A DNA stretch of 64,000 nt from the NCBI RefSeq assembly GCF_006345805.1, contig NC_042999.1, positions 137,020,001 to 137,084,000 of the forward strand, given 5' to 3'. Both the position numbers and the translations under genes were made by a program. Each line of letters begins with the position of its first letter. Position 1 is the stretch's first letter. The DNA comes from Octopus sinensis (taxonomy: Eukaryota). Shown one piece after another: positions 1 through 64,000 of the stretch. Under the pieces are notes generated by a model, which had not been told where the DNA came from, did no database searches, and saw nothing but the letters and a program-made list of their open reading frames with translations.

Positions 1-74
1 ATATATATATATATATATATATACACATACATATATATATATATACACATACATACACACACAGATATATATAT

Positions 75-111
<37 letters not shown>

Positions 112-365
112 CATATTCATACATACATATATATATATACACACATACATATTCATACATACATACACACACATACATACACACACACATATATACATAC
201 ACACATATATACATACACACACACATATACACATACACACACACATATATACATACATATATATATATATACACATACATATTCATACATACATATATAT
301 ATATACACACACACATTCATACATACATATATATATATACACACACACATACGTACATATATATA
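1..365. repeat. Compound (AT)/(AC) microsatellite
   Basis: Visible low-complexity tract. Similar tracts at 25640-25945, 42850-43010, 59106-59150 and 60899-60955. Confidence 0.95.
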
Positions 366-422
366 TAGGGAGATGTACTGGCATAGCAAGTGACCTGATC
401 TGAGATTGTGCGCTGGAACGAA

Positions 423-715
423 AACAATTGCAGCGTGGAAGGTGTTTATAAGCCATTTAAGAAACACACAAAAACTGTTAGATTCACTTCAACATTTAAA
501 TTTAATTTGTCAAAATATTTCCGTCGCTTTGAGACCGCGACCTGTTCACTGACAAAACTCCATGCTGAGATGCAGCAGAGTTTTGTCAGTGAACAGGTCG
601 CAGTCTCAAAGCGACAAAAATATTTTGACAAGTTAAATTTAAATGTTGAAGTGAATCTAACAGTTTTTGTGTGTTTCTTAAATGGCTTATAAACACCTTC
701 CAAGCTGCAATTGTT
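423..715. repeat. Foldback element: 138-bp near-perfect inverted arms with a 17-nt loop
   Basis: 423-560 pairs with 578-715. The 5' flank 367-435 recurs at ~61172-61240, so this is an interspersed family. Confidence 0.9.
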
Positions 716-744
716 ATATATATATATATATATATATACATATA

Positions 745-890
745 CATGTTGCATGGTAGTGAGACATGGGTTCTAACTGCGGAGAGCATGCATAGGCTGG
801 AGAGGAATGAAGGTAGTATGCTTCATTGGATTTGCAATATCAGAGTGCATGACCGAGTACTGAGATATGCAGAGGTGCATGAAACTGAAT
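745..890 (+). mobile_element. RTE LINE C-terminal fragment
   Basis: MLHGSETW...RLERNEGSMLHWICN. Confidence 0.75.
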
Positions 891-1416
891 AGAGGGAAAG
901 AGAAGTTGATAGGTTAGTATCTAACTGGGGTAGTATTGTGTGGTTTTGGTTGAAGAGGAGAAATGAGTGAAGGTAAAGAATACCACTTGCGAGGATGAGG
1001 AGGCTATGAGGAAGATGGGGATGAGGTGGATTAGAGGAATTTGCAAAGGTAACAATGAGAAGGAATAGTTTAATAAGAAGCGTATTATTAGATGAGATGC
1101 ATAAGTTGTGGTACCTCAAGGTTAATTTTAATTCTACTTCTATCATAACACTGGTCAACTGATTGCAATGATAGAAGACACTTGTCCAGGACCACTTATT
1201 TTCAAAGCAAACTTCTTAACCACACAGCCATATGTACACCAATTCATCTACTAACTTCTCCCAGACTAATCAGTAGTGTTGAATTCCCCACTGCCATCTC
1301 AAGATCACTATTACAAAATAGTTGTTAGTGGTGCATTTAGAAACAGAAGAAGAATAATATCTTTTATTTTACAAATTACATGGAATATTTATAAAAGGAA
1401 ACTTGAAAGAACTGAC

Positions 1417-4400
1417 CTGCTGTACTGATAATAACATCATACAATGATAAAGGATCCTTAGCAGACCCTGGATGACCGCCATAGACACAAATTATCTTTA
1501 GGTTCCGTTCAATAATATTTTCAATATTTGTTGTATCAAATCTATAAAGACAAGAAACATTTTTTTTATGATTTGCAGTTATTTGTTAAGAAGTTTATGG
1601 AAGTATTAAATAGTAAAAATTGTATTGTTAATTTTTTTAATTCAATCAAATACATTTGCATTCTTATAATTTAAAAAACCTAAAAACTTTCATTAATAAC
1701 AAAATGTTAATTCAAAAAATAACACCATCAAAACTAGCTGCAACCACGTAGTACTATAACTACTACTGTTACTAATATTACTACCACCACTACAGTTGCC
1801 ACCTCCATAACTGTCACTATTACCACTACAGTTGCTACCTCCATGACTGTCACTATAAACACTACTACTACCACTCTCACACTTCACTTGTTACCTTTAC
1901 TACTTCCATCACATCCAAATATATTTCAGCATGTTCCCAATACAACATATTTATTTATTCAGCTGTAACAGTTTAAATTATTAAATGCTATTGTAATAAC
2001 CTTGCATAACAATACCAGGACTGCCAAAGAATACCAAGTGGCACACCACTTCCTGCTCACAGTGGGTGCTAGAAGTATTGTTGACAACCACCTGTTAGGA
2101 AGCTTAGGTCAGACTTGATCCAGCTGATGATGTATATTCAGAGATGTTCCAGCTATAAGCACCCAATATTTTATTCAGGTATTTAATTTATTTTACTTGT
2201 TTCACTCACTTGACTGCAGCCATGCTAGGGCACCACCTTGAAGGGTTTTAGTTGAACAAAACAACCCTAGGACTGTTTTTTTAAGCCTAGTACTTATTCT
2301 ACCAGTCTGTCAAATCTCTAAGTTACAACATCAACACCAACACTAATTGTCAAGCAGTGATGGGGGAATAAATACACACACACACACACAGCAGGCTTCT
2401 TCGAGCTTCTGTATACCAAATCCAAGGTTTTGCTCAGCCTGAGGCTATAATAAATGAACTTGCCCAAGGTGCCACACAATGGAACTGAACCCAGAACCAT
2501 GTGGTTAGGAAGCAAACTTCTTACTACACAGCTATGCTATGATTACATTATCCAATGTGCCCTTATCTTTTAAGATGACAAAGTATAAATATGATGGAGA
2601 TTCTGCTCTTATTTCTAGCAAGCCAGGCAGCAACATAATGGTTGGCTCAATGAGGACCACCAGAGAATGATGAACATGGTAGATGTGCTGTTGTTTCAGA
2701 TGTGTAACAGGTGTTGTACCCTCTGTTGGACACACAACAGAATTTGCAAAATAGAAACGCAAGCTATGGGTTGATGTTAGGAGTGAAGTTGTGTGAAGCT
2801 GTTAAATAATTAACAATGATTGTGAAATTAAAGTACTGGACTCCAAATCAAATAGCTATGTTAGTGTTAACATATTTAATGCAGGAAGAAGGAATAACTG
2901 TGTTGAAAAACTATACTAGTCTACAAACTAATGTTATTTTCATTCTTCCAGGCAAATATGGAAGACAACTCTGGATGTGTTTTAGTATTATTCTGACCTA
3001 ATCAGCAAATCATAATGTTCATCATAAATGTCAAAGCAGTAAAAACAATAATCACAAGTTAACTGTACAATACTGTACATTTGTTGGTACAGGAAAACAG
3101 AAATTGAATATCTCAGATGCCAAATCCAATAATCGAAATATAAAACCTTTCTATAACAGCTGTTAATATTAACTCTAGTAGGGCGGCAAGCTGACAGAAT
3201 TAGTAGCACACCAGGCAAAATGTTTAGTGGCATTTCATTCATCCTTATGTCCTGACTTCAAATTCTGCTAAGGTGAACTTTGCCTTACATCCTTTCAGGG
3301 TTTATTAAATAAGTACCAGTTGAGCAGTGGGGTCGATGTGATAGACTTAACTCCTACCTCATGAAATTACTGACCTTGCACCAAATTTTCTACCGAATAT
3401 TATCAGGTCATTAAGAATGAAATGTGTGATTTGGAACTGAAAGTTTATTTTACTTTATCTCAACAAAAAGCAATGCAGTTAATCAAAGTATGCATCTAAA
3501 TTATCAACACAATTTTGCTATTTTATCACTAGCTTATTTCTGCTGACAGTGAAGAATTCTGGAGAGCAAAAGGTGATGAAATCACAAAAGGCTGTTTTTG
3601 CATCATCAGATTTGAAGTTTTTTCCTTGCAAAAAGTTCTCTAATGCAGTGATTCCCAACATGGTCTCCAGAGAATTCGTAGCCATAAAAAAATTGAAGCC
3701 ATTTCAGATCTACACAATATTGTTTGATAATGAATGAAGACAGAATAATAATAAGAAAACAATATTCGATAATTATTCCATAAGAATCAATAATGTATAA
3801 TATATAATCAATAATATATTACAATCAAGAATTACATAACTTACATTTTACAATCACAACAGTTACATAATAAATCTGATATTTTTAATAGATCACTAGA
3901 CAATATTGTTTAATAATAAATTTGATACTTTTAATTTATAGAAATAGAGTATTATTTTTATTTGTAATAATGTCTGAAACAACTGCTAAAAAGGCAAAAC
4001 TACAAAGATTTTATCATGTTTGGTTTTGTATCTGTAGACTCAAAACCTATGTGTCTTGAATGTGATGCCATCATGACAAATCATTCCTTGAAGAAAGTTA
4101 AGCTAGAACAGCACCAGAAATTAAGACTTCCCTCATCTGTTGGTAAAGGTAGGGAATATTTTGAGAATAAAAAGAAAATACAGCCAATCAAACTACCCAA
4201 CTGAAAAAGCAAAGACACTCAAACCAAGTTATTTTGTCTCTGAAATTATTGGTAAGGTTGCAGTACCTCAGATTTATGGTGAGAAACTTGTCAAGCCTGC
4301 TATGATAGCTTGTGCAAATGAGGTTCTGGGAAAAGATGCTGCATCTACTCTGAGTACAATTCCACTTTCAAATAACACAATTACAAGAAGACAGGATGAA

Positions 4401-7400
4401 ATGTCTAATTTTGTTGAGAAGAAAATTGTAGAAATTCTCCAAAAGACAAATTTTTCTATCCCGGTTGATACTAGCACAATTCATAACCAAGCTATCCTTT
4501 TGGTCTATGTCAGATTCATCCATGAAGATGATATAAGGGAAGAAATGTTATTCATTAAAAGTTTGTCTGAAACTACTAATGAAGAAAATATATTCAATGA
4601 AGTAATGCAGTATTTTAATATAAATATTTCATAGACAAATTTGATCAACAAGGCTGATTTTTAAGAGTAAAGTCACCAGACAGGAACTTCTCAAATCATC
4701 GACATACAGTGTGTTCATTCGCCACATCTTCATCAAACATTTCCTTGGTTTTGAGCTGTCTGGGATGCATTGGTTCCATAACGTAGCTCAACACAAATTT
4801 TTGGATTCACAAAAATTGATTTACAAGAGAAAACTCACAGACACCATGAATTACATTTTGAAAAGTGATGATGTAACTCTTCAATGTTGCAAAACAAAGA
4901 ATTGTCAGGATAAGACATTAGAGTTAACAACTGTCAAACTTGGTGCATAAGAAAATTGGACATTTTATTCTTAATGACCTGATAACTCTGATATTTCTTG
5001 TTTGCTTCACGGACACCAGTTCCATTTGTATTTCATGTTTAGGTGGTTAGCAGTAGGAAATACATCAACAAATAAAGAAAACAGTAATATATAAATATCC
5101 AAAGTATTTGCAGATAAATGGATACAAACAGTAATAAACAGTAACAAAAAGAAAAGACGAACCTGGAAAATTTCTGATCTTTCAACTCATTTTGAATATA
5201 ATGGAATTGCTGCAAAGCCAACAGTACTTTGTCAACAATGAACAACACAGGACGTCTAGGATTTCGTTTTAACATATGAGAAATTACCATAATACTTATT
5301 AGAGTTTTACCAGTTCCTGTAAAAGAGCAATATAACAACAATAAATCTTCTCAGTGTTTTCTAATTTTTTTTTTCTTTTCTAATTCTACAATCTTCATGA
5401 CAAAATTCTAATGTAAAATAGCTTTCCTTTTTAGTTTCCTAAGTCAATATTCTTTTTTTAAAAAAATATTCTAACATTGGTTAGTATATGCTTAAGAAAT
5501 ATTAGGAGTGGAAGTAAATTCAGTACCTGTCCGATTTTGCAACTACAGTGAATTAATTTGCTTTTCATTTGACAACAAGCAATGCCACTGTTTTCACACT
5601 TCCTCTTATCGATCTTTTCTTTTGCTTTGTTACATTCATATTAGACATTCACCAATAATAATGACAGAACTTCTGAGGTTGAGTGACCTGCTAGAAATAA
5701 AATCCAAATCTCCCTCCTCGACAAATGATGTAGCTCTAATCATTTCAATGCCTCTTGTATTTTTTTTTCCTTATTCATTACAAGATAAAATTAAATATAT
5801 TATTAAAATAACATTTTTCACGTGTATGAGAGAGAATCGTGATGTTGTAGGAGAGAAATGTGTCCACATGGATGATGGTTCATTTGCACTAAACGAGGCT
5901 GCAAAGAGAGAGGTTTGGAAACGCCACTATGAAAGGTTGCTCAATAAAGAAAATGAATGGGAGAAAGAGTCTGCTGAATGTCAACCCAACAGAGGGACGA
6001 GCTATCCAAATTGACAGTACCTTGGTAGATAAAGCAATTAGGAGTATGAAGACAGGGAAAGACCCCGGCCCATCAGGAATCACTGCAGAAATGTTCAAAA
6101 TATCTGGCAGTGTTGGCTATAGCCTAGTCACCCGTATAGTTAACCAGGTGATACACGAAGGAGTCATACCCAATGACTGGTGTAGCAGCACCATAGTCAA
6201 CGCTCTAGATACAAATAACTACAGAGGTATCAAGTTGTTGGATCAGGTAATGAAGGTCACAGAGAGGGTCATAGCCCAACTAATTAGGGAGAGAGATGTT
6301 AAACGATGATGATGATGTTGTAATTGTGTATTATCAATTTCTATATTTTTTTATATGTGTATTGGTGCGTATTTTGTGTTTGTGTGTTTTGGTTAGAGAT
6401 TATAAAAGTAAAAGGATTTTGTCTATTTAGTTGTTTCGACAGTTTTCCATACTGTATGGTCCTATATTTGCATTACAGAATATTTTTTTATTGTTTTCAC
6501 GTTTTTTTTTAATTTATTGTTTGTCTGCCTTACAATGCAACATCTTTTCACTGCAAACTGCTAAAGATGCAAAGCAGTATTCGTGAACTGAAGTCAAACA
6601 CTTCATGTCTTAATTTATCGTTACCTGAAGTCAATTTCAGAGTAGTCATGCACTACCATTTTTGAACATACCAATCATACTTCTTTCCAAAAGAATAGTT
6701 CCTTTTACTGTTGAATAAACTTGCAGAGGGGAAGTTTCAACATCTTCTTTCAATTTCATTACACCATTTATGTGGCTGTTTCTGACAAGAAATTTCACTT
6801 TCATGTAAAACAACTATATTTTGTTGTCATTATCTGTAATCTACTCCCAAAACACTTCAGTAGCTCTACTTTGCATCATAAAAATGCAACAACCTCAACA
6901 ATAGCCAGACTTCTATTTGGTTTTGTAATTCTTAGGTTAATCAGAAACATAGTTTGCTGTGCATTATCCTTCTCGGTAGTTCAAAGCAACTTAAACCGTC
7001 CAAAAGATGGGTGCATTTGCTAGTTTTATATAAATACCTTTCAAACGGCATACCTTTCTATTCACACTCAAAATATTGAGTGTTTATGGGGAAGCCTGAA
7101 AAAGTGTATTATTCGACCTGAAATGAGACCTAGCCAACCCAGCGACTTCATTAGTTTCTTTTGGAGGCTGGAAGACTATACTCCTGTTCCTGATGACATG
7201 GAAGAATGTATACCGGTTCTTGATGTCGTTCACCAATAACTCCTATAAGGTACGTTGGCGCATTTTTTACACTTTAAAACATTCTTCTTACTCCCAACTA
7301 AGCTTATACTGTAAAACGTTCAATACAGGTCTTCCTACACCCATTAGGCTTGTTAACTTGCTTACTGGTGGCTCAGAGAACTTGTAATAATTAACCGAAA

Positions 7401-10400
7401 GTTTTAACAAATATGGGTGATATCAGACTGTCGTGAATATGCTAAAAACAACAGCTAAATTAGCCTTAACTTTTTCTAAAGTAAAACCATATTCAACACC
7501 ATATTTATCTTTTAAAAAACCTTTTTCTATTACTCAAACAAGAAAAAAATGAATCTAAGGTTTTTTTTTGGCGGGGGGGGGGGGGGCTGGACGACAGTCA
7601 GCCACCCGCTCCCTCAAAAAAAAACCAATCTTTCGGAATTTTTTTTTGCTTTCTCAGTGGATTCCTAGGTTTTTAATGATGCAGATTCCGAATATGCAAA
7701 AAAGAAATCACGTTTTTAAAATTCTAAATCCCCACCCCCAATTTTTTTATTTTAAACTTTTTTCGAAATTTTTTTTTTTCAATCTCCGTAGAAAAGTACG
7801 GAGATTTACAATATGGCAAACAAAAAATTAATTAATTTCAAATTCTATATGAAAAAATCCAACTTTGATCCACTCGGTGTGGATCAAATTTGGACTATGT
7901 AGATCCCGAGAATGTAGAAAGTTGGGGAGAAAATAATTCGGGGTTACTTTTGAGGACCGTTCCCTACTCGAGGGAGTATCGGAACAAGTCATCCGTATTT
8001 ATTTCATTTTCTCCGTTTTGTGCGTTTGTGCATCCGTAGATTTCTACTGAAGTCACAGGCAATGAAAGACAATTTTCTACGAATGTGTTATATTATGTAG
8101 ATTCTGAATACACAAAACTTTTGGGGAAAAGTGTTTTAGGAGGGGGTAGTGTGTGGAATTTCGGAAAATTCACCGGCGTCCACTTCAACTCGTCTTAATA
8201 CTTTTCAGAGTACGTAAATTACGATTATATCGGAATTTGATTTGACAAGAAAACTAGAACACTCACATACATACTAATCACTAATTTCTTCGAAATTTCA
8301 AGTTTCATTTTGTAGATATACGTGACATGTTAGTATGTACGTGTACGAGCCCACCAAATTTATTTTTCATATTAAATTCTGATATAGTCGTTAAAGAATA
8401 CGCACACCACCCGTTTTCGATCTAACCCTAACCGCCGAAAACAGGTAGTGTGTTGGCGAGCTGGCAGAAACGTTAGCACGCCAGGTGAAATGCGTTGCCG
8501 TATTTCGTCTGCCGCTACGTTCTGAGTTCAAATTCCGCCGAGGTCGACTTTGCCTTTCATCCTTTTTATTTTTTACTACTACTATTATTATTATTATTAT
8601 TATGAATTTTTTGAAAACTTTACCATATCTGTATTCTACACACGAGAATTCATACGAAACTTAACAGATCCTTCAATGGATCGATTATACAAAAATAGGA
8701 AAGACTTCCTGGCATAACTACGGATTTCTGCGCACACACACCCACCGACTTTGGATGATCATAATTTTCAGAAAAATGGATATTTTTTTAATGAAATTTT
8801 CTACAAATTTGTTATGTCACGTAGATTCCGAATACACAAAACTTTTGTGGGAAAGTGTTTTAGGAGGGGGGGTGAGGAATTTCGGAAAAGTCACCGGCTT
8901 TCACTTCAATTCGTCTTAACTTCCAAGAAAATAGATATTTTTTAATGAAATTTTCTACAAATATACCTCTGAGTACGTAGATTCTGAGAACCTAGGAATT
9001 TGGTGGAAAAACAATTGGGGGTTACTTTCGAGGAGCGTTCCCCACTCGGGGGAGTTTCAGAACAAGTCGTCCATATTAGTTTCATTTTCTCCGTATTGTG
9101 CGTTTGTGCATCCGTAGATTTCTACCGAAGCAGCTGGCAATGAAGCTTTCACCAGAAAACTAGTTATGCTAAAAATACTAGCTAAACAGAAAGACATTGA
9201 ATAGAATAATTCCGTTTGAACTGTTTGATTACATATATAATTGCGTGTGTGTGTGAGAGAGAGAGAGGGGGGGAGACTAGAAATCTACGGGTGCACAAAC
9301 GCACAAAAAGGAGAAAATGAAACTAATTTGGACTTGTTCCGTAACACCCCCGAGTTGAGAACGGTCCTCAAAAGTAACACCCAATTGTTTTCCCCCAAAA
9401 TTCCTATGTTCTCGGAATCTACATAGTCCCAGCTATATTTGTAGAAAATTTCATTAAAAAATATCTATTTTCTTGAAAGTTAAGACGAATTGAAGTGGAC
9501 GCCGGTAAATTTCCCGAAATTCCCCCACCCACCACTCCTAAAACACTTTCACCCAAAAGTTTTGTGTATTCGGAATCTACATGACATAACACATATTCGT
9601 AGGAAATTTCATTAAGAAATATCCATTTTTCTGAAAGTTATGATCATCCAAAGTCGGTGGGGGGAGGGGACAGGAATCTGTAGTTATGCCAAAAATAACA
9701 GCTACAGGTCTAATACAACTTATCTGTTGCATACGATCTTTAAAGGCGGAAAACACCAGAAGCAAAAATAAATAATATACATGCACAGTTAAATATAGAA
9801 GTGTAAGTTGTTATATAATCCCTATAGTAAATATATAATTCCTTGTTTGGACGTTTTTAATTACATGTGTGTGTGTGAGAGAGTTGTAGAAATCTATAGA
9901 TGCAAAAACACACAAAACGGAGAAAATGAAACTAATATGGACGACTTGTTCCGAAACACCCTCTAGTGGAGAACGGTCCTCAAAAATAACCCTCAGTTGC
10001 TCCCCCCCCATTCCAATGTTCTCGGAATCTACAAAGTCCAAGGTATATTTGTAGAGAATTTCGTTAAAAAATATCCATTTTCTTGAAAGTTAAGACGAAT
10101 TTAAGTGGACCCTGGTGAATTTTCCGAAATTCTCTACACCACCCCCTCTTAAAACACTTTCCCCCATAAGTTTTGTATATTCGAAATCTACATCATATAA
10201 CGTATATTCGGAGACAATTTCTTTTAAAATATATCCATTTTTCTGAAAGTTATGGTCATCCAAAGTCGGGGTGGGGGCAGAAATCGGTAAAGGTACCCAG
10301 AAATCTATAGTTATGCCGACTTCCTTTTGTATCCACCTATAATATATATTTTTTTAATATTAGACATGTTGGAAAATTGATTTCCTACTATGTCTTATAA

Positions 10401-12133
10401 TAATAATAATGATGAGAAAGTCATGAAAATTAGGAATTTCTATTTAAAAAAAAAAATTCATTTTTGTATCATGTATATTCATGTCCCAAGGTTAGGCAAA
10501 TTGGGACACGAATATACATAATACAGAAATCCTTACCAAATGTGCTAGTGAGTAACATCCCCATATAATACCGAAGCCATTACAAAACTGACAAGACCAC
10601 AAAAGGTATCTGTTAACGCGCAGACGACATCTCTATGTGTTATTTTTTTAAAATTTATGCTGGGGTACAAAAGGAAGTCTCCCCCCACCCCAAAAAAAAT
10701 CGGTGCGTGATTAAGGGTTATTTAGCTGTTATTTTTAACAGAGCTTACGACTCATATCCTCCTCATTTATCAGTTTGACATATTGAGGTTTTTCAAGATC
10801 TTTCTCCCCATAAATACATTTTTTTAAAATTCGTGTGAATTCCCGTGTGTAGAATATAAGTTCGTAAAAGTTTTCTGAAAATTCCAAAAAATAAATAAGT
10901 CATGAGGAGTTACAAGGCATACTTAAAACAGAATTCTGCCAAATTTCATTTTTTTAAAAATTACATATTCTCTGAAAGTTGAGTAAAAGCCATCTCGTGA
11001 ATTTTCCAACACCCCTCACCCCAACCCCAGAATTTTTTTTTAACGATATGATCAGAATCTACACCACCTGAACAAGGCCGGTTTGAGGTAATAGCAACTC
11101 GGGCGGTCGCCAGCAATTCCAGGGCCGGCCCTGCACCTAAAGCATAGTTGTAGAAAATTTCATTAAAAAGTATAAATTTTTCTGAAAGTTATGAGACAAC
11201 AAAGACGTGGGTGGGACACTTACTTTCGATTTAGTGAAAATTTAACTAGTCCTAGAATCGATGATTGCCCTAAAGAAACACTAAGTGAGAGAAAATTTTG
11301 TCTTGAATCTTATGGTTTTTCAAGTTTTTCTCTGTTTTTTTCGATTCTTATTACTTAAATCAAATGTTCGTGCTTTTTTAACCTTTGAAAATGAGCAAAT
11401 ATACAATATTTCTAGAACTATTTTTTTAAATATATTAAAAATGCAGAAAATATATCAAACCTGTGGGTAAAAATATAACGCTATCGTAACAATGAGATTT
11501 TTCGAACAATTCGGCTTGGTAACCTCTTGGAATTGAATCTGTCAAGCAATAAGCCTCATCGATAGGGTCTTCACAGTGGCGTACGATGGGGGGCAAATTA
11601 TAAAGTTTTGATGGTTGTTCGGAGACATTTTTGGAGTGTGCGCTACTTTGCAAATGAGAAGTTACAGCACTCGGACATTGAAGTTTTTTAGAACAAAGAA
11701 TACACTTATATCCTATTATCTCGCCGTTTTCATCTTCATAAACGCGTATAAATTCGTTATGATCTAAAGACGTGGGCTGTACTGAAACAATGTTCGGAAT
11801 GACTTCCGCCTGTCTAGTGTTCTCATCTTCTTCGCACGTCTGTGTCGTCTGCACGTTAACAGATACCGTTTGTGATCTTGCCGGTTCTGTAACGGCTTCG
11901 GTATTACATGGGGATACGTTACTCACTAGCACATTAGGTAAGGATGGGTATACCTGCTGTACATAACTTGCCGGTTCTACCTCCTGAATAGGTAGAGATG
12001 TGCAAAAACGTTCTCTATCAGAAAGTTTTTTTTTATGCTTCTTTCCCAATAAATGACTTTCTTTATGTTCTTTGGATGTATACTGGACGATACACAAATC
12101 GCACCTACCAAGGGTGGCCATTGTTGATGACAT
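1417..12133 (-). CDS. Dicer/RIG-I-like (SF2 DExD/H) helicase with two N-terminal matrin/U1-type C2H2 zinc fingers; 5' part only, continues beyond the left edge
   Basis: Exons 12133-11461, 5316-5163 and 1541-1417, all GT-AG and phase-compatible. Walker A is rebuilt across intron 1 (FLPT-G|GA-TGKTLISIMVI). Q-motif IPRGYQAEL, motif Ia VLFIVDKVLLALQQ and motif Ib YDVIISTAG are present. ZF1 CDLC-x12-H-x5-H and ZF2 CILC-x12-H-x5-H. ATG at 12133 or 12121. The DExH exon is not in the window. Confidence 0.88.
2192..2537 (-). mobile_element. Full-length tRNA-derived SINE
   Basis: Head, body and gcatggctgcagtcaagtgagtgaaacaag tail, homologous to 43020-43436. Confidence 0.75.
3403..4982 (-). mobile_element. 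Mariner-family element with intact TIRs and TA TSD; central part replaced by hAT sequence
   Basis: TA|tcaggtcattaagaatgaaatg ... cattttattcttaatgacctga|TA. Transposase remnants ENFLQGKNFKSDDAKTAFCDF (3540-3640) and an HTH-like FDEDVANEHTVCR..FEKFLSGDF (4660-4745). Confidence 0.8.
3970..4634 (+). pseudogene. hAT (Buster/ZBED5/SCAND3-like) transposase fragment
   Basis: BED-like CLECDAIM...KLEQH, then GEKLVKPA, IPLSNNTITRR and VRFI...EEMLF. Frameshift near 4200; truncated. Confidence 0.85.
5830..6312 (+). mobile_element. RTE-clade LINE RT fragment
   Basis: RENRDVVGEKCV...WKRHYERLLN and MKTGKDPGPSGITAEM...IPNDW...NYRGIKLL; frameshifted. Confidence 0.85.
7898..10320. repeat. Cluster of a ~380-bp repeat in mixed orientation (copies ~7898-8205 rearranged, 8740-9125 +, 9277-9660 -, 9885-10320 -)
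   Basis: Shared blocks gtagattc(c/t)gaatacacaaaactttt, cacttcaattcgtcttaac and ttcattttctccgttttgtgcgtttgtgcatccgtagatttctac. Weaker relics at 11150-11210 and 13130-13400. Confidence 0.85.
8455..8564 (+). mobile_element. tRNA-derived SINE head (ggcgagctggcagaaacgttagcacgcc family)
   Basis: B box gagttcaaattcc. Related copies at 3181-3400, 15822-16048 and 56190-56362. Confidence 0.75.
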
Positions 12134-13471
12134 CGAGAGAACGTAACTCACTCTATTAACTAAACATAACTTGTCAGAAATTAAATTTGCGCATGCCTAT
12201 AAGTGGTTCCGATAAGGTACTTATATGCCCCTATCCCGTATGACATGTAAGAATACTCAGTGACTTTTACTTCCGCGAAATAACAGGTTGTGTGACCGGT
12301 TAATATGTCAATAAGATATTGAGACCAGGTAAGTCGAAGATATAAATGTCACAGAACAGCTTGGTTGCTTCGTAAGTCCTACCATGCTGAATAATTCTTT
12401 AATGTTTACTGTGGTTCAGTTAATCCTGAATCATTCTCAGCTTTTACACATAATGACTTTTGGTTGTCTTTTTGATGAAATTAAAGATGATGCAGCAAGT
12501 GAAATGACGTGGGTAGTCCGCGGAAGTATAAGTGTTTGCATAGAGCACCGTCTAGCTAAAGGAGATAATCTACTTCTACTTATCGGAAAGCATTTAAAGG
12601 GAGCTAACTTTGACTTAATGAAGAAATTATTGGGTTGTAGTCAGCTCCCTTCGAATTGTATTTCTTTATTCAGTAATTCATCGCGAATTGATATTAGTAT
12701 AATCTCAATTAATTTAATATCATATTGCTCGCCACAATATCTGGTTAATTCTTTATCAAAGTTTATATATATACAACACAATTTCATTTTGACTATTTTC
12801 TTCCGTTTGTAACTTTCATTTCTGAATACTTTCATTTTCAACTGTCATATGACATCCGGCTTTCTAATCATTTGATTAGTAAATGCGACGAATCGTGATG
12901 TAATTTGCTAAAAATACAACAATGTCATGGTTATTTGAAATAAATAAATGATACCCGGCTTTCTGAGAAACATGATTCGGCACAAAATAAGTAACTGGGA
13001 AGATTTTCAACGTAATTTCCTGGAAATTAGGAATGTATAATAAGAAAATGTATGATTAACAGGTTAGGTTAATGTTAAACATTAACCAAAATTTCATTAA
13101 AAGATATCAGTGATCTTTCCTTCCAGAAAAATGAATACATTTTAACGTTTCTGGAAAATGAATATCTTTTAATGAAATTTTATACAAATACCTTTGAAAC
13201 AGTATAGATTACGATTATAAGGAAATTTGTTGGGATTTTCTTTTTCCAATATGGGGAGAGGAGTTTCAGATCAAAAACCCACAGAAGTTGAAATTTCTGT
13301 TTTGAAGGGGAAATTTCCAATTTTTTCCCCCACAGCTTTCGAAATGATGGGAGGAGGGATCATCATTTTCAAAAAAAAAATTTTTTGAAAATTTATGATT
13401 TTTTTTTTTTGTCTCTTAAATCTTTAAAAAATAGGCGCAGGTGTGGCTGTATGGTAAGAAGCTTGCTTCCC

Positions 13472-16087
13472 CATGCCTCGTAGATCTGCTTAAGCTCTTT
13501 CATCTAGCAGAGCATTACAGGCTTGACCACCTGAATGTCCCAGAGTGGCCCCGGAATAATGGCGACGGAAGGCTCAAGTCTTACTTAGACAGGATAGTGA
13601 TAAGAACTAGAGATAAGGATAATTTTAGCTGTCCACAGCTTGTCCAAGTAGCGTACACTGACCATAAAATGGTTAAGTGTAGATTGGACATAGATAATAC
13701 AGTTAAGAGAGGATCCTGCTACTGGAAGCTAAACAAGTCTGTTTTGACTTGCAAGGCATATCGTAGGCGGATTAAGGAACTAGCACAGAGGGCGTTAACT
13801 GGTGGTGGTTCGCCCTCAAGAGAACCATTCGTTTCGAGTCTGATAGGTTTAGCCACCAGCTAAGGATAGAAGAGAAGGGCAACTAGTTAAGTACTTAGAG
13901 GAGGCGTTGAGGTTGGGCTCTGCATCCTACATTTTGGCAGCGAGAACGGCCCTGAACCATCACCTCAAAGCCAAACATGAAGGGTGCAGAGTTCGGGCTA
14001 AAGTGCGCGCATTGGGCCGTGAGGGAATTAATGTTGCATTATCCCAGGCAGGTCGATCTACGACAATCTCCATCTTATACGCTACTCCTTAGAGAGGGTG
14101 AGGAAAGTTTCTGGCACGGTGGGGTGGGGGCACTGGTACATTTGGACCAGTCTAAAGCATTTCATAGGGTCGACCATCAGTACTTGGCAGCGGTCCTCAA
14201 AGAGGCCGGCCTGGACCCGACCTTCCATGGTTGGATTGCTGCGTTGTACAGTGACATCGAATCTGTCGTGAAAGTGAATGGTTTCTTTTCGAAGTCATTC
14301 AAGTCCGAGCGCTCAGTGCGTCAGGGGTGTCCCCTATCTTCGCTTTTGTATGTATTGGCTTTTGAGCTATTGCTGCGGAAGTTGGAGGCACTAGGGGGTG
14401 TGCCGCATGATCTATGGTGTGGAAGAGGAACTACGGCGTATGCGAATGACATCTCCATCATCATGGTGGATAAGGGCCAACTTCCATTGGTAGAAGAGGC
14501 TATCAAAAGTTATGAGGCAGTGGCAGGAGCAAAGATTAACAAGGACAAGTCAGTCGGTTGCAACTCAGTACCTGGAGGGGCAAGCCGATGGCGTCCAATA
14601 ATGTCATGGGTCATTTGGACGGAAGGTTCTGTTAAGCTGCTCAGAGTCTGGGTTGGTCCAGACCTCTAGATAGAGAAAAATTAGAGTGAGGTGACCAGCT
14701 CTAACCCAGACCTGGTCTGGGAGGGCAGAGGTGGTGCAAATGTTCATAGCATCAGTAATTACCTACTATCTGACCGTGGTGCTTTGCCCCGATTTATGAC
14801 TGAACAAGATGGAGAGAATCCTTTTCTGCTTTTTGTGGAAGGGAGGAAAGCCATTTGTGAAGCACTCTGCTGCCAGAAACCGCTAAAGGTGGGCTAGGGA
14901 TGCCTTGGCTGAAGATGCGAAAATTCGCGTTATGGTTGAGGCACCTCTGGCTTTACCTGGATGGAGAGCAGGTGTGGTCACCACATGTCTGGTTCTATCT
15001 TCTGCAGTTAACGTCCTTAATGGACATTGGTACAGGGATCAAGCAGAGACCTAGCCTGGGAGACTAGCAGCTGCTCTATCGAGCGGGCAGTGCCAGCAAC
15101 AGGAGTTCCACCACGGATCTTTATAGCGGGTTAGTGGAGTTTATGTTCGAAGACACCTTGGGGGAGACCCTGGGCTACAAGGAAAATCAGTTGATCGACC
15201 TACTCAGAAGAGCTTTCGGCTAGAAATCCCTGGCTTGGCAGTGCTTCCGTGCAGCATTACCTGTTCATGATAAACTGTCAAGGCACGAAAGTGCCATCTC
15301 GCTGACATGTCCGAAGTGTGGGCAGGACAGGGAAACTGTCTTGCACGCATTCATAGAACAACTGTTGTCATCGATGGGAAGTGTACAGCTATCAGCTGAG
15401 TCTATCATCGAGATTGTGCCCCCTCCTTCCCTTAACAGAGAGAGGAAGGCTTACTTTTTCTGCGTAGTAGCCATACTGAAAGAAAGAGTATGGAAGACGC
15501 ATGTGAAAGGAATAGTGACAGGTACCTTTGTATCTGGCCATGGATTGGTTAACTTTTTTAATTACCACCTCAGTAGTAAGATCTGGTTGGAGAAGAGGTA
15601 CCAGTCATGAGAAAGATTCGATAAAAGATGGAAGTTTGTGGCAAGAAAGCTAGGTAAGTGGAGCCCCGGAAGAAAAGCAAAGGTTCTACCCTGATGGCAG
15701 GATGCCTTTCTTGTTGCAGTGTGTATCAAGATTTTTGATAAATTCATCATTCGATAAAATGAACTTTTTAATCGTCACAGCTTCTTTACTCCTTTATGTT
15801 TGTCCCATCCTTGTAATACCTATTTCTTTACTACCCACAAGGGGCTAAACACAGAGAGGACAAACAAGGACATACAAACGGATCAAGTCGTTTATATCGA
15901 CCCCAGTGCGTAATTGGTATTTATTTAATCGACCCCGAAAGGATGAAAGGCAAAGTCGACCCCGGTGGAATTTGAACTCAGAACTTAACAGCGGATGAAA
16001 CACCATAAAGCATTTCACCCGGCGTGCTAACGTTTCTGCCAGCTCGCCCATCCTTGTAATACCTGTATGGCAAATTTTAATGAAATA
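13472..16087 (+). mobile_element. Tx1/L1-clade LINE, 5'-truncated, degenerate, inserted in a SINE head
   Basis: Endonuclease end YLDRI...YTDHK...YWKLN, then IPGRSIYDNL, LDQSKAFHRVDH, VRQGCPLS, YAND (decayed YADD) and a CCHC-like C-terminus (CPKC...ETVLH). 16-bp TSD aagaag(c/t)ttgcttccc at 13456-13471 / 16088-16103. Confidence 0.88.
15822..16048 (-). mobile_element. tRNA-derived SINE (ggcgagctggcagaaacg family) nested in the Tx1 3' UTR
   Basis: Same head as the copy at 8455-8564. TSD (cc)catccttgtaatacct at 15804-15821 / 16047-16064. Confidence 0.82.
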
Positions 16088-16704
16088 AAGAAGTTTGCTT
16101 CCCAACCATATGGTTCTGGATTCAGTCCTTGCGCTTGGCTCCTTTGGGCAAATGCCTTCTACTATACCCTCAAGCCAACCAAAGCCTTGTTAGTGGATTT
16201 GCTAAACAGAAACTGAACAAAGCACATTATGTATGTATATATATCTGCGTCTATTTGACCCCACCACCTCTTGACAACTACTGTTAGTGTATTTACGTCC
16301 CTGTAACTTAGCAGTTTGGCAAAAGACACCAATAGAATAAGTACCAGGCTTTAAAAAGAAAATAATAAGTCCTGGGGTTGATCCATTCAACTAAAAGTTC
16401 CTCAAAGCAGTGCCCACGAAAAATTTTTTAAACTTTATTTTTCATAATCACATAAATTCCCGTGTGTAGAACAAATATGCAAACATTTTCTGAAAACTCC
16501 CAAAAATAGAAATGTGTAGGGTAGGATTCGTGGCAGACAAACTGGAGACAAATACTTCGCTGGTGGCTAGCTAGGAAGTTGGTCAACAGGAAAGAAAAAT
16601 GACTTCCGGGTGGAGAACAAAACAAGAATGTCAGCAGAGTGCGTGAAACGAATCTGAAGGAACTATACAAAACTAACTGATGATATAAGCCCTATTGTAC
16701 CTCG

Positions 16705-17113
16705 GGATCTTTTCGCTTTGAACGGCAGTTTTTTCTAGCGGTGTCATATGAAATTGTCACTCATAATTATGACCTTAGTATCGATCTATTGCATTTCAAT
16801 CTGTGTTAGGGTTAGGGGAAAGGGTATCTTTTTTTCTTCACAAATGTAAATAAACCCAATCTGTTTCTTAAACGAGGGACATATTCATACAGCACAGAAT
16901 GTTTTTTTACCTCAATAGACGTCATTGATTGGTTGAAATTGCAGAAATTGAAGGAAAAAAACAACAAATATCTTACAAACTATAGAACTTTCTCAATAAA
17001 GCCAAGAGAAAAAGATGTTTGATAAAAAAACATTCTACCAGTATACAAAGTTTAAAAGTGTTTACTTACGTGGAGATTATTTTAAAAAACTGCAGTTCAA
17101 ACCGAAAAGATCT
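16705..17113. mobile_element. MITE with 8-bp TSD, likely Merlin superfamily
   Basis: TIRs ggatcttttcgctttgaacggcagttttt / aaaaactgcagttcaaaccgaaaagatct. Perfect TSD gtacctcg (16697-16704, 17114-17121). GG-initiated TIRs with an 8-bp TSD fit Merlin. An internal ttagggttagggg is present. Confidence 0.8.
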
Positions 17114-17539
17114 GTACCTCGACAAAATCAAAACATTCGACTTTGGGTATTTCCATGCCAAATAGCAGTTACCGAAATGGGAGGAGAAGAAACCTAATGA
17201 GTTGTGTATGTGCTTATTTTTGTCTGTGTGCGTGCCTGTTCTGTTATGTATTTATGGGTCATGGAATATAGATATAACGAAATTATGCCAGCAATGTCTC
17301 ATTTTAAACTTGCAGAAAAAAGCCTTGCATATTTGTTCTTACCTGCTTCATGTATGTATATAAAATCCACAAATTTCCAAGCAGAAAACAGAATCGAAGT
17401 TTATGCATAGCAAATATCAGAAAACGAGAACACCATATCAATTATACTAGTTCATGTTTTGTTTTTTGTTTTTAACCACTAAAGAGAAGAAAAAGAGGGA
17501 CTATATTTTATGTTATGAATTTCATAACAAACATTCTTG

Positions 17540-18884
17540 AAGTTTAAATTATACAGTATAATACTGCCTAACGCATTTTATGAAATTCATAAAAGCATTG
17601 TATCGTCACCAACTAAACTCAGATATGTTGAAAATAACGCATCTGATGTGCCATGCATATTACGATATTTCAACTTTACGTGGCTCCACAACCCACCCCT
17701 ACTGTGTTTGTGTGGAATGTAGGGTCGTTAGGGGGGTCTACAAAATGAGCACTGTGGTTCACTTGCAAAGCATTATATGCCTTCAGGTAATTGGTTATAA
17801 TCTTCATCCCTGGCAGCACATGGTCATTGATTATTGGCAGCAGTGTCACTGCACTTCGGTCCAGGACAGGAACACACATCTTAGCGTCCCACCATTCCAA
17901 GAACCCAGTTGCCCAGCTTATAATGACCTCTGTGATATTTGCGATGTATAGACTTTGATTCATCTATCTTGACGACATCCTGCCCACCAAGTTGGACAGG
18001 ATTATCAATGCACCACGTGGCACAAATGTCCCGAAAGTAGTTATACCAATTGACTATTGCTTCCCATCCGATCCCAACTTCTCTTGGAACTAGACTGCTT
18101 ACTATCCATTTCAGCCCAGTAATAGATTAAAACTAGGAGCCATGCCAGTGATATTTTTTTTTTTTTTTTTTTTTTGTACTTGTTTCAGTCATTTGACTGC
18201 GGCCATGCTGGAGCACCGCCTTTAGAGTGGTGAAAGAGTACAGCAGGGATCACCACCTCCTGCCGGAGCCTCGTGGAGCTTTTAGGTGTTTTTTTCGCTC
18301 AATAAACACACACAACGCCCGGTCTGGGAATCGAAACCGCGATCCTCCGACCGCAAGTCCGCTGCCCTAACCACTAGGCCATTGCGCCTATGCAGGAATC
18401 CACAAAAAAAGTCTTTTCTCAAACTTCAATGGTGCCTACAAGTTCGACATCTCCACATTACGCCTTCAGAAGTTTTTCTTTGGTGTAAGGGTCATCAGGT
18501 TATCGCAATACTCAGCCAAATTTTTTATTAGCCCCACAGAGTCAAGGAATTTGAACTGTTCGACATACCCTAAACCTCTCTGAGAATATATTTTTCGCAT
18601 TAAGTTATCAATGGGTATTACGGAATCCACTATGTGGTATTGATTGTTCATCTTGAAATGCAATAGACATGTAGGGGCTCTTCCTAGAATTTAAAAAGGA
18701 AGAAAGGCTGAAAACTACTGTTTATATACACAGAGGGTGACTCAAACAGCATATACTTTTTTTTCCCCATGTTGGTAAGTTGAAACTGACCAATAAAAGT
18801 GACTTGATGCAAAAGAAAAGAACTTGGTCACCAGACAATAACTATTGTCTTGGTTAGTTCCGGTGACCAAGTTCTTATTGGTCC
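17540..18884 (-). mobile_element. Merlin (IS1016/ISXO2-like) DNA transposon relic, SINE-interrupted
   Basis: Frame-broken motifs WYNYFRDIC, GGQDVVKIDESKSIHRKYHRG, VLDRSAVTLLPII, VNHSAHFVDP, HTNT and LWSHVK. Candidate GG-initiated 5' end GGACCAATAAGAACTTGGTCACC at 18884. Confidence 0.85.
18155..18389 (-). mobile_element. tRNA-derived SINE with poly(A) tail, inserted in the Merlin relic
   Basis: A box TGGCCTAGTGG and B box GGTTTCGATTCC. The empty site ccagtgatatgcagg is seen in the Merlin copy near 50520. Confidence 0.85.
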
Positions 18885-18959
18885 CCCCCGCGTTGGGAAG
18901 TTTCAACTTTTTCTCTTACAATATTTAGTCATACATGCCCAGTGAAGTATGCTGGCTTC

Positions 18960-19180
18960 ATTTCTTTCAAGCTCATGTTTTGCTGCCATGTAGTATAGCT
19001 GTCTGTACACAGGCATCATACAATCTACATTTTGAGAGAGGCTCTTTGTTACCAACAAAGGCAGTAGCTCTGAACTTTACCCAGCCCATCCTTATTCTAA
19101 CAAGTTTAAAAACAAAGAAACGGTCATAGGTCTCTCTGAGGTAATATTTGTACATTTCAACAAGACATTCTCATGACATA
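18960..19180 (-). mobile_element. RTE LINE C-terminal fragment
   Basis: RIRMGWVKFR...RLYDACVQTAILHGSKT. Confidence 0.7.
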
Positions 19181-21163
19181 TTTCTTTTGAGTTGACAAAC
19201 TGTCACCATAACTGTCATAGTCTTTCCCATGCTAAAAAAAAAAAAAATTTTGACAATTTAAATTTGCTGAATGACCCCACTCCCCATATTTGGCAAACCA
19301 AATGTTATACATATCTCAAGTACAATTTAATACTGATTTTGGTTCCTCAAAAATTAGTAATATTTTTTAATGAAATATTGCAGCAACACATTTTCAGGCA
19401 AAACAACAATCTATCACCCCCATCCACTGTGATTTAACTTCCTTAATAATGCAACAATTTTTAGAGAGTACAGAATTAGTCGATTAGGCACAGGTGTGGA
19501 TGTGTGGTAAGAAGTTTGCTTCCCAACCATATGGTTCTGGGTTCACTGGCTGCATGGCACTTTCGGCAAGTGTCTTCTACTGTAGCCTCAGGCCAAACAA
19601 AGCCTTGTGAACGGATTAGGTAGACAGAAACTGGAAGAAGCCCATCATATATATTGTGTGTGTACATAATTTATATAAAATATTGGTTGATTAATTCAAT
19701 TAAAAAAAATTCAAGGTAGTGCCCCAGCATGGCCTGAAACAAGAATAGATTTAACATAAAAAAAAAAAAAATTCTGCTGTGAAAGCTTGTCATGTTTCAC
19801 CAGTTTAAATAACATCCAGAAATCAAGACTCGTCTCCAAAACACTAAAATCTACATCTTCAGTTCAAATGTGAAGTAAGTCCATCATTGTATGGAACTTT
19901 TCTTCAACAATAGAAATAAACCCAATTAGTTGTCAATATAGAAATCAGAGAAAGAAAGTGGCACTGGACACAATCTCAGTACAGGCAGTTGCTCAGAAGA
20001 AACCTGCAGAGAAAAAGGAAGAGAGGAATGCTAAGGAACTGTATATACTGATGGATATAGCCCCCCCCCCCCCCCTGTACGTTTGTCTGAAAATACTGTC
20101 CAACAGTCAGCAAGAACCAATGGCTGAAATGTTTATCAGTCATACATAGAAGTATCACTAAACTCAAGTCAAAAGTCTGTTTTAGAGAATGATCAACACA
20201 CTTCTTTGTATAACTGAACACACGTGGACATGCCTACAAAGTCAGAAAACAACACAGCTCCCATGACTTTCGGAAACATTTTTTCACGCTCAGAGTTGCT
20301 GAAGCATGGAATAAACTGCCTGCGTCAGTTGTTGACTGCCATGACACTGCATCCTTTAAGGCCCTCATGCTTTCCGAAATCCGCCGAAACTACACCTGAT
20401 TATATATACACGTTAGATGAGTTGTAGTGCACCTGAGCACTGTGCACAATTATTTTTATTATTATTATTATTTTAAAAACAATTTAGATTCTGTTTATGC
20501 ATAACAATTAGAAGCAGTATTATCAAACTTGCCTTGTTGGGAATTTCAAGCAGCTAACCATTCTAGATAAACTGCATACTAATGCAGGGAGAGAAAAATA
20601 AATATTTTTTTCCTCTTTTATATTAATGACCTATTTGCTGTTACCTCTAACAAATTTCATTCTTTTGCAAAGTATACCACTTTTCACTCCAACACACTAG
20701 CACCATCAATTCCATTCCAACCCATATTTTTGTTATAGGCATCTAACTTGAAGCTATTCAAGCTACATATAACTACATCAATCTGACTAGGTACATAAAG
20801 CCTATGTAGATTATGTGCATAAGCCACTTAACTAAAAACCTTAAAACAAAAACATCACATGCTTGACTAAGCACCCACATCTAAATATGCTATCAATAAA
20901 CAAATGGGCAAAAGTGGCTGGCCTCACTGCTCATTACCAAACTCATTTATAACAATAAACTTTGAATACAACGTAATATTTTGAAAAATAAACTAAATTC
21001 CAAATCAAAATGTTCACTTACAAAGTGAAGACATTTTGGCATATCTGAGAGAGAAAGTGGGGTAGGGAAGGAGACATCTTTTCCCACATTAAAAACAAGC
21101 ATTTCACTTTGTTAAAAAGACAACACTCAGAAAAACTTGAATTAGAAATATTGCATAAAAAAT

Positions 21164-24100
21164 TTATTTGTCAGCTGACGCTTTTGAAACAGCAAATGGT
21201 TCATCTACTGGAAGTGATCCACAATCTGCAATGATAACTGGAACTACAGGTCGATTTTGTTCACCAGTCTTAGTATTTTCAATTTCACGAACCACTTTCT
21301 GCAATTAAAAGACAAATTAATTAAAATGTTGTAAAACAATATTAGAGACTTGGTAACGAAAATCTGCTTCTGATATTATCATTAAAACTGGAGAAGTGAG
21401 CCTCTGATTTTCATACTTCTATCATAAAGCAAGAACAGCACGGTAATCTTCGTAGGCTTTCTCACATAGGTGACTCAGAATAATCAAAAGGTGTTGTTTG
21501 TTTAACTCTTTAGCATTTAAACCAGCTATATCTGGCCCAAACTGGCCAGATTTGGCCTCTCACATCTACTGAACAATGTCATATTAGAATTACGCAATCA
21601 CATCATCAAAATTTCAAAGCTGTGAAATAATGCATGATTAATTCAAAGCAATGTAAGTAAATAAACATTACATTTGGTGGAATAGTTTGAATGCTAAAAG
21701 GTCAAATAGACATTAGCAAGAATTTAGTGTAACACCAGCTATAATATAATGTTAAAAAATACAAAAATAACTTGCAAAAAGATTTACCTAGAAATTATAA
21801 GACAACAGGTGCAAGAAAAACATTTCTGACAAGCACTACTGCTCATAAAGCTTATTGAAAAATGAAGTAAAGAAAATAGGACATCAATGGTATCTTACCA
21901 TCCCTTCAAGGACTTTACCAAAAACAACATGGCGTCCATCAAGCCACTCAGTTATCTTAGTGGTAATGAAGAACTGTGAACCATTTGTATCTTTGCCAGC
22001 ATTTGCCATCGACAGCCAGCCAGCTCCATAGTGCTTTAGCTTGAAGTTTTCATCAGAGAATTTCTCACCATATATACTGACACCTAAGTGGAATCAATGA
22101 AAATAGATATTATATAAAGGTAGTAAATCAGAAATAGCAACAATCTAAAAAGAAGGGTGATAGGATAGTGGTGGTTATGGTAAAATAGTGAATCCAGAAT
22201 AAATTATCCAATTAGAAAAAGATCAAAAATTGATTAACCATTTTCCCTTTAGCAGTTTTGGCATCAAGGCAGGTTGCATTTAAAAATTCAAATATTTACA
22301 TGAAAGACATAGCCGTTTTAAATCACGATTTTTAGTGTCTTTATTATTAGATTTCTGGCAAAGTATACTGAGGTTTCCTTATCAAAGGATGTGTATTTGG
22401 CTTTTAATTGGATTCAAAAAGGTAAGGCAGTGGTCATGACTTTTACAGGCCTCAACTGACTGGTGACATTGATTCTAAGAAGGACTAAGCAAAGTATTTG
22501 GCAAGTATTGAGACAGTAGAGATGACAAGAAGAGAGAACAAAAGCTTGCTAGTTCAGAGGAATAGAAGCCATTATAGTAACAGGAGAGGAGATTTCAGTT
22601 ACTAGCTCACAGAATGCCTATGAGCATTTGTCAATCAACTGAAAAGGTTTAGAATGTTTACGTAAATTGTAACAGCAGCAATGTCCTGTACAGATAAGGG
22701 GTGTTTTAATGTTGGTCACACTTGAGCTTTGTAGAAGATCAGCACAAAACAGGGATGCTGTCACAGTGTAATCTGCTACTCTTTTGATAGAAGTATTAAC
22801 ATTCATTTTGACATTAATACAAAAGCCTACGCTTTTAGGGATAGAAAAACAAGGAGGTATTTAAATTCTATATTTTATTGAGAGACATTAGCCTTGCAAA
22901 TGAAATTGGCAGTCTCATCATATCCTTTCAGTGTAGTCATTTGTACAATACATCTGATTCCTCTTATATTCCATTTTTCTTTTAGATTATTTCCACATAC
23001 ATCAGAACAGACTTGCCTCCATTTCTTTCCATCCTTAATACATTTTCTGCATTCAATGTCCATTTTTTACTACCATGTAATATCGAGAATCATACAATTT
23101 ACCATTCACTTGTAGAAAGAATCCCTTTCTTGCCAAATCTTTTCCACTTTACTTATTCTGGATAGTTTGCTTTTAGAAAAGACCCCATCGCTACTGATTT
23201 GGCCACTTAGGAAACAAGCTGTCGACTATATTTTGGGAACCTGACTGTCTTTATAAACCAACTTATGATGTTGTGAACCTGTAGTTTATATGGGGTACAC
23301 AGTACAGAATTCCTTCTTACTCCTACTGAGTGTGGCCACCTCCCAGATTCTAGAGTCAAGTCTTCCATCTGCAATTTTTGTCATTGCTCTCAAGCCACTC
23401 AGTTCTAAACCTCCCCTCCACATATGGAATTTCTCTCATTCTTACATAGATTCAGCTAGAAGATCTAAGTAAGTCATCAGTATATGGAAGTTTCCACAAT
23501 CAGCCAGTCTTAAGCTCCTCTGCTGTTGTCTGTAAAACTATAATAGACAAGAGTGTGCTGAGAGCTAAGGCCTTTTAACATACAGCTGAACTCTAAATTC
23601 CTTCCTGAATTCATGTTAATACTCACCTTGTGTACATCATGTCTGTACATGGTTAGAATGGTTCTCAAAAGCAATTCATCTCTTAGCTTCCTTTATGATA
23701 CAAGAACAAAGAGTACCCTATGGAAAGCCTTATCCACTTCAGGGAATGGTAGCACTGGTGCTCCATCCTAGTACAAACTCAATATCTTAATTCATTGCAT
23801 TTTAACTAAATAGGATGTTCTATTTCACCAGATAATTTTCTTTCCATTGTATAGCCATCAACTGCAGTTGCTGATTGATCCCTATGGAAAGTCTAATTGG
23901 GCTCTCTTCTTTGCACTCTTCATTTCATAACATCCCTCAGTAGCATTAGCATTTTCATGCCTCTTTTTGACATCAGTGAACACCAGTATGCTGCTGTTAC
24001 TACACAACTTCACTCCAAAGGCATCCTGATTTATACCAATATACTGCTTAGCAATCCAAAACACATCATGCCTCAGATCATTACAGAACATCAGCAAACT

Positions 24101-27100
24101 CTTTAGATTTTCTGTTAGCTACCTGCTTTTTTTTCCAGGTTTTTCTCTAACTGTGCAACAGAAAATACTTACCTCCAGTTCCATCACCTTTGGTGAAATC
24201 ACCACCTTGGATCATAAATGCAGGAATGACACGATGAAAAGAACTTCCCTTATATGTTAATGGTTTATCACCTTTGGTCTGAAAAGAAATTAAAAGCATT
24301 CAAGTTAACATATTGCAAAAAGATAGATAACAACCAAGTTAATATCACTCACATCAATTGTTTTACAGCTAAGTAAAAACTTATTGTATCATATTTATAA
24401 GATTGCCTGGTAAAAGAGCTAAAATATGCTATATAGTAGTATTCTGTTGACATTCCATTTGCATATAAACATACTTTCATTAAGTCTGACTAGATGAAAT
24501 AGAAGAATTAGACGCTTCCTTATTCACAGTGCTATACCAATTTTTCAGCATATTGAACCAAAGAGAAAAATGATTTACCAAGCAATATTACTGCTTCATT
24601 ATGTGAGCTAAGAATCAACACTAGTTATATCTCAATTGGTGTTTACTTATCACGTTCAGATTTCCAAATGAGTTAATCCACAATGTTTCTATTCATGATT
24701 TCATATAATGCAGCAAATGCACAATATTCAAATTAAGGTATTACACTGACAAATTTCTTTCCAGTTCATTTAATATTCTAGATGTACAACTGTCCACAAC
24801 AGTTGACATTCTTTCAACAGGACATCAAAGTTGAATGAACAGAGATAAAGTTGTTCTTAAATACAATTACAAAAGTTACATAAAGGCATCAGCCAGCTCT
24901 TAAATATTTTGACAAAAAAAAAAAAATTTCTATTTCCAACACTTCAAAAGTGACTGAAGCAGTTACGAGTCACCTTCTCTAACACCATGAGTCTCTTTCT
25001 GCAATCACCACTATATTTTCTGCATAGCCAGATCTACTGTGACCTACTTTCCTAAGTCCTCCACTTTCAGAAATGTGGTATAAAAAATGGTATTTTGCAT
25101 ACAATACACCAATCTTCTGGCTAAATCACCTGTCCATCATTACTAACTGACTATTCTCTTGGGTTGGCAAGATCAAACTATTTACTAAATAGCAATGTGG
25201 ATCATGTGTGTATGTGTGGTCTTCAGCATTCAATTTTTTTAATTTTTAATGATTAAAATTCAGAAATATAGGATTACCATAGTTCCTTCAGCTAAAGTTT
25301 TGAAATTTTTGACGGTTTTAGGAACAGTCTTGCCAAACAGTCCAATCACAATTCGACCAGCAGGCTTATCACCAATCTTTATGTCAAAAAAGACCTGGTA
25401 AAAATAAGAAACAAAAAATGTGTGTATAAACTTATACACATAGAAAGTACATGTAATCTCAAAAGTGGCTAGCTTGATATGTAGGAAAGGAGTTGGTAAG
25501 AACTTGATATTGTATATTCAGTGGAATATGCCTGCATATGTATACCCATGTTTTAACATTGGTAATATACCTGTAGTATAATATGGATACTCTTACCCTT
25601 CATAGACTTATTTTAACTCTGATTCAGCTAAATGTTGTATATACATATATATACACAATATATATGGATAGCTATATATACACAATATATATGGATAGCT
25701 ATATAAACACAATATATATGGATATATATATATATACACAATATATATGGATATATACACACAAAATATATAAGTACACACACACATATACATGCATATA
25801 TACATACACACATATACATACATACATGCAAACAGGCATACATATACACAAACAGACATATATACACACAAACAAGGATATATACACATGCAAATATACA
25901 CTTACATATATACACATACACACATATATCCATACATATATGCTGTAATTGAGATCTATTGACATGCTGTACTTGAGGAAACCTATTGAATCCAGTAACA
26001 TCAAAATTAAATCCAATGAAAACTGTACTTGTGGCCGATGCCAGTGCTGCCTGACTGGCTCCCTCTGCCTGTAGCACATAAAATCCACCATCCTAACTTG
26101 GTCGATGCCAGCAACTCCAGCCCCCAACACAACTGGCTCCTCTGCCGGAAGCACGTAAAAAGCACCATCCAAACATGGGCGATGCCAGTACCATGTGACT
26201 GGAACTCATGCCAACTACATGGAGTGGTTGGCGTTAGGAAGGGCATCCAACTGTAGAAACATTGCCACATCAGATTGGAACCTCGTGCCGTAACCTGGAT
26301 AGCCAGTCATCATATATATACATAGACACACATATATACACCCATATATATATACACACACACATGTGAAATTTACAAAAAAACAAAAGATGAAGACAGG
26401 TATATAAACAAATAGGTGTACTAGTTTGATACTTGGGAAGGTGAGTAAGTCTTTTATGTTTCAAGCCTATGCTCTTCAATAGAAAGGGACACAAGGAAAT
26501 AAACAGAGAGATTTAAAAAATCATAGCAACTGTTTGGAAGAAGGCAGTTAGACAGGAGAGCTAGGAAGAAGGGGAAATAATAAAGTACTGGTGATCCCAA
26601 AATGAAGGCGTGCATGCCTGTATGTGAGAATGTAATTATGTGCATGTGGAGAGGGCCTAGTGACATTGACATGTGGGGTGACGTGATGTGGTGGGGGATT
26701 GTGAGGATGGCATGTGGGTTTGGGGTGAGGATGGGTTGGGGTATGTGGGAGTGGAATATGGATGGAATGGGCATACATACACATGTATATACATATAATA
26801 ATGATTCTTGATAGAATCAGGTACTTAAGGATATGCACTTGGTCGTGTTGGATAAACCTCCAGCCCCCCACACAACTGGCTCCTCTGCCAGAAGCACGTA
26901 AAAAGCACCATCCAAACATGGGCAATGCCAGTACCACGTGACTGGCACTCGTGCCAACTGCATGGAGTGGTTGGCGTTAGGAAGGGCATCCAACTGTAGA
27001 AACATTGCCACATCAGATTGGAACCTACTGCAGTAACCTGGTTACCCAGTCATCATATATATACATACATATACACACACACACACACATGTGAAATTTA

Positions 27101-30100
27101 CAAAAAAACAAAAGATGAAGCAGGTGTATAAACAAGTAGGTGTACTAGTTTGATACTTGGGAAGGTGAGTAAGTATTTTATGTTTCAAGCCTATGCTCTT
27201 CAATAGAAAGGGACACAGGGAAATAAACAGAGAGAATTAAAAAATCATAGCAACTGTTTGGAAGAAGGGGAAATAATAAAGTACTGGTGATCCCAAAACG
27301 AAGGTGTGCATGCCTGTATGTGAGAGTGTAATTATGTGCATGTGGAGAGGGCCTAGTGACGTTGACGTGTGGGGTGATGTGATGTAGTGGGGGATTGTGA
27401 GGATGGGTTGGGGTATGTAGGCATGGAATGTGTGGGAGTGGAATATGGATGGAATGGGTATACATACACATGTAAATACATATAATAATGATTCTTGATA
27501 GAATCAGGTACTTAAGAATATGCACTTGGTCGTGTTGGATAAACCTGTGATCACCACATACCAGAACGATATTCAGGATGTGCATACAGAGAAAACCACT
27601 TCTAAGAGTATTAAGCGTCAAGGGGCTGGCCCAAAGTACATGGTGTATTGATCATACATTGTTTAGTATACTCCATGGTGTCCAACTTATCATGAATCCC
27701 TATGGTGTATTATAAACAAATGAATAATAACAGATGATGGATAAATGTCAGTTCATTACAGCCATTTCTTATACGTTTTTTATAGAAGAAATGAGTAAAT
27801 TACATCACTTCAAAACAAAAGACCATAACCATCAGATGAAACAATTTCAAAGCTATAGCGTATCCTGGATATTCTATTGTTTTGAAATTATGTTTTATCT
27901 GATGATAATGGACTTTTTCAAGTGATGTAACGTACTCATTTTTCTATTACAAATGTGTAAGAAACAGTTGTAATGAGCTGACATTTGTCCATCGTTTGCT
28001 ATTATTTGCTTATATATTATATATATGTACTAGCAGTATCGCCCAGCGTTACTCGGGTTTGTAAGGGAAATAACTATAAAGCATTTTTAGAGAGTTATAG
28101 CCAAAAAATAGCAAAAAAATGGAGAAAAAATGGTAAATTTTTTTTTAAATCGTTGACTCATCATAGACATTTTTAGAGAGTTACTTCCCTTATATAATAG
28201 CGAAAAAATGCATTAAAATGGGAAAAAAATTATTTTAAAAACCGTAGATGCGCGCTAATACCCAGAAGGGCTCGATATGAATCACGACTATATGATACTC
28301 GGTTTTGGTTAAACTGCACCACAAAATGTGGGAGTAGTTAGGAATCTAAATCGTAGGAGACAGACACACAACCTCACTTTTATATATAAAGATATATAAT
28401 TGGGAATTGAAAAAGAGTAATTTCCTACATACTTCACTTTAATAAATGTTCTCCAATGTGTACCTGTTGGTGAAATATAAGTTTAGATTTACAAGAAAGT
28501 GATTTTTCAATTTTTATATTTGAAAGGCTCCCCATGTGTAGTTGTGCGTTAATACACTGTTGCTGAGCAACTAGTTCCCATGTGTCACACAATGAAGTTG
28601 TTCTTCAAAGTCTATTCATTTGTTGATGATAAAGCTAAAATTCTGAATGAAATGAAAGTTTTCCCACATACTTCATAGTTAAACAACTTTTCTCTGGTGT
28701 GCATTATATTTTGTTAAAAGATTGAGGCAAATGATTTCCTACTTGTTTTATGAAAGACAATGTCTACCTTGATGGAATTTGAACTCAGAATGTAAAGAGA
28801 GAAGAAATGCTGCAAACAATAATAATAGATGGTTGGTGGCTAGCATCACAGAAAAAAAAAGAAACTGAAGAATTGTGATGATAGAATTTATGGAATTAAA
28901 ACAAAAGTAATGGCTAGTAGACAGCTGATCATCATGTGTAGGAGATTGTGAAACTTGGTTGATAGCGAATATATGATTTGGTGCTAGAAGTCTCCACACA
29001 TACACAACAGCCTTCTGATACTGTAAACACACATAGACAATTCCTGAAGCAGGCCATGGAGATACAGTCATAGGTACACAGCGTTTCTAAAATAGTAATA
29101 ATTATAACCATAGTAATTATAATAGATATGAAAATTGCAACAATAAAAGCTGCAAACTATGGCACATAGTGTTTTTTTTGCGGGGTGGGGGGGATCAGTT
29201 CAATACTTCAATCCCAGTGATTGACTGATACTCATTCCATTAACCTTGAAAGAATGAAGGTATATTTGATCTCCATAGTATTGGAACTCATAATGCAAAG
29301 AGCCAGAAAAAAATGTCGCTCAGCCCTTTTTCTGCCATTTGCCACCTTAATATCAATAATATACAACATAAAATAAAAGGACCCATGTCCTTCAGTTTCT
29401 TCTTTCCTTTCTTCTTGTGATGCTGACCACTAGCTGTCTATTACTATTTTTTCTTAATGTTTTTTTACTACCTTTGTTTCTGGTCTTATTAAATAAAAAA
29501 ACAACAGCACAGTTAAAACAATTGTTATAATCTTTTGGAAAAATGAAAATACAAAGAAAAAAATAGATGTATTAAATCAGTGTACCTTACATCACACTTG
29601 ATTTCTTTAGAGGAAAATGAGAAAAGTAGATTTTTAACAGTACTGCGCAAGAAAGACTGACAGATATACAGGGTGTTTAGGATAAATCTTACAATTATTT
29701 TATGTCTCCTTTTTACAGAAATAGTTTGATGTATTGAAAGAGTCAATGGCATTAGAAAGTATAAAAATAAATGTTGAGGTTGAGAAAAAGTTAGCTGACC
29801 TGGAAGATTGGAAACCATCTGAGTCAATTACTGTGTTATGATATGCACCAGGTATCCAAATGCTGACATCATGATTGCTGCTCAATTCTCTATGAACTTT
29901 GTAAAGGCTGTAAAATGTGACGTGGATAGCTGCAACCGAGACTGTGAAGCTGTAGCCAGCATGAAGGGACACAGCAAGTGTTCTGTGTCTGTACACCAGA
30001 ATTCATCTCCACATCTTTGAACAGGGTCTTAAACTCAATTTAGTTGGCTATGTGAAGCTGCTGGAGCCTATAGTCAATCCCTGACTCGAAAGGATTGCTG

Positions 30101-32335
30101 CAGGAAGGCCAAATGTGTGGCAGCAGGATTCAGTTCCTTGCCATGCCTCCAGAAAGTGTCAGTCAGAGAATTTCTACGACTTTACCAACCCCAATTTTTG
30201 GTCTCTTAATTCTACCAATTGTAATCCCATACTATGGGATTACCTGTGAGGGGCGTAGTTGAGAAAGGCAACAACTGTTCTGCCTGAAACACCAAGAACA
30301 AGCTGGTGGCCAAGATCAAGGGGTTCGAAGATCTTCCCAGAGATACAGAGAGATAGGCATGTGCTAGATTCCAGAGCTGTCTTGAGGCCAGCTACTTTGA
30401 GTAAATTATCTCCCAGCAATAATCTAGTCATTATTTTAAGAATATTTTTTTTTAATACTTTTATTTTTGAATGGGATATTATGTTTTCTGTTCTTTTTAT
30501 CCAAACTGTTAAATTTAGCCTTAACACACTATAGCAGTAAGAATCAGATCGGGCAAGAAGACACGGTAATGAGACTATATGGAGAGGTGAAATTGTTGCA
30601 GGTGGATGAAGAATGAGGGTATCAGATTATATATAATTATTCACTTCCCGTTTTAAGTTGGTACAATTCCGTACTGTTTCTGAAATTAAAAGTATCACTA
30701 CTCATAGACGCACGATTTTAATTCTTTTGTTCTGGTAAATGAATGCGATCACGCTGGGATTTTATCGTCGTAAAAGGTTTATTTGATCAAATCGACTAAA
30801 ATAACCAAAGTAAGGGTAAGTTTTCCGCCTACTTTTTATTATTACACCGCCAGTGTTCAGCGGGCTTTCGGAATAGTTATTGTGACCTCATGGAGAAGGA
30901 AAAGAGCAAGGGTGGTGGTTTCCTTGTGAAATTTTTTTTTGTTCAAAATATTTTAATTTTTACCCATATCATAATTTCGTGTACTTTTTAGATAAGTTTT
31001 ACTGTTACACCCGTCACTTTAAAAATAAGTAGTGGGCTCGATTTGAGTGACTAAACCCTTTACGGCAATGCCCCAGTTTGGCCAAGTCAACTACTGAATA
31101 ATGAAATGTGTGTACGTGTGTAAGAAAAGTGACAGTTTCAGAAAGTAAAAATGCACCATCTCAAAGAGGTGGGAAGTATACGTATTTTCTAGAGAAAATA
31201 CTGGGTATCTCAAATAAACCAAAGCTATCTCATAATATACAGGAAACGTGGAGTGACTAGGACACGTCGGTCAAGCCTACATTTAGACTTTTGTCAGTTT
31301 CAACGTACGCCTTTAGTCGGTCCAACGAAAGTCTCTGAATTGTGAGCAAATAATTGGGTCTTTATACCCTTAGCGTAAATTTCAGGTAAACTAACCGTAA
31401 AATAGTTACAACCATTGCTCAAACTGCTCGAAATAGCAGCCGAATTCCCTCCGATACACTATTCTTGATATAGAAATAGGAGAAAAATAACCCATTGCAT
31501 ACAGATTATTTAATAGAATTTGAAGCTGAGAATTCACTCTGTCGATACTGGAGTTCCTCATTAAGTGCGAACTATCTGCAGATAGCACGTAGCAAGAAAA
31601 TGTTGTAGTAGACCGTATCAGAAGTATTGAACGAGTGTGTGCGTTTATACACATACACTATATATACATTACAGTATAGATATATGGTATAGCTGTCGTC
31701 AGACAAATGAAATTCATACGAATTCAATGAAAATAATTAAGCGAATATCTCTTTTCATGCACATCTGTTAAAACAAATTTTGTTGCTTATAAATGAAGTG
31801 CTTGCACACGAATTTAACTTTTACCAGTAGAAGTAATGTGGTTAAGATTTTTTTTCTATCAATTATTGTGGTCGTTAATGATTAATATGAAAAATATTAA
31901 ATAAAGTGATTGCGTTTGTCTTGCTTTGTCTAAAACGAAGTTACAGAGCGTTCATCCCAGTAGACTTGTTCATATAAAACAGTGTTTCACAGCAAAGGAA
32001 TATGAGAATCGGTAGAGCATCGAATCAAATATTTTACAGTATGCAGTTATATCTTTTTATATTTCCAGTTCAAATCCGACTTAGCCCTAAATACCGGGTG
32101 TGCGTATTTTTTTCTTTCGCCAAATACTGAGTTAGAATCAACTGTTCCCTCCCCCACAAACAGCTAGTGTGCTTATGCTAAAAAAAAAATCAATTATTTA
32201 TTGTATATGTAATAGCAGTTGCAGAAAAAGTCTACTTACTTTATCAGTGACTTTAGGTCCTTTAGGTTTGGCTGTAGTAGACAAGAAAGCCGGAATTAGA
32301 GAGAGAAACAACACAAACGACAACAACTTCATCAT
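21164..32335 (-). CDS. PPIB: Peptidyl-prolyl cis-trans isomerase B (cyclophilin B), left-arm copy, 212 aa
   Basis: Exons 32335-32240, 25394-25278, 24278-24173, 22083-21899 and 21298-21164, all GT-AG, open frame. Signal peptide [22 protein letters not shown], then [60 protein letters not shown] and the CypB-type C-terminus VDEPFAVSK. Confidence 0.95.
26119..27546 (+). repeat. Left-arm-specific tandem duplication (~740 and ~690 bp units) in PPIB intron 1
   Basis: Junction ggataaacct|ccagcccc at 26859/26860. Only one, partly deleted unit is present in the right arm (42260-42730). Confidence 0.85.
28030..28392 (-). mobile_element. Non-autonomous Helitron, left-arm specific, in PPIB intron 1
   Basis: Minus strand reads A|TCTTTATATATA ... 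cccgagtaacgctggg hairpin ... CTAG|T (AT target, no TSD). Absent at the right-arm site near 41775. Confidence 0.85.
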
Positions 32336-33748
32336 GATGTAGAAATATCGCCGACGCCGGTGTGAAATGTTACAATAGTCAAGCACTCGTTCCATAAATA
32401 AGTAGCACCGGTGCTGTATGAATAGCGCGGTAGTCGGATCAAATAATCTAAATACTGAATTAGCTGTTATTACATTTTATTTCTCCCTTAGAACGATTAG
32501 AGAAAACGGATCAAAAGGAAAAGATCCGTCTTGGCGATTTAATTATGAAACATCATTATGAAATAAAAGCCCGGTAAAATTTCGCTTTTTACCGAAACAA
32601 TTTCAAATACACGCGCCAGCTAAACACTTCATTCAAGAAACGACACATCACTTTTACTTCTGACGTTACACCGGTCAAGAAACGACACGTCACTTTTACT
32701 TCTGACGTTACACCGGTCTATCAATAGCAACGTTGATGGAAACAAGAAAGCTTCTGGGTGGTCATTCGAAATAGCAGCTATATCTCTCTTACGTTGCTTA
32801 AGATATTTCTAGATGCACCATACCTGAAAATAAGACTAGTTGGTCATATTTTTGATGGCGGAAGTAAAGAATACGCACACCACCCGTTTTCGGCCTAACG
32901 CTAACACTAAACACCAGGTGTGCGTATTCTTTACCTTCGCCGAATCTTCTTCCACAGGATAGTTCACTGAACCTGATTTGTCAATTATTTATTTCTTTGG
33001 TCCACAGAGTAAATAGGAGTATAGGGAGGTGAAGTAGGGCAATCGTTTTTGTGTGTAAAATTTCTCCAGCCCTTTTATGACAGTTAATAAGGGAGTGGTT
33101 GAGGCATTAAATGTGCTTCTACCCAGCAAGATCTGAAAATCCTTACCACGTCACTGATGGCTGATACTAAAAAGATAGATGGGGGCAGGGGCTACGTTGA
33201 AAACGTTGGCCGCTACATGTAGCTGATTCAGACCGAGAGAGAGAAAACAATTCAGATTTATTCATAGTACTTTGTCGACCTTTACCTCAGCGAGAGAGAG
33301 CAAAGCATTCTGTCCTACAGTCAATTCACTGCTTTATTATTATTATTCAATAAAATAACTGCTTGTTCAAATTTTCTTTTTCTCGCAACCACATGGATTA
33401 CAGTTTATTAAGAAGGACCTTCAGCTTTCGTATTTTTCCCTTTAAAGTTAATACCTTCCAACGTGTTCTTATTAGTAAATGTATGATCAAAAGAACGAAG
33501 GTAAAGAATACGCATACCCGGTGTTTAATGTTAGCGTTAGGCCGAAAACGGGTGGTGTGCGTATTCTTTACCTTCGCCGAAGATCCATTAAAATTATTTC
33601 ACTACTCTATTGGTCGTACTTATTTAATTTACTTGTCTCCATCTTTCTTATACATGGTACAAAAAATTAAGGGTGAGATGATGATGATATGATTATCATG
33701 GTCATTGGATTGTATTTATTGGAATAGAACATGTATGTATATAATGTT

Positions 33749-36304
33749 AGTTAGTTAATTTTTTTGGCTCAAAAAGCAAGGCCATGTAGGGGGACATGGA
33801 GTTATGTACAGGGTGGTGTTCATGTAAAGAGTTCAGGCCACTTGAGGTCAAGGGAGACTTTGAACCGAGCGGTCATCGGCATCTTCACCATCTCGTCTGG
33901 CAGCTTATTCCACGGATCCGCAACCCGGACGGAGAAAGCCCCTCTCCTTCGATTGAGATGAAATCGTCGCAGATAGAGCTTTTCGGAATGACCCCGCAGC
34001 CGACGCTCTGGAGCAGGAGTGAAGAACAGCTCTTTCGAGAGGTTACATTTTCCGCTTATGATGTTGTGAGCAAGAATGAGATCTTCACGGCGTCGTCGTT
34101 TTTCTAGAGAATAAAGGTCGAGCGTCTTCAGCCTTTCTTCATAAGACAAATTATTGAGACCAAGAACCATGCGGGTAGCCAGCTTCTGGACTCTTTCGAG
34201 ATGCTGTATGTCTTTGAGGAGATAAGGAGAAGAGGCTTGAATCCCGTACTCCAATATGGGTCTCACCAGCGTGACATAGAGCGGTAGGAATATGGCTGCT
34301 GTGAGCATTCCGAATGACCGTCGAATCAAGAACAGAATTCCGCGTGCTTTGTTGGCAGCATGGATGCACTGGGCCGAAGGCGAAAAGGAGGAATCCATCA
34401 AGATACCCAGGTCCTTTACCTGATCGGTCCTCTCCAGCAGCAGACGACCCGGCTCGAAATCAAGTTGAGTTGCAGGAGGAGAGCCAACAGGCAGATGACA
34501 GCACTTTGACACGTTCAGACACAGGTCCCATTCGTTAGACCATCTCCAAATTTGGTGGAGGCATCGACGAAGATCCTCTATATCACCGCGAGGAGCGACC
34601 AGTTTGACATCGTCGGCAAATAGAAAGGTGTGTTGTGTGAGGTCGTCGGGCAAGTCATTTATGAAGACTATGAACAACAAGGGCCCAAGCACTGAACCTT
34701 GAGGCACGCCACTACTCGCACTGGAGACGTCGGACCGTGAACCATTAACTTGGACTTGGAAGGAGCGATCTGAGAGGAAGGCACCAACCCATCGTACAAT
34801 ATCCGGATGGAAACTATATGCTTGAAGCTTGACAAGTAATAGGTGGTGGTTTACCGAGTCAAAAGCTTTGGCAAAGTCCAATAAAACGATGTCAACAGCA
34901 TCACTATCATCGAGGATGCGCGTCACCAATTCTTCCATTACCAGTAAGTTGGTCAAGCATGATCTCTTCGGCACGAAGCCGTGTTGAGAATTAGAGATAG
35001 AGGCTGTGTTTTGGAGCTGGAGCATCATACTTTTCTTAAGGATGGTTTCGAACATCTTGCTTATTATTGATGTAAGGAAACCGGTCGGTAGTTAAGCGGG
35101 TCTTCGCGGCTCCCTTTCTTGAAAATTCGGCAGATTATCGCTGTTCTCCAGTCCGCAGGTATAACACCCGTCGCCAATGACATATTGAATAGACGTGTTA
35201 AGGGCTTGCAGATGACCGGAGCCAACGCTTTGATAACCCGTGGGTGTATGCCGTCAGGGCCGTGACCCTTGTTGACATCGAGGCCTTGAATAACGCGTTC
35301 GACTTCGTCCCGCGTGATGACCAATCGAAGCATTGGAGGTACCAAGATCGTTCAGAATTGTTTGAGCAATGGCATTAATGGGAAGGACAAGTGAGGGAGA
35401 ATCCAAACAGATTTTATCGTGCGCAGGTTTCGTAGCTAAATCTGCCCCACTGGAGTTTTGACTACGTTTCTTCTTTTTGGGAGAACAATGGTCTTCAGGT
35501 GGGTTTGAATCTACGCTCCTCAAATTAGGTTGGGGAACCTCCGGGACCGAAAAGGCAGATGAGGAAGAATCCGCACAGGAACGATCATGTGCGGAAACGA
35601 CCGCCGGTTCCTTCGCCTTCTTTGGCCGCTTCGATTTTGTTCCCTTCGGTTTGGACGTCTCCAGGGAAGAAATCAAGGGTGGCTCTGCGTCAAGAGTAGA
35701 CTGTTTATTCAGTAAATGAGCAACAACAGACTTTAGGTGCTCGACCTCTTGTTTGAGCAACAGCAACTGCTCGTTGAGATGACCGTTGGTAGGACCATCA
35801 TCCTGATGAGTAACTGACATGATAGATGGTTGACTAAAAACAATCTCCTATGGGCTCTAGGACAAATCTGGGTTAAAGCAGGAACAAAAACAGTTGCAAT
35901 CCTTGTAGGAGTAGGCAACAGCAGACAAAATCTGAGAGAGTTTGGGCTGAACCGAATCACAATCCAAGATTGAAAGCAGACGGTGAAACGAGTCAGGAAC
36001 CCTTCCTAGTTGTCTGAAGCAGCTTTAGGATAAGGAATAGTAGGTCCAACTTTAGAATGTTGATATGCATGAAAAATGTTTCACACGGTTAAATATCATT
36101 TGACGTGCCACTTAGTACTTCAATATTTGCGTCTGCGTATGTGTGAATAATGTGTTTATGTGCGAGAAGGCACATGTTTTTGTCTACCGTTAATTTAATT
36201 TTTTTTTTCTCACGTTTTTCCCTTTTAAAATATTTCTTTTTAAAGTAATTTATACGCTGGAGGGAGGGCTGAGTGTTTGTTTTTACTGTAAATTCTCTTT
36301 TCTC
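33749..36304 (-). mobile_element. CR1-clade non-LTR retrotransposon, internally deleted (5' UTR + partial ORF1 + RT), left-arm specific
   Basis: RT motifs QHGF, DFAKAFDSV, GVPQGSVLGP and FADD, plus the CR1-type C-terminus LRGHSEKL...FSVRVADPWNKLP (ORF 33820-35055). The upstream RT part (35064-35345) is separated by a 1-nt frameshift. A coiled-coil ORF1-like ORF lies at 35254-35820 and no endonuclease is present. The 3' tail is (TAAC)n. A 4-bp TGTT duplication (33745-33748 / 36305-36308) is seen against the empty site at 36701-36715. Confidence 0.92.
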
Positions 36305-36445
36305 TGTTGTGGAAGTTTTAGTAGCTCGAGTAACCGGCTTGTAATCAAACTATGATTCCCCACTTTTTATCCTGTATGTCTGAGATTTCACTAGCCAATG
36401 ATTCTTTCGTTTCTTTGATATGATAACGGCATGATTAGATGAAAA

Positions 36446-36633
36446 GGATCTTTTCCTTTTGATGGACGGAATTTTCTAGTTAACTAAACAATTTGAAACT
36501 TCGTATACTGTTAGAATGTGTCAAAAGAAAACAATATTGTAAACAAAATTGTAATTTGTAAGTTTAACGTAGTTTAATTCTTTCAAATTGTTTAGTTAAC
36601 TAGAAAATTCCGTCCATCAAAAGGAAAAGATCC
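36446..36633. mobile_element. Hairpin MITE with Merlin-like termini at the palindrome apex
   Basis: 53-bp perfect TIRs ggatcttttccttttgatggacggaattttctagttaactaaacaatttgaaa (36446-36498 / 36581-36633) around an 82-bp loop. The terminus resembles that of the 8-bp-TSD MITE at 16705-17113. Flanks gatgaaaa / taatagtt show no TSD. Confidence 0.7.
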
Positions 36634-37303
36634 TAATAGTTTGATCACAAGCCGGTCTGATCAGTGTGGTTACTCGAGCTGCTAAAACTAACAGCTAAAT
36701 CTTCCACAACATTAAATACATACATGTTCTATTCCAATAAATATACTTCAATGAACATGATAATCATATTATACCCATCTCACCCTTAATTTTTTGTACC
36801 ATGTATAAGAAAGATGGAGACAAGTAAATTAAGTAAGTATGACCAATAAATAGAGTAGTGAAATAATTTTAATGGATCTTCGGCGAAGGTAAAGAATACG
36901 CACACCACCCGTTTTCGGCCTAACGCTAACATTAAACACCGGGTATGCGTATTCTTTACCTTCGTTCTTTTGATCATACATTTACTAACAAGAACACGTT
37001 GAAAGGTATTAACTTTAAAGGGAAAAATACGAAAGCTGAAGGTCCTTCTTAATAAACTGTAATCCATGTGGTTGCGAGAAAAAGAAAATTTGAACAAGCA
37101 GTTATTTTATTGAATAATAATAAAGCAGTGAATTGACTGTAGGACAGAATGCTTTGCTCTCTCTCGCTGAGGTAAAGGTCGACAAAGTACTATGAATACA
37201 TCTGAATTGTTTTCTCTCTCTCGGTCTGAATCAGCTACATGTAGCGACCAACGTTTTCAACGTAGCCCCTGCCCCCATCTATCTTTTTAGTATCAGCCAT
37301 CAG

Positions 37304-37311
37304 TGACGTGG
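37304..37311 (+). promoter_or_regulatory. UPRE-like site TGACGTGG upstream of PPIB (mirror copy 33146-33153)
   Basis: Exact match to the ATF6/XBP1 UPRE consensus ~810 bp upstream of an ER foldase ATG. An 8-mer can occur by chance. Confidence 0.35.
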
Positions 37312-37738
37312 TAAGGATTTTCAGATCTTACTGGGTAGAAGCACATTTAATGCCTCAACCACTCCCTTATTAACTGTCATAAAAGGGCTGGAGAAATTTT
37401 ACACACAAAAACGATTGCCCTACTTCACCTCCCTATACTCCTATTTACTCTGTGGACCAAAGAAATAAATAATTGACAAATCAGGTTCAGTGAACTATCC
37501 TGTGGAAGAAGATTCGGCGAAGGTAAAGAATACGCACACCTGGTGTTTAGTGTTAGCGTTAGGCCGAAAACGGGTGGTGTGCGTATTCTTTACTTCCGCC
37601 ATCAAAAATATGACCAACTAGTCTTATTTTCAGGTATGGTGCATCTAGAAATATCTTAAGCAACGTAAGAGAGATATAGCTGCTATTTCGAATGACCACC
37701 CAGAAGCTTTCTTGTTTCCATCAACGTTGCTATTGATA

Positions 37739-37822
37739 GACCGGTGTAACGTCAGAAGTAAAAGTGACGTGTCGTTTCTTGACCGGTGTAACGTCAGAAG
37801 TAAAAGTGATGTGTCGTTTCTT
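37739..37822 (+). repeat. 42-bp tandem duplication in the PPIB promoter containing CRE-like half-sites (also in the left arm, ~32635-32718)
   Basis: gaccggtgtaacgtcagaagtaaaagtga(c/t)gtgtcgtttctt, two copies. Confidence 0.85.
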
Positions 37823-38121
37823 GAATGAAGTGTTTAGCTGGCGCGTGTATTTGAAATTGTTTCGGTAAAAAGCGAAATTTTACCGGGCTTTTATTTCATA
37901 ATGATGTTTCATAATTAAATCGCCAAGACGGATCTTTTCCTTTTGATCCGTTTTCTCTAATCGTTCTAAGGGAGAAATAAAATGTAATAACAGCTAATTC
38001 AGTATTTAGATTATTTGATCCGACTACCGCGCTATTCATACAGCACCGGTGCTACTTATTTATGGAACGAGTGCTTGACTATTGTAACATTTCACACCGG
38101 CGTCGGCGATATTTCTACATC

Positions 38122-41100
38122 ATGATGAAGTTGTTGTCGTTTGTGTTGTTTCTCTCTCTAATTCCGGCTTTCTTGTCTACTACAGCCAAACCTAAAGGAC
38201 CTAAAGTCACTGATAAAGTAAGTAGACTTTTTCTGCAACTGCTATTACATATACAATAAATAATTGATTTTTTTTTTTAGCATAAGCACACTAGTTGTTT
38301 GTGGGGGGGGGGGAACAGTTGATTCTAACTCAGTATTTGGCGAAAGAAAAAAATACGCACACCTGGTATTTAGGGCTAAGTCGGATTTGAACTGGAAATA
38401 TAAAAAGATATAACTACATACTGTAAAATATTTGATTCGATGCTCTACCGATTCTCATATTCCTTTGCTGTGAAACACTGTTTTATATGAACAAGTCTAC
38501 TGGGATGAACGCTCTGTAACTTCGTTTTAGACAAAGCAAGACAAACGCAATCACTTTATTTAATATTTTTCATATTAATCATTAACGACCACAATAATTG
38601 ATAGAAAAAAAATCTTAACCACATTACTTCTACTGGTAAAAGTTAAATTCGTGTGCAAGCACTTCATTTATAAGCAACAAAATTTGTTTTAACAGATGTG
38701 CATGAAAAGAGATATTCGCTTAATTATTTTCATTGAATTCGTATGAATTTCATTTGTCTGACGACAGCTATACCATATATCTATACTGTAATGTATATAT
38801 AGTGTATGTGTATAAACGCACACACTCGTTCAATACTTCTGATACGGTCTACTACAACATTTTCTTGCTACGTGCTATCTGCAGATAGTTCGCACTTAAT
38901 GAGGAACTCCAGTATCGACAGAGTGAATTCTCAGCTTCAAATTCTATTAAATAATCTGTATGCAAAGGGTTCTTTTTCTCCTATTTCTATATCAAGAATA
39001 GTGTATCGGAGGGAATTCGGCTGCTATTTCGAGCAGTTTGAGCAATGGTTGTAACTATTTTACGGTTAGTTTACCTGAAATTTACGCTAAGGGTATAAAG
39101 ACCCAATTATTTGCACACAATTCAGAGACTTTCGTTGGACCGACTAAAGGCGTACGTTGAAACTGACAAAAGTCTAAATGTAGGCTTGACCGACGTGTCC
39201 TAGTCACTCCGCGTTTCCTGTATATTATGAGATAGCTTTGGTTTATTTGAGATACCCAGTATTTTCTCTAGAAAATGCGTATACTTCCCACCTTTTTGAG
39301 ATGGTGCATTTTTACTTTCTGAAAAGTAGGCGGAAAACTTACCCTTACTTTGGTTATTTTAGTCGATTTGATCAAATAAACCTTTTACGACGATAAAATC
39401 CCAGCGTGGTCGCATTCATTTACCAGAACAAAAGAATTAAAATCGTGCGTCTATGAGTAGTGATACTTTTAATTTCAGAAACAGTACGGAATTGTACCAA
39501 CTTAAAACGAGAAGAGAATAATTATATATAATCTGATACCCTCATTCTTCATCCACCTGCAACAATTTCACCTCTCCATATAGTCTCATTACCGTGTCTT
39601 CTTGCCCGATCTGATTCTTACTGCTATAGTGTGTTAAGGCTAAATTTAACAGTTTGGATAAAAAGAACAGAAAACATAATATCCCATTCAAAAATAAAAG
39701 TATTAAAAAAAAATATTCTTAAAATAATGACTAGATTATTGCTGGGAGATAATTTACTCAAAGTAGCTGGCCTCAAGACAGCTCTGGAATCTAGCACATG
39801 CCTATCTCTCTTTATCTCTGGGAAGATCTTCGAACCCCTTGATCTTGGCCACCAGCTTGTTCTTGGTGTTTCAGGCAGAACAGTTGTTGCCTTTCTCAAC
39901 TACGCCCCTCACAGGTAATCCCATAGTATGGGATTACAATTGGTAGAATTAAGAGACCAAAAATTGGGGTTGGTAAAGTCGTAGAAATTCTCTGACTACC
40001 ACTTCTGACACTTTCTGGAGGCATGGCAAGGAACTGAATCCTGCTGCCACACATTTGGCCTTCCTGCAGCAATCCTTTCGAGTCAGGGATTGACTATAGG
40101 CTCCAGCAGCTTCACATAGCCAACTAAATTGAGTTTAAGACCCTGTTCAAAGATGTGGAGATGAATTCTGGTGTACAGACACAGAACACTTACTGTGTCT
40201 CTTCATGCTGGCTACAGCTTCACAGTCTCGGTTGCAGCTATCCACGTCACATTTTACAGCCTTTACAAAGTTCATAGAGAATTGAGCAGCAATCATGATG
40301 TCAGCATTTGGATACCTGGTGCATATCATAACACAGTAATTGACTCAGATGGTTTCCAATCTTCCAGGTCAGCTAACTTTTTCTCAACCTCAACATTTAT
40401 CTTTATACTTTCTAATGCCATTGACTCTTTCAATACATCAAACTATTTCTGTAAAAAGGAGACATAAAATAATTGTAAGATTTATCCTAAACACCCTGTA
40501 TATCTGTCAGTCTTTCTTGCGCAGTACTGTTAAAAATCTACTTTTCTCATTTTCCTCTAAAGAAACCAAGTGTGATGTAAGGTACACTGATTTAATACAT
40601 CTATTTTTTTCTTTGTATTTTCATTTTTCCAAAAGATTATAACAATTGTTTTAACTGTGCTGTTGTTTTTTTATTTAATAAGACCAGAAACAAAGGTAGT
40701 AAAAAAACATTAAGAAAAAATGGTAATAGACAGCTAGTGGTCAGCATCACAAGAAGAAAGGAAAGAAGAAACTGAAGGACATGGGTCCTTTTTATTTTAT
40801 GTTGTATATTATTGATATTAAGGTGGCAAATGGCAGAAAAAGGGCTGAGCGACATTTTTTTCTGGCTCTTTGCATTATGAGTTCCAATACTATGGAGATC
40901 AAATATACCTTCATTCTTTCAAGGTTAATGGAATGAGTATCAGTCAATCACTGGGATTGAAGTATTGAACTGATCCCCCCCACCCCGCAAAAAAAAACAC
41001 TATGTGCCATAGTTTGCAGCTTTTATTGTTGCAATATTCAAAGCTATTATAATTACTATGGTTATAATTATTACTATTTTAGAAATACTGTGTACCTTTG

Positions 41101-44100
41101 ACTGTATCTCCATGGCCTGCTTCAGGAATTGTCTATGTGTGTTTACAGTATCAGAAGGCTGTTGTGTATGTGTGGAGACTTCTAGCACCAAATCATATAT
41201 TTGCTATCAACCAAGTTTCACAATCTCCTACACATGATGATCAGCTGTCTACTAGCCATTACTTTCATTTTAATTCCATAAATTCTATCATCACAATTCT
41301 TCAGTTTCTTTTTTTTTCTGTGATGCTAGCCACCAACCATCTATTATTATTGTTTGCAGCATTTCTTCTCTCTTTACATTCTGAGTTCAAATTCCATCAA
41401 GGTAGACATTGTCTTTCATAAAACAAGTAGGAAATCATTTGCCTCAATCTTTTAACAAAATATAATGCACACCAGAGAAAAGTTGTTTAACTATGAAGTA
41501 TGTGGGAAAACTTTCATTTCATTCAGAATTTTAGCTTTATCATCAACAAATGAATAGACTTTGAAGAACAACTTCATTGTGTGACACATGGGAACTAGTT
41601 GCTCAGCAACAGTGTCTTAACGCACAACTACACATGGGGAGCCTTTCAAATATAAAAATTGAAAAATCACTTTCTTGTAAATCTAAACTTATATTTTACC
41701 AACAGGTACACAATGGAGAACATTTATTAAGGTGAAGTATGTAGGAAATTACTCTTTTTCAATTCCCAATTATATATGCATATATATAATATATAAGCAA
41801 ATAATAGCAAACGATGGACAAATGTCAGCTCATTACAACTGTTTCTTACACATTTTTAATAGAAAAATGAGTACATTACATCACTTGAAAAGACCATTAT
41901 CATCAGATAAAATATAATTTCAAAACAATAGAATATCCAGGATACGCTATAGCTTTGAAATTGTTTCATCTGATGGTTATGGTTTTTTTTTTAAGGTGAT
42001 GTAATTTACTCATTTCTTCCATAAAAAACGTATAAGAAATGGCTGTAATGAACTGACATTTATCCATCATCTGTTATTATTCATTTGTTTATAATACACC
42101 ATAGGGATTCATGATAAGTTGGACACCATGGAGTATACTAAACAATGTATGATCAATACACCGTGTACTTTGGACCAGCCCCGTGACGCTTAATACTCAT
42201 AGAAGTGGTTTTCTCTGTATGCACAACCTGAATATCGTTCTGGATATTTAATTGACCAAAGGTGGTGATCACAGGTTTATCCAACACGACCAAGTGCATA
42301 TTCTTAAGTACCTGATTCTATCAAGAATCATTATATATATATATACATGTGTATGTATACCCATTCCATCCATATCCCACTCCCACACATTCCATGCTCA
42401 CATACCCCCAACCCATCCTCACCCCAAACCCACATGCCATCCTCACAATCCCCCACCACATCACATCACTCCACATGCACATAATTACACTCTCACATAC
42501 AGGCATGCACACCTTCGTTTTGGGATCACCAGTACTTTATTATTTCCCCTTCTTCCAAACAGTTTGTATGATTTTTTAATTCTCTCTGTTTATTTCCCTG
42601 TGTCCCTTTCTATTGAAGAGCATAGGCTTGAAATATAAAATACTTACTCAGCTTCCCAAGTATCAAACTAGTACACCTACTTGTTTATACACCTGTCTTC
42701 ATCTTTTGTTTTTTTGTAAAAATGACTGGGTAACCAGGTTACTGGCATCGGCCACAAGTGCAGTTTTCATTGGATTTAATTTTGATGTTACTGGATTAAA
42801 TAGGTTTCCTCAAGAACAGCGTGTCAATAGATCTTCTCAATTACAGCATATATGTATAAATATATGTGTGTATGTATATATGTAAGTGTATATTTGCATG
42901 TGTATATATCCTTGTTTGTGTGTATATATGCCTGTTTGTGTATATGTATGCCTGTTTGCATGTATGTATGTATGTATATATGCATTATATATATGTGTGT
43001 GTGTGTACTTGTGTATACTCTCTTACTCTTTATTCTCTTACTTGTTTCAGTCATTTGACTGTGGCCATGCTGGAGCATCGCTTTTAATCGAACAGCTTGA
43101 CCCCAGGACTTATTCTTTTGTAAGCCCAGTACTTATTCTATCGGTCTCTTTTGCCGAACCGCTAAGTAAAGGGGACACAAACACACCAGCATCGGTTGTC
43201 AATCAATGCTAGGGGAACAGACACACAAACACACACACGCATATATATATATATATATATATACATATATACGCCGGGCTTCTTTCAGTTTCTGTCTACC
43301 AAATCCACTCACAAGGCTTTGGTCGGCCCGAGGCTATAGTAGAAGACACTTGCCCAAGGTGCCACGCAGTGGGACTGAACCCGGAACCATGTGGTTGGTA
43401 AACAAGTTACTTACCACACAGCCAATCCTGCGCCTATGTATGTATATATTCTTCATATATTTTGTGTGTATATATCCATATATATTGTGTATATATATAT
43501 ATCCATATATATATTGTGTATATATATGTATGTATATGTATATACAACATTTAGCTGAATCAGAGTTAAAATAAGTCTGTGAAGGATAAGAGTATCCATA
43601 TTATACTACAGGTATATTACCAATGTTAAAACATGGGTATACATATGCAGGCATATTCCACTGAATATACAATATCAAGTTCTTACCAACTCCTTTCCTA
43701 CATATCAAGCTAGCCACTTTTGAGATTACATGTACTTTCTATGTGTATAAGTTTATACACACATTTTTTGTTTCTTATTTTTACCAGGTCTTTTTTGACA
43801 TAAAGATTGGTGATAAGCCTGCTGGTCGAATTGTGATTGGACTGTTTGGCAAGACTGTTCCTAAAACCGTCAAAAATTTCAAAACTTTAGCTGAAGGAAC
43901 TATGGTAATCTTATATTTCTGAATTTTAATCATTAAAAATTTAAAAATTTGAATGCTGAAGACCACACATACACACATGATCCACATTGCTATTTAGTAA
44001 ATATTTTGATCTTGCCAACCCAAGAGAATAGTCAGTTAGTAATGATGGACAGGTGATTTAGCCAGAAGATTGGTGTATTGTATGCAAAATACCATTTTTT

Positions 44101-47100
44101 ATACCACATTTCTGAAAGTGGAGGACTTAGGAAAGTAGGTCACAGTAGATCTGGCTATGCAGAAAATATAGTGGTGATTGCAGAAAGAGACTCATGGTGT
44201 TAGAGAAGGTGACTCGTAACTGCTTCAGTCACTTTTGAAGTGTTGGAAATAGAAATTTTTTTTTTTTTGTCAAAATATTTAAGAGCTGGCTGATGCCTTT
44301 ATGTAACTTTTGTAATTGTATTTAAGAACAACTTTATCTCTGTTCATTCAACTTTGATGTCCTGCTGAGAGAATGTCAACTGTTGTGGACAGTTGTACAT
44401 CTAGAATATTAAATGAACTGGAAAGAAATTTGTCAGTGTAATACCTTAATTTGAATATTGTGTATTTGCTGCATTATATGAAATCATGAATAGAAACATT
44501 GTGGATCAACTCATTTGGAAATCTGAACGTGATAAGTAAACACCAATTGAGATATAACTAGTGTTGATTCTTAGCTCACATAATGAAGCAGTAATATTGC
44601 TTGGTAAATCATTTTTCTCTTTGGTTCATTTGCTGAGAAATTTGTATAGCACTGTGAATAAGGAAGCGTCTAATTCTTCTATTTCATCTAGTCAGACTTA
44701 ATGAAAGTATGTTTATATGCAAATGGAATGTCAACAGAATACTACTATATAGCATATTTTAGCTCTTTTACCAGGCAATCTTATAAATATGATACAATAA
44801 GTTTTTACTTAGCTGTGAAACAATTGATGTGAGTGATATTAACTTGGTTGTTATCTATCTTTTTGCAATATGTTAACTTGAATGCTTTTAATTTCTTTTC
44901 AGACCAAAGGTGATAAACCATTAACATATAAGGGAAGTTCTTTTCATCGTGTCATTCCTGCATTTATGATCCAAGGTGGTGATTTCACCAAAGGTGATGG
45001 AACTGGAGGTAAGTATTTTCTGTTGCACAGTTAGAGAAAAACCTGGAAAAAAAAGCAGGTAGCTAACAGAAAATCTAAAGAGTTTGCTGATGTTCTGTAA
45101 TGATCTGAGGCATGATGTGTTTTGGATTGCTAAGCAGTATATTGGTATAAATCAGGATGCCTTTGGAGTGAAGTTGTGTAGTAACAGCAGCATACTGGTG
45201 TTCACTGATGTCAAAAAGAGGCATGAAAATGCTAATGCTACTGAGGGATGTTATGAAATGAAGAGTGCAAAGAAGAGAGCCCAATTAGACTTTCCATAGG
45301 GATCAATCAGCAACTGCAGTTGATGGCTATACAATGGAAAGAAAATTATCTGGTGAAATAGAACATCCTATTTAGTTAAAATGCAATGAATTAAGATATT
45401 TAGTTTAGGTGAGTGTTTGAGTTTGTACTAGGATGGAGCACCAGTGCTACCATTCCCTGAAGTGGATAAGGCTTTCCATAGGGTACTCTTTGTTCTTGTG
45501 TCATAAAGGAAGCTAAGAGATGAATTGCTTTTGAGAACCATTCTAACCATGTACAGACATGATGTACACAAGGTGAGTATTAACATGAATTCAGGAAGGA
45601 ATTTAGAGTTCAGCTGTATGTTAAAAGGCCTTAGCTCTCAGCACACTCTTGTCTATTATAGTTTTACAGACAACAGCAGAGGAGCTTAAGACTGGCTGAT
45701 TGTGGAAACTTCCATATACTGATGACTTACTTAGATCTTCTAGCTGAATCTATGTAAGAATGAGAGAAATTCCATATGTGGAGGGGAGGTTTAGAACTGA
45801 GTGGCTTGAAAGCAATGACAAAAATTGCAGATGGAAGACTTGACTCTAGAATCTGGGAGGTGGCCACACTCAGTAGGAGTAAGAAGGAATTCTGTACTGT
45901 GTACCCCATATAAACTACAGGTTCACAACATCATAAGTTGGTTTATAAAGACAGTCAGGTTCCCAAAATATAGTCAACAGCTTGTTTCCTAAGTGGCCAA
46001 ATCAGTAGCGATGGGGTCTTTTCTAAAAGCAAACTACCCAGAATAAGTAAAGTGGAAAAGATTTGGCAAGAAAGGGATTCTTTCTGCAAGTGAATGGTAA
46101 ATTGTATGATTCTTGATATTACAAAGTGCATATTACATGGTAGTAAAAAATGGACATTGAATGCAGAAAATGTATTAAGGATGGAAAGAAATGGAGGCAA
46201 GTCTGTTCTGATGTATGTGGAAATAATCTAAAAGAAAAATGGAATATAAGAGGAATCAGATGTATTGTACAAAAGACTACACTGAAAGGATATGATGAGA
46301 CTGCCAATTTCATTTGCAAGGCTAATGTCTCTCAATAAAATATAGAATTTAAATACCTCCTTGTTTTTCTATCCCTAAAAGCATTGGCTTTTGTATTAAT
46401 GTCAAAATGAATGTTAATACTTCTATCAAAAGAGTAGCAGATTACACTGTGACAGCATCCCTGTTTTGTGCTGATCTTCTACAAAGCTCAAGTGTGACCA
46501 ACATTAAAACACCCCTTATATGTACAGGACATTGCTGCTATTACAATTTACATAAACATTCCAAACCTTTTCAGTTGATTGACAAATGCTCATAGGCATT
46601 CTGTGAGCTAGTAACTGAAATCTCCTCTCCTGTTACTATAATGGCTTCTATTCCTCTGAACTAGCAAGCTTTTGTTCTCTCTTCTTGTCATCTCTACTGT
46701 CTCAATACTTGCCAAATACTTTGCTTAGTCCTTCTTAGAATCAATGTCACCAGTCAGTTGAGGCCTGTAAAAGTCATGACCACTGCCTTCATCGTTGTTT
46801 AGCGTCCGTTTTCCATGCTAGCATGGGTTGGACGGTTCTACTGGGGTCTGTGAAGCCAGAAGGCTTCATCAGGCCCAGTCAAATCTGGCAGTGTACCTAC
46901 GGCTATCTTTTTGAATCCAATTAAAAGCCAAATACACATCCTTTGATAAGGAAACCTCAGTATACTTTGCCAGAAATCTAATAATAAAGACACTAAAAAT
47001 CGTGATTTAAAACGGCTATGTCTTTCATGTAAATATTTGAATTTTTAAATGCAACCTGCCTTGATGCCAAAACTGCTAAAGGGAAAATGTTTAATCAATT

Positions 47101-48261
47101 TTTGATCTTTTTCTAATTGGATAATTTATTCTGGATTCACTATTTTACCATAACCACCACTATCCTATCACCCTTCTTTTTAGATTGTTGCTATTTCTGA
47201 TTTACTACCTTTATATAATATCTATTTTCATTGATTCCACTTAGGTGTCAGTATATATGGTGAGAAATTCTCTGATGAAAACTTCAAGCTAAAGCACTAT
47301 GGAGCTGGCTGGCTGTCGATGGCAAATGCTGGCAAAGATACAAATGGTTCACAGTTCTTCATTACCACTAAGAAAACTGACTGGCTTGATGGACGCCATG
47401 TTGTTTTTGGTAAAGTCCTTGAAGGGATGGTAAGATACCATTGATGTCCTATTTTCTTTACTTCATTTTTCAATAAGCTTTATGAGCAGTAGTGCTTGTC
47501 AGAAATGTTTTTCTTGCACCTGTTGTCTTATAATTTCTAGGTAAATCTTTTTGCAAGTTATTTTTGTATTTTTTAACATTATATTATAGCTGGTGTTACA
47601 CTAAATTCTTGCTAATGTCTATTTGACCTTTTAGCATTCAGACTATTCCACCAAATGTAATGTTTATTTACTTACATTGCTTTGAATTAATCATGCATTA
47701 TTTCACAGCTTTGAAATTTTGATGATGTGATTGTGTAATTCTAATATGACATTGTTCAGTAGATGTGAGAGGCCAAATCTGGCCAGTTTGGGCCGGATAT
47801 AGCTGGTTTAAATGCTAAAGAGTTAAACAAACAACACCTTTTAATTATTCTGAGTCACCTATGTGAGAAAGCCTACAAAGATTACCGTGCTGTTCTTGCT
47901 TTATGATAGAAGTATGAAAATCAGAGGCTCACTTCTCCAGTTTTAATGATAATATCAGAAGCAGATTTATATTCAGCTCCTTCACCTTTTAACTAACTTA
48001 TAGGAATACAATACACTTTGCTGATTTTTGAGATTGAAACCTGTGGTTCCATCACTGGAAGATTTTTGTTAGTAAGTCTCTAATATTGTTTTACAACATT
48101 TTAATTAATTTGTCTTTTAATTGCAGAAAGTGGTTCGTGAAATTGAAAATACTAAGACTGGTGAACAAGATCGACCAGTAGTTCCAGTTATCATTGCAGA
48201 TTGTGGATCACTTCCAGTAGATGAACCATTTGCTGTTTCAAAAGCGTCAGCTGACAAATAA
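38122..48261 (+). CDS. PPIB: Peptidyl-prolyl cis-trans isomerase B (cyclophilin B), right-arm copy, 212 aa
   Basis: Exons 38122-38217, 43788-43904, 44903-45008, 47245-47429 and 48127-48261 (TAA), all GT-AG. Same motifs as the left copy, with canonical KKTDWLDG and DRP. An in-frame upstream ATG lies at 38062. Confidence 0.96.
43020..43436 (-). mobile_element. Full-length tRNA-derived SINE (ggcgcagg..ggtaagaag family), right-arm specific
   Basis: Same family as 2192-2537, 13434-13471 + 16104-16225, 19485-19645, 49785-49930, 55140-55525, 56560-56690 and 63935-64000. Absent at the left-arm site near 25790. Confidence 0.85.
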
Positions 48262-50172
48262 ATTTTTTATGCAATATTTCTAATTCAAGTTTTTCTGAGT
48301 GTTGTCTTTTTAACAAAGTGAAATGCTTGTTTTTAATGTGGGAAAAGATGTCTCCTTCCCTACCCCGCTTTCTCTCTCAGATATGCCAAAATGTCTTCAC
48401 TTTGTAAGTGAACATTTTGATTTGGAATTTAGTTTATTTTTCAAAATATTACGTTGTATTCAAAGTTTATTGTTATAAATGAGTTTGGTAATGAGCAGTG
48501 AGGCCAGCCACTTTTGCCCATTTGTTTATTGATAGCATATTTAGATGTGGGTGCTTAGTCAAGCATGTGTAATGTTTTTGTTTTAAGGTTTTTAGTTAAG
48601 TGGCTTATGCACATAATCTACATAGGCTTTATGTACCTAGTCAGATTGATGTAGTTATATGTAGCTTGAATAGCTTCAAGTTAAATGCCTATAACAAAAA
48701 TATGGGTTGGAATGGAATTGATGGTGCTAGTGTGTTGGAGTGAAAAGTGGTATACTTTGCAAAAGAATGAAATTTGTTAGAGGTAACAGCAAATAGGTCA
48801 TTAATATACAAGAGGAAAAAATATTTATTTTTCTCTCCCTGCATTAGTATGCAGTTTATCTAGAATGGTTAGCTGCTTGAAATTCCCAACAAGGCAAGTT
48901 TGATAATACTGCTTCTAATTGTTATGTACAAACAGAATCTAAATTGTTTTTAAAATAATAATAATAAAAATAATTGTGCACAGTGCTCAGGTGCACTACA
49001 ACTCATCTAAAGTGTATATATAATCAGGTGTAGTTTCGGCGGATTTCGGAAAGCATGAGGGCCTTAAAGGATGCAGTGTCATGGCAGTCAACAACTGACG
49101 CAGGCAGTTTATTCCATGCTTCAGCAACTCTGAGCGTGAAAAAATGTTTCCGAAAGTCATGGGAGCTGTGTTGTTTTCTGACTTTGTAGGCATGTCCATG
49201 TGTGTTTAGTTATACAAAGAAGTGTGTTGATCATTCTCTAAAACAGACTTTTGACTTGAGTTTAGTGATATTTCTATGTATGACTGATAAACATTTCAGC
49301 CATTGGTTCTTGCTGACTGTTGGACAGTATTTTCAGACAAACGTACAGGTTTGGGGGGTGGGCTATATCCATCAGTATATACAGTTCCTTAGCATTCCTC
49401 TCTTCCTTTTTCTCTGCAGGTTTCTTCTGAGCAACTGCCTGTACTGAGATTGTGTCCAGTGCCACTTTCTTTCTCTGATTTCTATATTGACAACTAATTG
49501 GGTTTATTTCTATTGTTGAAGAAAAGTTCCATACAATGATGGACTTACTTCACATTTGAACTGAAGATGTAGATTTTAGTGTTTTGGAGACGAGTCTTGA
49601 TTTCTGGATGTTATTTAAACTGGTGAAACATGACAAGCTTTCACAGCAGAATTTTTTTTTTTTATGTTAAATCTATTCTTGTTTCAGGCCATGCTGGGGC
49701 ACTACCTTGAATTTTTTTTAATTGAATTAATCAACCAATATTTTATATAAATTATGTACACACACAATATATATGATGGGCTTCTTCCAGTTTCTGTCTA
49801 CCTAATCCGTTCACAAGGCTTTGTTTGGCCTGAGGCTACAGTAGAAGACACTTGCCGAAAGTGCCATGCAGCCAGTGAACCCAGAACCATATGGTTGGGA
49901 AGCAAACTTCTTACCACACAGCCACACCTGTGCCTAATCGACTAATTCTGTACTCTCTAAAAATTGTTGCATTATTAAGGAAGTTAAATCACAGTGGATG
50001 GGGGTGATAGATTGTTGTTTTGCCTGAAAATGTGTTGCTGCAATATTTCATAAAAAAATATTACTAATTTTTGAGGAACCAAAATCAGTATTAAATTGTA
50101 CTTGAGATATGTATAACATTTGGTTTGCCAAATATAGGGAGTGGGGTCATTCAGCAAATTTAAATTGTCAAA

Positions 50173-50851
50173 TCTTCATCCCTGGCAGCACATGGTCATT
50201 GATTATTGGCAGCAGTGTCCCTGCACTTCGGTCCGGAACAGGAACACACATCTTAGCGTCCCACCATTCCATGAACCCAGTTGCCCAGCTTATAAGTATC
50301 TCTGTGATATTTGCGATGTATAGACTTTGATTCATCTATCTTGATGACATCCTGCCCACCAAGTTGGACAGGATTATCAATGCACCACGTGGCACAAATG
50401 TCCCGAAAGTAGTTATACCAATTGACTATTGCTTCCCATCCGATCCCAACTTCTCTTGGAACTAGATTGCTTACAATCCATTTCAGCCCAGTAATAGATT
50501 AAAACTAGGAGCCATGCCAGTGATATGCAGGAATCCACAAAAAAAGTCTTTTCTCAAACTTCAATGGTGCCTACAAGTTTGACATCACATTACGCCTTCA
50601 GAAGTTCTTTTCTTTGGTGTAAGGGTCATCAGGTTATCGCAATACTCAGCCGAATTTTTTATTAGCCCCACAGAGTCAAGGAATTCGAACTGTTCGCTAT
50701 ACCCTAAACCTCTCTGAGAATATATTTTTTTTCCCATGTTGGTAAGTTGAAACTGACCAATAAAAGTGACTTGATGCAAAAGAAAAGAACTTGGTCACAA
50801 GACAATAACTATTGTCTTGGTTAGTTCTGGTGACCAAGTTCTTTTCTTTTG
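50173..50851 (-). mobile_element. Second, truncated copy of the Merlin relic, in direct orientation to 17801-18876
   Basis: About 10 substitutions in ~355 bp versus 17801-18154. It lacks the SINE and the ~170 bp at 18596-18765, and starts exactly at the right-arm outer breakpoint. Confidence 0.88.
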
Positions 50852-51262
50852 TATTGGGAGGTAAAGTAAACTGGTGCTTGAGGACGTGGCATTATTAAAA
50901 AAATATGTTAGCGATAGTTAAAATGAAAGATTTCCGGTAATGGTTACGAAGAGAAGGAACTATTCAATAATGAAAATACAACGTTAACGTTTTTTTTCTA
51001 CGTTGGTAGAAATAACTAAAAATATACATTTTTTTTCAATCCATAAATGGTTTCAGTGCAGTTTTACAAGAAGGAATTAGATGAAAGTTTTCTGGTAATT
51101 TTCTTTCATGTAAATACATGTTTATGTTAATTTAAAAATTTGCCAGCAAAATCTTATTAAATGACAATGTTCTAAAAGATATACATGTTTATTTGTTATA
51201 TATGAACATAAAAATTCGTTTAAAAGAAAATTAGAATTAGGGGTATGTATAATATATGGTGT

Positions 51263-51537
51263 GGAGGCGCAATGGCCCAGTGGTTAGGGCAGCGGACTCG
51301 CGGTCGTAGGATCGCAGTTTCAATTCCCAGACCGGGCGTTGTGAGTGTTTATTGAGCGAAAACACCAAAGAAGCTCCACGAGGCTCCGGCAGGTGGTGGT
51401 GATCCCTGCTGTACTCTTTCTCCCATTCTTTCTTCTGTTGGCCTGCTCGCTTAGCCAGCGGGGTGGCGTCATTCGAAGGCTAAAACAATGCGAACGCATT
51501 GTGACCAGCGATGTGTAACAACAGCTGATGGTCTGGT
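51263..51537 (+). mobile_element. tRNA-derived SINE (same head as 18155-18389)
   Basis: ggaggcgcaatggcccagtggttagggcagcggactcgcggtcg...; A/B boxes and a ~160-bp match to the 18.2-kb copy. Confidence 0.85.
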
Positions 51538-51779
51538 ATTTGGAGAGACCGTATCTTTTTGTTCGACGCTTTTTCCGACTGGAACTCTTATAGATGATAA
51601 CTACAGATTTCTCCAAAGCTTTTCACCACGTGTTTCGAAATGGTCATGAGACATTGATTGAAAAGATGTTATCAACATCAAAGGCGAGCTACGAACACAC
51701 TTTCATATTGTGAACGTCATCGACCTCATCGCCGAAACATCAAATCAGCCGCCAACTGATCACCCATAGTTCAGCTGTA

Positions 51780-52350
51780 GCGTATAAAAACAAAAATGCG
51801 TTTCGAAAACGTGGCACCAGTCTGAATAGTGAAGGAAATGATGAAATTTGAGGAGGTGAAGGAATGTGTCTACTTGGACATAGTAAATACATGCCGAGTC
51901 ATGAATGTTTAAATCTCGTGCAGTATAAGAGCAGGATTAAAGATGTGCTCGAAGCACAGCCGGTCTAGACCCTGCGTACCAACCTCTTCAATAGTACCGT
52001 CCTTGCGCTTCTATACGCATGTAAGACATGAGCTACTACGAAGAAGGAATAACATTGACTATTAGATGCATAGGGCCATGCAAAGGATCATATTCGTAAT
52101 GATATAATTCAACAATAGAGAGGAGTGAATAATGTGATCGCGGAATACCGAAAACACAAAAACTGCTGAGCCGGACGTGCAGACAAGGGGTGGACACGTG
52201 CCCCTTGTCAAGTAGTATCTAAAAGATCGGAAGAGACTACTTGAAAGATCTCCAAGACAACAGGAAAGTGACATAATAAAAATATTCGGGTCCAAATTGA
52301 AGAAAAGTGCAATCAAGGGAAGGATAGAAACGCGTAGTAACCAATAATGT
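51780..52350 (+). mobile_element. Degenerate RTE LINE 3' fragment
   Basis: cgtaccaacctcttcaatagtaccgtcc gives RTNLFNSTV..LLYA..TW-like residues; many stops. Confidence 0.55.
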
Positions 52351-55139
52351 ATGAAGACATTTGATAGTCTTGTCGATAGAGCGATAAATATATCGCATTA
52401 AGCCGCATATTAAAATGCAAACAAACCCCCAACATTATAATATTCTTTAAAATTACATATTAGTATATTTGACAGTGCTTCGGTATTAGTAGAGGACGTT
52501 AGCTATGAGTAAGTGAGTGTGTGCTAGTGTGTCATGTCACACACTAATGACGTTATAGATTTTACCGAAAGATTGCCTTATATTTTATAAAGATGGAAAT
52601 GTTAAACGCTAGTAGATTATCTTATTCTACTAAGCAACACTGCATGGTATTACAGGTTTTTAAAATATAATTTAGGCTTTTAAATCGAGATATGTAATCC
52701 ACGATATCGGATAATATGGAATTTTACGGTAACCATTTCTATTGGAATCGGCGTTGAAGCCTGTGTATTGTAGAGATACACAGAAGAAAATATAACTTCA
52801 TTTGTGTAGGACGTCCTCTGAAAATTTCTTAAGAGAAAAAAACAGCACTATACAACTGAAGGGAAGTAACTCTGCTGATACTTTCAAATACTGCTGTGTC
52901 TCTGCCTGCCGTGGGCGGTGTTTCGTTTTATGATTCAAAAAGTGAAACTACTGAAGTGGGTCGGAATTTGCTGGAAACTTCGCAGTTTAACGAAAGTGAA
53001 AGAATTGATTTTTTCTTTAAATGAAATAAAAATAATACAAATCTGACGTAATAAAATGTTAATTGCAAAAGCCCGGTTTTCGTAAGAGGCTTTTGGTATA
53101 TTTTTATTCGTCATTCCCTCGGTATAGGTACAGAGAGTGTCGGTATGAGGATACGACGTCATTCACCCTCTACTTGAGTTTAGCCTCTAGAGAGGGAAAG
53201 TTGTGTGTGGTTGATGTATACCAATATAGAAGGATTGCATTTATATATTTCTAACAACACCACAAAATTTAGGGAAGGTATTAAATCTATCCAGTTCTTA
53301 TTCTATCTACATTGGAATGGTGAGAGTCAAAGTCACCCTCGACAATAAAATAAAAGGGCGTATATGCATTTTTATTTTAGCCAAAAGGCCTGGACAAAAC
53401 CGTGAGCTATTTTGTCTCACAGTATAGTTTATTTTACACCGCTCTTTAAATCATGCGTTCTCAACTGCTTTACTGCACAGAAAGAATAAATTTTATTTCT
53501 GTTTTATTGACTATGGTATTCTGCTGGGTGTTTTTGCATTATATACATGATAATTAAATCGTATATCAAGAATTTACTGTATTTTTTATGTGCGTGATCC
53601 CTCGATCCATGGGAAAATATTTTCGCATGAAACCGGTCCGTGGTGAAAAAAAAAAAAAAAGGTTGGAGATCGCTGCTTTAAATATTAAAATTTCTTCACC
53701 GCAGAAACGAAGATATATATATATATTTAATCTGAATGTTATGTAACAAGGGACGTAACTTACATGGGGTAACTTCCCTTTAGCTGTCAATGAAATCGCT
53801 CAAGCTTATAATCTTCATAGATTTATCAGATCTTCATAGAGCCTCAATTCAAATAAGAAAATTACAGATTTGGTTTTAATTTAATATCTAAATTGAAAAA
53901 AAAAAAGTTTTTAATTTTTTTTATCTGATACTATGTTTATGATTGAAATTTTATGTTTTATTTGTCATGTTTTTTTATCGTTAAAAGGAGATCGTCTGTT
54001 CCCGACAAAACAACTTGGTTGTTTCGACAAAACAACTTGGTTGTTTTGCTTAGTCTCTGATCAGTTCCGACAGTAGAGTTTGACTTGATGAAAATTGGCT
54101 TTCAAACTGGTCAAATGACTACGAGGAGGACCACGTAAAGTTTTATTTTTCTCTTGTTCTAAAAAAAATGGAGACCGTATCCAATAACGTCGGCTCTCTA
54201 ACTAGTTTATTTTCGAATATGTACCTGTTTGATAAATAGGACTAAGATTCGGTGTTGGGATTAAAACAGCTCTATTAGCATAGGGTCAATGTAGCTTAAA
54301 AACACGTGTTTGTTTTAGGCAAGATCTCCACCCGTCCCCCCAAACCACCCGTTTAAAAAAAAATTTTTTTTTCGACACAAACCCCACTTTTCGGCTACGG
54401 GGAATACGAATCTGCAAAAAAAAAAAGAAATTGACAAAAATCAGCATTTTAAAATTACCACCCCCACTCCCATTTCCTTCATTTTTTACTTTTTTCAGAA
54501 ATTTTTTTTCAAAATATGCTGGAAAATACGGACATTATGATTCTGACAAAAATTTCAAACCATTTCTGTAGTTACGGTTTTTACTGTTAGGGTTAGGGTT
54601 GGCGAAAAAAAGTCCAAATTGAAGAATTGGGGGGGGGGGGTTAACAATGCCGATTTTTGGCAATTTTCCGGAACCTCGGTGTCCCAAAACGGGTGTTTTT
54701 GGCAAAAAAAAAAAAAAAATTACAAAAATAAACAAATTTGGGAGAAAATGAGGTGGTGGGGGACGGAAGTCTTTCCCTGTTTTATATTTATGTTATGCCA
54801 TTTATTTATATTGTGAGACCATGGCGAATCTGGAAATGGAAAGTCTTGCTTCAGTATCTGCTGGCAGAGCAAGATGCTGTCTTGGTGCTGTTGCTTTCTG
54901 TTTTGTATGCATGTTAGTTGTTTGTAATTGCTCTTTTCTTTAGCACCAATCCTCATCCACTCCTTTTTTTTTTTTTTCAACCCTGTTCAGAAATAATAAT
55001 GAAATTAAAATGAATATAAAATTTTAATGGCTAGAATGCTCTATTATAGCACTAACATATTTTATTCACATAACCACGAAGCCTTAAATATTTCAGGATG
55101 GAATAGTTTATTATATGAACCCTAAAAGTATTTGACTTG

Positions 55140-55525
55140 TACTTTATTATATTTTATCTTTTACTCGTTTCAGTCATTAGGCTCAGGCCATGCTAGGACA
55201 CAGCCTTGAAGAATTTTTACTCAAATGAATCGACCCCAGTACTTTTATTATTTTAAAGTCTTGTACTTATTCTATCAGTCACTTTTGCAGAACTGCTAAG
55301 TTACAGGGACATAAACACACCAACTTTAGTTGTCAAGTGCTGGTGGACACACACATACATACAACAGGCTTCTTTCAGTTTCCATCAACCAAATCTACTC
55401 TCAAGGCTTTAGTCAGCCTCAGGCTATAATAGAAGACACTCGTCCAAGGTTCTATGCAGTGGAACTGAACCCAGAACCATGTGCCTGGGAAGCAAACTTC
55501 TTACCACACAGCCATGCCTGTGCCT
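55140..55525 (-). mobile_element. Full-length tRNA-derived SINE
   Basis: Homologous to 43020-43436 and 2192-2537. Confidence 0.75.
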
Positions 55526-57007
55526 ATATATTGTTAGAAATTGTTGCAGTGCTGGACAAAAAGGCCTTACTGTTCAGAGATCAAATTACTAAGAGATCAA
55601 CTTTGTTTTCATTTTTCCCAGGTTGATAAAAGAAAGTACAACTCAGTGACATAATAATCAACTCTCCCTCCCTACCAAAACCATAGTCCTTGTGTTCTAT
55701 GCCTAAAAAAGTCAACATTAATAAGAACTATAACAAAACTTAATTGTGCAGGTAGCTTTGAAGTATTGTATATTTTTATTTTATTTTCGCATGTTGTATT
55801 CATAATTAAGGTGGGAAATATCTGGTGGGAAACACTGTTGTGGTGAAGTTAAGTCAATATTTTATTCTATTGTCCATATGTTAAGATATAATTAAAGTGT
55901 TACATTTCCCATCATTTCTTCTATACTGTCTTTCTTTGACATCAACTCTTATTTAACATTTTTGTTTTTTCTTTGCTTTTTTCTTTCTCTTTCTTTCTAC
56001 CCCCCCCCACTTATTCTCTCTGTCAAACTTTTTTAACCAATTTCATTTCTTATCTTGAATGTCTTTTTTTTATTTTCCAACCTGCTTCTTCAGGTCACTG
56101 AGCTTTTATTCTGTTTTTGCTTACGTTTAATAACTTACTCATACATCCTGTAGAATATATCTACTTATTCAAATATTTTCAAATTTTAGCACAAGGCCAG
56201 CACTTTCAGGGTACTCTAGTGTTCAAATGGTACTTATTTTATTGACCCTGAAAGGATGAAAGGCAAAGTTGAGCTTGGCAGCATCTGAACTCAAAATGTA
56301 AAGTTGGACGAAGTGCCGTTAAGCATTTTGCCTAGCATGTTTATGATTCTGCCAGCTTAGCACCTTTATTTATTCAAATATTAGAATATTAATTTTTTTT
56401 ACTAACCTCAATTTCATTAAATGTTTATATTGTTATCTGTTTTCAAATAAAGACGAAAAATTACTTTAAATAAATGACAAGCCAGAGTAAAAAACTCAAA
56501 ACCTCAATTAACTCTAAATATTGAGTGTCCTCTCCTTTCGTTTAGCAGCCATGAGGTTAAGAGCTTACTTCTCAACTAAATGGTTTTGGGTTCTGTCCCA
56601 TTGTGTGGCACATTGGGCAAGTGTTTTCTACTGCAGTTCTGAGCTGACCAAAGCCTTGTGAGTGGATTTGAAAAAATGAAACAGAAAGAAGTATATGCTG
56701 CTACAATGACAACAACAGCAACTACTATTACTATTACTGCCACTACTGCCACCACTACCACATCATCATCATCATCATTGTTGTTGTCGTAGTCATCATT
56801 TTATTGCTCTCTTTCCCATATCTGCAGAGATCAGATGAAAAAAAATTTGTTTGATTTTCTATGGCCAGATTCCTTCCGGTTGCCAACATTCACTTGTTCC
56901 CAAGCAAGATAATATTTTCAGCATTGAAGATCAGAAACAAACAACATTGCTTGTATTATATATATATATATTTGTATGTCTGTCTGTATATATATATATA
57001 TATATAT

Positions 57008-57285
57008 CATCATCATCATCATCATTGTTAATGTCTACTTTCCAAGCTGGCATGGGTTGGACAGTTTGACTGAGGACTGGCAAGCCAAGAGGCTGCACCA
57101 GGCTCCAGTCTGATCTGGCAAGGTTTCTACAGCTGGATGCCCTTCCTAATGCCAACCACTCTGAGAGTGTAGTGGGTGCTTTTTACATGCCACAAGCATG
57201 GGGGCCAGTCAGGTAGCACTGGCATCGACCACATTCAGATGGTGCTTTTTACATGCCACCGGCATGGGAGCCAGTCAGGCAGGTA
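57008..57285 (-). mobile_element. RTE-type 3' end with (GAT)n tail
   Basis: Shares ggatgcccttcctaatgccaaccactc with 26040-26300, 26860-27050, 46790-46905, 58070-58270 and 58590-58770. Confidence 0.65.
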
Positions 57286-59100
57286 AAAATTAAACCATTA
57301 GTTGCATGAGAAAGATTTTGTCAAATGAATTGATCCCAGCATATTACTGGTAGCTATTTTATCATCCTTTGATTGATAAAATGCCAAGTTATCCCTAGAG
57401 GGATTTGAACTCAAAATAGATAGAGAAAATGGAGATAAAGCTAAAGATCACTCATTTTGCCTACATAGGAATAAGGATAGTTGTGTGATAAAAAGAAATT
57501 TTGAGTTTGATCTCACTGCATGACACCATTCTTTATGTTAGAGTCAAGTTGATCAATACCTTAGAAGCAGACACTTGGTACACAACAGAAACTGCATAAG
57601 AAGTCCATCAAACATATTGTAAAGTACAGTCCTTTCATAACTGAGTGTTGCTCATAAAATGTCTCACACAAGTTCAAGAGAATTAATGGCTTGAGAAAAT
57701 TCAAGTAAAAAAAATAAAGGTTCAATGACTTATGGAGTTAAATCTATAGTCACATTAAATTGGGGCATAATTAAGAGATTGATTGTTTCTGTTATCTTCC
57801 TTAACTAAATGTCTTCTCCTCTGAACTAGTTACAGCATTCCAACTTCACTCAGACTCATCCAGCTTACCTTTTTCTGTCATAGCTATTGATCCCTATTGT
57901 ACTGCAATCACCCTTCTTGATGTCCCACTAAACTCTCTCCTTTGCAAAATTAAAATCCTCTAACATTTTTTCACTAACTCTGTATGTACAAACTCAAAAT
58001 CAACCAAAGTCAATCATATCAGCCTGGAAGGACCGGCAAAGCTCATGGACTCTGTACATCTCCTTTGTGTAAAGTCACCATTTAATGTCTGTTTTCCATG
58101 CTGGCATAGAATGGACAGTTTGACAAGATCTGGAGATCTACAGGGCTGTGCCAAGCATCAGTGTAAGCTTCAGCATGGCTTCTATGGCTGGATTCCTTTC
58201 CTAATGCCAACTACTATACAGTGTGTAGTGGATGCTTATATCGTTCCACTTGTACTAGTGGGGTTGCCAAGAAACTTGAAAGACAGAAGAAAAAAAAGAG
58301 TAAAAAAACAAATTCCAATATTGATTGTTATTTATTTACATCTGTTTACTTCCTTCCTATTTGCTTTCATCAAAATCTTAAAACTACTCAACACAGAAAC
58401 AAACTGAGAATGTTCTAAGAGTGTTTGTCCTTTCATCTTACATAAAACAACTTAATAAGTTGTTTAACATCCATTTTTCCATCTTTGCTTGAGTTTGGAC
58501 AGGAAGTTATTTGAGACTGAATTTTATAGCTGGTGTCACATAAAAAAAAAACCTCATGTTGGTGTCACATATACAGATTCTGTGTTGGTGCCACATAAAA
58601 AGCACTCAGAACACTCTCTAAAGTGGTTGACATTAGGAAGGGCATTCAGCCATAGAAACCATATCAAAACAGACAAATGGAACCTGGTGCAGTTCTCCAG
58701 TCGGCCACCTCCTGTCAAACCATTCAACCTATGCTAGTATAGAAAATGGATGTTAAATGATGATGATGAGGCTGGATGCTCTTCTGTCAAGCAGTCATAA
58801 TGTTGACAAGAGATGTCAATATTCTCACCACTTCGTTTGAGTGGTGAAAAGTGTGAAATATCAACATTCATGCATGTTCATATGCACAAGCATGTACGTT
58901 CATTCATTTCATCTGTTTTTCTATGCTAGCATGCTTTAAATATGAGGATACTGAGGCAGGAATTTTAGGGCCAAATACACTTCCTTACTGGTTTTTCAAG
59001 TACAAAATTTTTATCTCAGAGGAATTTGAAAGCATAGAGCTAACAAACAATTTGTTGATAGTAAATGTGAACAAATGTCACTGGTCGCAGCCTAACCAGA

Positions 59101-59152
<52 letters not shown>

Positions 59153-59417
59153 GGGCTTCTTTCAGTTTCCAGCTACCAAATCTATTCACGTATGTGTGCA
59201 TTCATTTCCGTAAGTGTGTGTTTGTGTCTTCTTGTCTTGACATCATGCAATAATTGTAAATGAGCATCACTGTCATACAAGTGGTTTTGCATATTTCCAA
59301 TCATCCAGGGAAACATATCTGGCTGTAAGGAAATATTACCATAAATTTCTGCATCTTTTCACTTCATTAGCTATGATCCAATGACATCATTTCCAGCCAA
59401 AAATGTATCTTCAAATA

Positions 59418-59841
59418 CAGGGCTGGATTAAGACTTGTAGAGGCCCTAAGCACTTAAAAGGTTTGGTGTCCTCAAGTATATGTAAATAGTTCAAAATGTA
59501 AATGATGATAAATTATAAGATAAATTTTTATTTTTCAAAAGGAAACAAAATTTACAAGACGATGGAAAATAATGTTTATTTTTGTATGCTTCTACTTTAT
59601 TTATATTTGAAAAGTTTTCTCCATTTAAAAAAAAATTGTAATGTGTTTGATGATATTAAAATTAATTTTATGTAAAATTTCTGCTTCTATACTTAGTAGA
59701 GATAAGGCATTATGAATATTATTTTAGCAAGTGTAAGGTGATTTCTTTTGTGCCATAAACCATTTTCATTTCTGTGGTGCCCCTCATTTCTTGATGCCTT
59801 AAGCATGTGCTTATTTTGCTTAATGGGTTAATCCAGTGCTG
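59418..59841. mobile_element. hAT-like MITE
   Basis: TIRs cagggctggattaa / ttaatccagtgctg. Degenerate 8-bp TSD ttcaaata / ttcacaca. Confidence 0.65.
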
Positions 59842-60009
59842 TTCACACATGTCTAGAGGAGGAATTTTCTCCTGGGACTATTTTTGCAGTGAAAGGTCTT
59901 ATCACATGCAAATGCACTGGAATGCTGTTATATATGATTTTACATGAAAATATTTTAATCAAAGCTGATTCATGCAATATTATACATATACATATATATA
60001 ATATGTAGG

Positions 60010-60380
60010 GTATTGGCTATGCTGACAGTGGATGGAAAACATTTTTGAGTTATAAACTGGTAGATAGGTCTGGCTAAAGTTCATAACATGAAGTAATACA
60101 AGATAGAGAATAAAACATGACAAAGAATCTAAATTAAAAGATAAAATAAAGAATGATAGGTCTACACTTATTGACACATATAGACGTACATGTCTTTATA
60201 TGTGTGTCAACATGTGTAGACCTATCCTTCTTCATTTTATGTATTTATTTGGATCCTTTGTCATGTTCTATTCTCATATTACTTTGATTTACGTGATGTA
60301 TCCACTCTAAACTATAGCCAGACCCACCTACTGGTTATAACCTGGAAATGCTTTCCATCCACTGTCAGTATAGCTAAACT
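60010..60380. repeat. Nested imperfect foldback (MITE-like)
   Basis: 60010-60082 pairs with 60310-60379. Inner ~100-nt hairpin at 60140-60240 (gataggtctacac...gtgtagacctatc). Confidence 0.7.
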
Positions 60381-60896
60381 CAGTATATGTAATGAAGCAT
60401 CTTATTTAATATGTGATACCTGATGAGATGCACCTTGCTATGATTGATGCAACACAATTAGCTATGCAATATCCCACTTGAAGGGAATAGATGCAGGATG
60501 CTTCGAAACGATTGTTGTGATGATTAAAGATTCTTGCTAACTCCATATATATATATATATCATTGAAAACCAAGAGGAGAGTGGAGGTGTGTTTACATCC
60601 AAAACATTTTTATTAAATAGTTTCCTACAATATATATAAGAATTACCATCATTGTATATATCTATGTGTATGTGTCTCTGTGTCTCTGTATCTGTGTTTG
60701 TCCCCCAAACCCGTCACCATGTGACAACCGGAAATAGTTTGTTTACATCCGTGTAACTTTGCAGTTTGGCAAAAGAGACTGACAGATTAAGCACTAGACT
60801 TAAAGAATAAGTCCTTGAGTTGAGTTGCTTGACTAAAACCCTTTGAACCAGTGTTCCAGTATGGCCACAGTCAAATGACTGGAATAAATAAAAGAG

Positions 60897-60948
<52 letters not shown>

Positions 60949-62372
60949 CATATACAAATAAGAAAATGGAGAAACAAATTCATCTCGTTCATCAACTTAT
61001 GGATATTACAATTTTACATTATTTATTAATTATACAAATGGGAACATCAAAAGCATTTATGTATTAAGAATTTGGGTACTTTACCAACAGTATATTGGAT
61101 AACTGATATCCCATAGTGGGTTACATTCATAACCCCTATCTTACTTTATATATATATATATATATATATTACGGAGATGTACTCGCATAGCAAGTGATTT
61201 GATCTGAGATCGTGTGCTGAAACGAAAACAATTGCAGCGAGAAACGTACCCAGGATATACCTATTGGATGAATTACAGTGGAATGACTCACCATAAGTAA
61301 TCCTAGGTGCTCCTTACAACTTGATGCTGTTAGCTGGAACCTAGATTATAACTGAGTACTTGTATGGTACCCACCTGGATAATTTATCCCTATCTAGTCA
61401 TCATATATATGTATGTATGTATATATATATATATATATGTATGTATATATATATATATATATGCAGATCAGCATGTTGATTTGCTAGCTTCTGCACACAT
61501 TTTTTTCTCTCCTTGTTTCTCTCCGTGTTTCTTTTCTGTGTATCTTTCTGTTGAAGAGCGTAGGCTTGAAACGTAAAAGACTTGTTTTATTTATATTCCT
61601 GAGCGCCATACTAATACAATTGTTTGTTTGTATTCCACCTACCTTCATCTTTTGTTTATTTTCATAAAGCTTCCCGTTATATATATATATATATAAGTTC
61701 AGCAAAATTTAGATTCAAACGAATATGGTACTTAAGTCAGATGCACCAGAATTTTGTACGGTGTCATCCATATAAATCCATGGGGTGATTATAATCAAAG
61801 TAAGCAACAAGAATAAATGCCCTGATGCAGTACCAGGGAGTGGCTCTCATGGCTTCTGATCTTAATTGATTGGAAGTGTTATCATGTACATTGGTTTGTC
61901 TTGGTATAAAAGGATGGCTACAGCAAATATTCTGCTCAATACCACAGATTTACTTGTCAGTTGTTTGACCTTAACCAGTTGTCCATGTCCCTTAGTGGCT
62001 GACGATATGTGCATCTCTGATCATGAGCAGAAATAGTGGGGAAGTATCATAGCCATGTGTTGTGAGGGATTCTTTGGGGTTTGAATTATTCACCTCTGGA
62101 AACATGGGTGTTTCATTTAACATCCTTAAACAACCCTTATTCAGAGACCTTTTGAGTGGGATGGGTTACTTGACCAGAACAAAATTCTAACTGGGCCCCA
62201 CCTGCAAGGTCATGTGTTGTTTATCTTGATATGAGATCACCATGTTGCGAACACATGGTTGTGATGCATGTGCCTAGTATACCCTTATCACATGGGTAGT
62301 CATGATGGGTATACTGAGCTTTGTATATTTTACCTCAGTGTCACTTTGATGGCATGCACTGCTCTCTCACTC

Positions 62373-62404
<32 letters not shown>

Positions 62405-62421
62405 TAATAATAATAATATAG

Positions 62422-63036
62422 GGTAGGACAGTATTTACATTGAAAAATTTGTAAACATTACAAAATCAGCACTCCTGCTTACTGAACATCATCCTGAGCC
62501 AGTCATTGAAGGTTAAAATGTCACTATCCTCTGGAATTTTCCAGTCAACACTGACAGAATGACCCAGGCTAATTAACCAGACATGATTATAAAAGACAGG
62601 GAAGAAAATACTTGTAAACTAATAGATGTAAGTGTTCCTACTGATAAAAATATATCTGTCAAAGAATTTGACAAATTAAGTAAATATAAGGATCTGGAAA
62701 TTGAAATACAAAAGATGTGGTTTCTTAAAGTAAGAACTGTTCTTGTTATTGTGGGTGACCTAGGTATGATAAAAAAGGGATGCCAGAAACATTTAAAAAA
62801 GGTCCCAGGAGAACCATGTCTCAGAGAAATCCAAAAGATAGTGTTGACAAGTAGTGCCCACATCTTTGGAAAAATCCTATCCATTTAAATGTCTGTGTTA
62901 TATTACATGAAGACATTTCGCCACTTCCTCTCCCCAAGCTTTCTGCCATACTGTAACATCTCTTATCCTTCACACACCCTAAGATGCTGAGTGTGCCTCA
63001 GCAAGTGCTTGTAACAAACATGCAGATTAAAAGTAA
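62422..63036 (+). mobile_element. R4/Dong-type non-LTR retrotransposon 3' fragment (restriction-like endonuclease domain)
   Basis: VTILWNFPV...PDMIIKD...IDVSVP...KLSKYKDL. Flanked by (AAT)n at 62373-62420 and near 63037, matching the known (TAA)n targeting of Dong elements. Confidence 0.75.
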
Positions 63037-63275
63037 AATAATAATAATAATGATAAAAATTAAAATGGTTTGTGATTTAGACACAAGACCAGTGATTCTG
63101 AGGGGAGGAGGTTAGTCAATTCCATCAGTTGCAGTACTTGACTGGTACTTTATTTCATTGTAATGTAACCAGATTGTAACCTTAGCAGGATTTGAACTAT
63201 GAATGTGGAGAACCAGGATAAATACCACAAGCTATCTTTTCTACCAATTCTACCAATTCACTGCCTTATTAATAG

Positions 63276-63470
63276 TTGTAGTAGTTGTAGCAGCAGCAGC
63301 AGTAGTAGTAGTAGTAGCAGCAGCAGCAGCTGCAGTAGTAGCAGTAATAGCAGCAGCAGTTGCAGTAGCAGTAATAGCAGTAGTAGTAGTGGTAGTGGTG
63401 GTGGGGTATAATTGTAGTAGCAGTAGTATTGGAAGCAGTGATGATGATGATGATGATGATAATAACAATG
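63276..63470. repeat. Compound trinucleotide microsatellite (GTA/GCA/GAT)
   Basis: Visible tract; explains the homopolymeric ORFs at 63199-63533. Confidence 0.95.
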
Positions 63471-64000
63471 GCAGTGATGGCAAGGAGGTGGAGAAACAAT
63501 TACCTCCGTTGTAATTTTTTTCTGTGTCAACAATCCTGAAACGCCACTGTCAGGTAAATCTTCAAAGAAATCCGATTGTCAGAGCTTATAATGAGGCATA
63601 GCAGCATAAACCAGTGACAGGAGGAGGAAGAAACAGGTTTAATTCTCAAAGTTGAAGATTAACTCAATTGTCTGGATGTTGATGGGTGGGTGGTTTTGTA
63701 TTAATTATCTCAATTACACTTCCTCACTGAAGCTGACAAGAAAACCTATCAAAGACTCAGCAACTGGGACAATGACAGGTTGCTAAGTTTTTTTTTTTTT
63801 TTTATGTAAGCTACAGTTTTGTTAAATAAATCTAAATTTATTAACCTACTTTCAGATAATCTCAAATTTGTTGTGAAATATCCCCAGGTTTTATATATTC
63901 CTTTTTATGTTTGTCAGGAGTGCTGTGATGGTTGTATGGTCAAGAAACTTGCTTTGCAATTATGTTGTTTTGGGCTTATTCCCACTGCATGGCACCTTGG

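What the first reader, a model, noticed from the sequence alone, without database searches (positions are those of the whole stretch)
1417..12133. Dicer/RIG-I-family helicase with tandem matrin/U1-type zinc fingers in place of CARDs
Seen: exon 1 encodes two C-x2-C-x12-H-x5-H fingers and a low-complexity linker. It splices in frame into a Hel1 domain with Q-motif PRGYQ, PTGTGKT split by the intron, LFIVDKVLLALQQ and DVIISTAG. Known: this finger spacing is the JAZ/ZNF346/matrin type, members of which bind dsRNA. RIG-I/MDA5 carry N-terminal CARDs, LGP2 has none, and Dicers have no such fingers. Inference: an unusual invertebrate dsRNA sensor or Dicer-related helicase with an extra RNA-binding module, notable in a lineage known for extensive A-to-I editing. 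The ORF track hides it because the Walker A motif is split over a 6-kb intron.
Basis: partly seen in the sequence, partly recalled or inferred. Interest (0 to 1): 0.75.

Follow-up and report, generated by a model that had tools for sequence, protein, structure and literature searches.

The report
Octopus zinc-finger dsRNA helicase, HelF-like
The window holds the first three exons of a real octopus gene that joins two dsRNA-type zinc fingers to a Dicer/RIG-I-superfamily helicase; it belongs to an old, widespread but unstudied animal gene family that is closest to the amoeba RNAi regulator HelF, and is neither a RIG-I-like receptor nor a Dicer.

Summary
Three minus-strand exons (12133-11461, 5316-5163, 1541-1417) join in frame through GT/AG introns. 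They encode two C-x2-C-x12-H-x5-H fingers, a disordered linker, and the Q motif, Walker A and motif Ia of an SF2 helicase.

The complete protein is 732 aa in Octopus vulgaris, already annotated there as "dicer 2-1". It stops directly after Hel2, with no CARD, RIG-I C-terminal domain, PAZ or RNase III.

It belongs to a discrete orthogroup found in more than 25 molluscs, a nemertean, a flatworm, hemichordates, crinoids, a coral and a sponge. Members carry 1-13 zf-met/JAZ fingers; the coral protein also has a Z-alpha domain. The helicase is always C-terminal.

Neighbour-joining trees place the group with protist dsRBD-helicases, including Dictyostelium HelF, an RNAi suppressor (88/100). It never groups with RLRs or insect Dicer-2 (0/100).

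The likely function is a non-signalling, dsRNA-tethered ATPase that modulates RNAi or dsRNA metabolism. This is inferred, not shown. I found no paper describing the family.

One extra observation: a ~100-bp inverted copy of exon 1 in intron 1 should form a long duplex in the pre-mRNA.

The parts
11461..12133 (-). Coding exon 1: start codon, finger 1, linker, finger 2, Q motif, first half of Walker A (residues 1-224 plus the first base of codon 225)
   Evidence: Continuous ORF from the first in-frame ATG; GT donor at 11460-11459. 312/317 residues identical to O. vulgaris P0002.
12035..12103 (-). Zinc finger 1, C11-x2-C14-x12-H27-x5-H33 (zf-met/JAZ type, 'HLLGKKH')
   Evidence: Pfam zf-met residues 10-33 and zf-C2H2_jaz 11-34. 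Best PDB match is ZFa 1zu1, E=0.0015, then ZNF346. Model pLDDT about 80-87.
11714..12034 (-). Linker, residues 34-140: predicted disordered, fast-evolving, with in-frame indels between species
   Evidence: pLDDT below 50 for residues 41-139. Identity to O. bimaculoides 62% and to Argonauta 28%. dN 0.139, dS 0.059.
11636..11704 (-). Zinc finger 2, C144-x2-C147-x12-H160-x5-H166: the helicase-proximal finger, conserved throughout the family
   Evidence: Second zf-met stretch; zf-C2H2_2 at residues 141-172. Aligned with fingers of sponge, hemichordate, coral and mollusc members.
11516..11530 (-). Q motif P202-R-G-Y-Q206
   Evidence: R203, Y205 and Q206 are invariant in the 9-sequence family alignment; Y205 and Q206 also in the 18-sequence one, where R203 is 90% or more.
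5317..11460 (-). Intron 1 (6144 nt, phase 1), splitting the Gly225 codon of the Walker A motif; full of repeats
   Evidence: GT...AG. The same split is found in O. bimaculoides L001 and Argonauta L002.
5163..5316 (-). Coding exon 2: rest of Walker A (GTGKT) and motif Ia (LFIVDKVLLALQQ)
   Evidence: The O. bimaculoides copy has a 10-N gap exactly here, which broke that species' gene model.
1542..5162 (-). Intron 2 (3621 nt)
   Evidence: GT at 5162-5161, AG at 1543-1542.
1417..1541 (-). Coding exon 3: ...NIENIIERNLKIICVYGG...DVIISTA plus the first base of a Val codon; GT donor at 1416-1415
   Evidence: The last exon lies beyond the window's left edge (in O. bimaculoides, 16 kb further on).
11843..11945 (-). 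Exon arm of an exon-intron inverted repeat (inside the linker coding sequence)
10529..10629 (-). Intron arm of the inverted repeat: reverse complement of 11843-11945, 89% identity
   Evidence: Predicted duplex -168 kcal/mol against -51 +/- 3.5 for shuffled arms.

Best explanation
The locus is the 5' three-quarters (by exon count) of the Octopus vulgaris/sinensis-type orthologue of an unnamed, ancient metazoan gene family. The family architecture is one to thirteen zf-met/JAZ-type zinc fingers, followed by a duplex-RNA-activated-ATPase helicase (Hel1, an all-helical insertion, Hel2, one long C-terminal helix), and then the stop codon.

Shown:
- the gene structure;
- the fusion of fingers and helicase in one exon and one ORF;
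- intact ATPase motifs (Q, I, Ia here; DEVH, TASP, V and QMRGRARK in the orthologues);
- a helicase fold like RIG-I/MDA5/LGP2;
- absence of CARD, RLR C-terminal domain, PAZ and RNase III;
- family membership, and placement next to protist HelF-type helicases.

Inferred mechanism:
- The fingers bind A-form duplex RNA without sequence specificity, as ZFa and JAZ/ZNF346 do, and tether the protein to dsRNA.
- The helicase core clamps the duplex and hydrolyses ATP, translocating or remodelling rather than signalling, because there is no signalling or nuclease domain.
- The protein therefore acts as a cofactor or regulator of RNA silencing and dsRNA metabolism. It either limits access of Dicer/ADAR to dsRNA, as Dictyostelium HelF and vertebrate LGP2 do, or feeds dsRNA to them.
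For: Gene model.

Orthologous full-length proteins with the same fusion: O. vulgaris P0002, 732 aa, 98% identical over the window part; Argonauta hians P0003, with the same four exons. Intron-less Logan contigs of 3.5-5 kb carry fingers plus helicase in a single ORF (P0191, P0234, P0219). These are most simply read as transcripts.

Family:
- The exhaustive HMMER search gives 99 representatives below 1e-30.
- Finger-bearing members have 1-13 fingers, and the helicase ends 0-13 residues before the C-terminus in all but three of them.
- The profile search shows a clean score gap: family members score 348 bits or more, and the next hit, MDA5, scores 227 bits.

Domains. The coral member adds a Z-alpha domain.

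Structure: AF2 pLDDT 77.8. Foldseek finds RIG-I, MDA5 and LGP2 at E about 1e-27 over about 555-585 columns.

Phylogeny (NJ, 100 bootstraps):
- family 90;
- family plus HelF-like protist helicases 88;
- family plus RLR 0;
- family plus Dicer-2 0.
An earlier, larger tree agrees.

Scores for the same query point the same way. HelF-like and RdRP-fused helicases score 165-180 bits; the best Dicer or RLR in the PDB scores 105 bits or less.

HelF is a dsRBD plus helicase protein, 837 aa, Q86L44 (PMC4894637). Its deletion makes cells hypersensitive to RNAi (PMC2175303, citing Popova et al. 2006).
Against: - No RNA-seq, protein or functional data were available for any family member, so dsRNA binding, ATPase activity and a role in RNAi are all inference.
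- The last exon is outside the window, so intactness of the gene in this genome is shown only for 317 codons.
- The trees are neighbour-joining on about 470 columns, with no animal Dicer-1 or nematode DRH sequences. Deep nodes are only moderately supported (51-60 for some).
- Finger 2 is a weak zf-met match on its own: its best PDB hits are ordinary C2H2 fingers, and ZFa scores only E=1.8.
- The Hel2i-like insertion is recognised only by fold, not by Pfam RIG-I_C.
- HelF's role in an amoeba need not transfer to animals.
Confidence: 0.6

Rival explanations
1. It is a true RIG-I-like receptor variant: a cytosolic dsRNA sensor in which the zinc fingers replace both CARDs and C-terminal domain, and which signals through an unknown partner.
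For: - The fold matches RIG-I, MDA5 and LGP2 best.
- NCBI names several orthologues 'RIG-I-like' or 'DHX58-like'.
- The coral orthologue carries a Z-alpha domain, which is known from ADAR1 and other nucleic-acid sensors.
- 'DVIISTA' resembles a stretch of MDA5 (from my own knowledge, not tested).
Against: - There is no RLR C-terminal domain, no second pincer helix and no CARD or death-fold domain.
- It groups with RLRs in 0/100 bootstraps.
- The profile score gap separates it from MDA5.
- Nothing in the protein could recruit an adaptor.
Confidence: 0.15
2. It is a trans-acting replacement for a lost Dicer helicase function. Molluscs lack Dicer-2 and their Dicer-1 helicase motif II has drifted. 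This stand-alone active helicase would dock on Dicer-1 and supply ATP-driven dsRNA threading, as DRH-1 does for C. elegans Dicer.
For: - Mollusca lack DICER2, and the DECH box of mollusc DICER1 has diverged (PMC11114477).
- C. elegans Dicer relies on DRH-1 and RDE-4 for these activities (PMC11095941).
- This family keeps all ATPase motifs.
- Annotators' best hits were to Dicer-2 or Dicer-like proteins.
Against: - There is no interaction evidence.
- The family also exists in cnidarians and flatworms, lineages reported to have Dicer-2 (PMC11114477; members).
- The tree does not derive it from Dicer-2 (0/100).
- The nearest characterised relative, HelF, suppresses rather than promotes RNAi.
Confidence: 0.2
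3. These are two separate genes: a small zinc-finger protein and a helicase with its own first exon, as in the O. bimaculoides annotation (239-aa and 499-aa models).
For: The O. bimaculoides RefSeq/GenBank models are split in this way.
Against: - The finger exon itself encodes the Q motif and 'LPTG'.
- The O. bimaculoides split coincides with a 10-N assembly gap inside exon 2.
- Reading through the donor gives a stop after 8 codons.
- The O. vulgaris and Argonauta models, and the intron-less Logan contigs, join the two parts.
Confidence: 0.03

Closest known systems
Dictyostelium discoideum HelF (Q86L44, DDB_G0294407)
   Same: It is a stand-alone Dicer-type helicase preceded by a dsRNA-binding module, with no nuclease. 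It is the nearest characterised relative by HMMER score (its cluster representative scores 166 bits) and in NJ trees (88/100 for the joint clade).
   Different: HelF uses a dsRBD rather than zinc fingers and has a tail of about 100 residues after the helicase core. It is a protist protein. Its role as an RNAi suppressor (PMC2175303) is untested in animals.
RIG-I-like receptors, especially LGP2 (DHX58)
   Same: Same Hel1-insertion-Hel2 fold. Like LGP2, it has no CARDs. A regulatory rather than signalling role is plausible.
   Different: It has no zinc-binding C-terminal RNA-end-recognition domain and no second pincer helix. It forms a separate clade. RNA recognition is moved to N-terminal fingers.
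Dicer helicase domain / insect Dicer-2 / reconstructed ancestral Dicer helicase (AncD1D2)
   Same: AncD1D2 gives the best PDB sequence match (105 bits over the whole core). ATPase motifs are intact, as in Dicer-2.
   Different: It has no Dicer dimerisation domain, PAZ, RNase III or dsRBD, and is 732 aa against more than 1600 aa. It does not group with Dicer-2. The database name 'dicer 2-1' is misleading.
dsRNA-binding zinc-finger proteins ZFa (Xenopus) and JAZ/ZNF346
   Same: The same C-x2-C-x12-H-x5-H finger with long linkers between fingers. Finger 1 matches ZFa at E=0.0015. Pfam zf-met and zf-C2H2_jaz both match.
   Different: Those proteins are fingers only. Here the fingers are fused to an ATPase.
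Unnamed orthogroup, e.g. Lottia gigantea V4BFR5 (LOTGIDRAFT_170548), Aplysia LOC101845957, Mytilus 'RIG-I-like' 990 aa, Oscarella pearsei EP00118_P003783, Montipora XP_068758337
   Same: These are true orthologues or paralogues: proximal finger plus helicase, with the same C-terminal end.
   Different: Most have far more fingers (5-13 in other molluscs) and are 1400-2000 aa. The coral form adds Z-alpha. Octopods have only two fingers and a long disordered linker.

Membership tests
RIG-I-like receptors | SF2 helicase core with Hel1, Hel2i insertion and Hel2 | tested here: met
   AF2 model and Foldseek: RIG-I, MDA5 and LGP2 at E about 1e-27 over about 555-585 columns. The insertion is recognised by fold only.
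RIG-I-like receptors | Pincer plus zinc-binding C-terminal regulatory domain (Pfam RIG-I_C-RD, PF11648) | tested here: not met
   Full-length orthologues end 0-13 residues after the helicase core and give no PF11648 hit. Only one C-terminal helix is present.
RIG-I-like receptors | Placement inside the RLR clade | tested here: not met
   Family plus RLR recovered in 0/100 NJ bootstraps.
RIG-I-like receptors | N-terminal tandem CARDs (RIG-I, MDA5) | tested here: not met
   The N-terminus is two zinc fingers and a disordered linker.
Dicer | Dicer dimerisation domain, PAZ and two RNase III domains after the helicase | tested here: not met
   No such Pfam hits in P0001 or in 16 family relatives scanned. 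The protein stops after Hel2.
HelF-like stand-alone Dicer-type helicases | dsRNA-binding module N-terminal to a nuclease-less DRA helicase, grouping with HelF | tested here: met
   Architecture. Joint clade 88/100. The module is zf-met rather than dsRBD, so this is membership of a wider group, not orthology proven.
HelF-like stand-alone Dicer-type helicases | Negative regulation of RNAi | not testable with these tools
   Known only for Dictyostelium (PMC2175303).
zf-met / JAZ dsRNA-binding zinc fingers | C-x2-C-x12-H-x5-H spacing and a profile match above threshold | tested here: met
   Both fingers have the spacing. zf-met scores 24.0 bits against a cut-off of 21.2, with 2 stretches. Finger 1 matches ZFa at E=0.0015. 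Finger 2 alone is weak.
zf-met / JAZ dsRNA-binding zinc fingers | Binding of A-form dsRNA | not testable with these tools
   Needs EMSA or similar.
Metazoan zf-met-helicase orthogroup (unnamed) | Helicase-proximal zf-met finger, DRA core, C-terminal end right after Hel2, profile score above the family gap | tested here: met
   P0002 scores 815 bits against a family floor of 348 and a next-best hit of 227. Alignments. Clade support 85-90/100.
FANCM / Hef | Closest similarity to ERCC4-related helicases | tested here: not met
   Hef 59 bits and FANCM 47 bits against 100-105 bits for Dicer and LGP2. Used as the outgroup in the trees.

The most novel reading that the evidence does not exclude
Animals would have a third, so far undescribed branch of duplex-RNA-activated helicases beside Dicers and RLRs. 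This branch descends from the same stock as protist HelF-type RNAi regulators. It was not seen in vertebrates, insects or nematodes among the hits I could name.

It finds dsRNA with arrays of JAZ-type zinc fingers (Z-alpha in corals) instead of a C-terminal domain.

In molluscs, which lack Dicer-2, it would be the missing ATP-driven dsRNA motor or gatekeeper. It would decide whether long dsRNA goes to Dicer, to ADAR or to neither.

In octopus its own pre-mRNA carries a 100-bp exon-intron duplex, which could make it self-regulated through the pathway it serves.
Probability: 0.3. Interest if true: 0.75.

Novelty: new variant of a known kind. Interest (0 to 1): 0.55.

Why it matters
Surveys of invertebrate antiviral and RNAi genes define RLRs by the C-terminal domain and Dicers by RNase III (for example PMC9334734 and PMC11114477). 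This family therefore falls between the two and has been ignored or mislabelled, as 'dicer 2-1', 'RIG-I-like', 'DHX58-like' or 'Dicer homolog 3a-like'.

The family is old: it is present in a sponge, a coral, a flatworm, molluscs, a nemertean, hemichordates and crinoids. It keeps an apparently active ATPase. In different lineages the helicase is joined to three different duplex-binding modules: zf-met fingers, Z-alpha, and (in protist relatives) dsRBDs. That pattern is a strong hint that duplex RNA is its substrate.

If the family regulates RNAi or dsRNA sensing, it fills a gap in understanding how lophotrochozoans handle long dsRNA. For the octopus locus itself the news is modest: it is an ordinary, already annotated, finger-poor member of the family.

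Tried and rejected
- A first protein search with the 318-aa window product found only the truncated O. bimaculoides model. The full-length O. vulgaris protein appeared only when the helicase was used as the query.
- Fetching the O. vulgaris locus by protein identity failed because it is not on record. The last exon, and the intronic repeat in that species, could therefore not be checked.
- The O. bimaculoides locus is 34% N. The stretch that would hold the intronic repeat arm lies in an N run.
- Nine paper searches did not turn up any description of a zf-met-helicase family. Popova et al. 2006 on HelF is not held and is cited through PMC2175303.
- Rfam finds nothing in the window.
- Nucleotide identity to O. 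bimaculoides does not separate exons from introns: both are 81-90%. Coding evidence therefore rests on ORF maintenance, dN/dS and deep orthologues.
- The alternative first exon of the O. bimaculoides model ('MVVYDHSEIDF') has only a weak match in the window (6659-6624, E=0.35). I treat it as an annotation artefact.
- Hef/FANCM membership was considered and rejected on score.

Full report
OBSERVATION

On the minus strand, an ORF beginning at the first in-frame ATG (12133) runs to 11461 and is followed by GT. It encodes:
- finger 1, C11-x2-C14-x12-H27-x5-H33;
- a linker of about 107 residues;
- finger 2, C144-x2-C147-x12-H160-x5-H166;
- P202-R-G-Y-Q206;
- ...VIFLPTG.

The exon ends after the first base of the Gly225 codon. 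After a 6144-nt intron, an AG precedes 5316. Exon 2 (5316-5163) completes P-T-G-T-G-K-T and carries LFIVDKVLLALQQ. After a 3621-nt intron, exon 3 (1541-1417) encodes ...IICVYGGHPGSAKDPLSLYDVIISTA and ends in a split codon followed by GT. The spliced frame is continuous.

Pfam finds ResIII (E=5e-9), zf-met (24.0 bits against a cut-off of 21.2, two stretches) and, below its threshold, zf-C2H2_jaz. The one exception is the last 'G' of 'DVIISTAG', which was read across the donor; in the orthologues the residue is Val.

ONE GENE, NOT TWO

The only close hit to the window product was O. bimaculoides LOC128246994, a 499-aa model that lacks the fingers and Walker A. Its locus (L001) shows why:
- The finger exon is there, with the same reading frame, the same Q motif and the same 'LPTG|gt' end, but it is annotated as a separate 239-aa gene.
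- Exon 2 contains a 10-N assembly gap right after 'ggaactggtaaaactc'.

The O. vulgaris protein 'dicer 2-1' (P0002, 732 aa) has the full architecture and is 312/317 identical to the window product. The window is therefore O. vulgaris, or a very close relative such as O. sinensis.

Argonauta hians has a 787-aa orthologue with the same four coding exons and the same split P-loop in an 11-kb gene. All eight zinc ligands are conserved in the four octopods, whereas the linker is only 28-62% identical and has in-frame indels.

Against O. bimaculoides, dN/dS is 0.14 from finger 2 to the P-loop. Short intron-less Logan contigs (3.5-5 kb) from other species encode fingers and helicase in one ORF. I read these as transcripts.

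THE WHOLE PROTEIN

The fourth exon lies outside the window; in O. bimaculoides it is 416 codons. It supplies VIDEVHH (motif II), TASP (III), TSVAEEGVD (V) and QMRGRARK (VI), and then the protein stops.

In a nine-sequence alignment from octopus to sponge, all members end within a few residues of each other. Among 200 relatives, those with fingers have 0-13 residues after the helicase core, with three exceptions.

An AlphaFold model built on the 9-sequence alignment has mean pLDDT 77.8. It shows:
- both fingers folded;
- residues 41-139 disordered;
- Hel1, an all-helical insertion (about 430-580) and Hel2;
- a single long C-terminal helix (702-729).

Foldseek's best PDB matches are RIG-I, MDA5 and LGP2 helicases (E about 1e-27, about 555-585 aligned columns).

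By sequence the best solved relatives are a reconstructed ancestral Dicer helicase (105 bits), Arabidopsis DCL1, LGP2, RIG-I, MDA5, human Dicer and Drosophila Dicer-2. Hef and FANCM score far lower. No Pfam model for CARD, RIG-I C-terminal domain, Dicer dimerisation, PAZ or RNase III matches.

THE FAMILY

An exhaustive HMMER scan with P0002 found 99 cluster representatives below 1e-30. The top ones are long mollusc proteins in which the helicase sits at the very C-terminus behind many fingers. Examples are Haliotis asinina (1841 aa, 13 finger patterns), Lottia V4BFR5 (1573 aa), Argopecten, Mercenaria, Dreissena and Potamilus.

Members outside Mollusca:
- Lineus (Nemertea);
- Macrostomum (flatworm);
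- Ptychodera and Glandiceps (hemichordates);
- Antedon and Anneissia (crinoids);
- Montipora (coral), with Z-alpha plus zf-met/JAZ plus helicase;
- Oscarella pearsei (sponge), with four fingers.

A profile search shows a clean gap. Members score 348 bits or more; the next hits are vertebrate MDA5 (227 bits) and insect Dicer-2 (about 200 bits). Database names are 'uncharacterized', 'RNA helicase', 'dicer 2-1', 'dicer-like protein 1', 'DCL2-like', 'RIG-I-like', 'DHX58-like' and 'Dicer homolog 3a-like'.

I saw no vertebrate, insect or nematode member among the hits that carry names. This is a soft negative.

RELATIONSHIPS

The nearest non-members are protist proteins:
- dsRBD-helicases of Amoebozoa, namely Cavostelium, Phalansterium and Dictyostelium Q86L44;
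- a Balamuthia helicase-dsRBD protein;
- RdRPs with an N-terminal helicase, from Pelomyxa and Pythium.

Q86L44 is HelF (837 aa; dsRBD, DEXDc, HELICc; PMC4894637). Deletion of helF makes Dictyostelium hypersensitive to RNAi (PMC2175303, citing Popova et al. 2006, 'a nuclear suppressor of RNAi').

Neighbour-joining trees of the helicase core, 100 bootstraps each:

| Grouping | 128 taxa | 87 taxa, with vertebrate MDA5 and insect Dicer-2 |
|---|---|---|
| Finger family | 85 | 90 |
| Molluscs | 95 | not tested |
| Cephalopods | 100 | not tested |
| Family + nearest protists + HelF-like | 72 | 88 |
| Family + RLR | 0 | 0 |
| Family + Dicer-2 | not tested | 0 |

Mean distances from the family rise in this order: HelF-like 1.65, RdRP-fused 1.79, other Dicers 1.97, RLR 2.09, Dicer-2 2.16, Hef 2.35.

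These are distance trees without animal Dicer-1 or nematode DRHs, so the deep topology is provisional.

MECHANISM

Shown: an intact-looking ATPase of the duplex-RNA-activated class, fused to fingers of the dsRNA-binding type, with no nuclease, no end-recognition domain and no signalling domain.

Inferred:
- The fingers tether the enzyme to A-form duplex. Finger 1 resembles ZFa and ZNF346; finger 2 is weaker on its own.
- The core clamps the duplex and hydrolyses ATP.

Related helicases in other lineages carry Z-alpha or dsRBDs at the same position. This argues that duplex RNA is the substrate.

By analogy with HelF, LGP2 (PMC5813259) and DRH-1 (PMC11095941), I favour a regulator or cofactor of RNA silencing and dsRNA handling over a signalling receptor. 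Whether it inhibits or assists Dicer cannot be decided here.

Mollusca lack Dicer-2 and have a drifted Dicer-1 DECH box (PMC11114477). That makes the 'helicase in trans' idea attractive. However, the family also occurs in lineages reported to have Dicer-2.

NOVELTY

The octopus gene is already in GenBank, under a misleading name, and the orthogroup is widely catalogued.

On the other hand, nine literature searches found no description of the family. Immune-gene surveys that define RLRs by their C-terminal domain do not list it; for example, Aplysia LOC101845957 is absent from PMC9334734.

I class it as a new variant of a known kind: a DRA helicase of the HelF type with zinc-finger RNA-binding modules. 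The interest is moderate, and it lies in the family rather than in this locus.

SEEN IN PASSING

A 103-nt stretch of exon 1 (11843-11945, linker codons about 63-97) recurs reverse-complemented in intron 1 (10529-10629) at 89% identity.
- There are only these two copies in the window.
- In the 73-nt ungapped core, 6 of 8 differences still give G.U pairs.
- The predicted duplex is -168 kcal/mol against -51 +/- 3.5 for shuffled arms.
- It is absent in Argonauta and cannot be checked in O. bimaculoides, where the region is an N run.

The linker has dN 0.139 but dS only 0.059, with small counts. Both features would fit an ADAR-substrate structure, but no RNA data were available to test this.

Noticed in passing
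window 11843-11945 and 10529-10629: Exon-intron inverted repeat. A 103-nt piece of the exon 1 coding sequence is repeated reverse-complemented 1.2 kb downstream in intron 1 (89% identity). The predicted pre-mRNA duplex is about 100 bp, -168 kcal/mol against -51 for shuffled arms. This is a candidate ADAR substrate or editing-complementary sequence in the transcript of a dsRNA-binding helicase. It is not found in Argonauta; the O. bimaculoides counterpart lies in an N run.
   Followed up: partly
window 11714-12034 (linker codons 34-140): Against O. bimaculoides the linker has dN 0.139 and dS 0.059 (27.5 nonsynonymous and 3.5 synonymous differences). The adjacent finger 2 to P-loop segment has dN 0.036 and dS 0.25. 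The unusually low synonymous divergence overlaps the exon arm of the duplex. Counts are small.
   Followed up: partly
L001 16208-16217 and 4650-9061 (O. bimaculoides GCA_001194135.2, CM046603.1): The O. bimaculoides gene models are wrong. A 10-N gap inside exon 2 removed the P-loop, so the finger exon was called as a separate 239-aa gene and the helicase (LOC128246994, 499 aa) was given a spurious first exon.
   Followed up: yes
window 33820-35055 (-), 13977-14669 (+), 5508-6309 (+): Retroelement remains. Two ORFs match Pfam reverse transcriptase RVT_1 (1e-27 and 8e-15), and a further ORF pair that reads like a reverse transcriptase but has no Pfam hit lies inside intron 1. The rest of the window (12-64 kb) shows no other ORF of 130 codons or more with a recognisable domain, and no Rfam family.
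   Followed up: partly
window 8900-10260 (intron 1): Several direct and inverted copies of a short dispersed repeat (arms of 56-125 nt at 84-93%; small ORFs reading 'MDDHNFQKNGYF...'). The same element occurs in the O. bimaculoides intron. It is probably an octopus SINE or MITE family.
   Followed up: no
window 1-400: The left end of the window is a long (TA)n/(TG)n-rich microsatellite-like stretch.
   Followed up: no
P0072 / P0199-P0208 (Montipora), P0241: The coral members of the family carry an ADAR-type Z-alpha domain upstream of the zf-met/JAZ finger and helicase. I did not find this domain combination described.
   Followed up: partly
P0059, P0194, P0195 (Dreissena polymorpha): The Dreissena members have an extra tail of 436-543 residues after the helicase, unlike the rest of the family, and there are two loci. 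Babylonia and Nucella also have two paralogues.
   Followed up: no

Follow-up and report, generated by a model that had tools for sequence, protein, structure and literature searches.

An interstitial palindrome with two cyclophilin B genes in Octopus sinensis and O. vulgaris, a probable inverted segmental duplication from their common ancestor

Results

The window (the whole 64-kb stretch of DNA analysed here, from Octopus sinensis assembly GCA_006345805.1, CM016861.1) holds two copies of the cyclophilin B gene (PPIB), one in each arm of a large inverted repeat. A reading made from the letters alone (the sequence-only reading) had proposed a real inverted repeat at 19249-50172, and minus-strand self-BLAST recovers it at exactly that position. 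The features of the locus are as follows.

17801-18876, + strand: X, the source of a templated insertion; ancestral, downstream of PPIB and collinear in O. bimaculoides
19249-33748, - strand: left arm, outer to inner (minus-strand self-BLAST); the ancestral 3' context, adjoining the downstream DEAD-box helicase gene
21164-32335, - strand: PPIB-L, 212 aa; exons 32240-32335, 25278-25394, 24173-24278, 21899-22083 and 21164-21298
33749-36306, - strand: LINE (non-LTR retrotransposon) fragment of 2.56 kb, left arm only, flanked by TGTT/GTT
36307-36499, + strand: inner continuation of the left arm (sequence reading and alignment), holding the 54-bp perfect inner repeat 36446-36499
36500-36580, no strand: central loop, the true spacer of 81 bp; symmetry centre ~36540
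36581-50172, + strand: right arm, inner to outer (self-BLAST and alignment); non-palindromic sequence begins at 50172/50173
37680-38121, + strand: promoter-proximal block of PPIB-R; its mirror at 32336-32777 (-) is 100% identical
38122-48261, + strand: PPIB-R, 212 aa; exons 38122-38217, 43788-43904, 44903-45008, 47245-47429 and 48127-48261
50173-50843, + strand: X', a 0.67-kb copy of the left-flank segment 17801-18876 in direct orientation, attached to the end of the right arm

The two genes are divergently oriented, and each has five exons, GT-AG introns throughout and an intact 212-aa open reading frame, which bears out the earlier description of two intact head-to-head genes; the reading frame is intact in all four copies from O. 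sinensis and O. vulgaris. PPIB-L and PPIB-R are equal to RefSeq XP_029633390.1 and XP_029633393.1, respectively, without the upstream-ATG extension. PF00160 is on record for the RefSeq proteins equal to both products, and a stretch of 26 residues and WLDGRH, catalytic/ligand-binding motifs checked by eye, are present in both copies, which thus carry a cyclophilin-type PPIase domain. Among solved structures the proteins match PPIB best (8k0f_C at 9.6e-88, then 3ich and 1cyn), with PPIC (1e-73) and PPIA (1e-57) behind, and so group with PPIB among the cyclophilin paralogues. The N-terminus, a stretch of 22 residues, reads as hydrophobic.

The coding sequences differ at exactly four positions, coding nucleotides 449, 456, 547 and 555, which is the number given by the sequence-only reading: three amino-acid changes (K150I, D152E and D183N) and one synonymous change. 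PPIB-L carries the derived residues I150, E152 and N183, and PPIB-R retains the ancestral K150, D152 and D183. Upstream of the ATG the two arms are identical over 446 bp, and the promoter-proximal block includes a 42-bp repeat present twice and a stretch of ~110 bp that is conserved in Argonauta. Because open reading frames, splice sites, catalytic residues and promoter-proximal sequence have all been kept, the pair are likely to be two functional, putatively secretory-pathway cyclophilin B genes, which may have separate promoters and double the dose of PPIB. For these proteins the records list no further octopod PPIB loci and no Logan transcript contigs. Scanning the 64-kb window against Rfam and for tRNAs returned no RNA genes, and our literature search found no report on PPIB in octopus or on cephalopod palindromes.

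At the level of self-BLAST the left arm runs from 19249 to 33748 and the right arm from 36708 to 50172, with large blocks at 97.5-99.2% identity. When the LINE is excluded and the inner apex included, the arms measure 14,693 bp (left) and 13,592 bp (right) and are 98.56% identical over aligned pairs, with 39 indel events between them (18 of at least 10 bp, 10 of at least 50 bp). In a repeat-rich zone of intron 1 (25772-28027 in the left arm, 41779-43016 in the right), identity is just 83-94%. Chance plays no part in an inverted match of 14 kb.

The BLAST-level arms stand 2,959 bp apart because the LINE sits between them. Its reverse-transcriptase open reading frame (33820-35055, -) matches PF00078 (E=1e-27), and the right arm shows the same site uninterrupted. 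The apex, ~400 bp at 36307-36707, forms a palindrome of its own, in which a loop of 81 bp lies between two perfect inverted copies of 54 bp (36446-36499 and 36581-36634), so that the true spacer is considerably shorter than the ~280 bp first proposed. The flanks of the apex outside the 54-bp repeats hold three indels, and a left-specific insertion of 90 bp occupies 36356-36445. Folded as DNA, 36300-36710 gives -104.8 kcal/mol (z = -19.6). We considered the apex repeat as a MITE and dropped the idea: elsewhere there is just a 39-bp match at 87% (17030-17068) and an 18-mer in common with the promoter.

The right arm does end at 50172, as the sequence-only reading had it, but the boundary is not clean, since the direct copy X' is attached there. 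X' is without 18596-18747 and without a later SINE-like insert of its source. It meets the arm at a junction with 2 bp of AA microhomology (J2, 50172/50173) and the outer flank at 50843/50844 (J1), and both junctions are identical in O. vulgaris. On the left, the 372 bp between X and the arm (18877-19248) are unduplicated and carry an A14 run at their arm-side end. The outer flanks of the palindrome are two different unique sequences.

A direct copy of neighbouring sequence at the right outer junction points to an origin by fold-back or template switching. X and X' are not a transposable element marking the boundary, X being unique and collinear with the downstream sequence of O. bimaculoides. 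Nor is 18877-19248 a poly(A)-tailed SINE acquired after the duplication, which would make X' a simple in-place inversion: most of the segment exists in O. bimaculoides, which rules out a later insertion on the left. A two-step origin, in which a simple palindrome reached 17801 and its right arm later had the outer ~1.4 kb inverted and 18877-19248 deleted, would fit the fact that X' is exactly the next-but-one segment past the arm end, flipped. Yet this requires an inversion plus a precise deletion of 372 bp that are ancestral, whereas one replicative event with several switches accounts for both junctions, and we regard two steps as rather unlikely.

To compare the locus in an independent assembly, we used O. 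vulgaris GCA_951406725.2, which derives from a different animal and was assembled from ONT data (NextDenovo, purge_dups). It is collinear with positions 1-58525 of the window at ~99% and contains the same palindrome, the same 2,959-bp centre and the same LINE. All six junctions were found, four of them identical and two, those of the LINE, with 1-2 mismatches in 80 bp; the apex (36290-36719) matches at 100% identity. Synteny in related species, which the sequence-only reading had named as a check, is thus preserved in O. vulgaris junction for junction. In a four-arm alignment (both arms from both species; 11,673 clean columns), the same arm is 0.57% divergent between species and different arms are 1.14-1.34% divergent. 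Among the informative sites, 81 separate left from right arm alike in O. sinensis and O. vulgaris, 6 separate the two species and none are crossed, and most of the large inter-arm indels are common to both species.

These data bear directly on the concern that the palindrome is a misassembly, made either by joining two haplotypes of one single-copy PPIB locus in opposite orientations or by a chimeric fold-back long read. Noisy long reads underlie both assemblies, and the arm divergence of 1.14-1.34% lies near the reported O. vulgaris genome heterozygosity of 1.22% (PMC10700109). However, the same structure recurs across two species, animals, sequencing platforms and assemblers, with identical apex and outer junctions and with the LINE in the same single arm; the two species share the 81 substitutions, and most of the indels, that distinguish the arms; the outer flanks differ and are unique, unlike what would be expected of a fold-back contig end; and there are no Ns in the 64-kb window or in the O. 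vulgaris locus. We therefore reject an assembly artefact, the probability of which we consider close to negligible, in agreement with the sequence-only reading. Since palindrome, junctions and arm-specific sites are common to both species, the duplication predates their split.

We place the overall interpretation, a genuine inverted segmental duplication of the PPIB locus that arose in the common ancestor of O. sinensis and O. vulgaris by fold-back or template switch, at a probability of roughly 0.8. The right arm is the new, inserted copy: in O. bimaculoides and Argonauta PPIB is followed by the helicase, in the same order as on the left-arm side, and Argonauta has a single PPIB. The duplication is roughly ~4-5.5 My old and older than the ~2.5-My species split. 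The LINE arrived after the duplication and before the split of O. sinensis and O. vulgaris. As to the dating, which is rough, heterozygosity within a species (1.22%) is greater than the divergence between the species (0.57%).

When O. bimaculoides is used to polarise the alignment, 258 sites are derived in all four arms, 16 in the left arms only and 7 in the right arms only. The 258 shared sites would be equally expected under past concerted evolution, that is, if the duplication were much older, predating the O. bimaculoides split (13-34 My), and had been homogenised up to ~5 My ago, conversion then being halted by the LINE and the apex indels. Arms so alike would, moreover, be collapsed in the O. 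bimaculoides assembly, which is made from short reads and has a break upstream of exon 2. Against such an age, O. bimaculoides has one PPIB protein in the 90% cluster and one copy in its 25-kb locus, the 10 kb upstream of Argonauta PPIB exon 1 contain no inverted copy, and the search gave no positive evidence of an old copy; we consider it improbable. An empty pre-duplication site was not found in any outgroup: O. bimaculoides is N-rich and non-aligning upstream of exon 2, what little of it matches the right flank looks repetitive, and alignment of non-coding Argonauta DNA is limited to exons, core promoter and repeats.

The two arms have diverged essentially independently and, with the exception of a few patchy, ambiguous sites, have not been homogenised by conversion since the species split. 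In palindromes under gene conversion, arms within a species are less divergent than orthologous arms (PMC8327919), and in the octopus locus the relation is reversed (1.14-1.29% vs 0.57%), with roughly double the divergence between the arms of one species. The analogy, drawn from the sequence alone, with Y/W palindromes maintained by arm-to-arm conversion is thus not supported. Several stretches of ~1 kb do lack a fixed arm difference, for instance around exon 3 and around the promoter and exon 1. Among the 38 singleton sites that could be polarised, moreover, 15 are derived in all arms but one, as at K150I in the right copy of O. vulgaris and in a cluster at 47374-48177, with sites at 47374, 47641, 47734, 47877 and 48177. 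Double hits would account for ~1 such site, and the excess suggests some patchy exchange between arms, the sorting of ancient polymorphism, or cross-talk during short-read polishing of arms so alike.

Together with the 6 species-specific shared sites, these 15 could be footprints of the frequent conversion that keeps the arms of sex-chromosome palindromes alike. They are, however, interleaved with unconverted sites just 7 bp away, and polishing cross-talk or old polymorphism explains them at least as well; 81 of the 87 informative sites follow the arm and not the species, and primate X palindromes show the opposite pattern, with arm divergence <0.2% (PMC8327919). Active homogenisation of this kind is thus highly improbable. 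In octopus the Z corresponds to chromosome 17 of O. bimaculoides and to the former chromosome 20 of O. sinensis (PMC10925132). The sequences that carry the PPIB locus are CM046603.1 (168 Mb) and CM016861.1 (174 Mb), which by accession order suggests chromosomes 3 and 1; the locus is apparently autosomal.

Discussion

From the anatomy of the junctions we infer how the inverted duplication may have formed. A fork would have stalled, or a break occurred, just upstream of PPIB, and the nascent strand would have turned back on itself, or changed template, at a short site able to form a hairpin, today the 54-bp repeat with its 81-bp loop. Copying would then have proceeded outward for some 14.7 kb, taking in the promoter and the five exons, up to the A14 run at 19249. 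A second switch, to 17801 on the other strand via the 2-bp microhomology, would have been followed by the copying of ~1 kb in direct orientation, and joining to the upstream flank at 50844 would have closed the structure.

FoSTeS/MMBIR replicative template-switch rearrangements of the DUP-TRP/INV-DUP type are inverted duplications with templated insertions. The octopus locus resembles them in having several junctions within a few kb, with microhomology, and in combining an inverted segment with a small direct copy of neighbouring sequence. Unlike them, it has no triplicated segment and no identified prior pair of inverted low-copy repeats, and the event is ancient and fixed, its probable mechanism being read from its junctions.

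Human fold-back inverted duplications (Hermetz et al. 2014, PMC3907307) likewise have an inverted copy adjoining the original across a short single-copy spacer, here the 81-bp loop at 36500-36580, and share junction microhomology at the 2-bp scale. Fold-back duplications also presuppose a short inverted homology at the spacer edge before the rearrangement, a stretch for which O. bimaculoides offers no aligning sequence. In contrast to the octopus duplication, which is interstitial and closed by a templated insertion, the human events are terminal and accompanied by a deletion, their ends capped by a telomere or a translocation, and their spacers are mostly a few kb; they are de novo and pathogenic, whereas the octopus event is fixed and millions of years old.

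Large palindromes are also known from primate sex chromosomes, with P1-P8 on the Y and 26 on the human X (PMC8327919, PMC8600007). Like these, the octopus palindrome has protein-coding genes inside, a structure conserved between species, a very short spacer (81 bp, against a human X range from 77 bp) and arms beyond the >8 kb by which large palindromes are defined (PMC8327919). Its arm identity of 98.56%, with a substitution divergence of 1.14% in clean columns, falls below the >99% of the same definition. It further departs from the primate palindromes in being without concerted evolution, its arm-to-arm divergence exceeding that between species, in its apparently autosomal location and in its gene, a housekeeping ER foldase and not a member of a testis-biased family.

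Such a palindrome can, it follows from these comparisons of the arms, persist without concerted evolution. The LINE, 230 bp from the centre, and the small apex indels have removed perfect symmetry and produced an effective spacer of 3 kb, and they may have stabilised the palindrome. A broader proposal, which we put forward tentatively and think doubtful as a whole, is that an autosomal palindrome with an 81-bp spacer survived >2.5 My and a speciation unhomogenised, its symmetry broken early by the LINE and apex indels, while its PPIB copies began to diverge in function, the left one fixing three changes (one of them at a Lys conserved in CypA/CypB) and the new copy staying ancestral. If true, this would provide a dated natural example of a hairpin-prone gene palindrome that was stabilised and its genes partitioned.

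Gene-carrying inverted segmental duplications are common, and as an ordinary kind of genome feature this one opens no long-standing question. It is of interest as an ancient interstitial duplication, probably by fold-back or template switch, with fully resolved junctions (an 81-bp loop, 2-bp microhomology and a templated 0.67-kb insertion), and as a case in which an inverted duplication that looked suspect, in an invertebrate assembly from noisy long reads, proves to be real. The RefSeq genes PPIB and PPIB-like are accordingly true paralogues and not allelic redundancy, and orthology tables, copy-number estimates and RNA-seq mapping in O. vulgaris and O. sinensis should follow suit.

Structure of the inverted duplication

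Minus-strand self-comparison of the whole window, which contains no Ns, returned a single dominant inverted repeat (19249-33748 against 36708-50172), with identities of 97.5-99.2% in the large arm blocks and of just 83-94% in a repeat-rich zone (25772-28027 / 41779-43016). Most of the 2,959 bp that separate the BLAST arms is a minus-strand fragment of a LINE, a non-LTR retrotransposon, whose reverse-transcriptase ORF (33820-35055) matches PF00078 (E=1e-27). With the LINE removed, the arms measure 14,693 and 13,592 bp, share 98.56% identity over aligned bases and differ by 39 indel events, 18 of them of at least 10 bp, in keeping with the inverted arms of ~99% identity proposed by the sequence-only reading.

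Central features of the palindrome
33749-36306, minus strand: LINE insertion in the left arm, between TGTT/GTT
36307-36499: left arm resuming beyond the LINE, mirror of 36581-36707
36446-36499 and 36581-36634: 54-bp perfect inverted repeat enclosing an 81-bp loop

Because the 54-bp perfect repeat encloses this loop, the true spacer is 81 bp, rather than the ~280 bp first proposed, and the effective gap is ~3 kb owing to the LINE. The apex repeat is flanked by three indels of 90, 13 and 12 bp, and as single-stranded DNA the central region is predicted to form a long hairpin (-104.8 kcal/mol, z = -19.6). Four copies of an 18-mer, GGATCTTTTCCTTTTGAT, are present (32510-32527, minus; 36446-36463, plus; 36616-36633, minus; 37930-37947, plus), one in each half of the apex repeat and, 1.3 kb off in opposite orientation, one in each promoter, with none expected by chance; an old element of ~1.3 kb may have carried them in its terminal repeats.

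At the outer edge, the right-arm end at 50172 mirrors 19249 and is joined through a 2-bp AA microhomology to X' (50173-50843), a direct-orientation copy of left-flank segment 17801-18876, beyond which the flank is unrelated sequence. The skipped segment (18877-19248, 372 bp) terminates in a run of A14 precisely where the arm begins and is ancestral, since it is found in O. bimaculoides.

The same palindrome in O. vulgaris

The window belongs to GCA_006345805.1 (chromosome CM016861.1). Two O. vulgaris proteins fell in the 90% clusters, and we compared their loci (OX597816.1) in GCA_951406725.2, an assembly from a different animal, for which ONT reads were assembled with NextDenovo, polished with Hypo and passed through purge_dups, and whose heterozygosity is 1.22% (PMC10700109). 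The merged O. vulgaris stretch (76 kb, without Ns) is collinear with window positions 1-58525 at ~99% and contains a palindrome whose arms (36243-50665 and 53625-67697) enclose a 2,959-bp centre; the apex is 100% identical over 430 bp. All six junction sequences (left outer end, both LINE ends, loop, arm/X' and X'/flank) were recovered, four of them identical and both LINE-end junctions differing at 1-2 positions in 80 bp. It is thus very improbable that the palindrome stems from a chimeric fold-back read or from mis-joined haplotypes, since neither can give identical junctions, a one-armed LINE and recurring arm-specific differences in two species and on two platforms. The duplication is real, as originally argued.

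Arm divergence and age

We aligned both arms from both species (11,673 clean columns).

Divergence and site patterns in the four-arm alignment
Same arm, O. sinensis versus O. vulgaris: 0.57%
Different arms: 1.14-1.34%
Left versus right split common to both species: 81 sites
Sites separating species: 6
Crossed sites: 0

Arm differences follow the arm and not the species, and the majority of large between-arm indels are common to both, which indicates that the duplication is older than the O. sinensis/O. vulgaris split and that the arms have since evolved mostly independently. Flanks and centre diverge by 0.27-0.71% between species. Scaled by a split dated to 2.5 My (PMC10700109), the duplication would be ~4-5.5 My old, a rough figure because polymorphism is large relative to divergence. 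Polarised against O. bimaculoides (4,856 clean columns), 258 derived sites unite all four arms, against 16 confined to the left arm and 7 to the right, so that the duplication, or the last homogenisation, appears far younger than the O. bimaculoides split. The derived base is present in three arms at 15 of 38 polarised singleton sites, where double hits predict ~1. These sites cluster by type (for example at 47374-48177) and interleave with unconverted sites at spacings down to 7 bp; patchy conversion, sorting of old polymorphism or short-read polishing cross-talk between arms could each account for them.

Formation and comparison with known palindromes

A DEAD-box helicase gene lies downstream of PPIB in O. 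bimaculoides and Argonauta hians, as it does for the left copy, which makes the right copy the newer one; in Argonauta, the 10 kb preceding exon 1 contain no inverted PPIB copy. The three junctions are inferred to stem from one replicative event: replication would have folded back at the apex, switched template from 19249 to 17801, and finally joined 18876 to the upstream flank. Such an event would be akin to a fold-back inverted duplication (PMC3907307) to which template-switch insertions were added.

Set against sex-chromosome palindromes (PMC8327919), the arms are long enough, but their identity stays below 99% and they lack concerted evolution. The octopus Z corresponds to chromosome 17 of O. 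bimaculoides and, in O. sinensis, to the former chromosome 20 (PMC10925132); the locus appears autosomal, its assignment to non-Z chromosomes being by accession order only. The literature searched contained no mention of PPIB in octopus or of palindromes in cephalopods. The inverted segmental duplication is thus genuine and of an ordinary kind, though not described before.

The two PPIB genes

Exons were located by translated search with a cyclophilin B query.

PPIB exons
38122-38217, 43788-43904, 44903-45008, 47245-47429, 48127-48261, plus strand: right copy
32240-32335, 25278-25394, 24173-24278, 21899-22083, 21164-21298, minus strand: left copy

Every intron is GT-AG, each ORF encodes 212 aa, and four coding positions separate the two copies (the amino-acid changes K150I, D152E and D183N, plus a synonymous change); with arms, ORFs, coding differences and indels all measured, the sequence-only account of two intact five-exon genes with four coding SNPs is accurate. 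The products match the Octopus sinensis RefSeq proteins PPIB and PPIB-like exactly, and the closest solved structures are PPIB, with PPIC and PPIA ranking behind. The 212-aa ORF is intact in all four copies across both species. K150I, D152E and D183N are fixed in the left copy of both; the O. sinensis right copy retains the ancestral residues and that of O. vulgaris carries K150I and E201Q. The 446 bp 5' of the ATG do not differ between arms; within them lie a 42-bp x2 repeat and a ~110-bp block that is also conserved in Argonauta. It is plausible that both genes function and that dosage is raised as a result.

The 42-bp x2 tandem repeat (32633-32718 and 37739-37824, ~300-380 bp before each ATG) has ACGT-core motifs (GTAACGTCAG, GTGACGTGTC) resembling bZIP/UPR-type sites and may act in the promoter of an ER chaperone gene. 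RefSeq 232-aa models begin at an in-frame upstream ATG (MERVLDYCNISHRRRRYFYI; 38062-38121, plus strand, and its left-arm mirror), a start that would leave the signal peptide buried; the Argonauta model is extended in a similar way (..ISHRRRR..), which reflects either a 5' leader that is conserved or an annotation practice that recurs. The annotation of both O. sinensis copies includes 193-aa isoforms that skip exon 2 and so lack 39 aa of the cyclophilin fold; for the O. vulgaris right copy no other form is annotated.

Neighbouring loci and flanking elements

The O. vulgaris model 'dicer 2-1' (CAI9720101.1, 796 aa) fuses the left PPIB with the DEAD/Helicase_C gene that lies downstream of it, probably an artefact of annotating across a read-through; helicase exon 1 is a 238-aa ORF in the left flank (11435-12151, minus strand). 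The O. bimaculoides PPIB model (CM046603.1) runs from intron 1 into exon 2 without exon 1, and the gappy sequence 5' of exon 2 (positions 1-9900 of that locus) shows no alignment with intron 1 of O. sinensis, probably a scaffolding problem of a short-read-based assembly. The Argonauta hians locus contains exon-1-like sequence twice in tandem (9934-10172 and 10487-10571 of that locus) and is dense in ~160-600-bp interspersed and tandem repeats.

A 234-bp insertion (18155-18388), present only in O. sinensis and missing from O. vulgaris, O. bimaculoides and X', has an inverted 92% copy in the right flank (51265-51423) and resembles a SINE-type element of recent origin. Between PPIB-L, the left copy, and the helicase gene lies another LINE reverse-transcriptase fragment (13977-14669, plus strand), which explains the local GC of 0.48 in the GC-rich zone at 14000-16000; the central LINE has equal GC. 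The left flank (7890-10289) also carries ~410-bp inverted repeats (8710-9124 / 9278-9691 / 9886-10289, 83-87% identity) and, at 423-715, a 290-bp self-complementary stretch; both also occur in O. vulgaris and have the appearance of a repeat family with nested copies.
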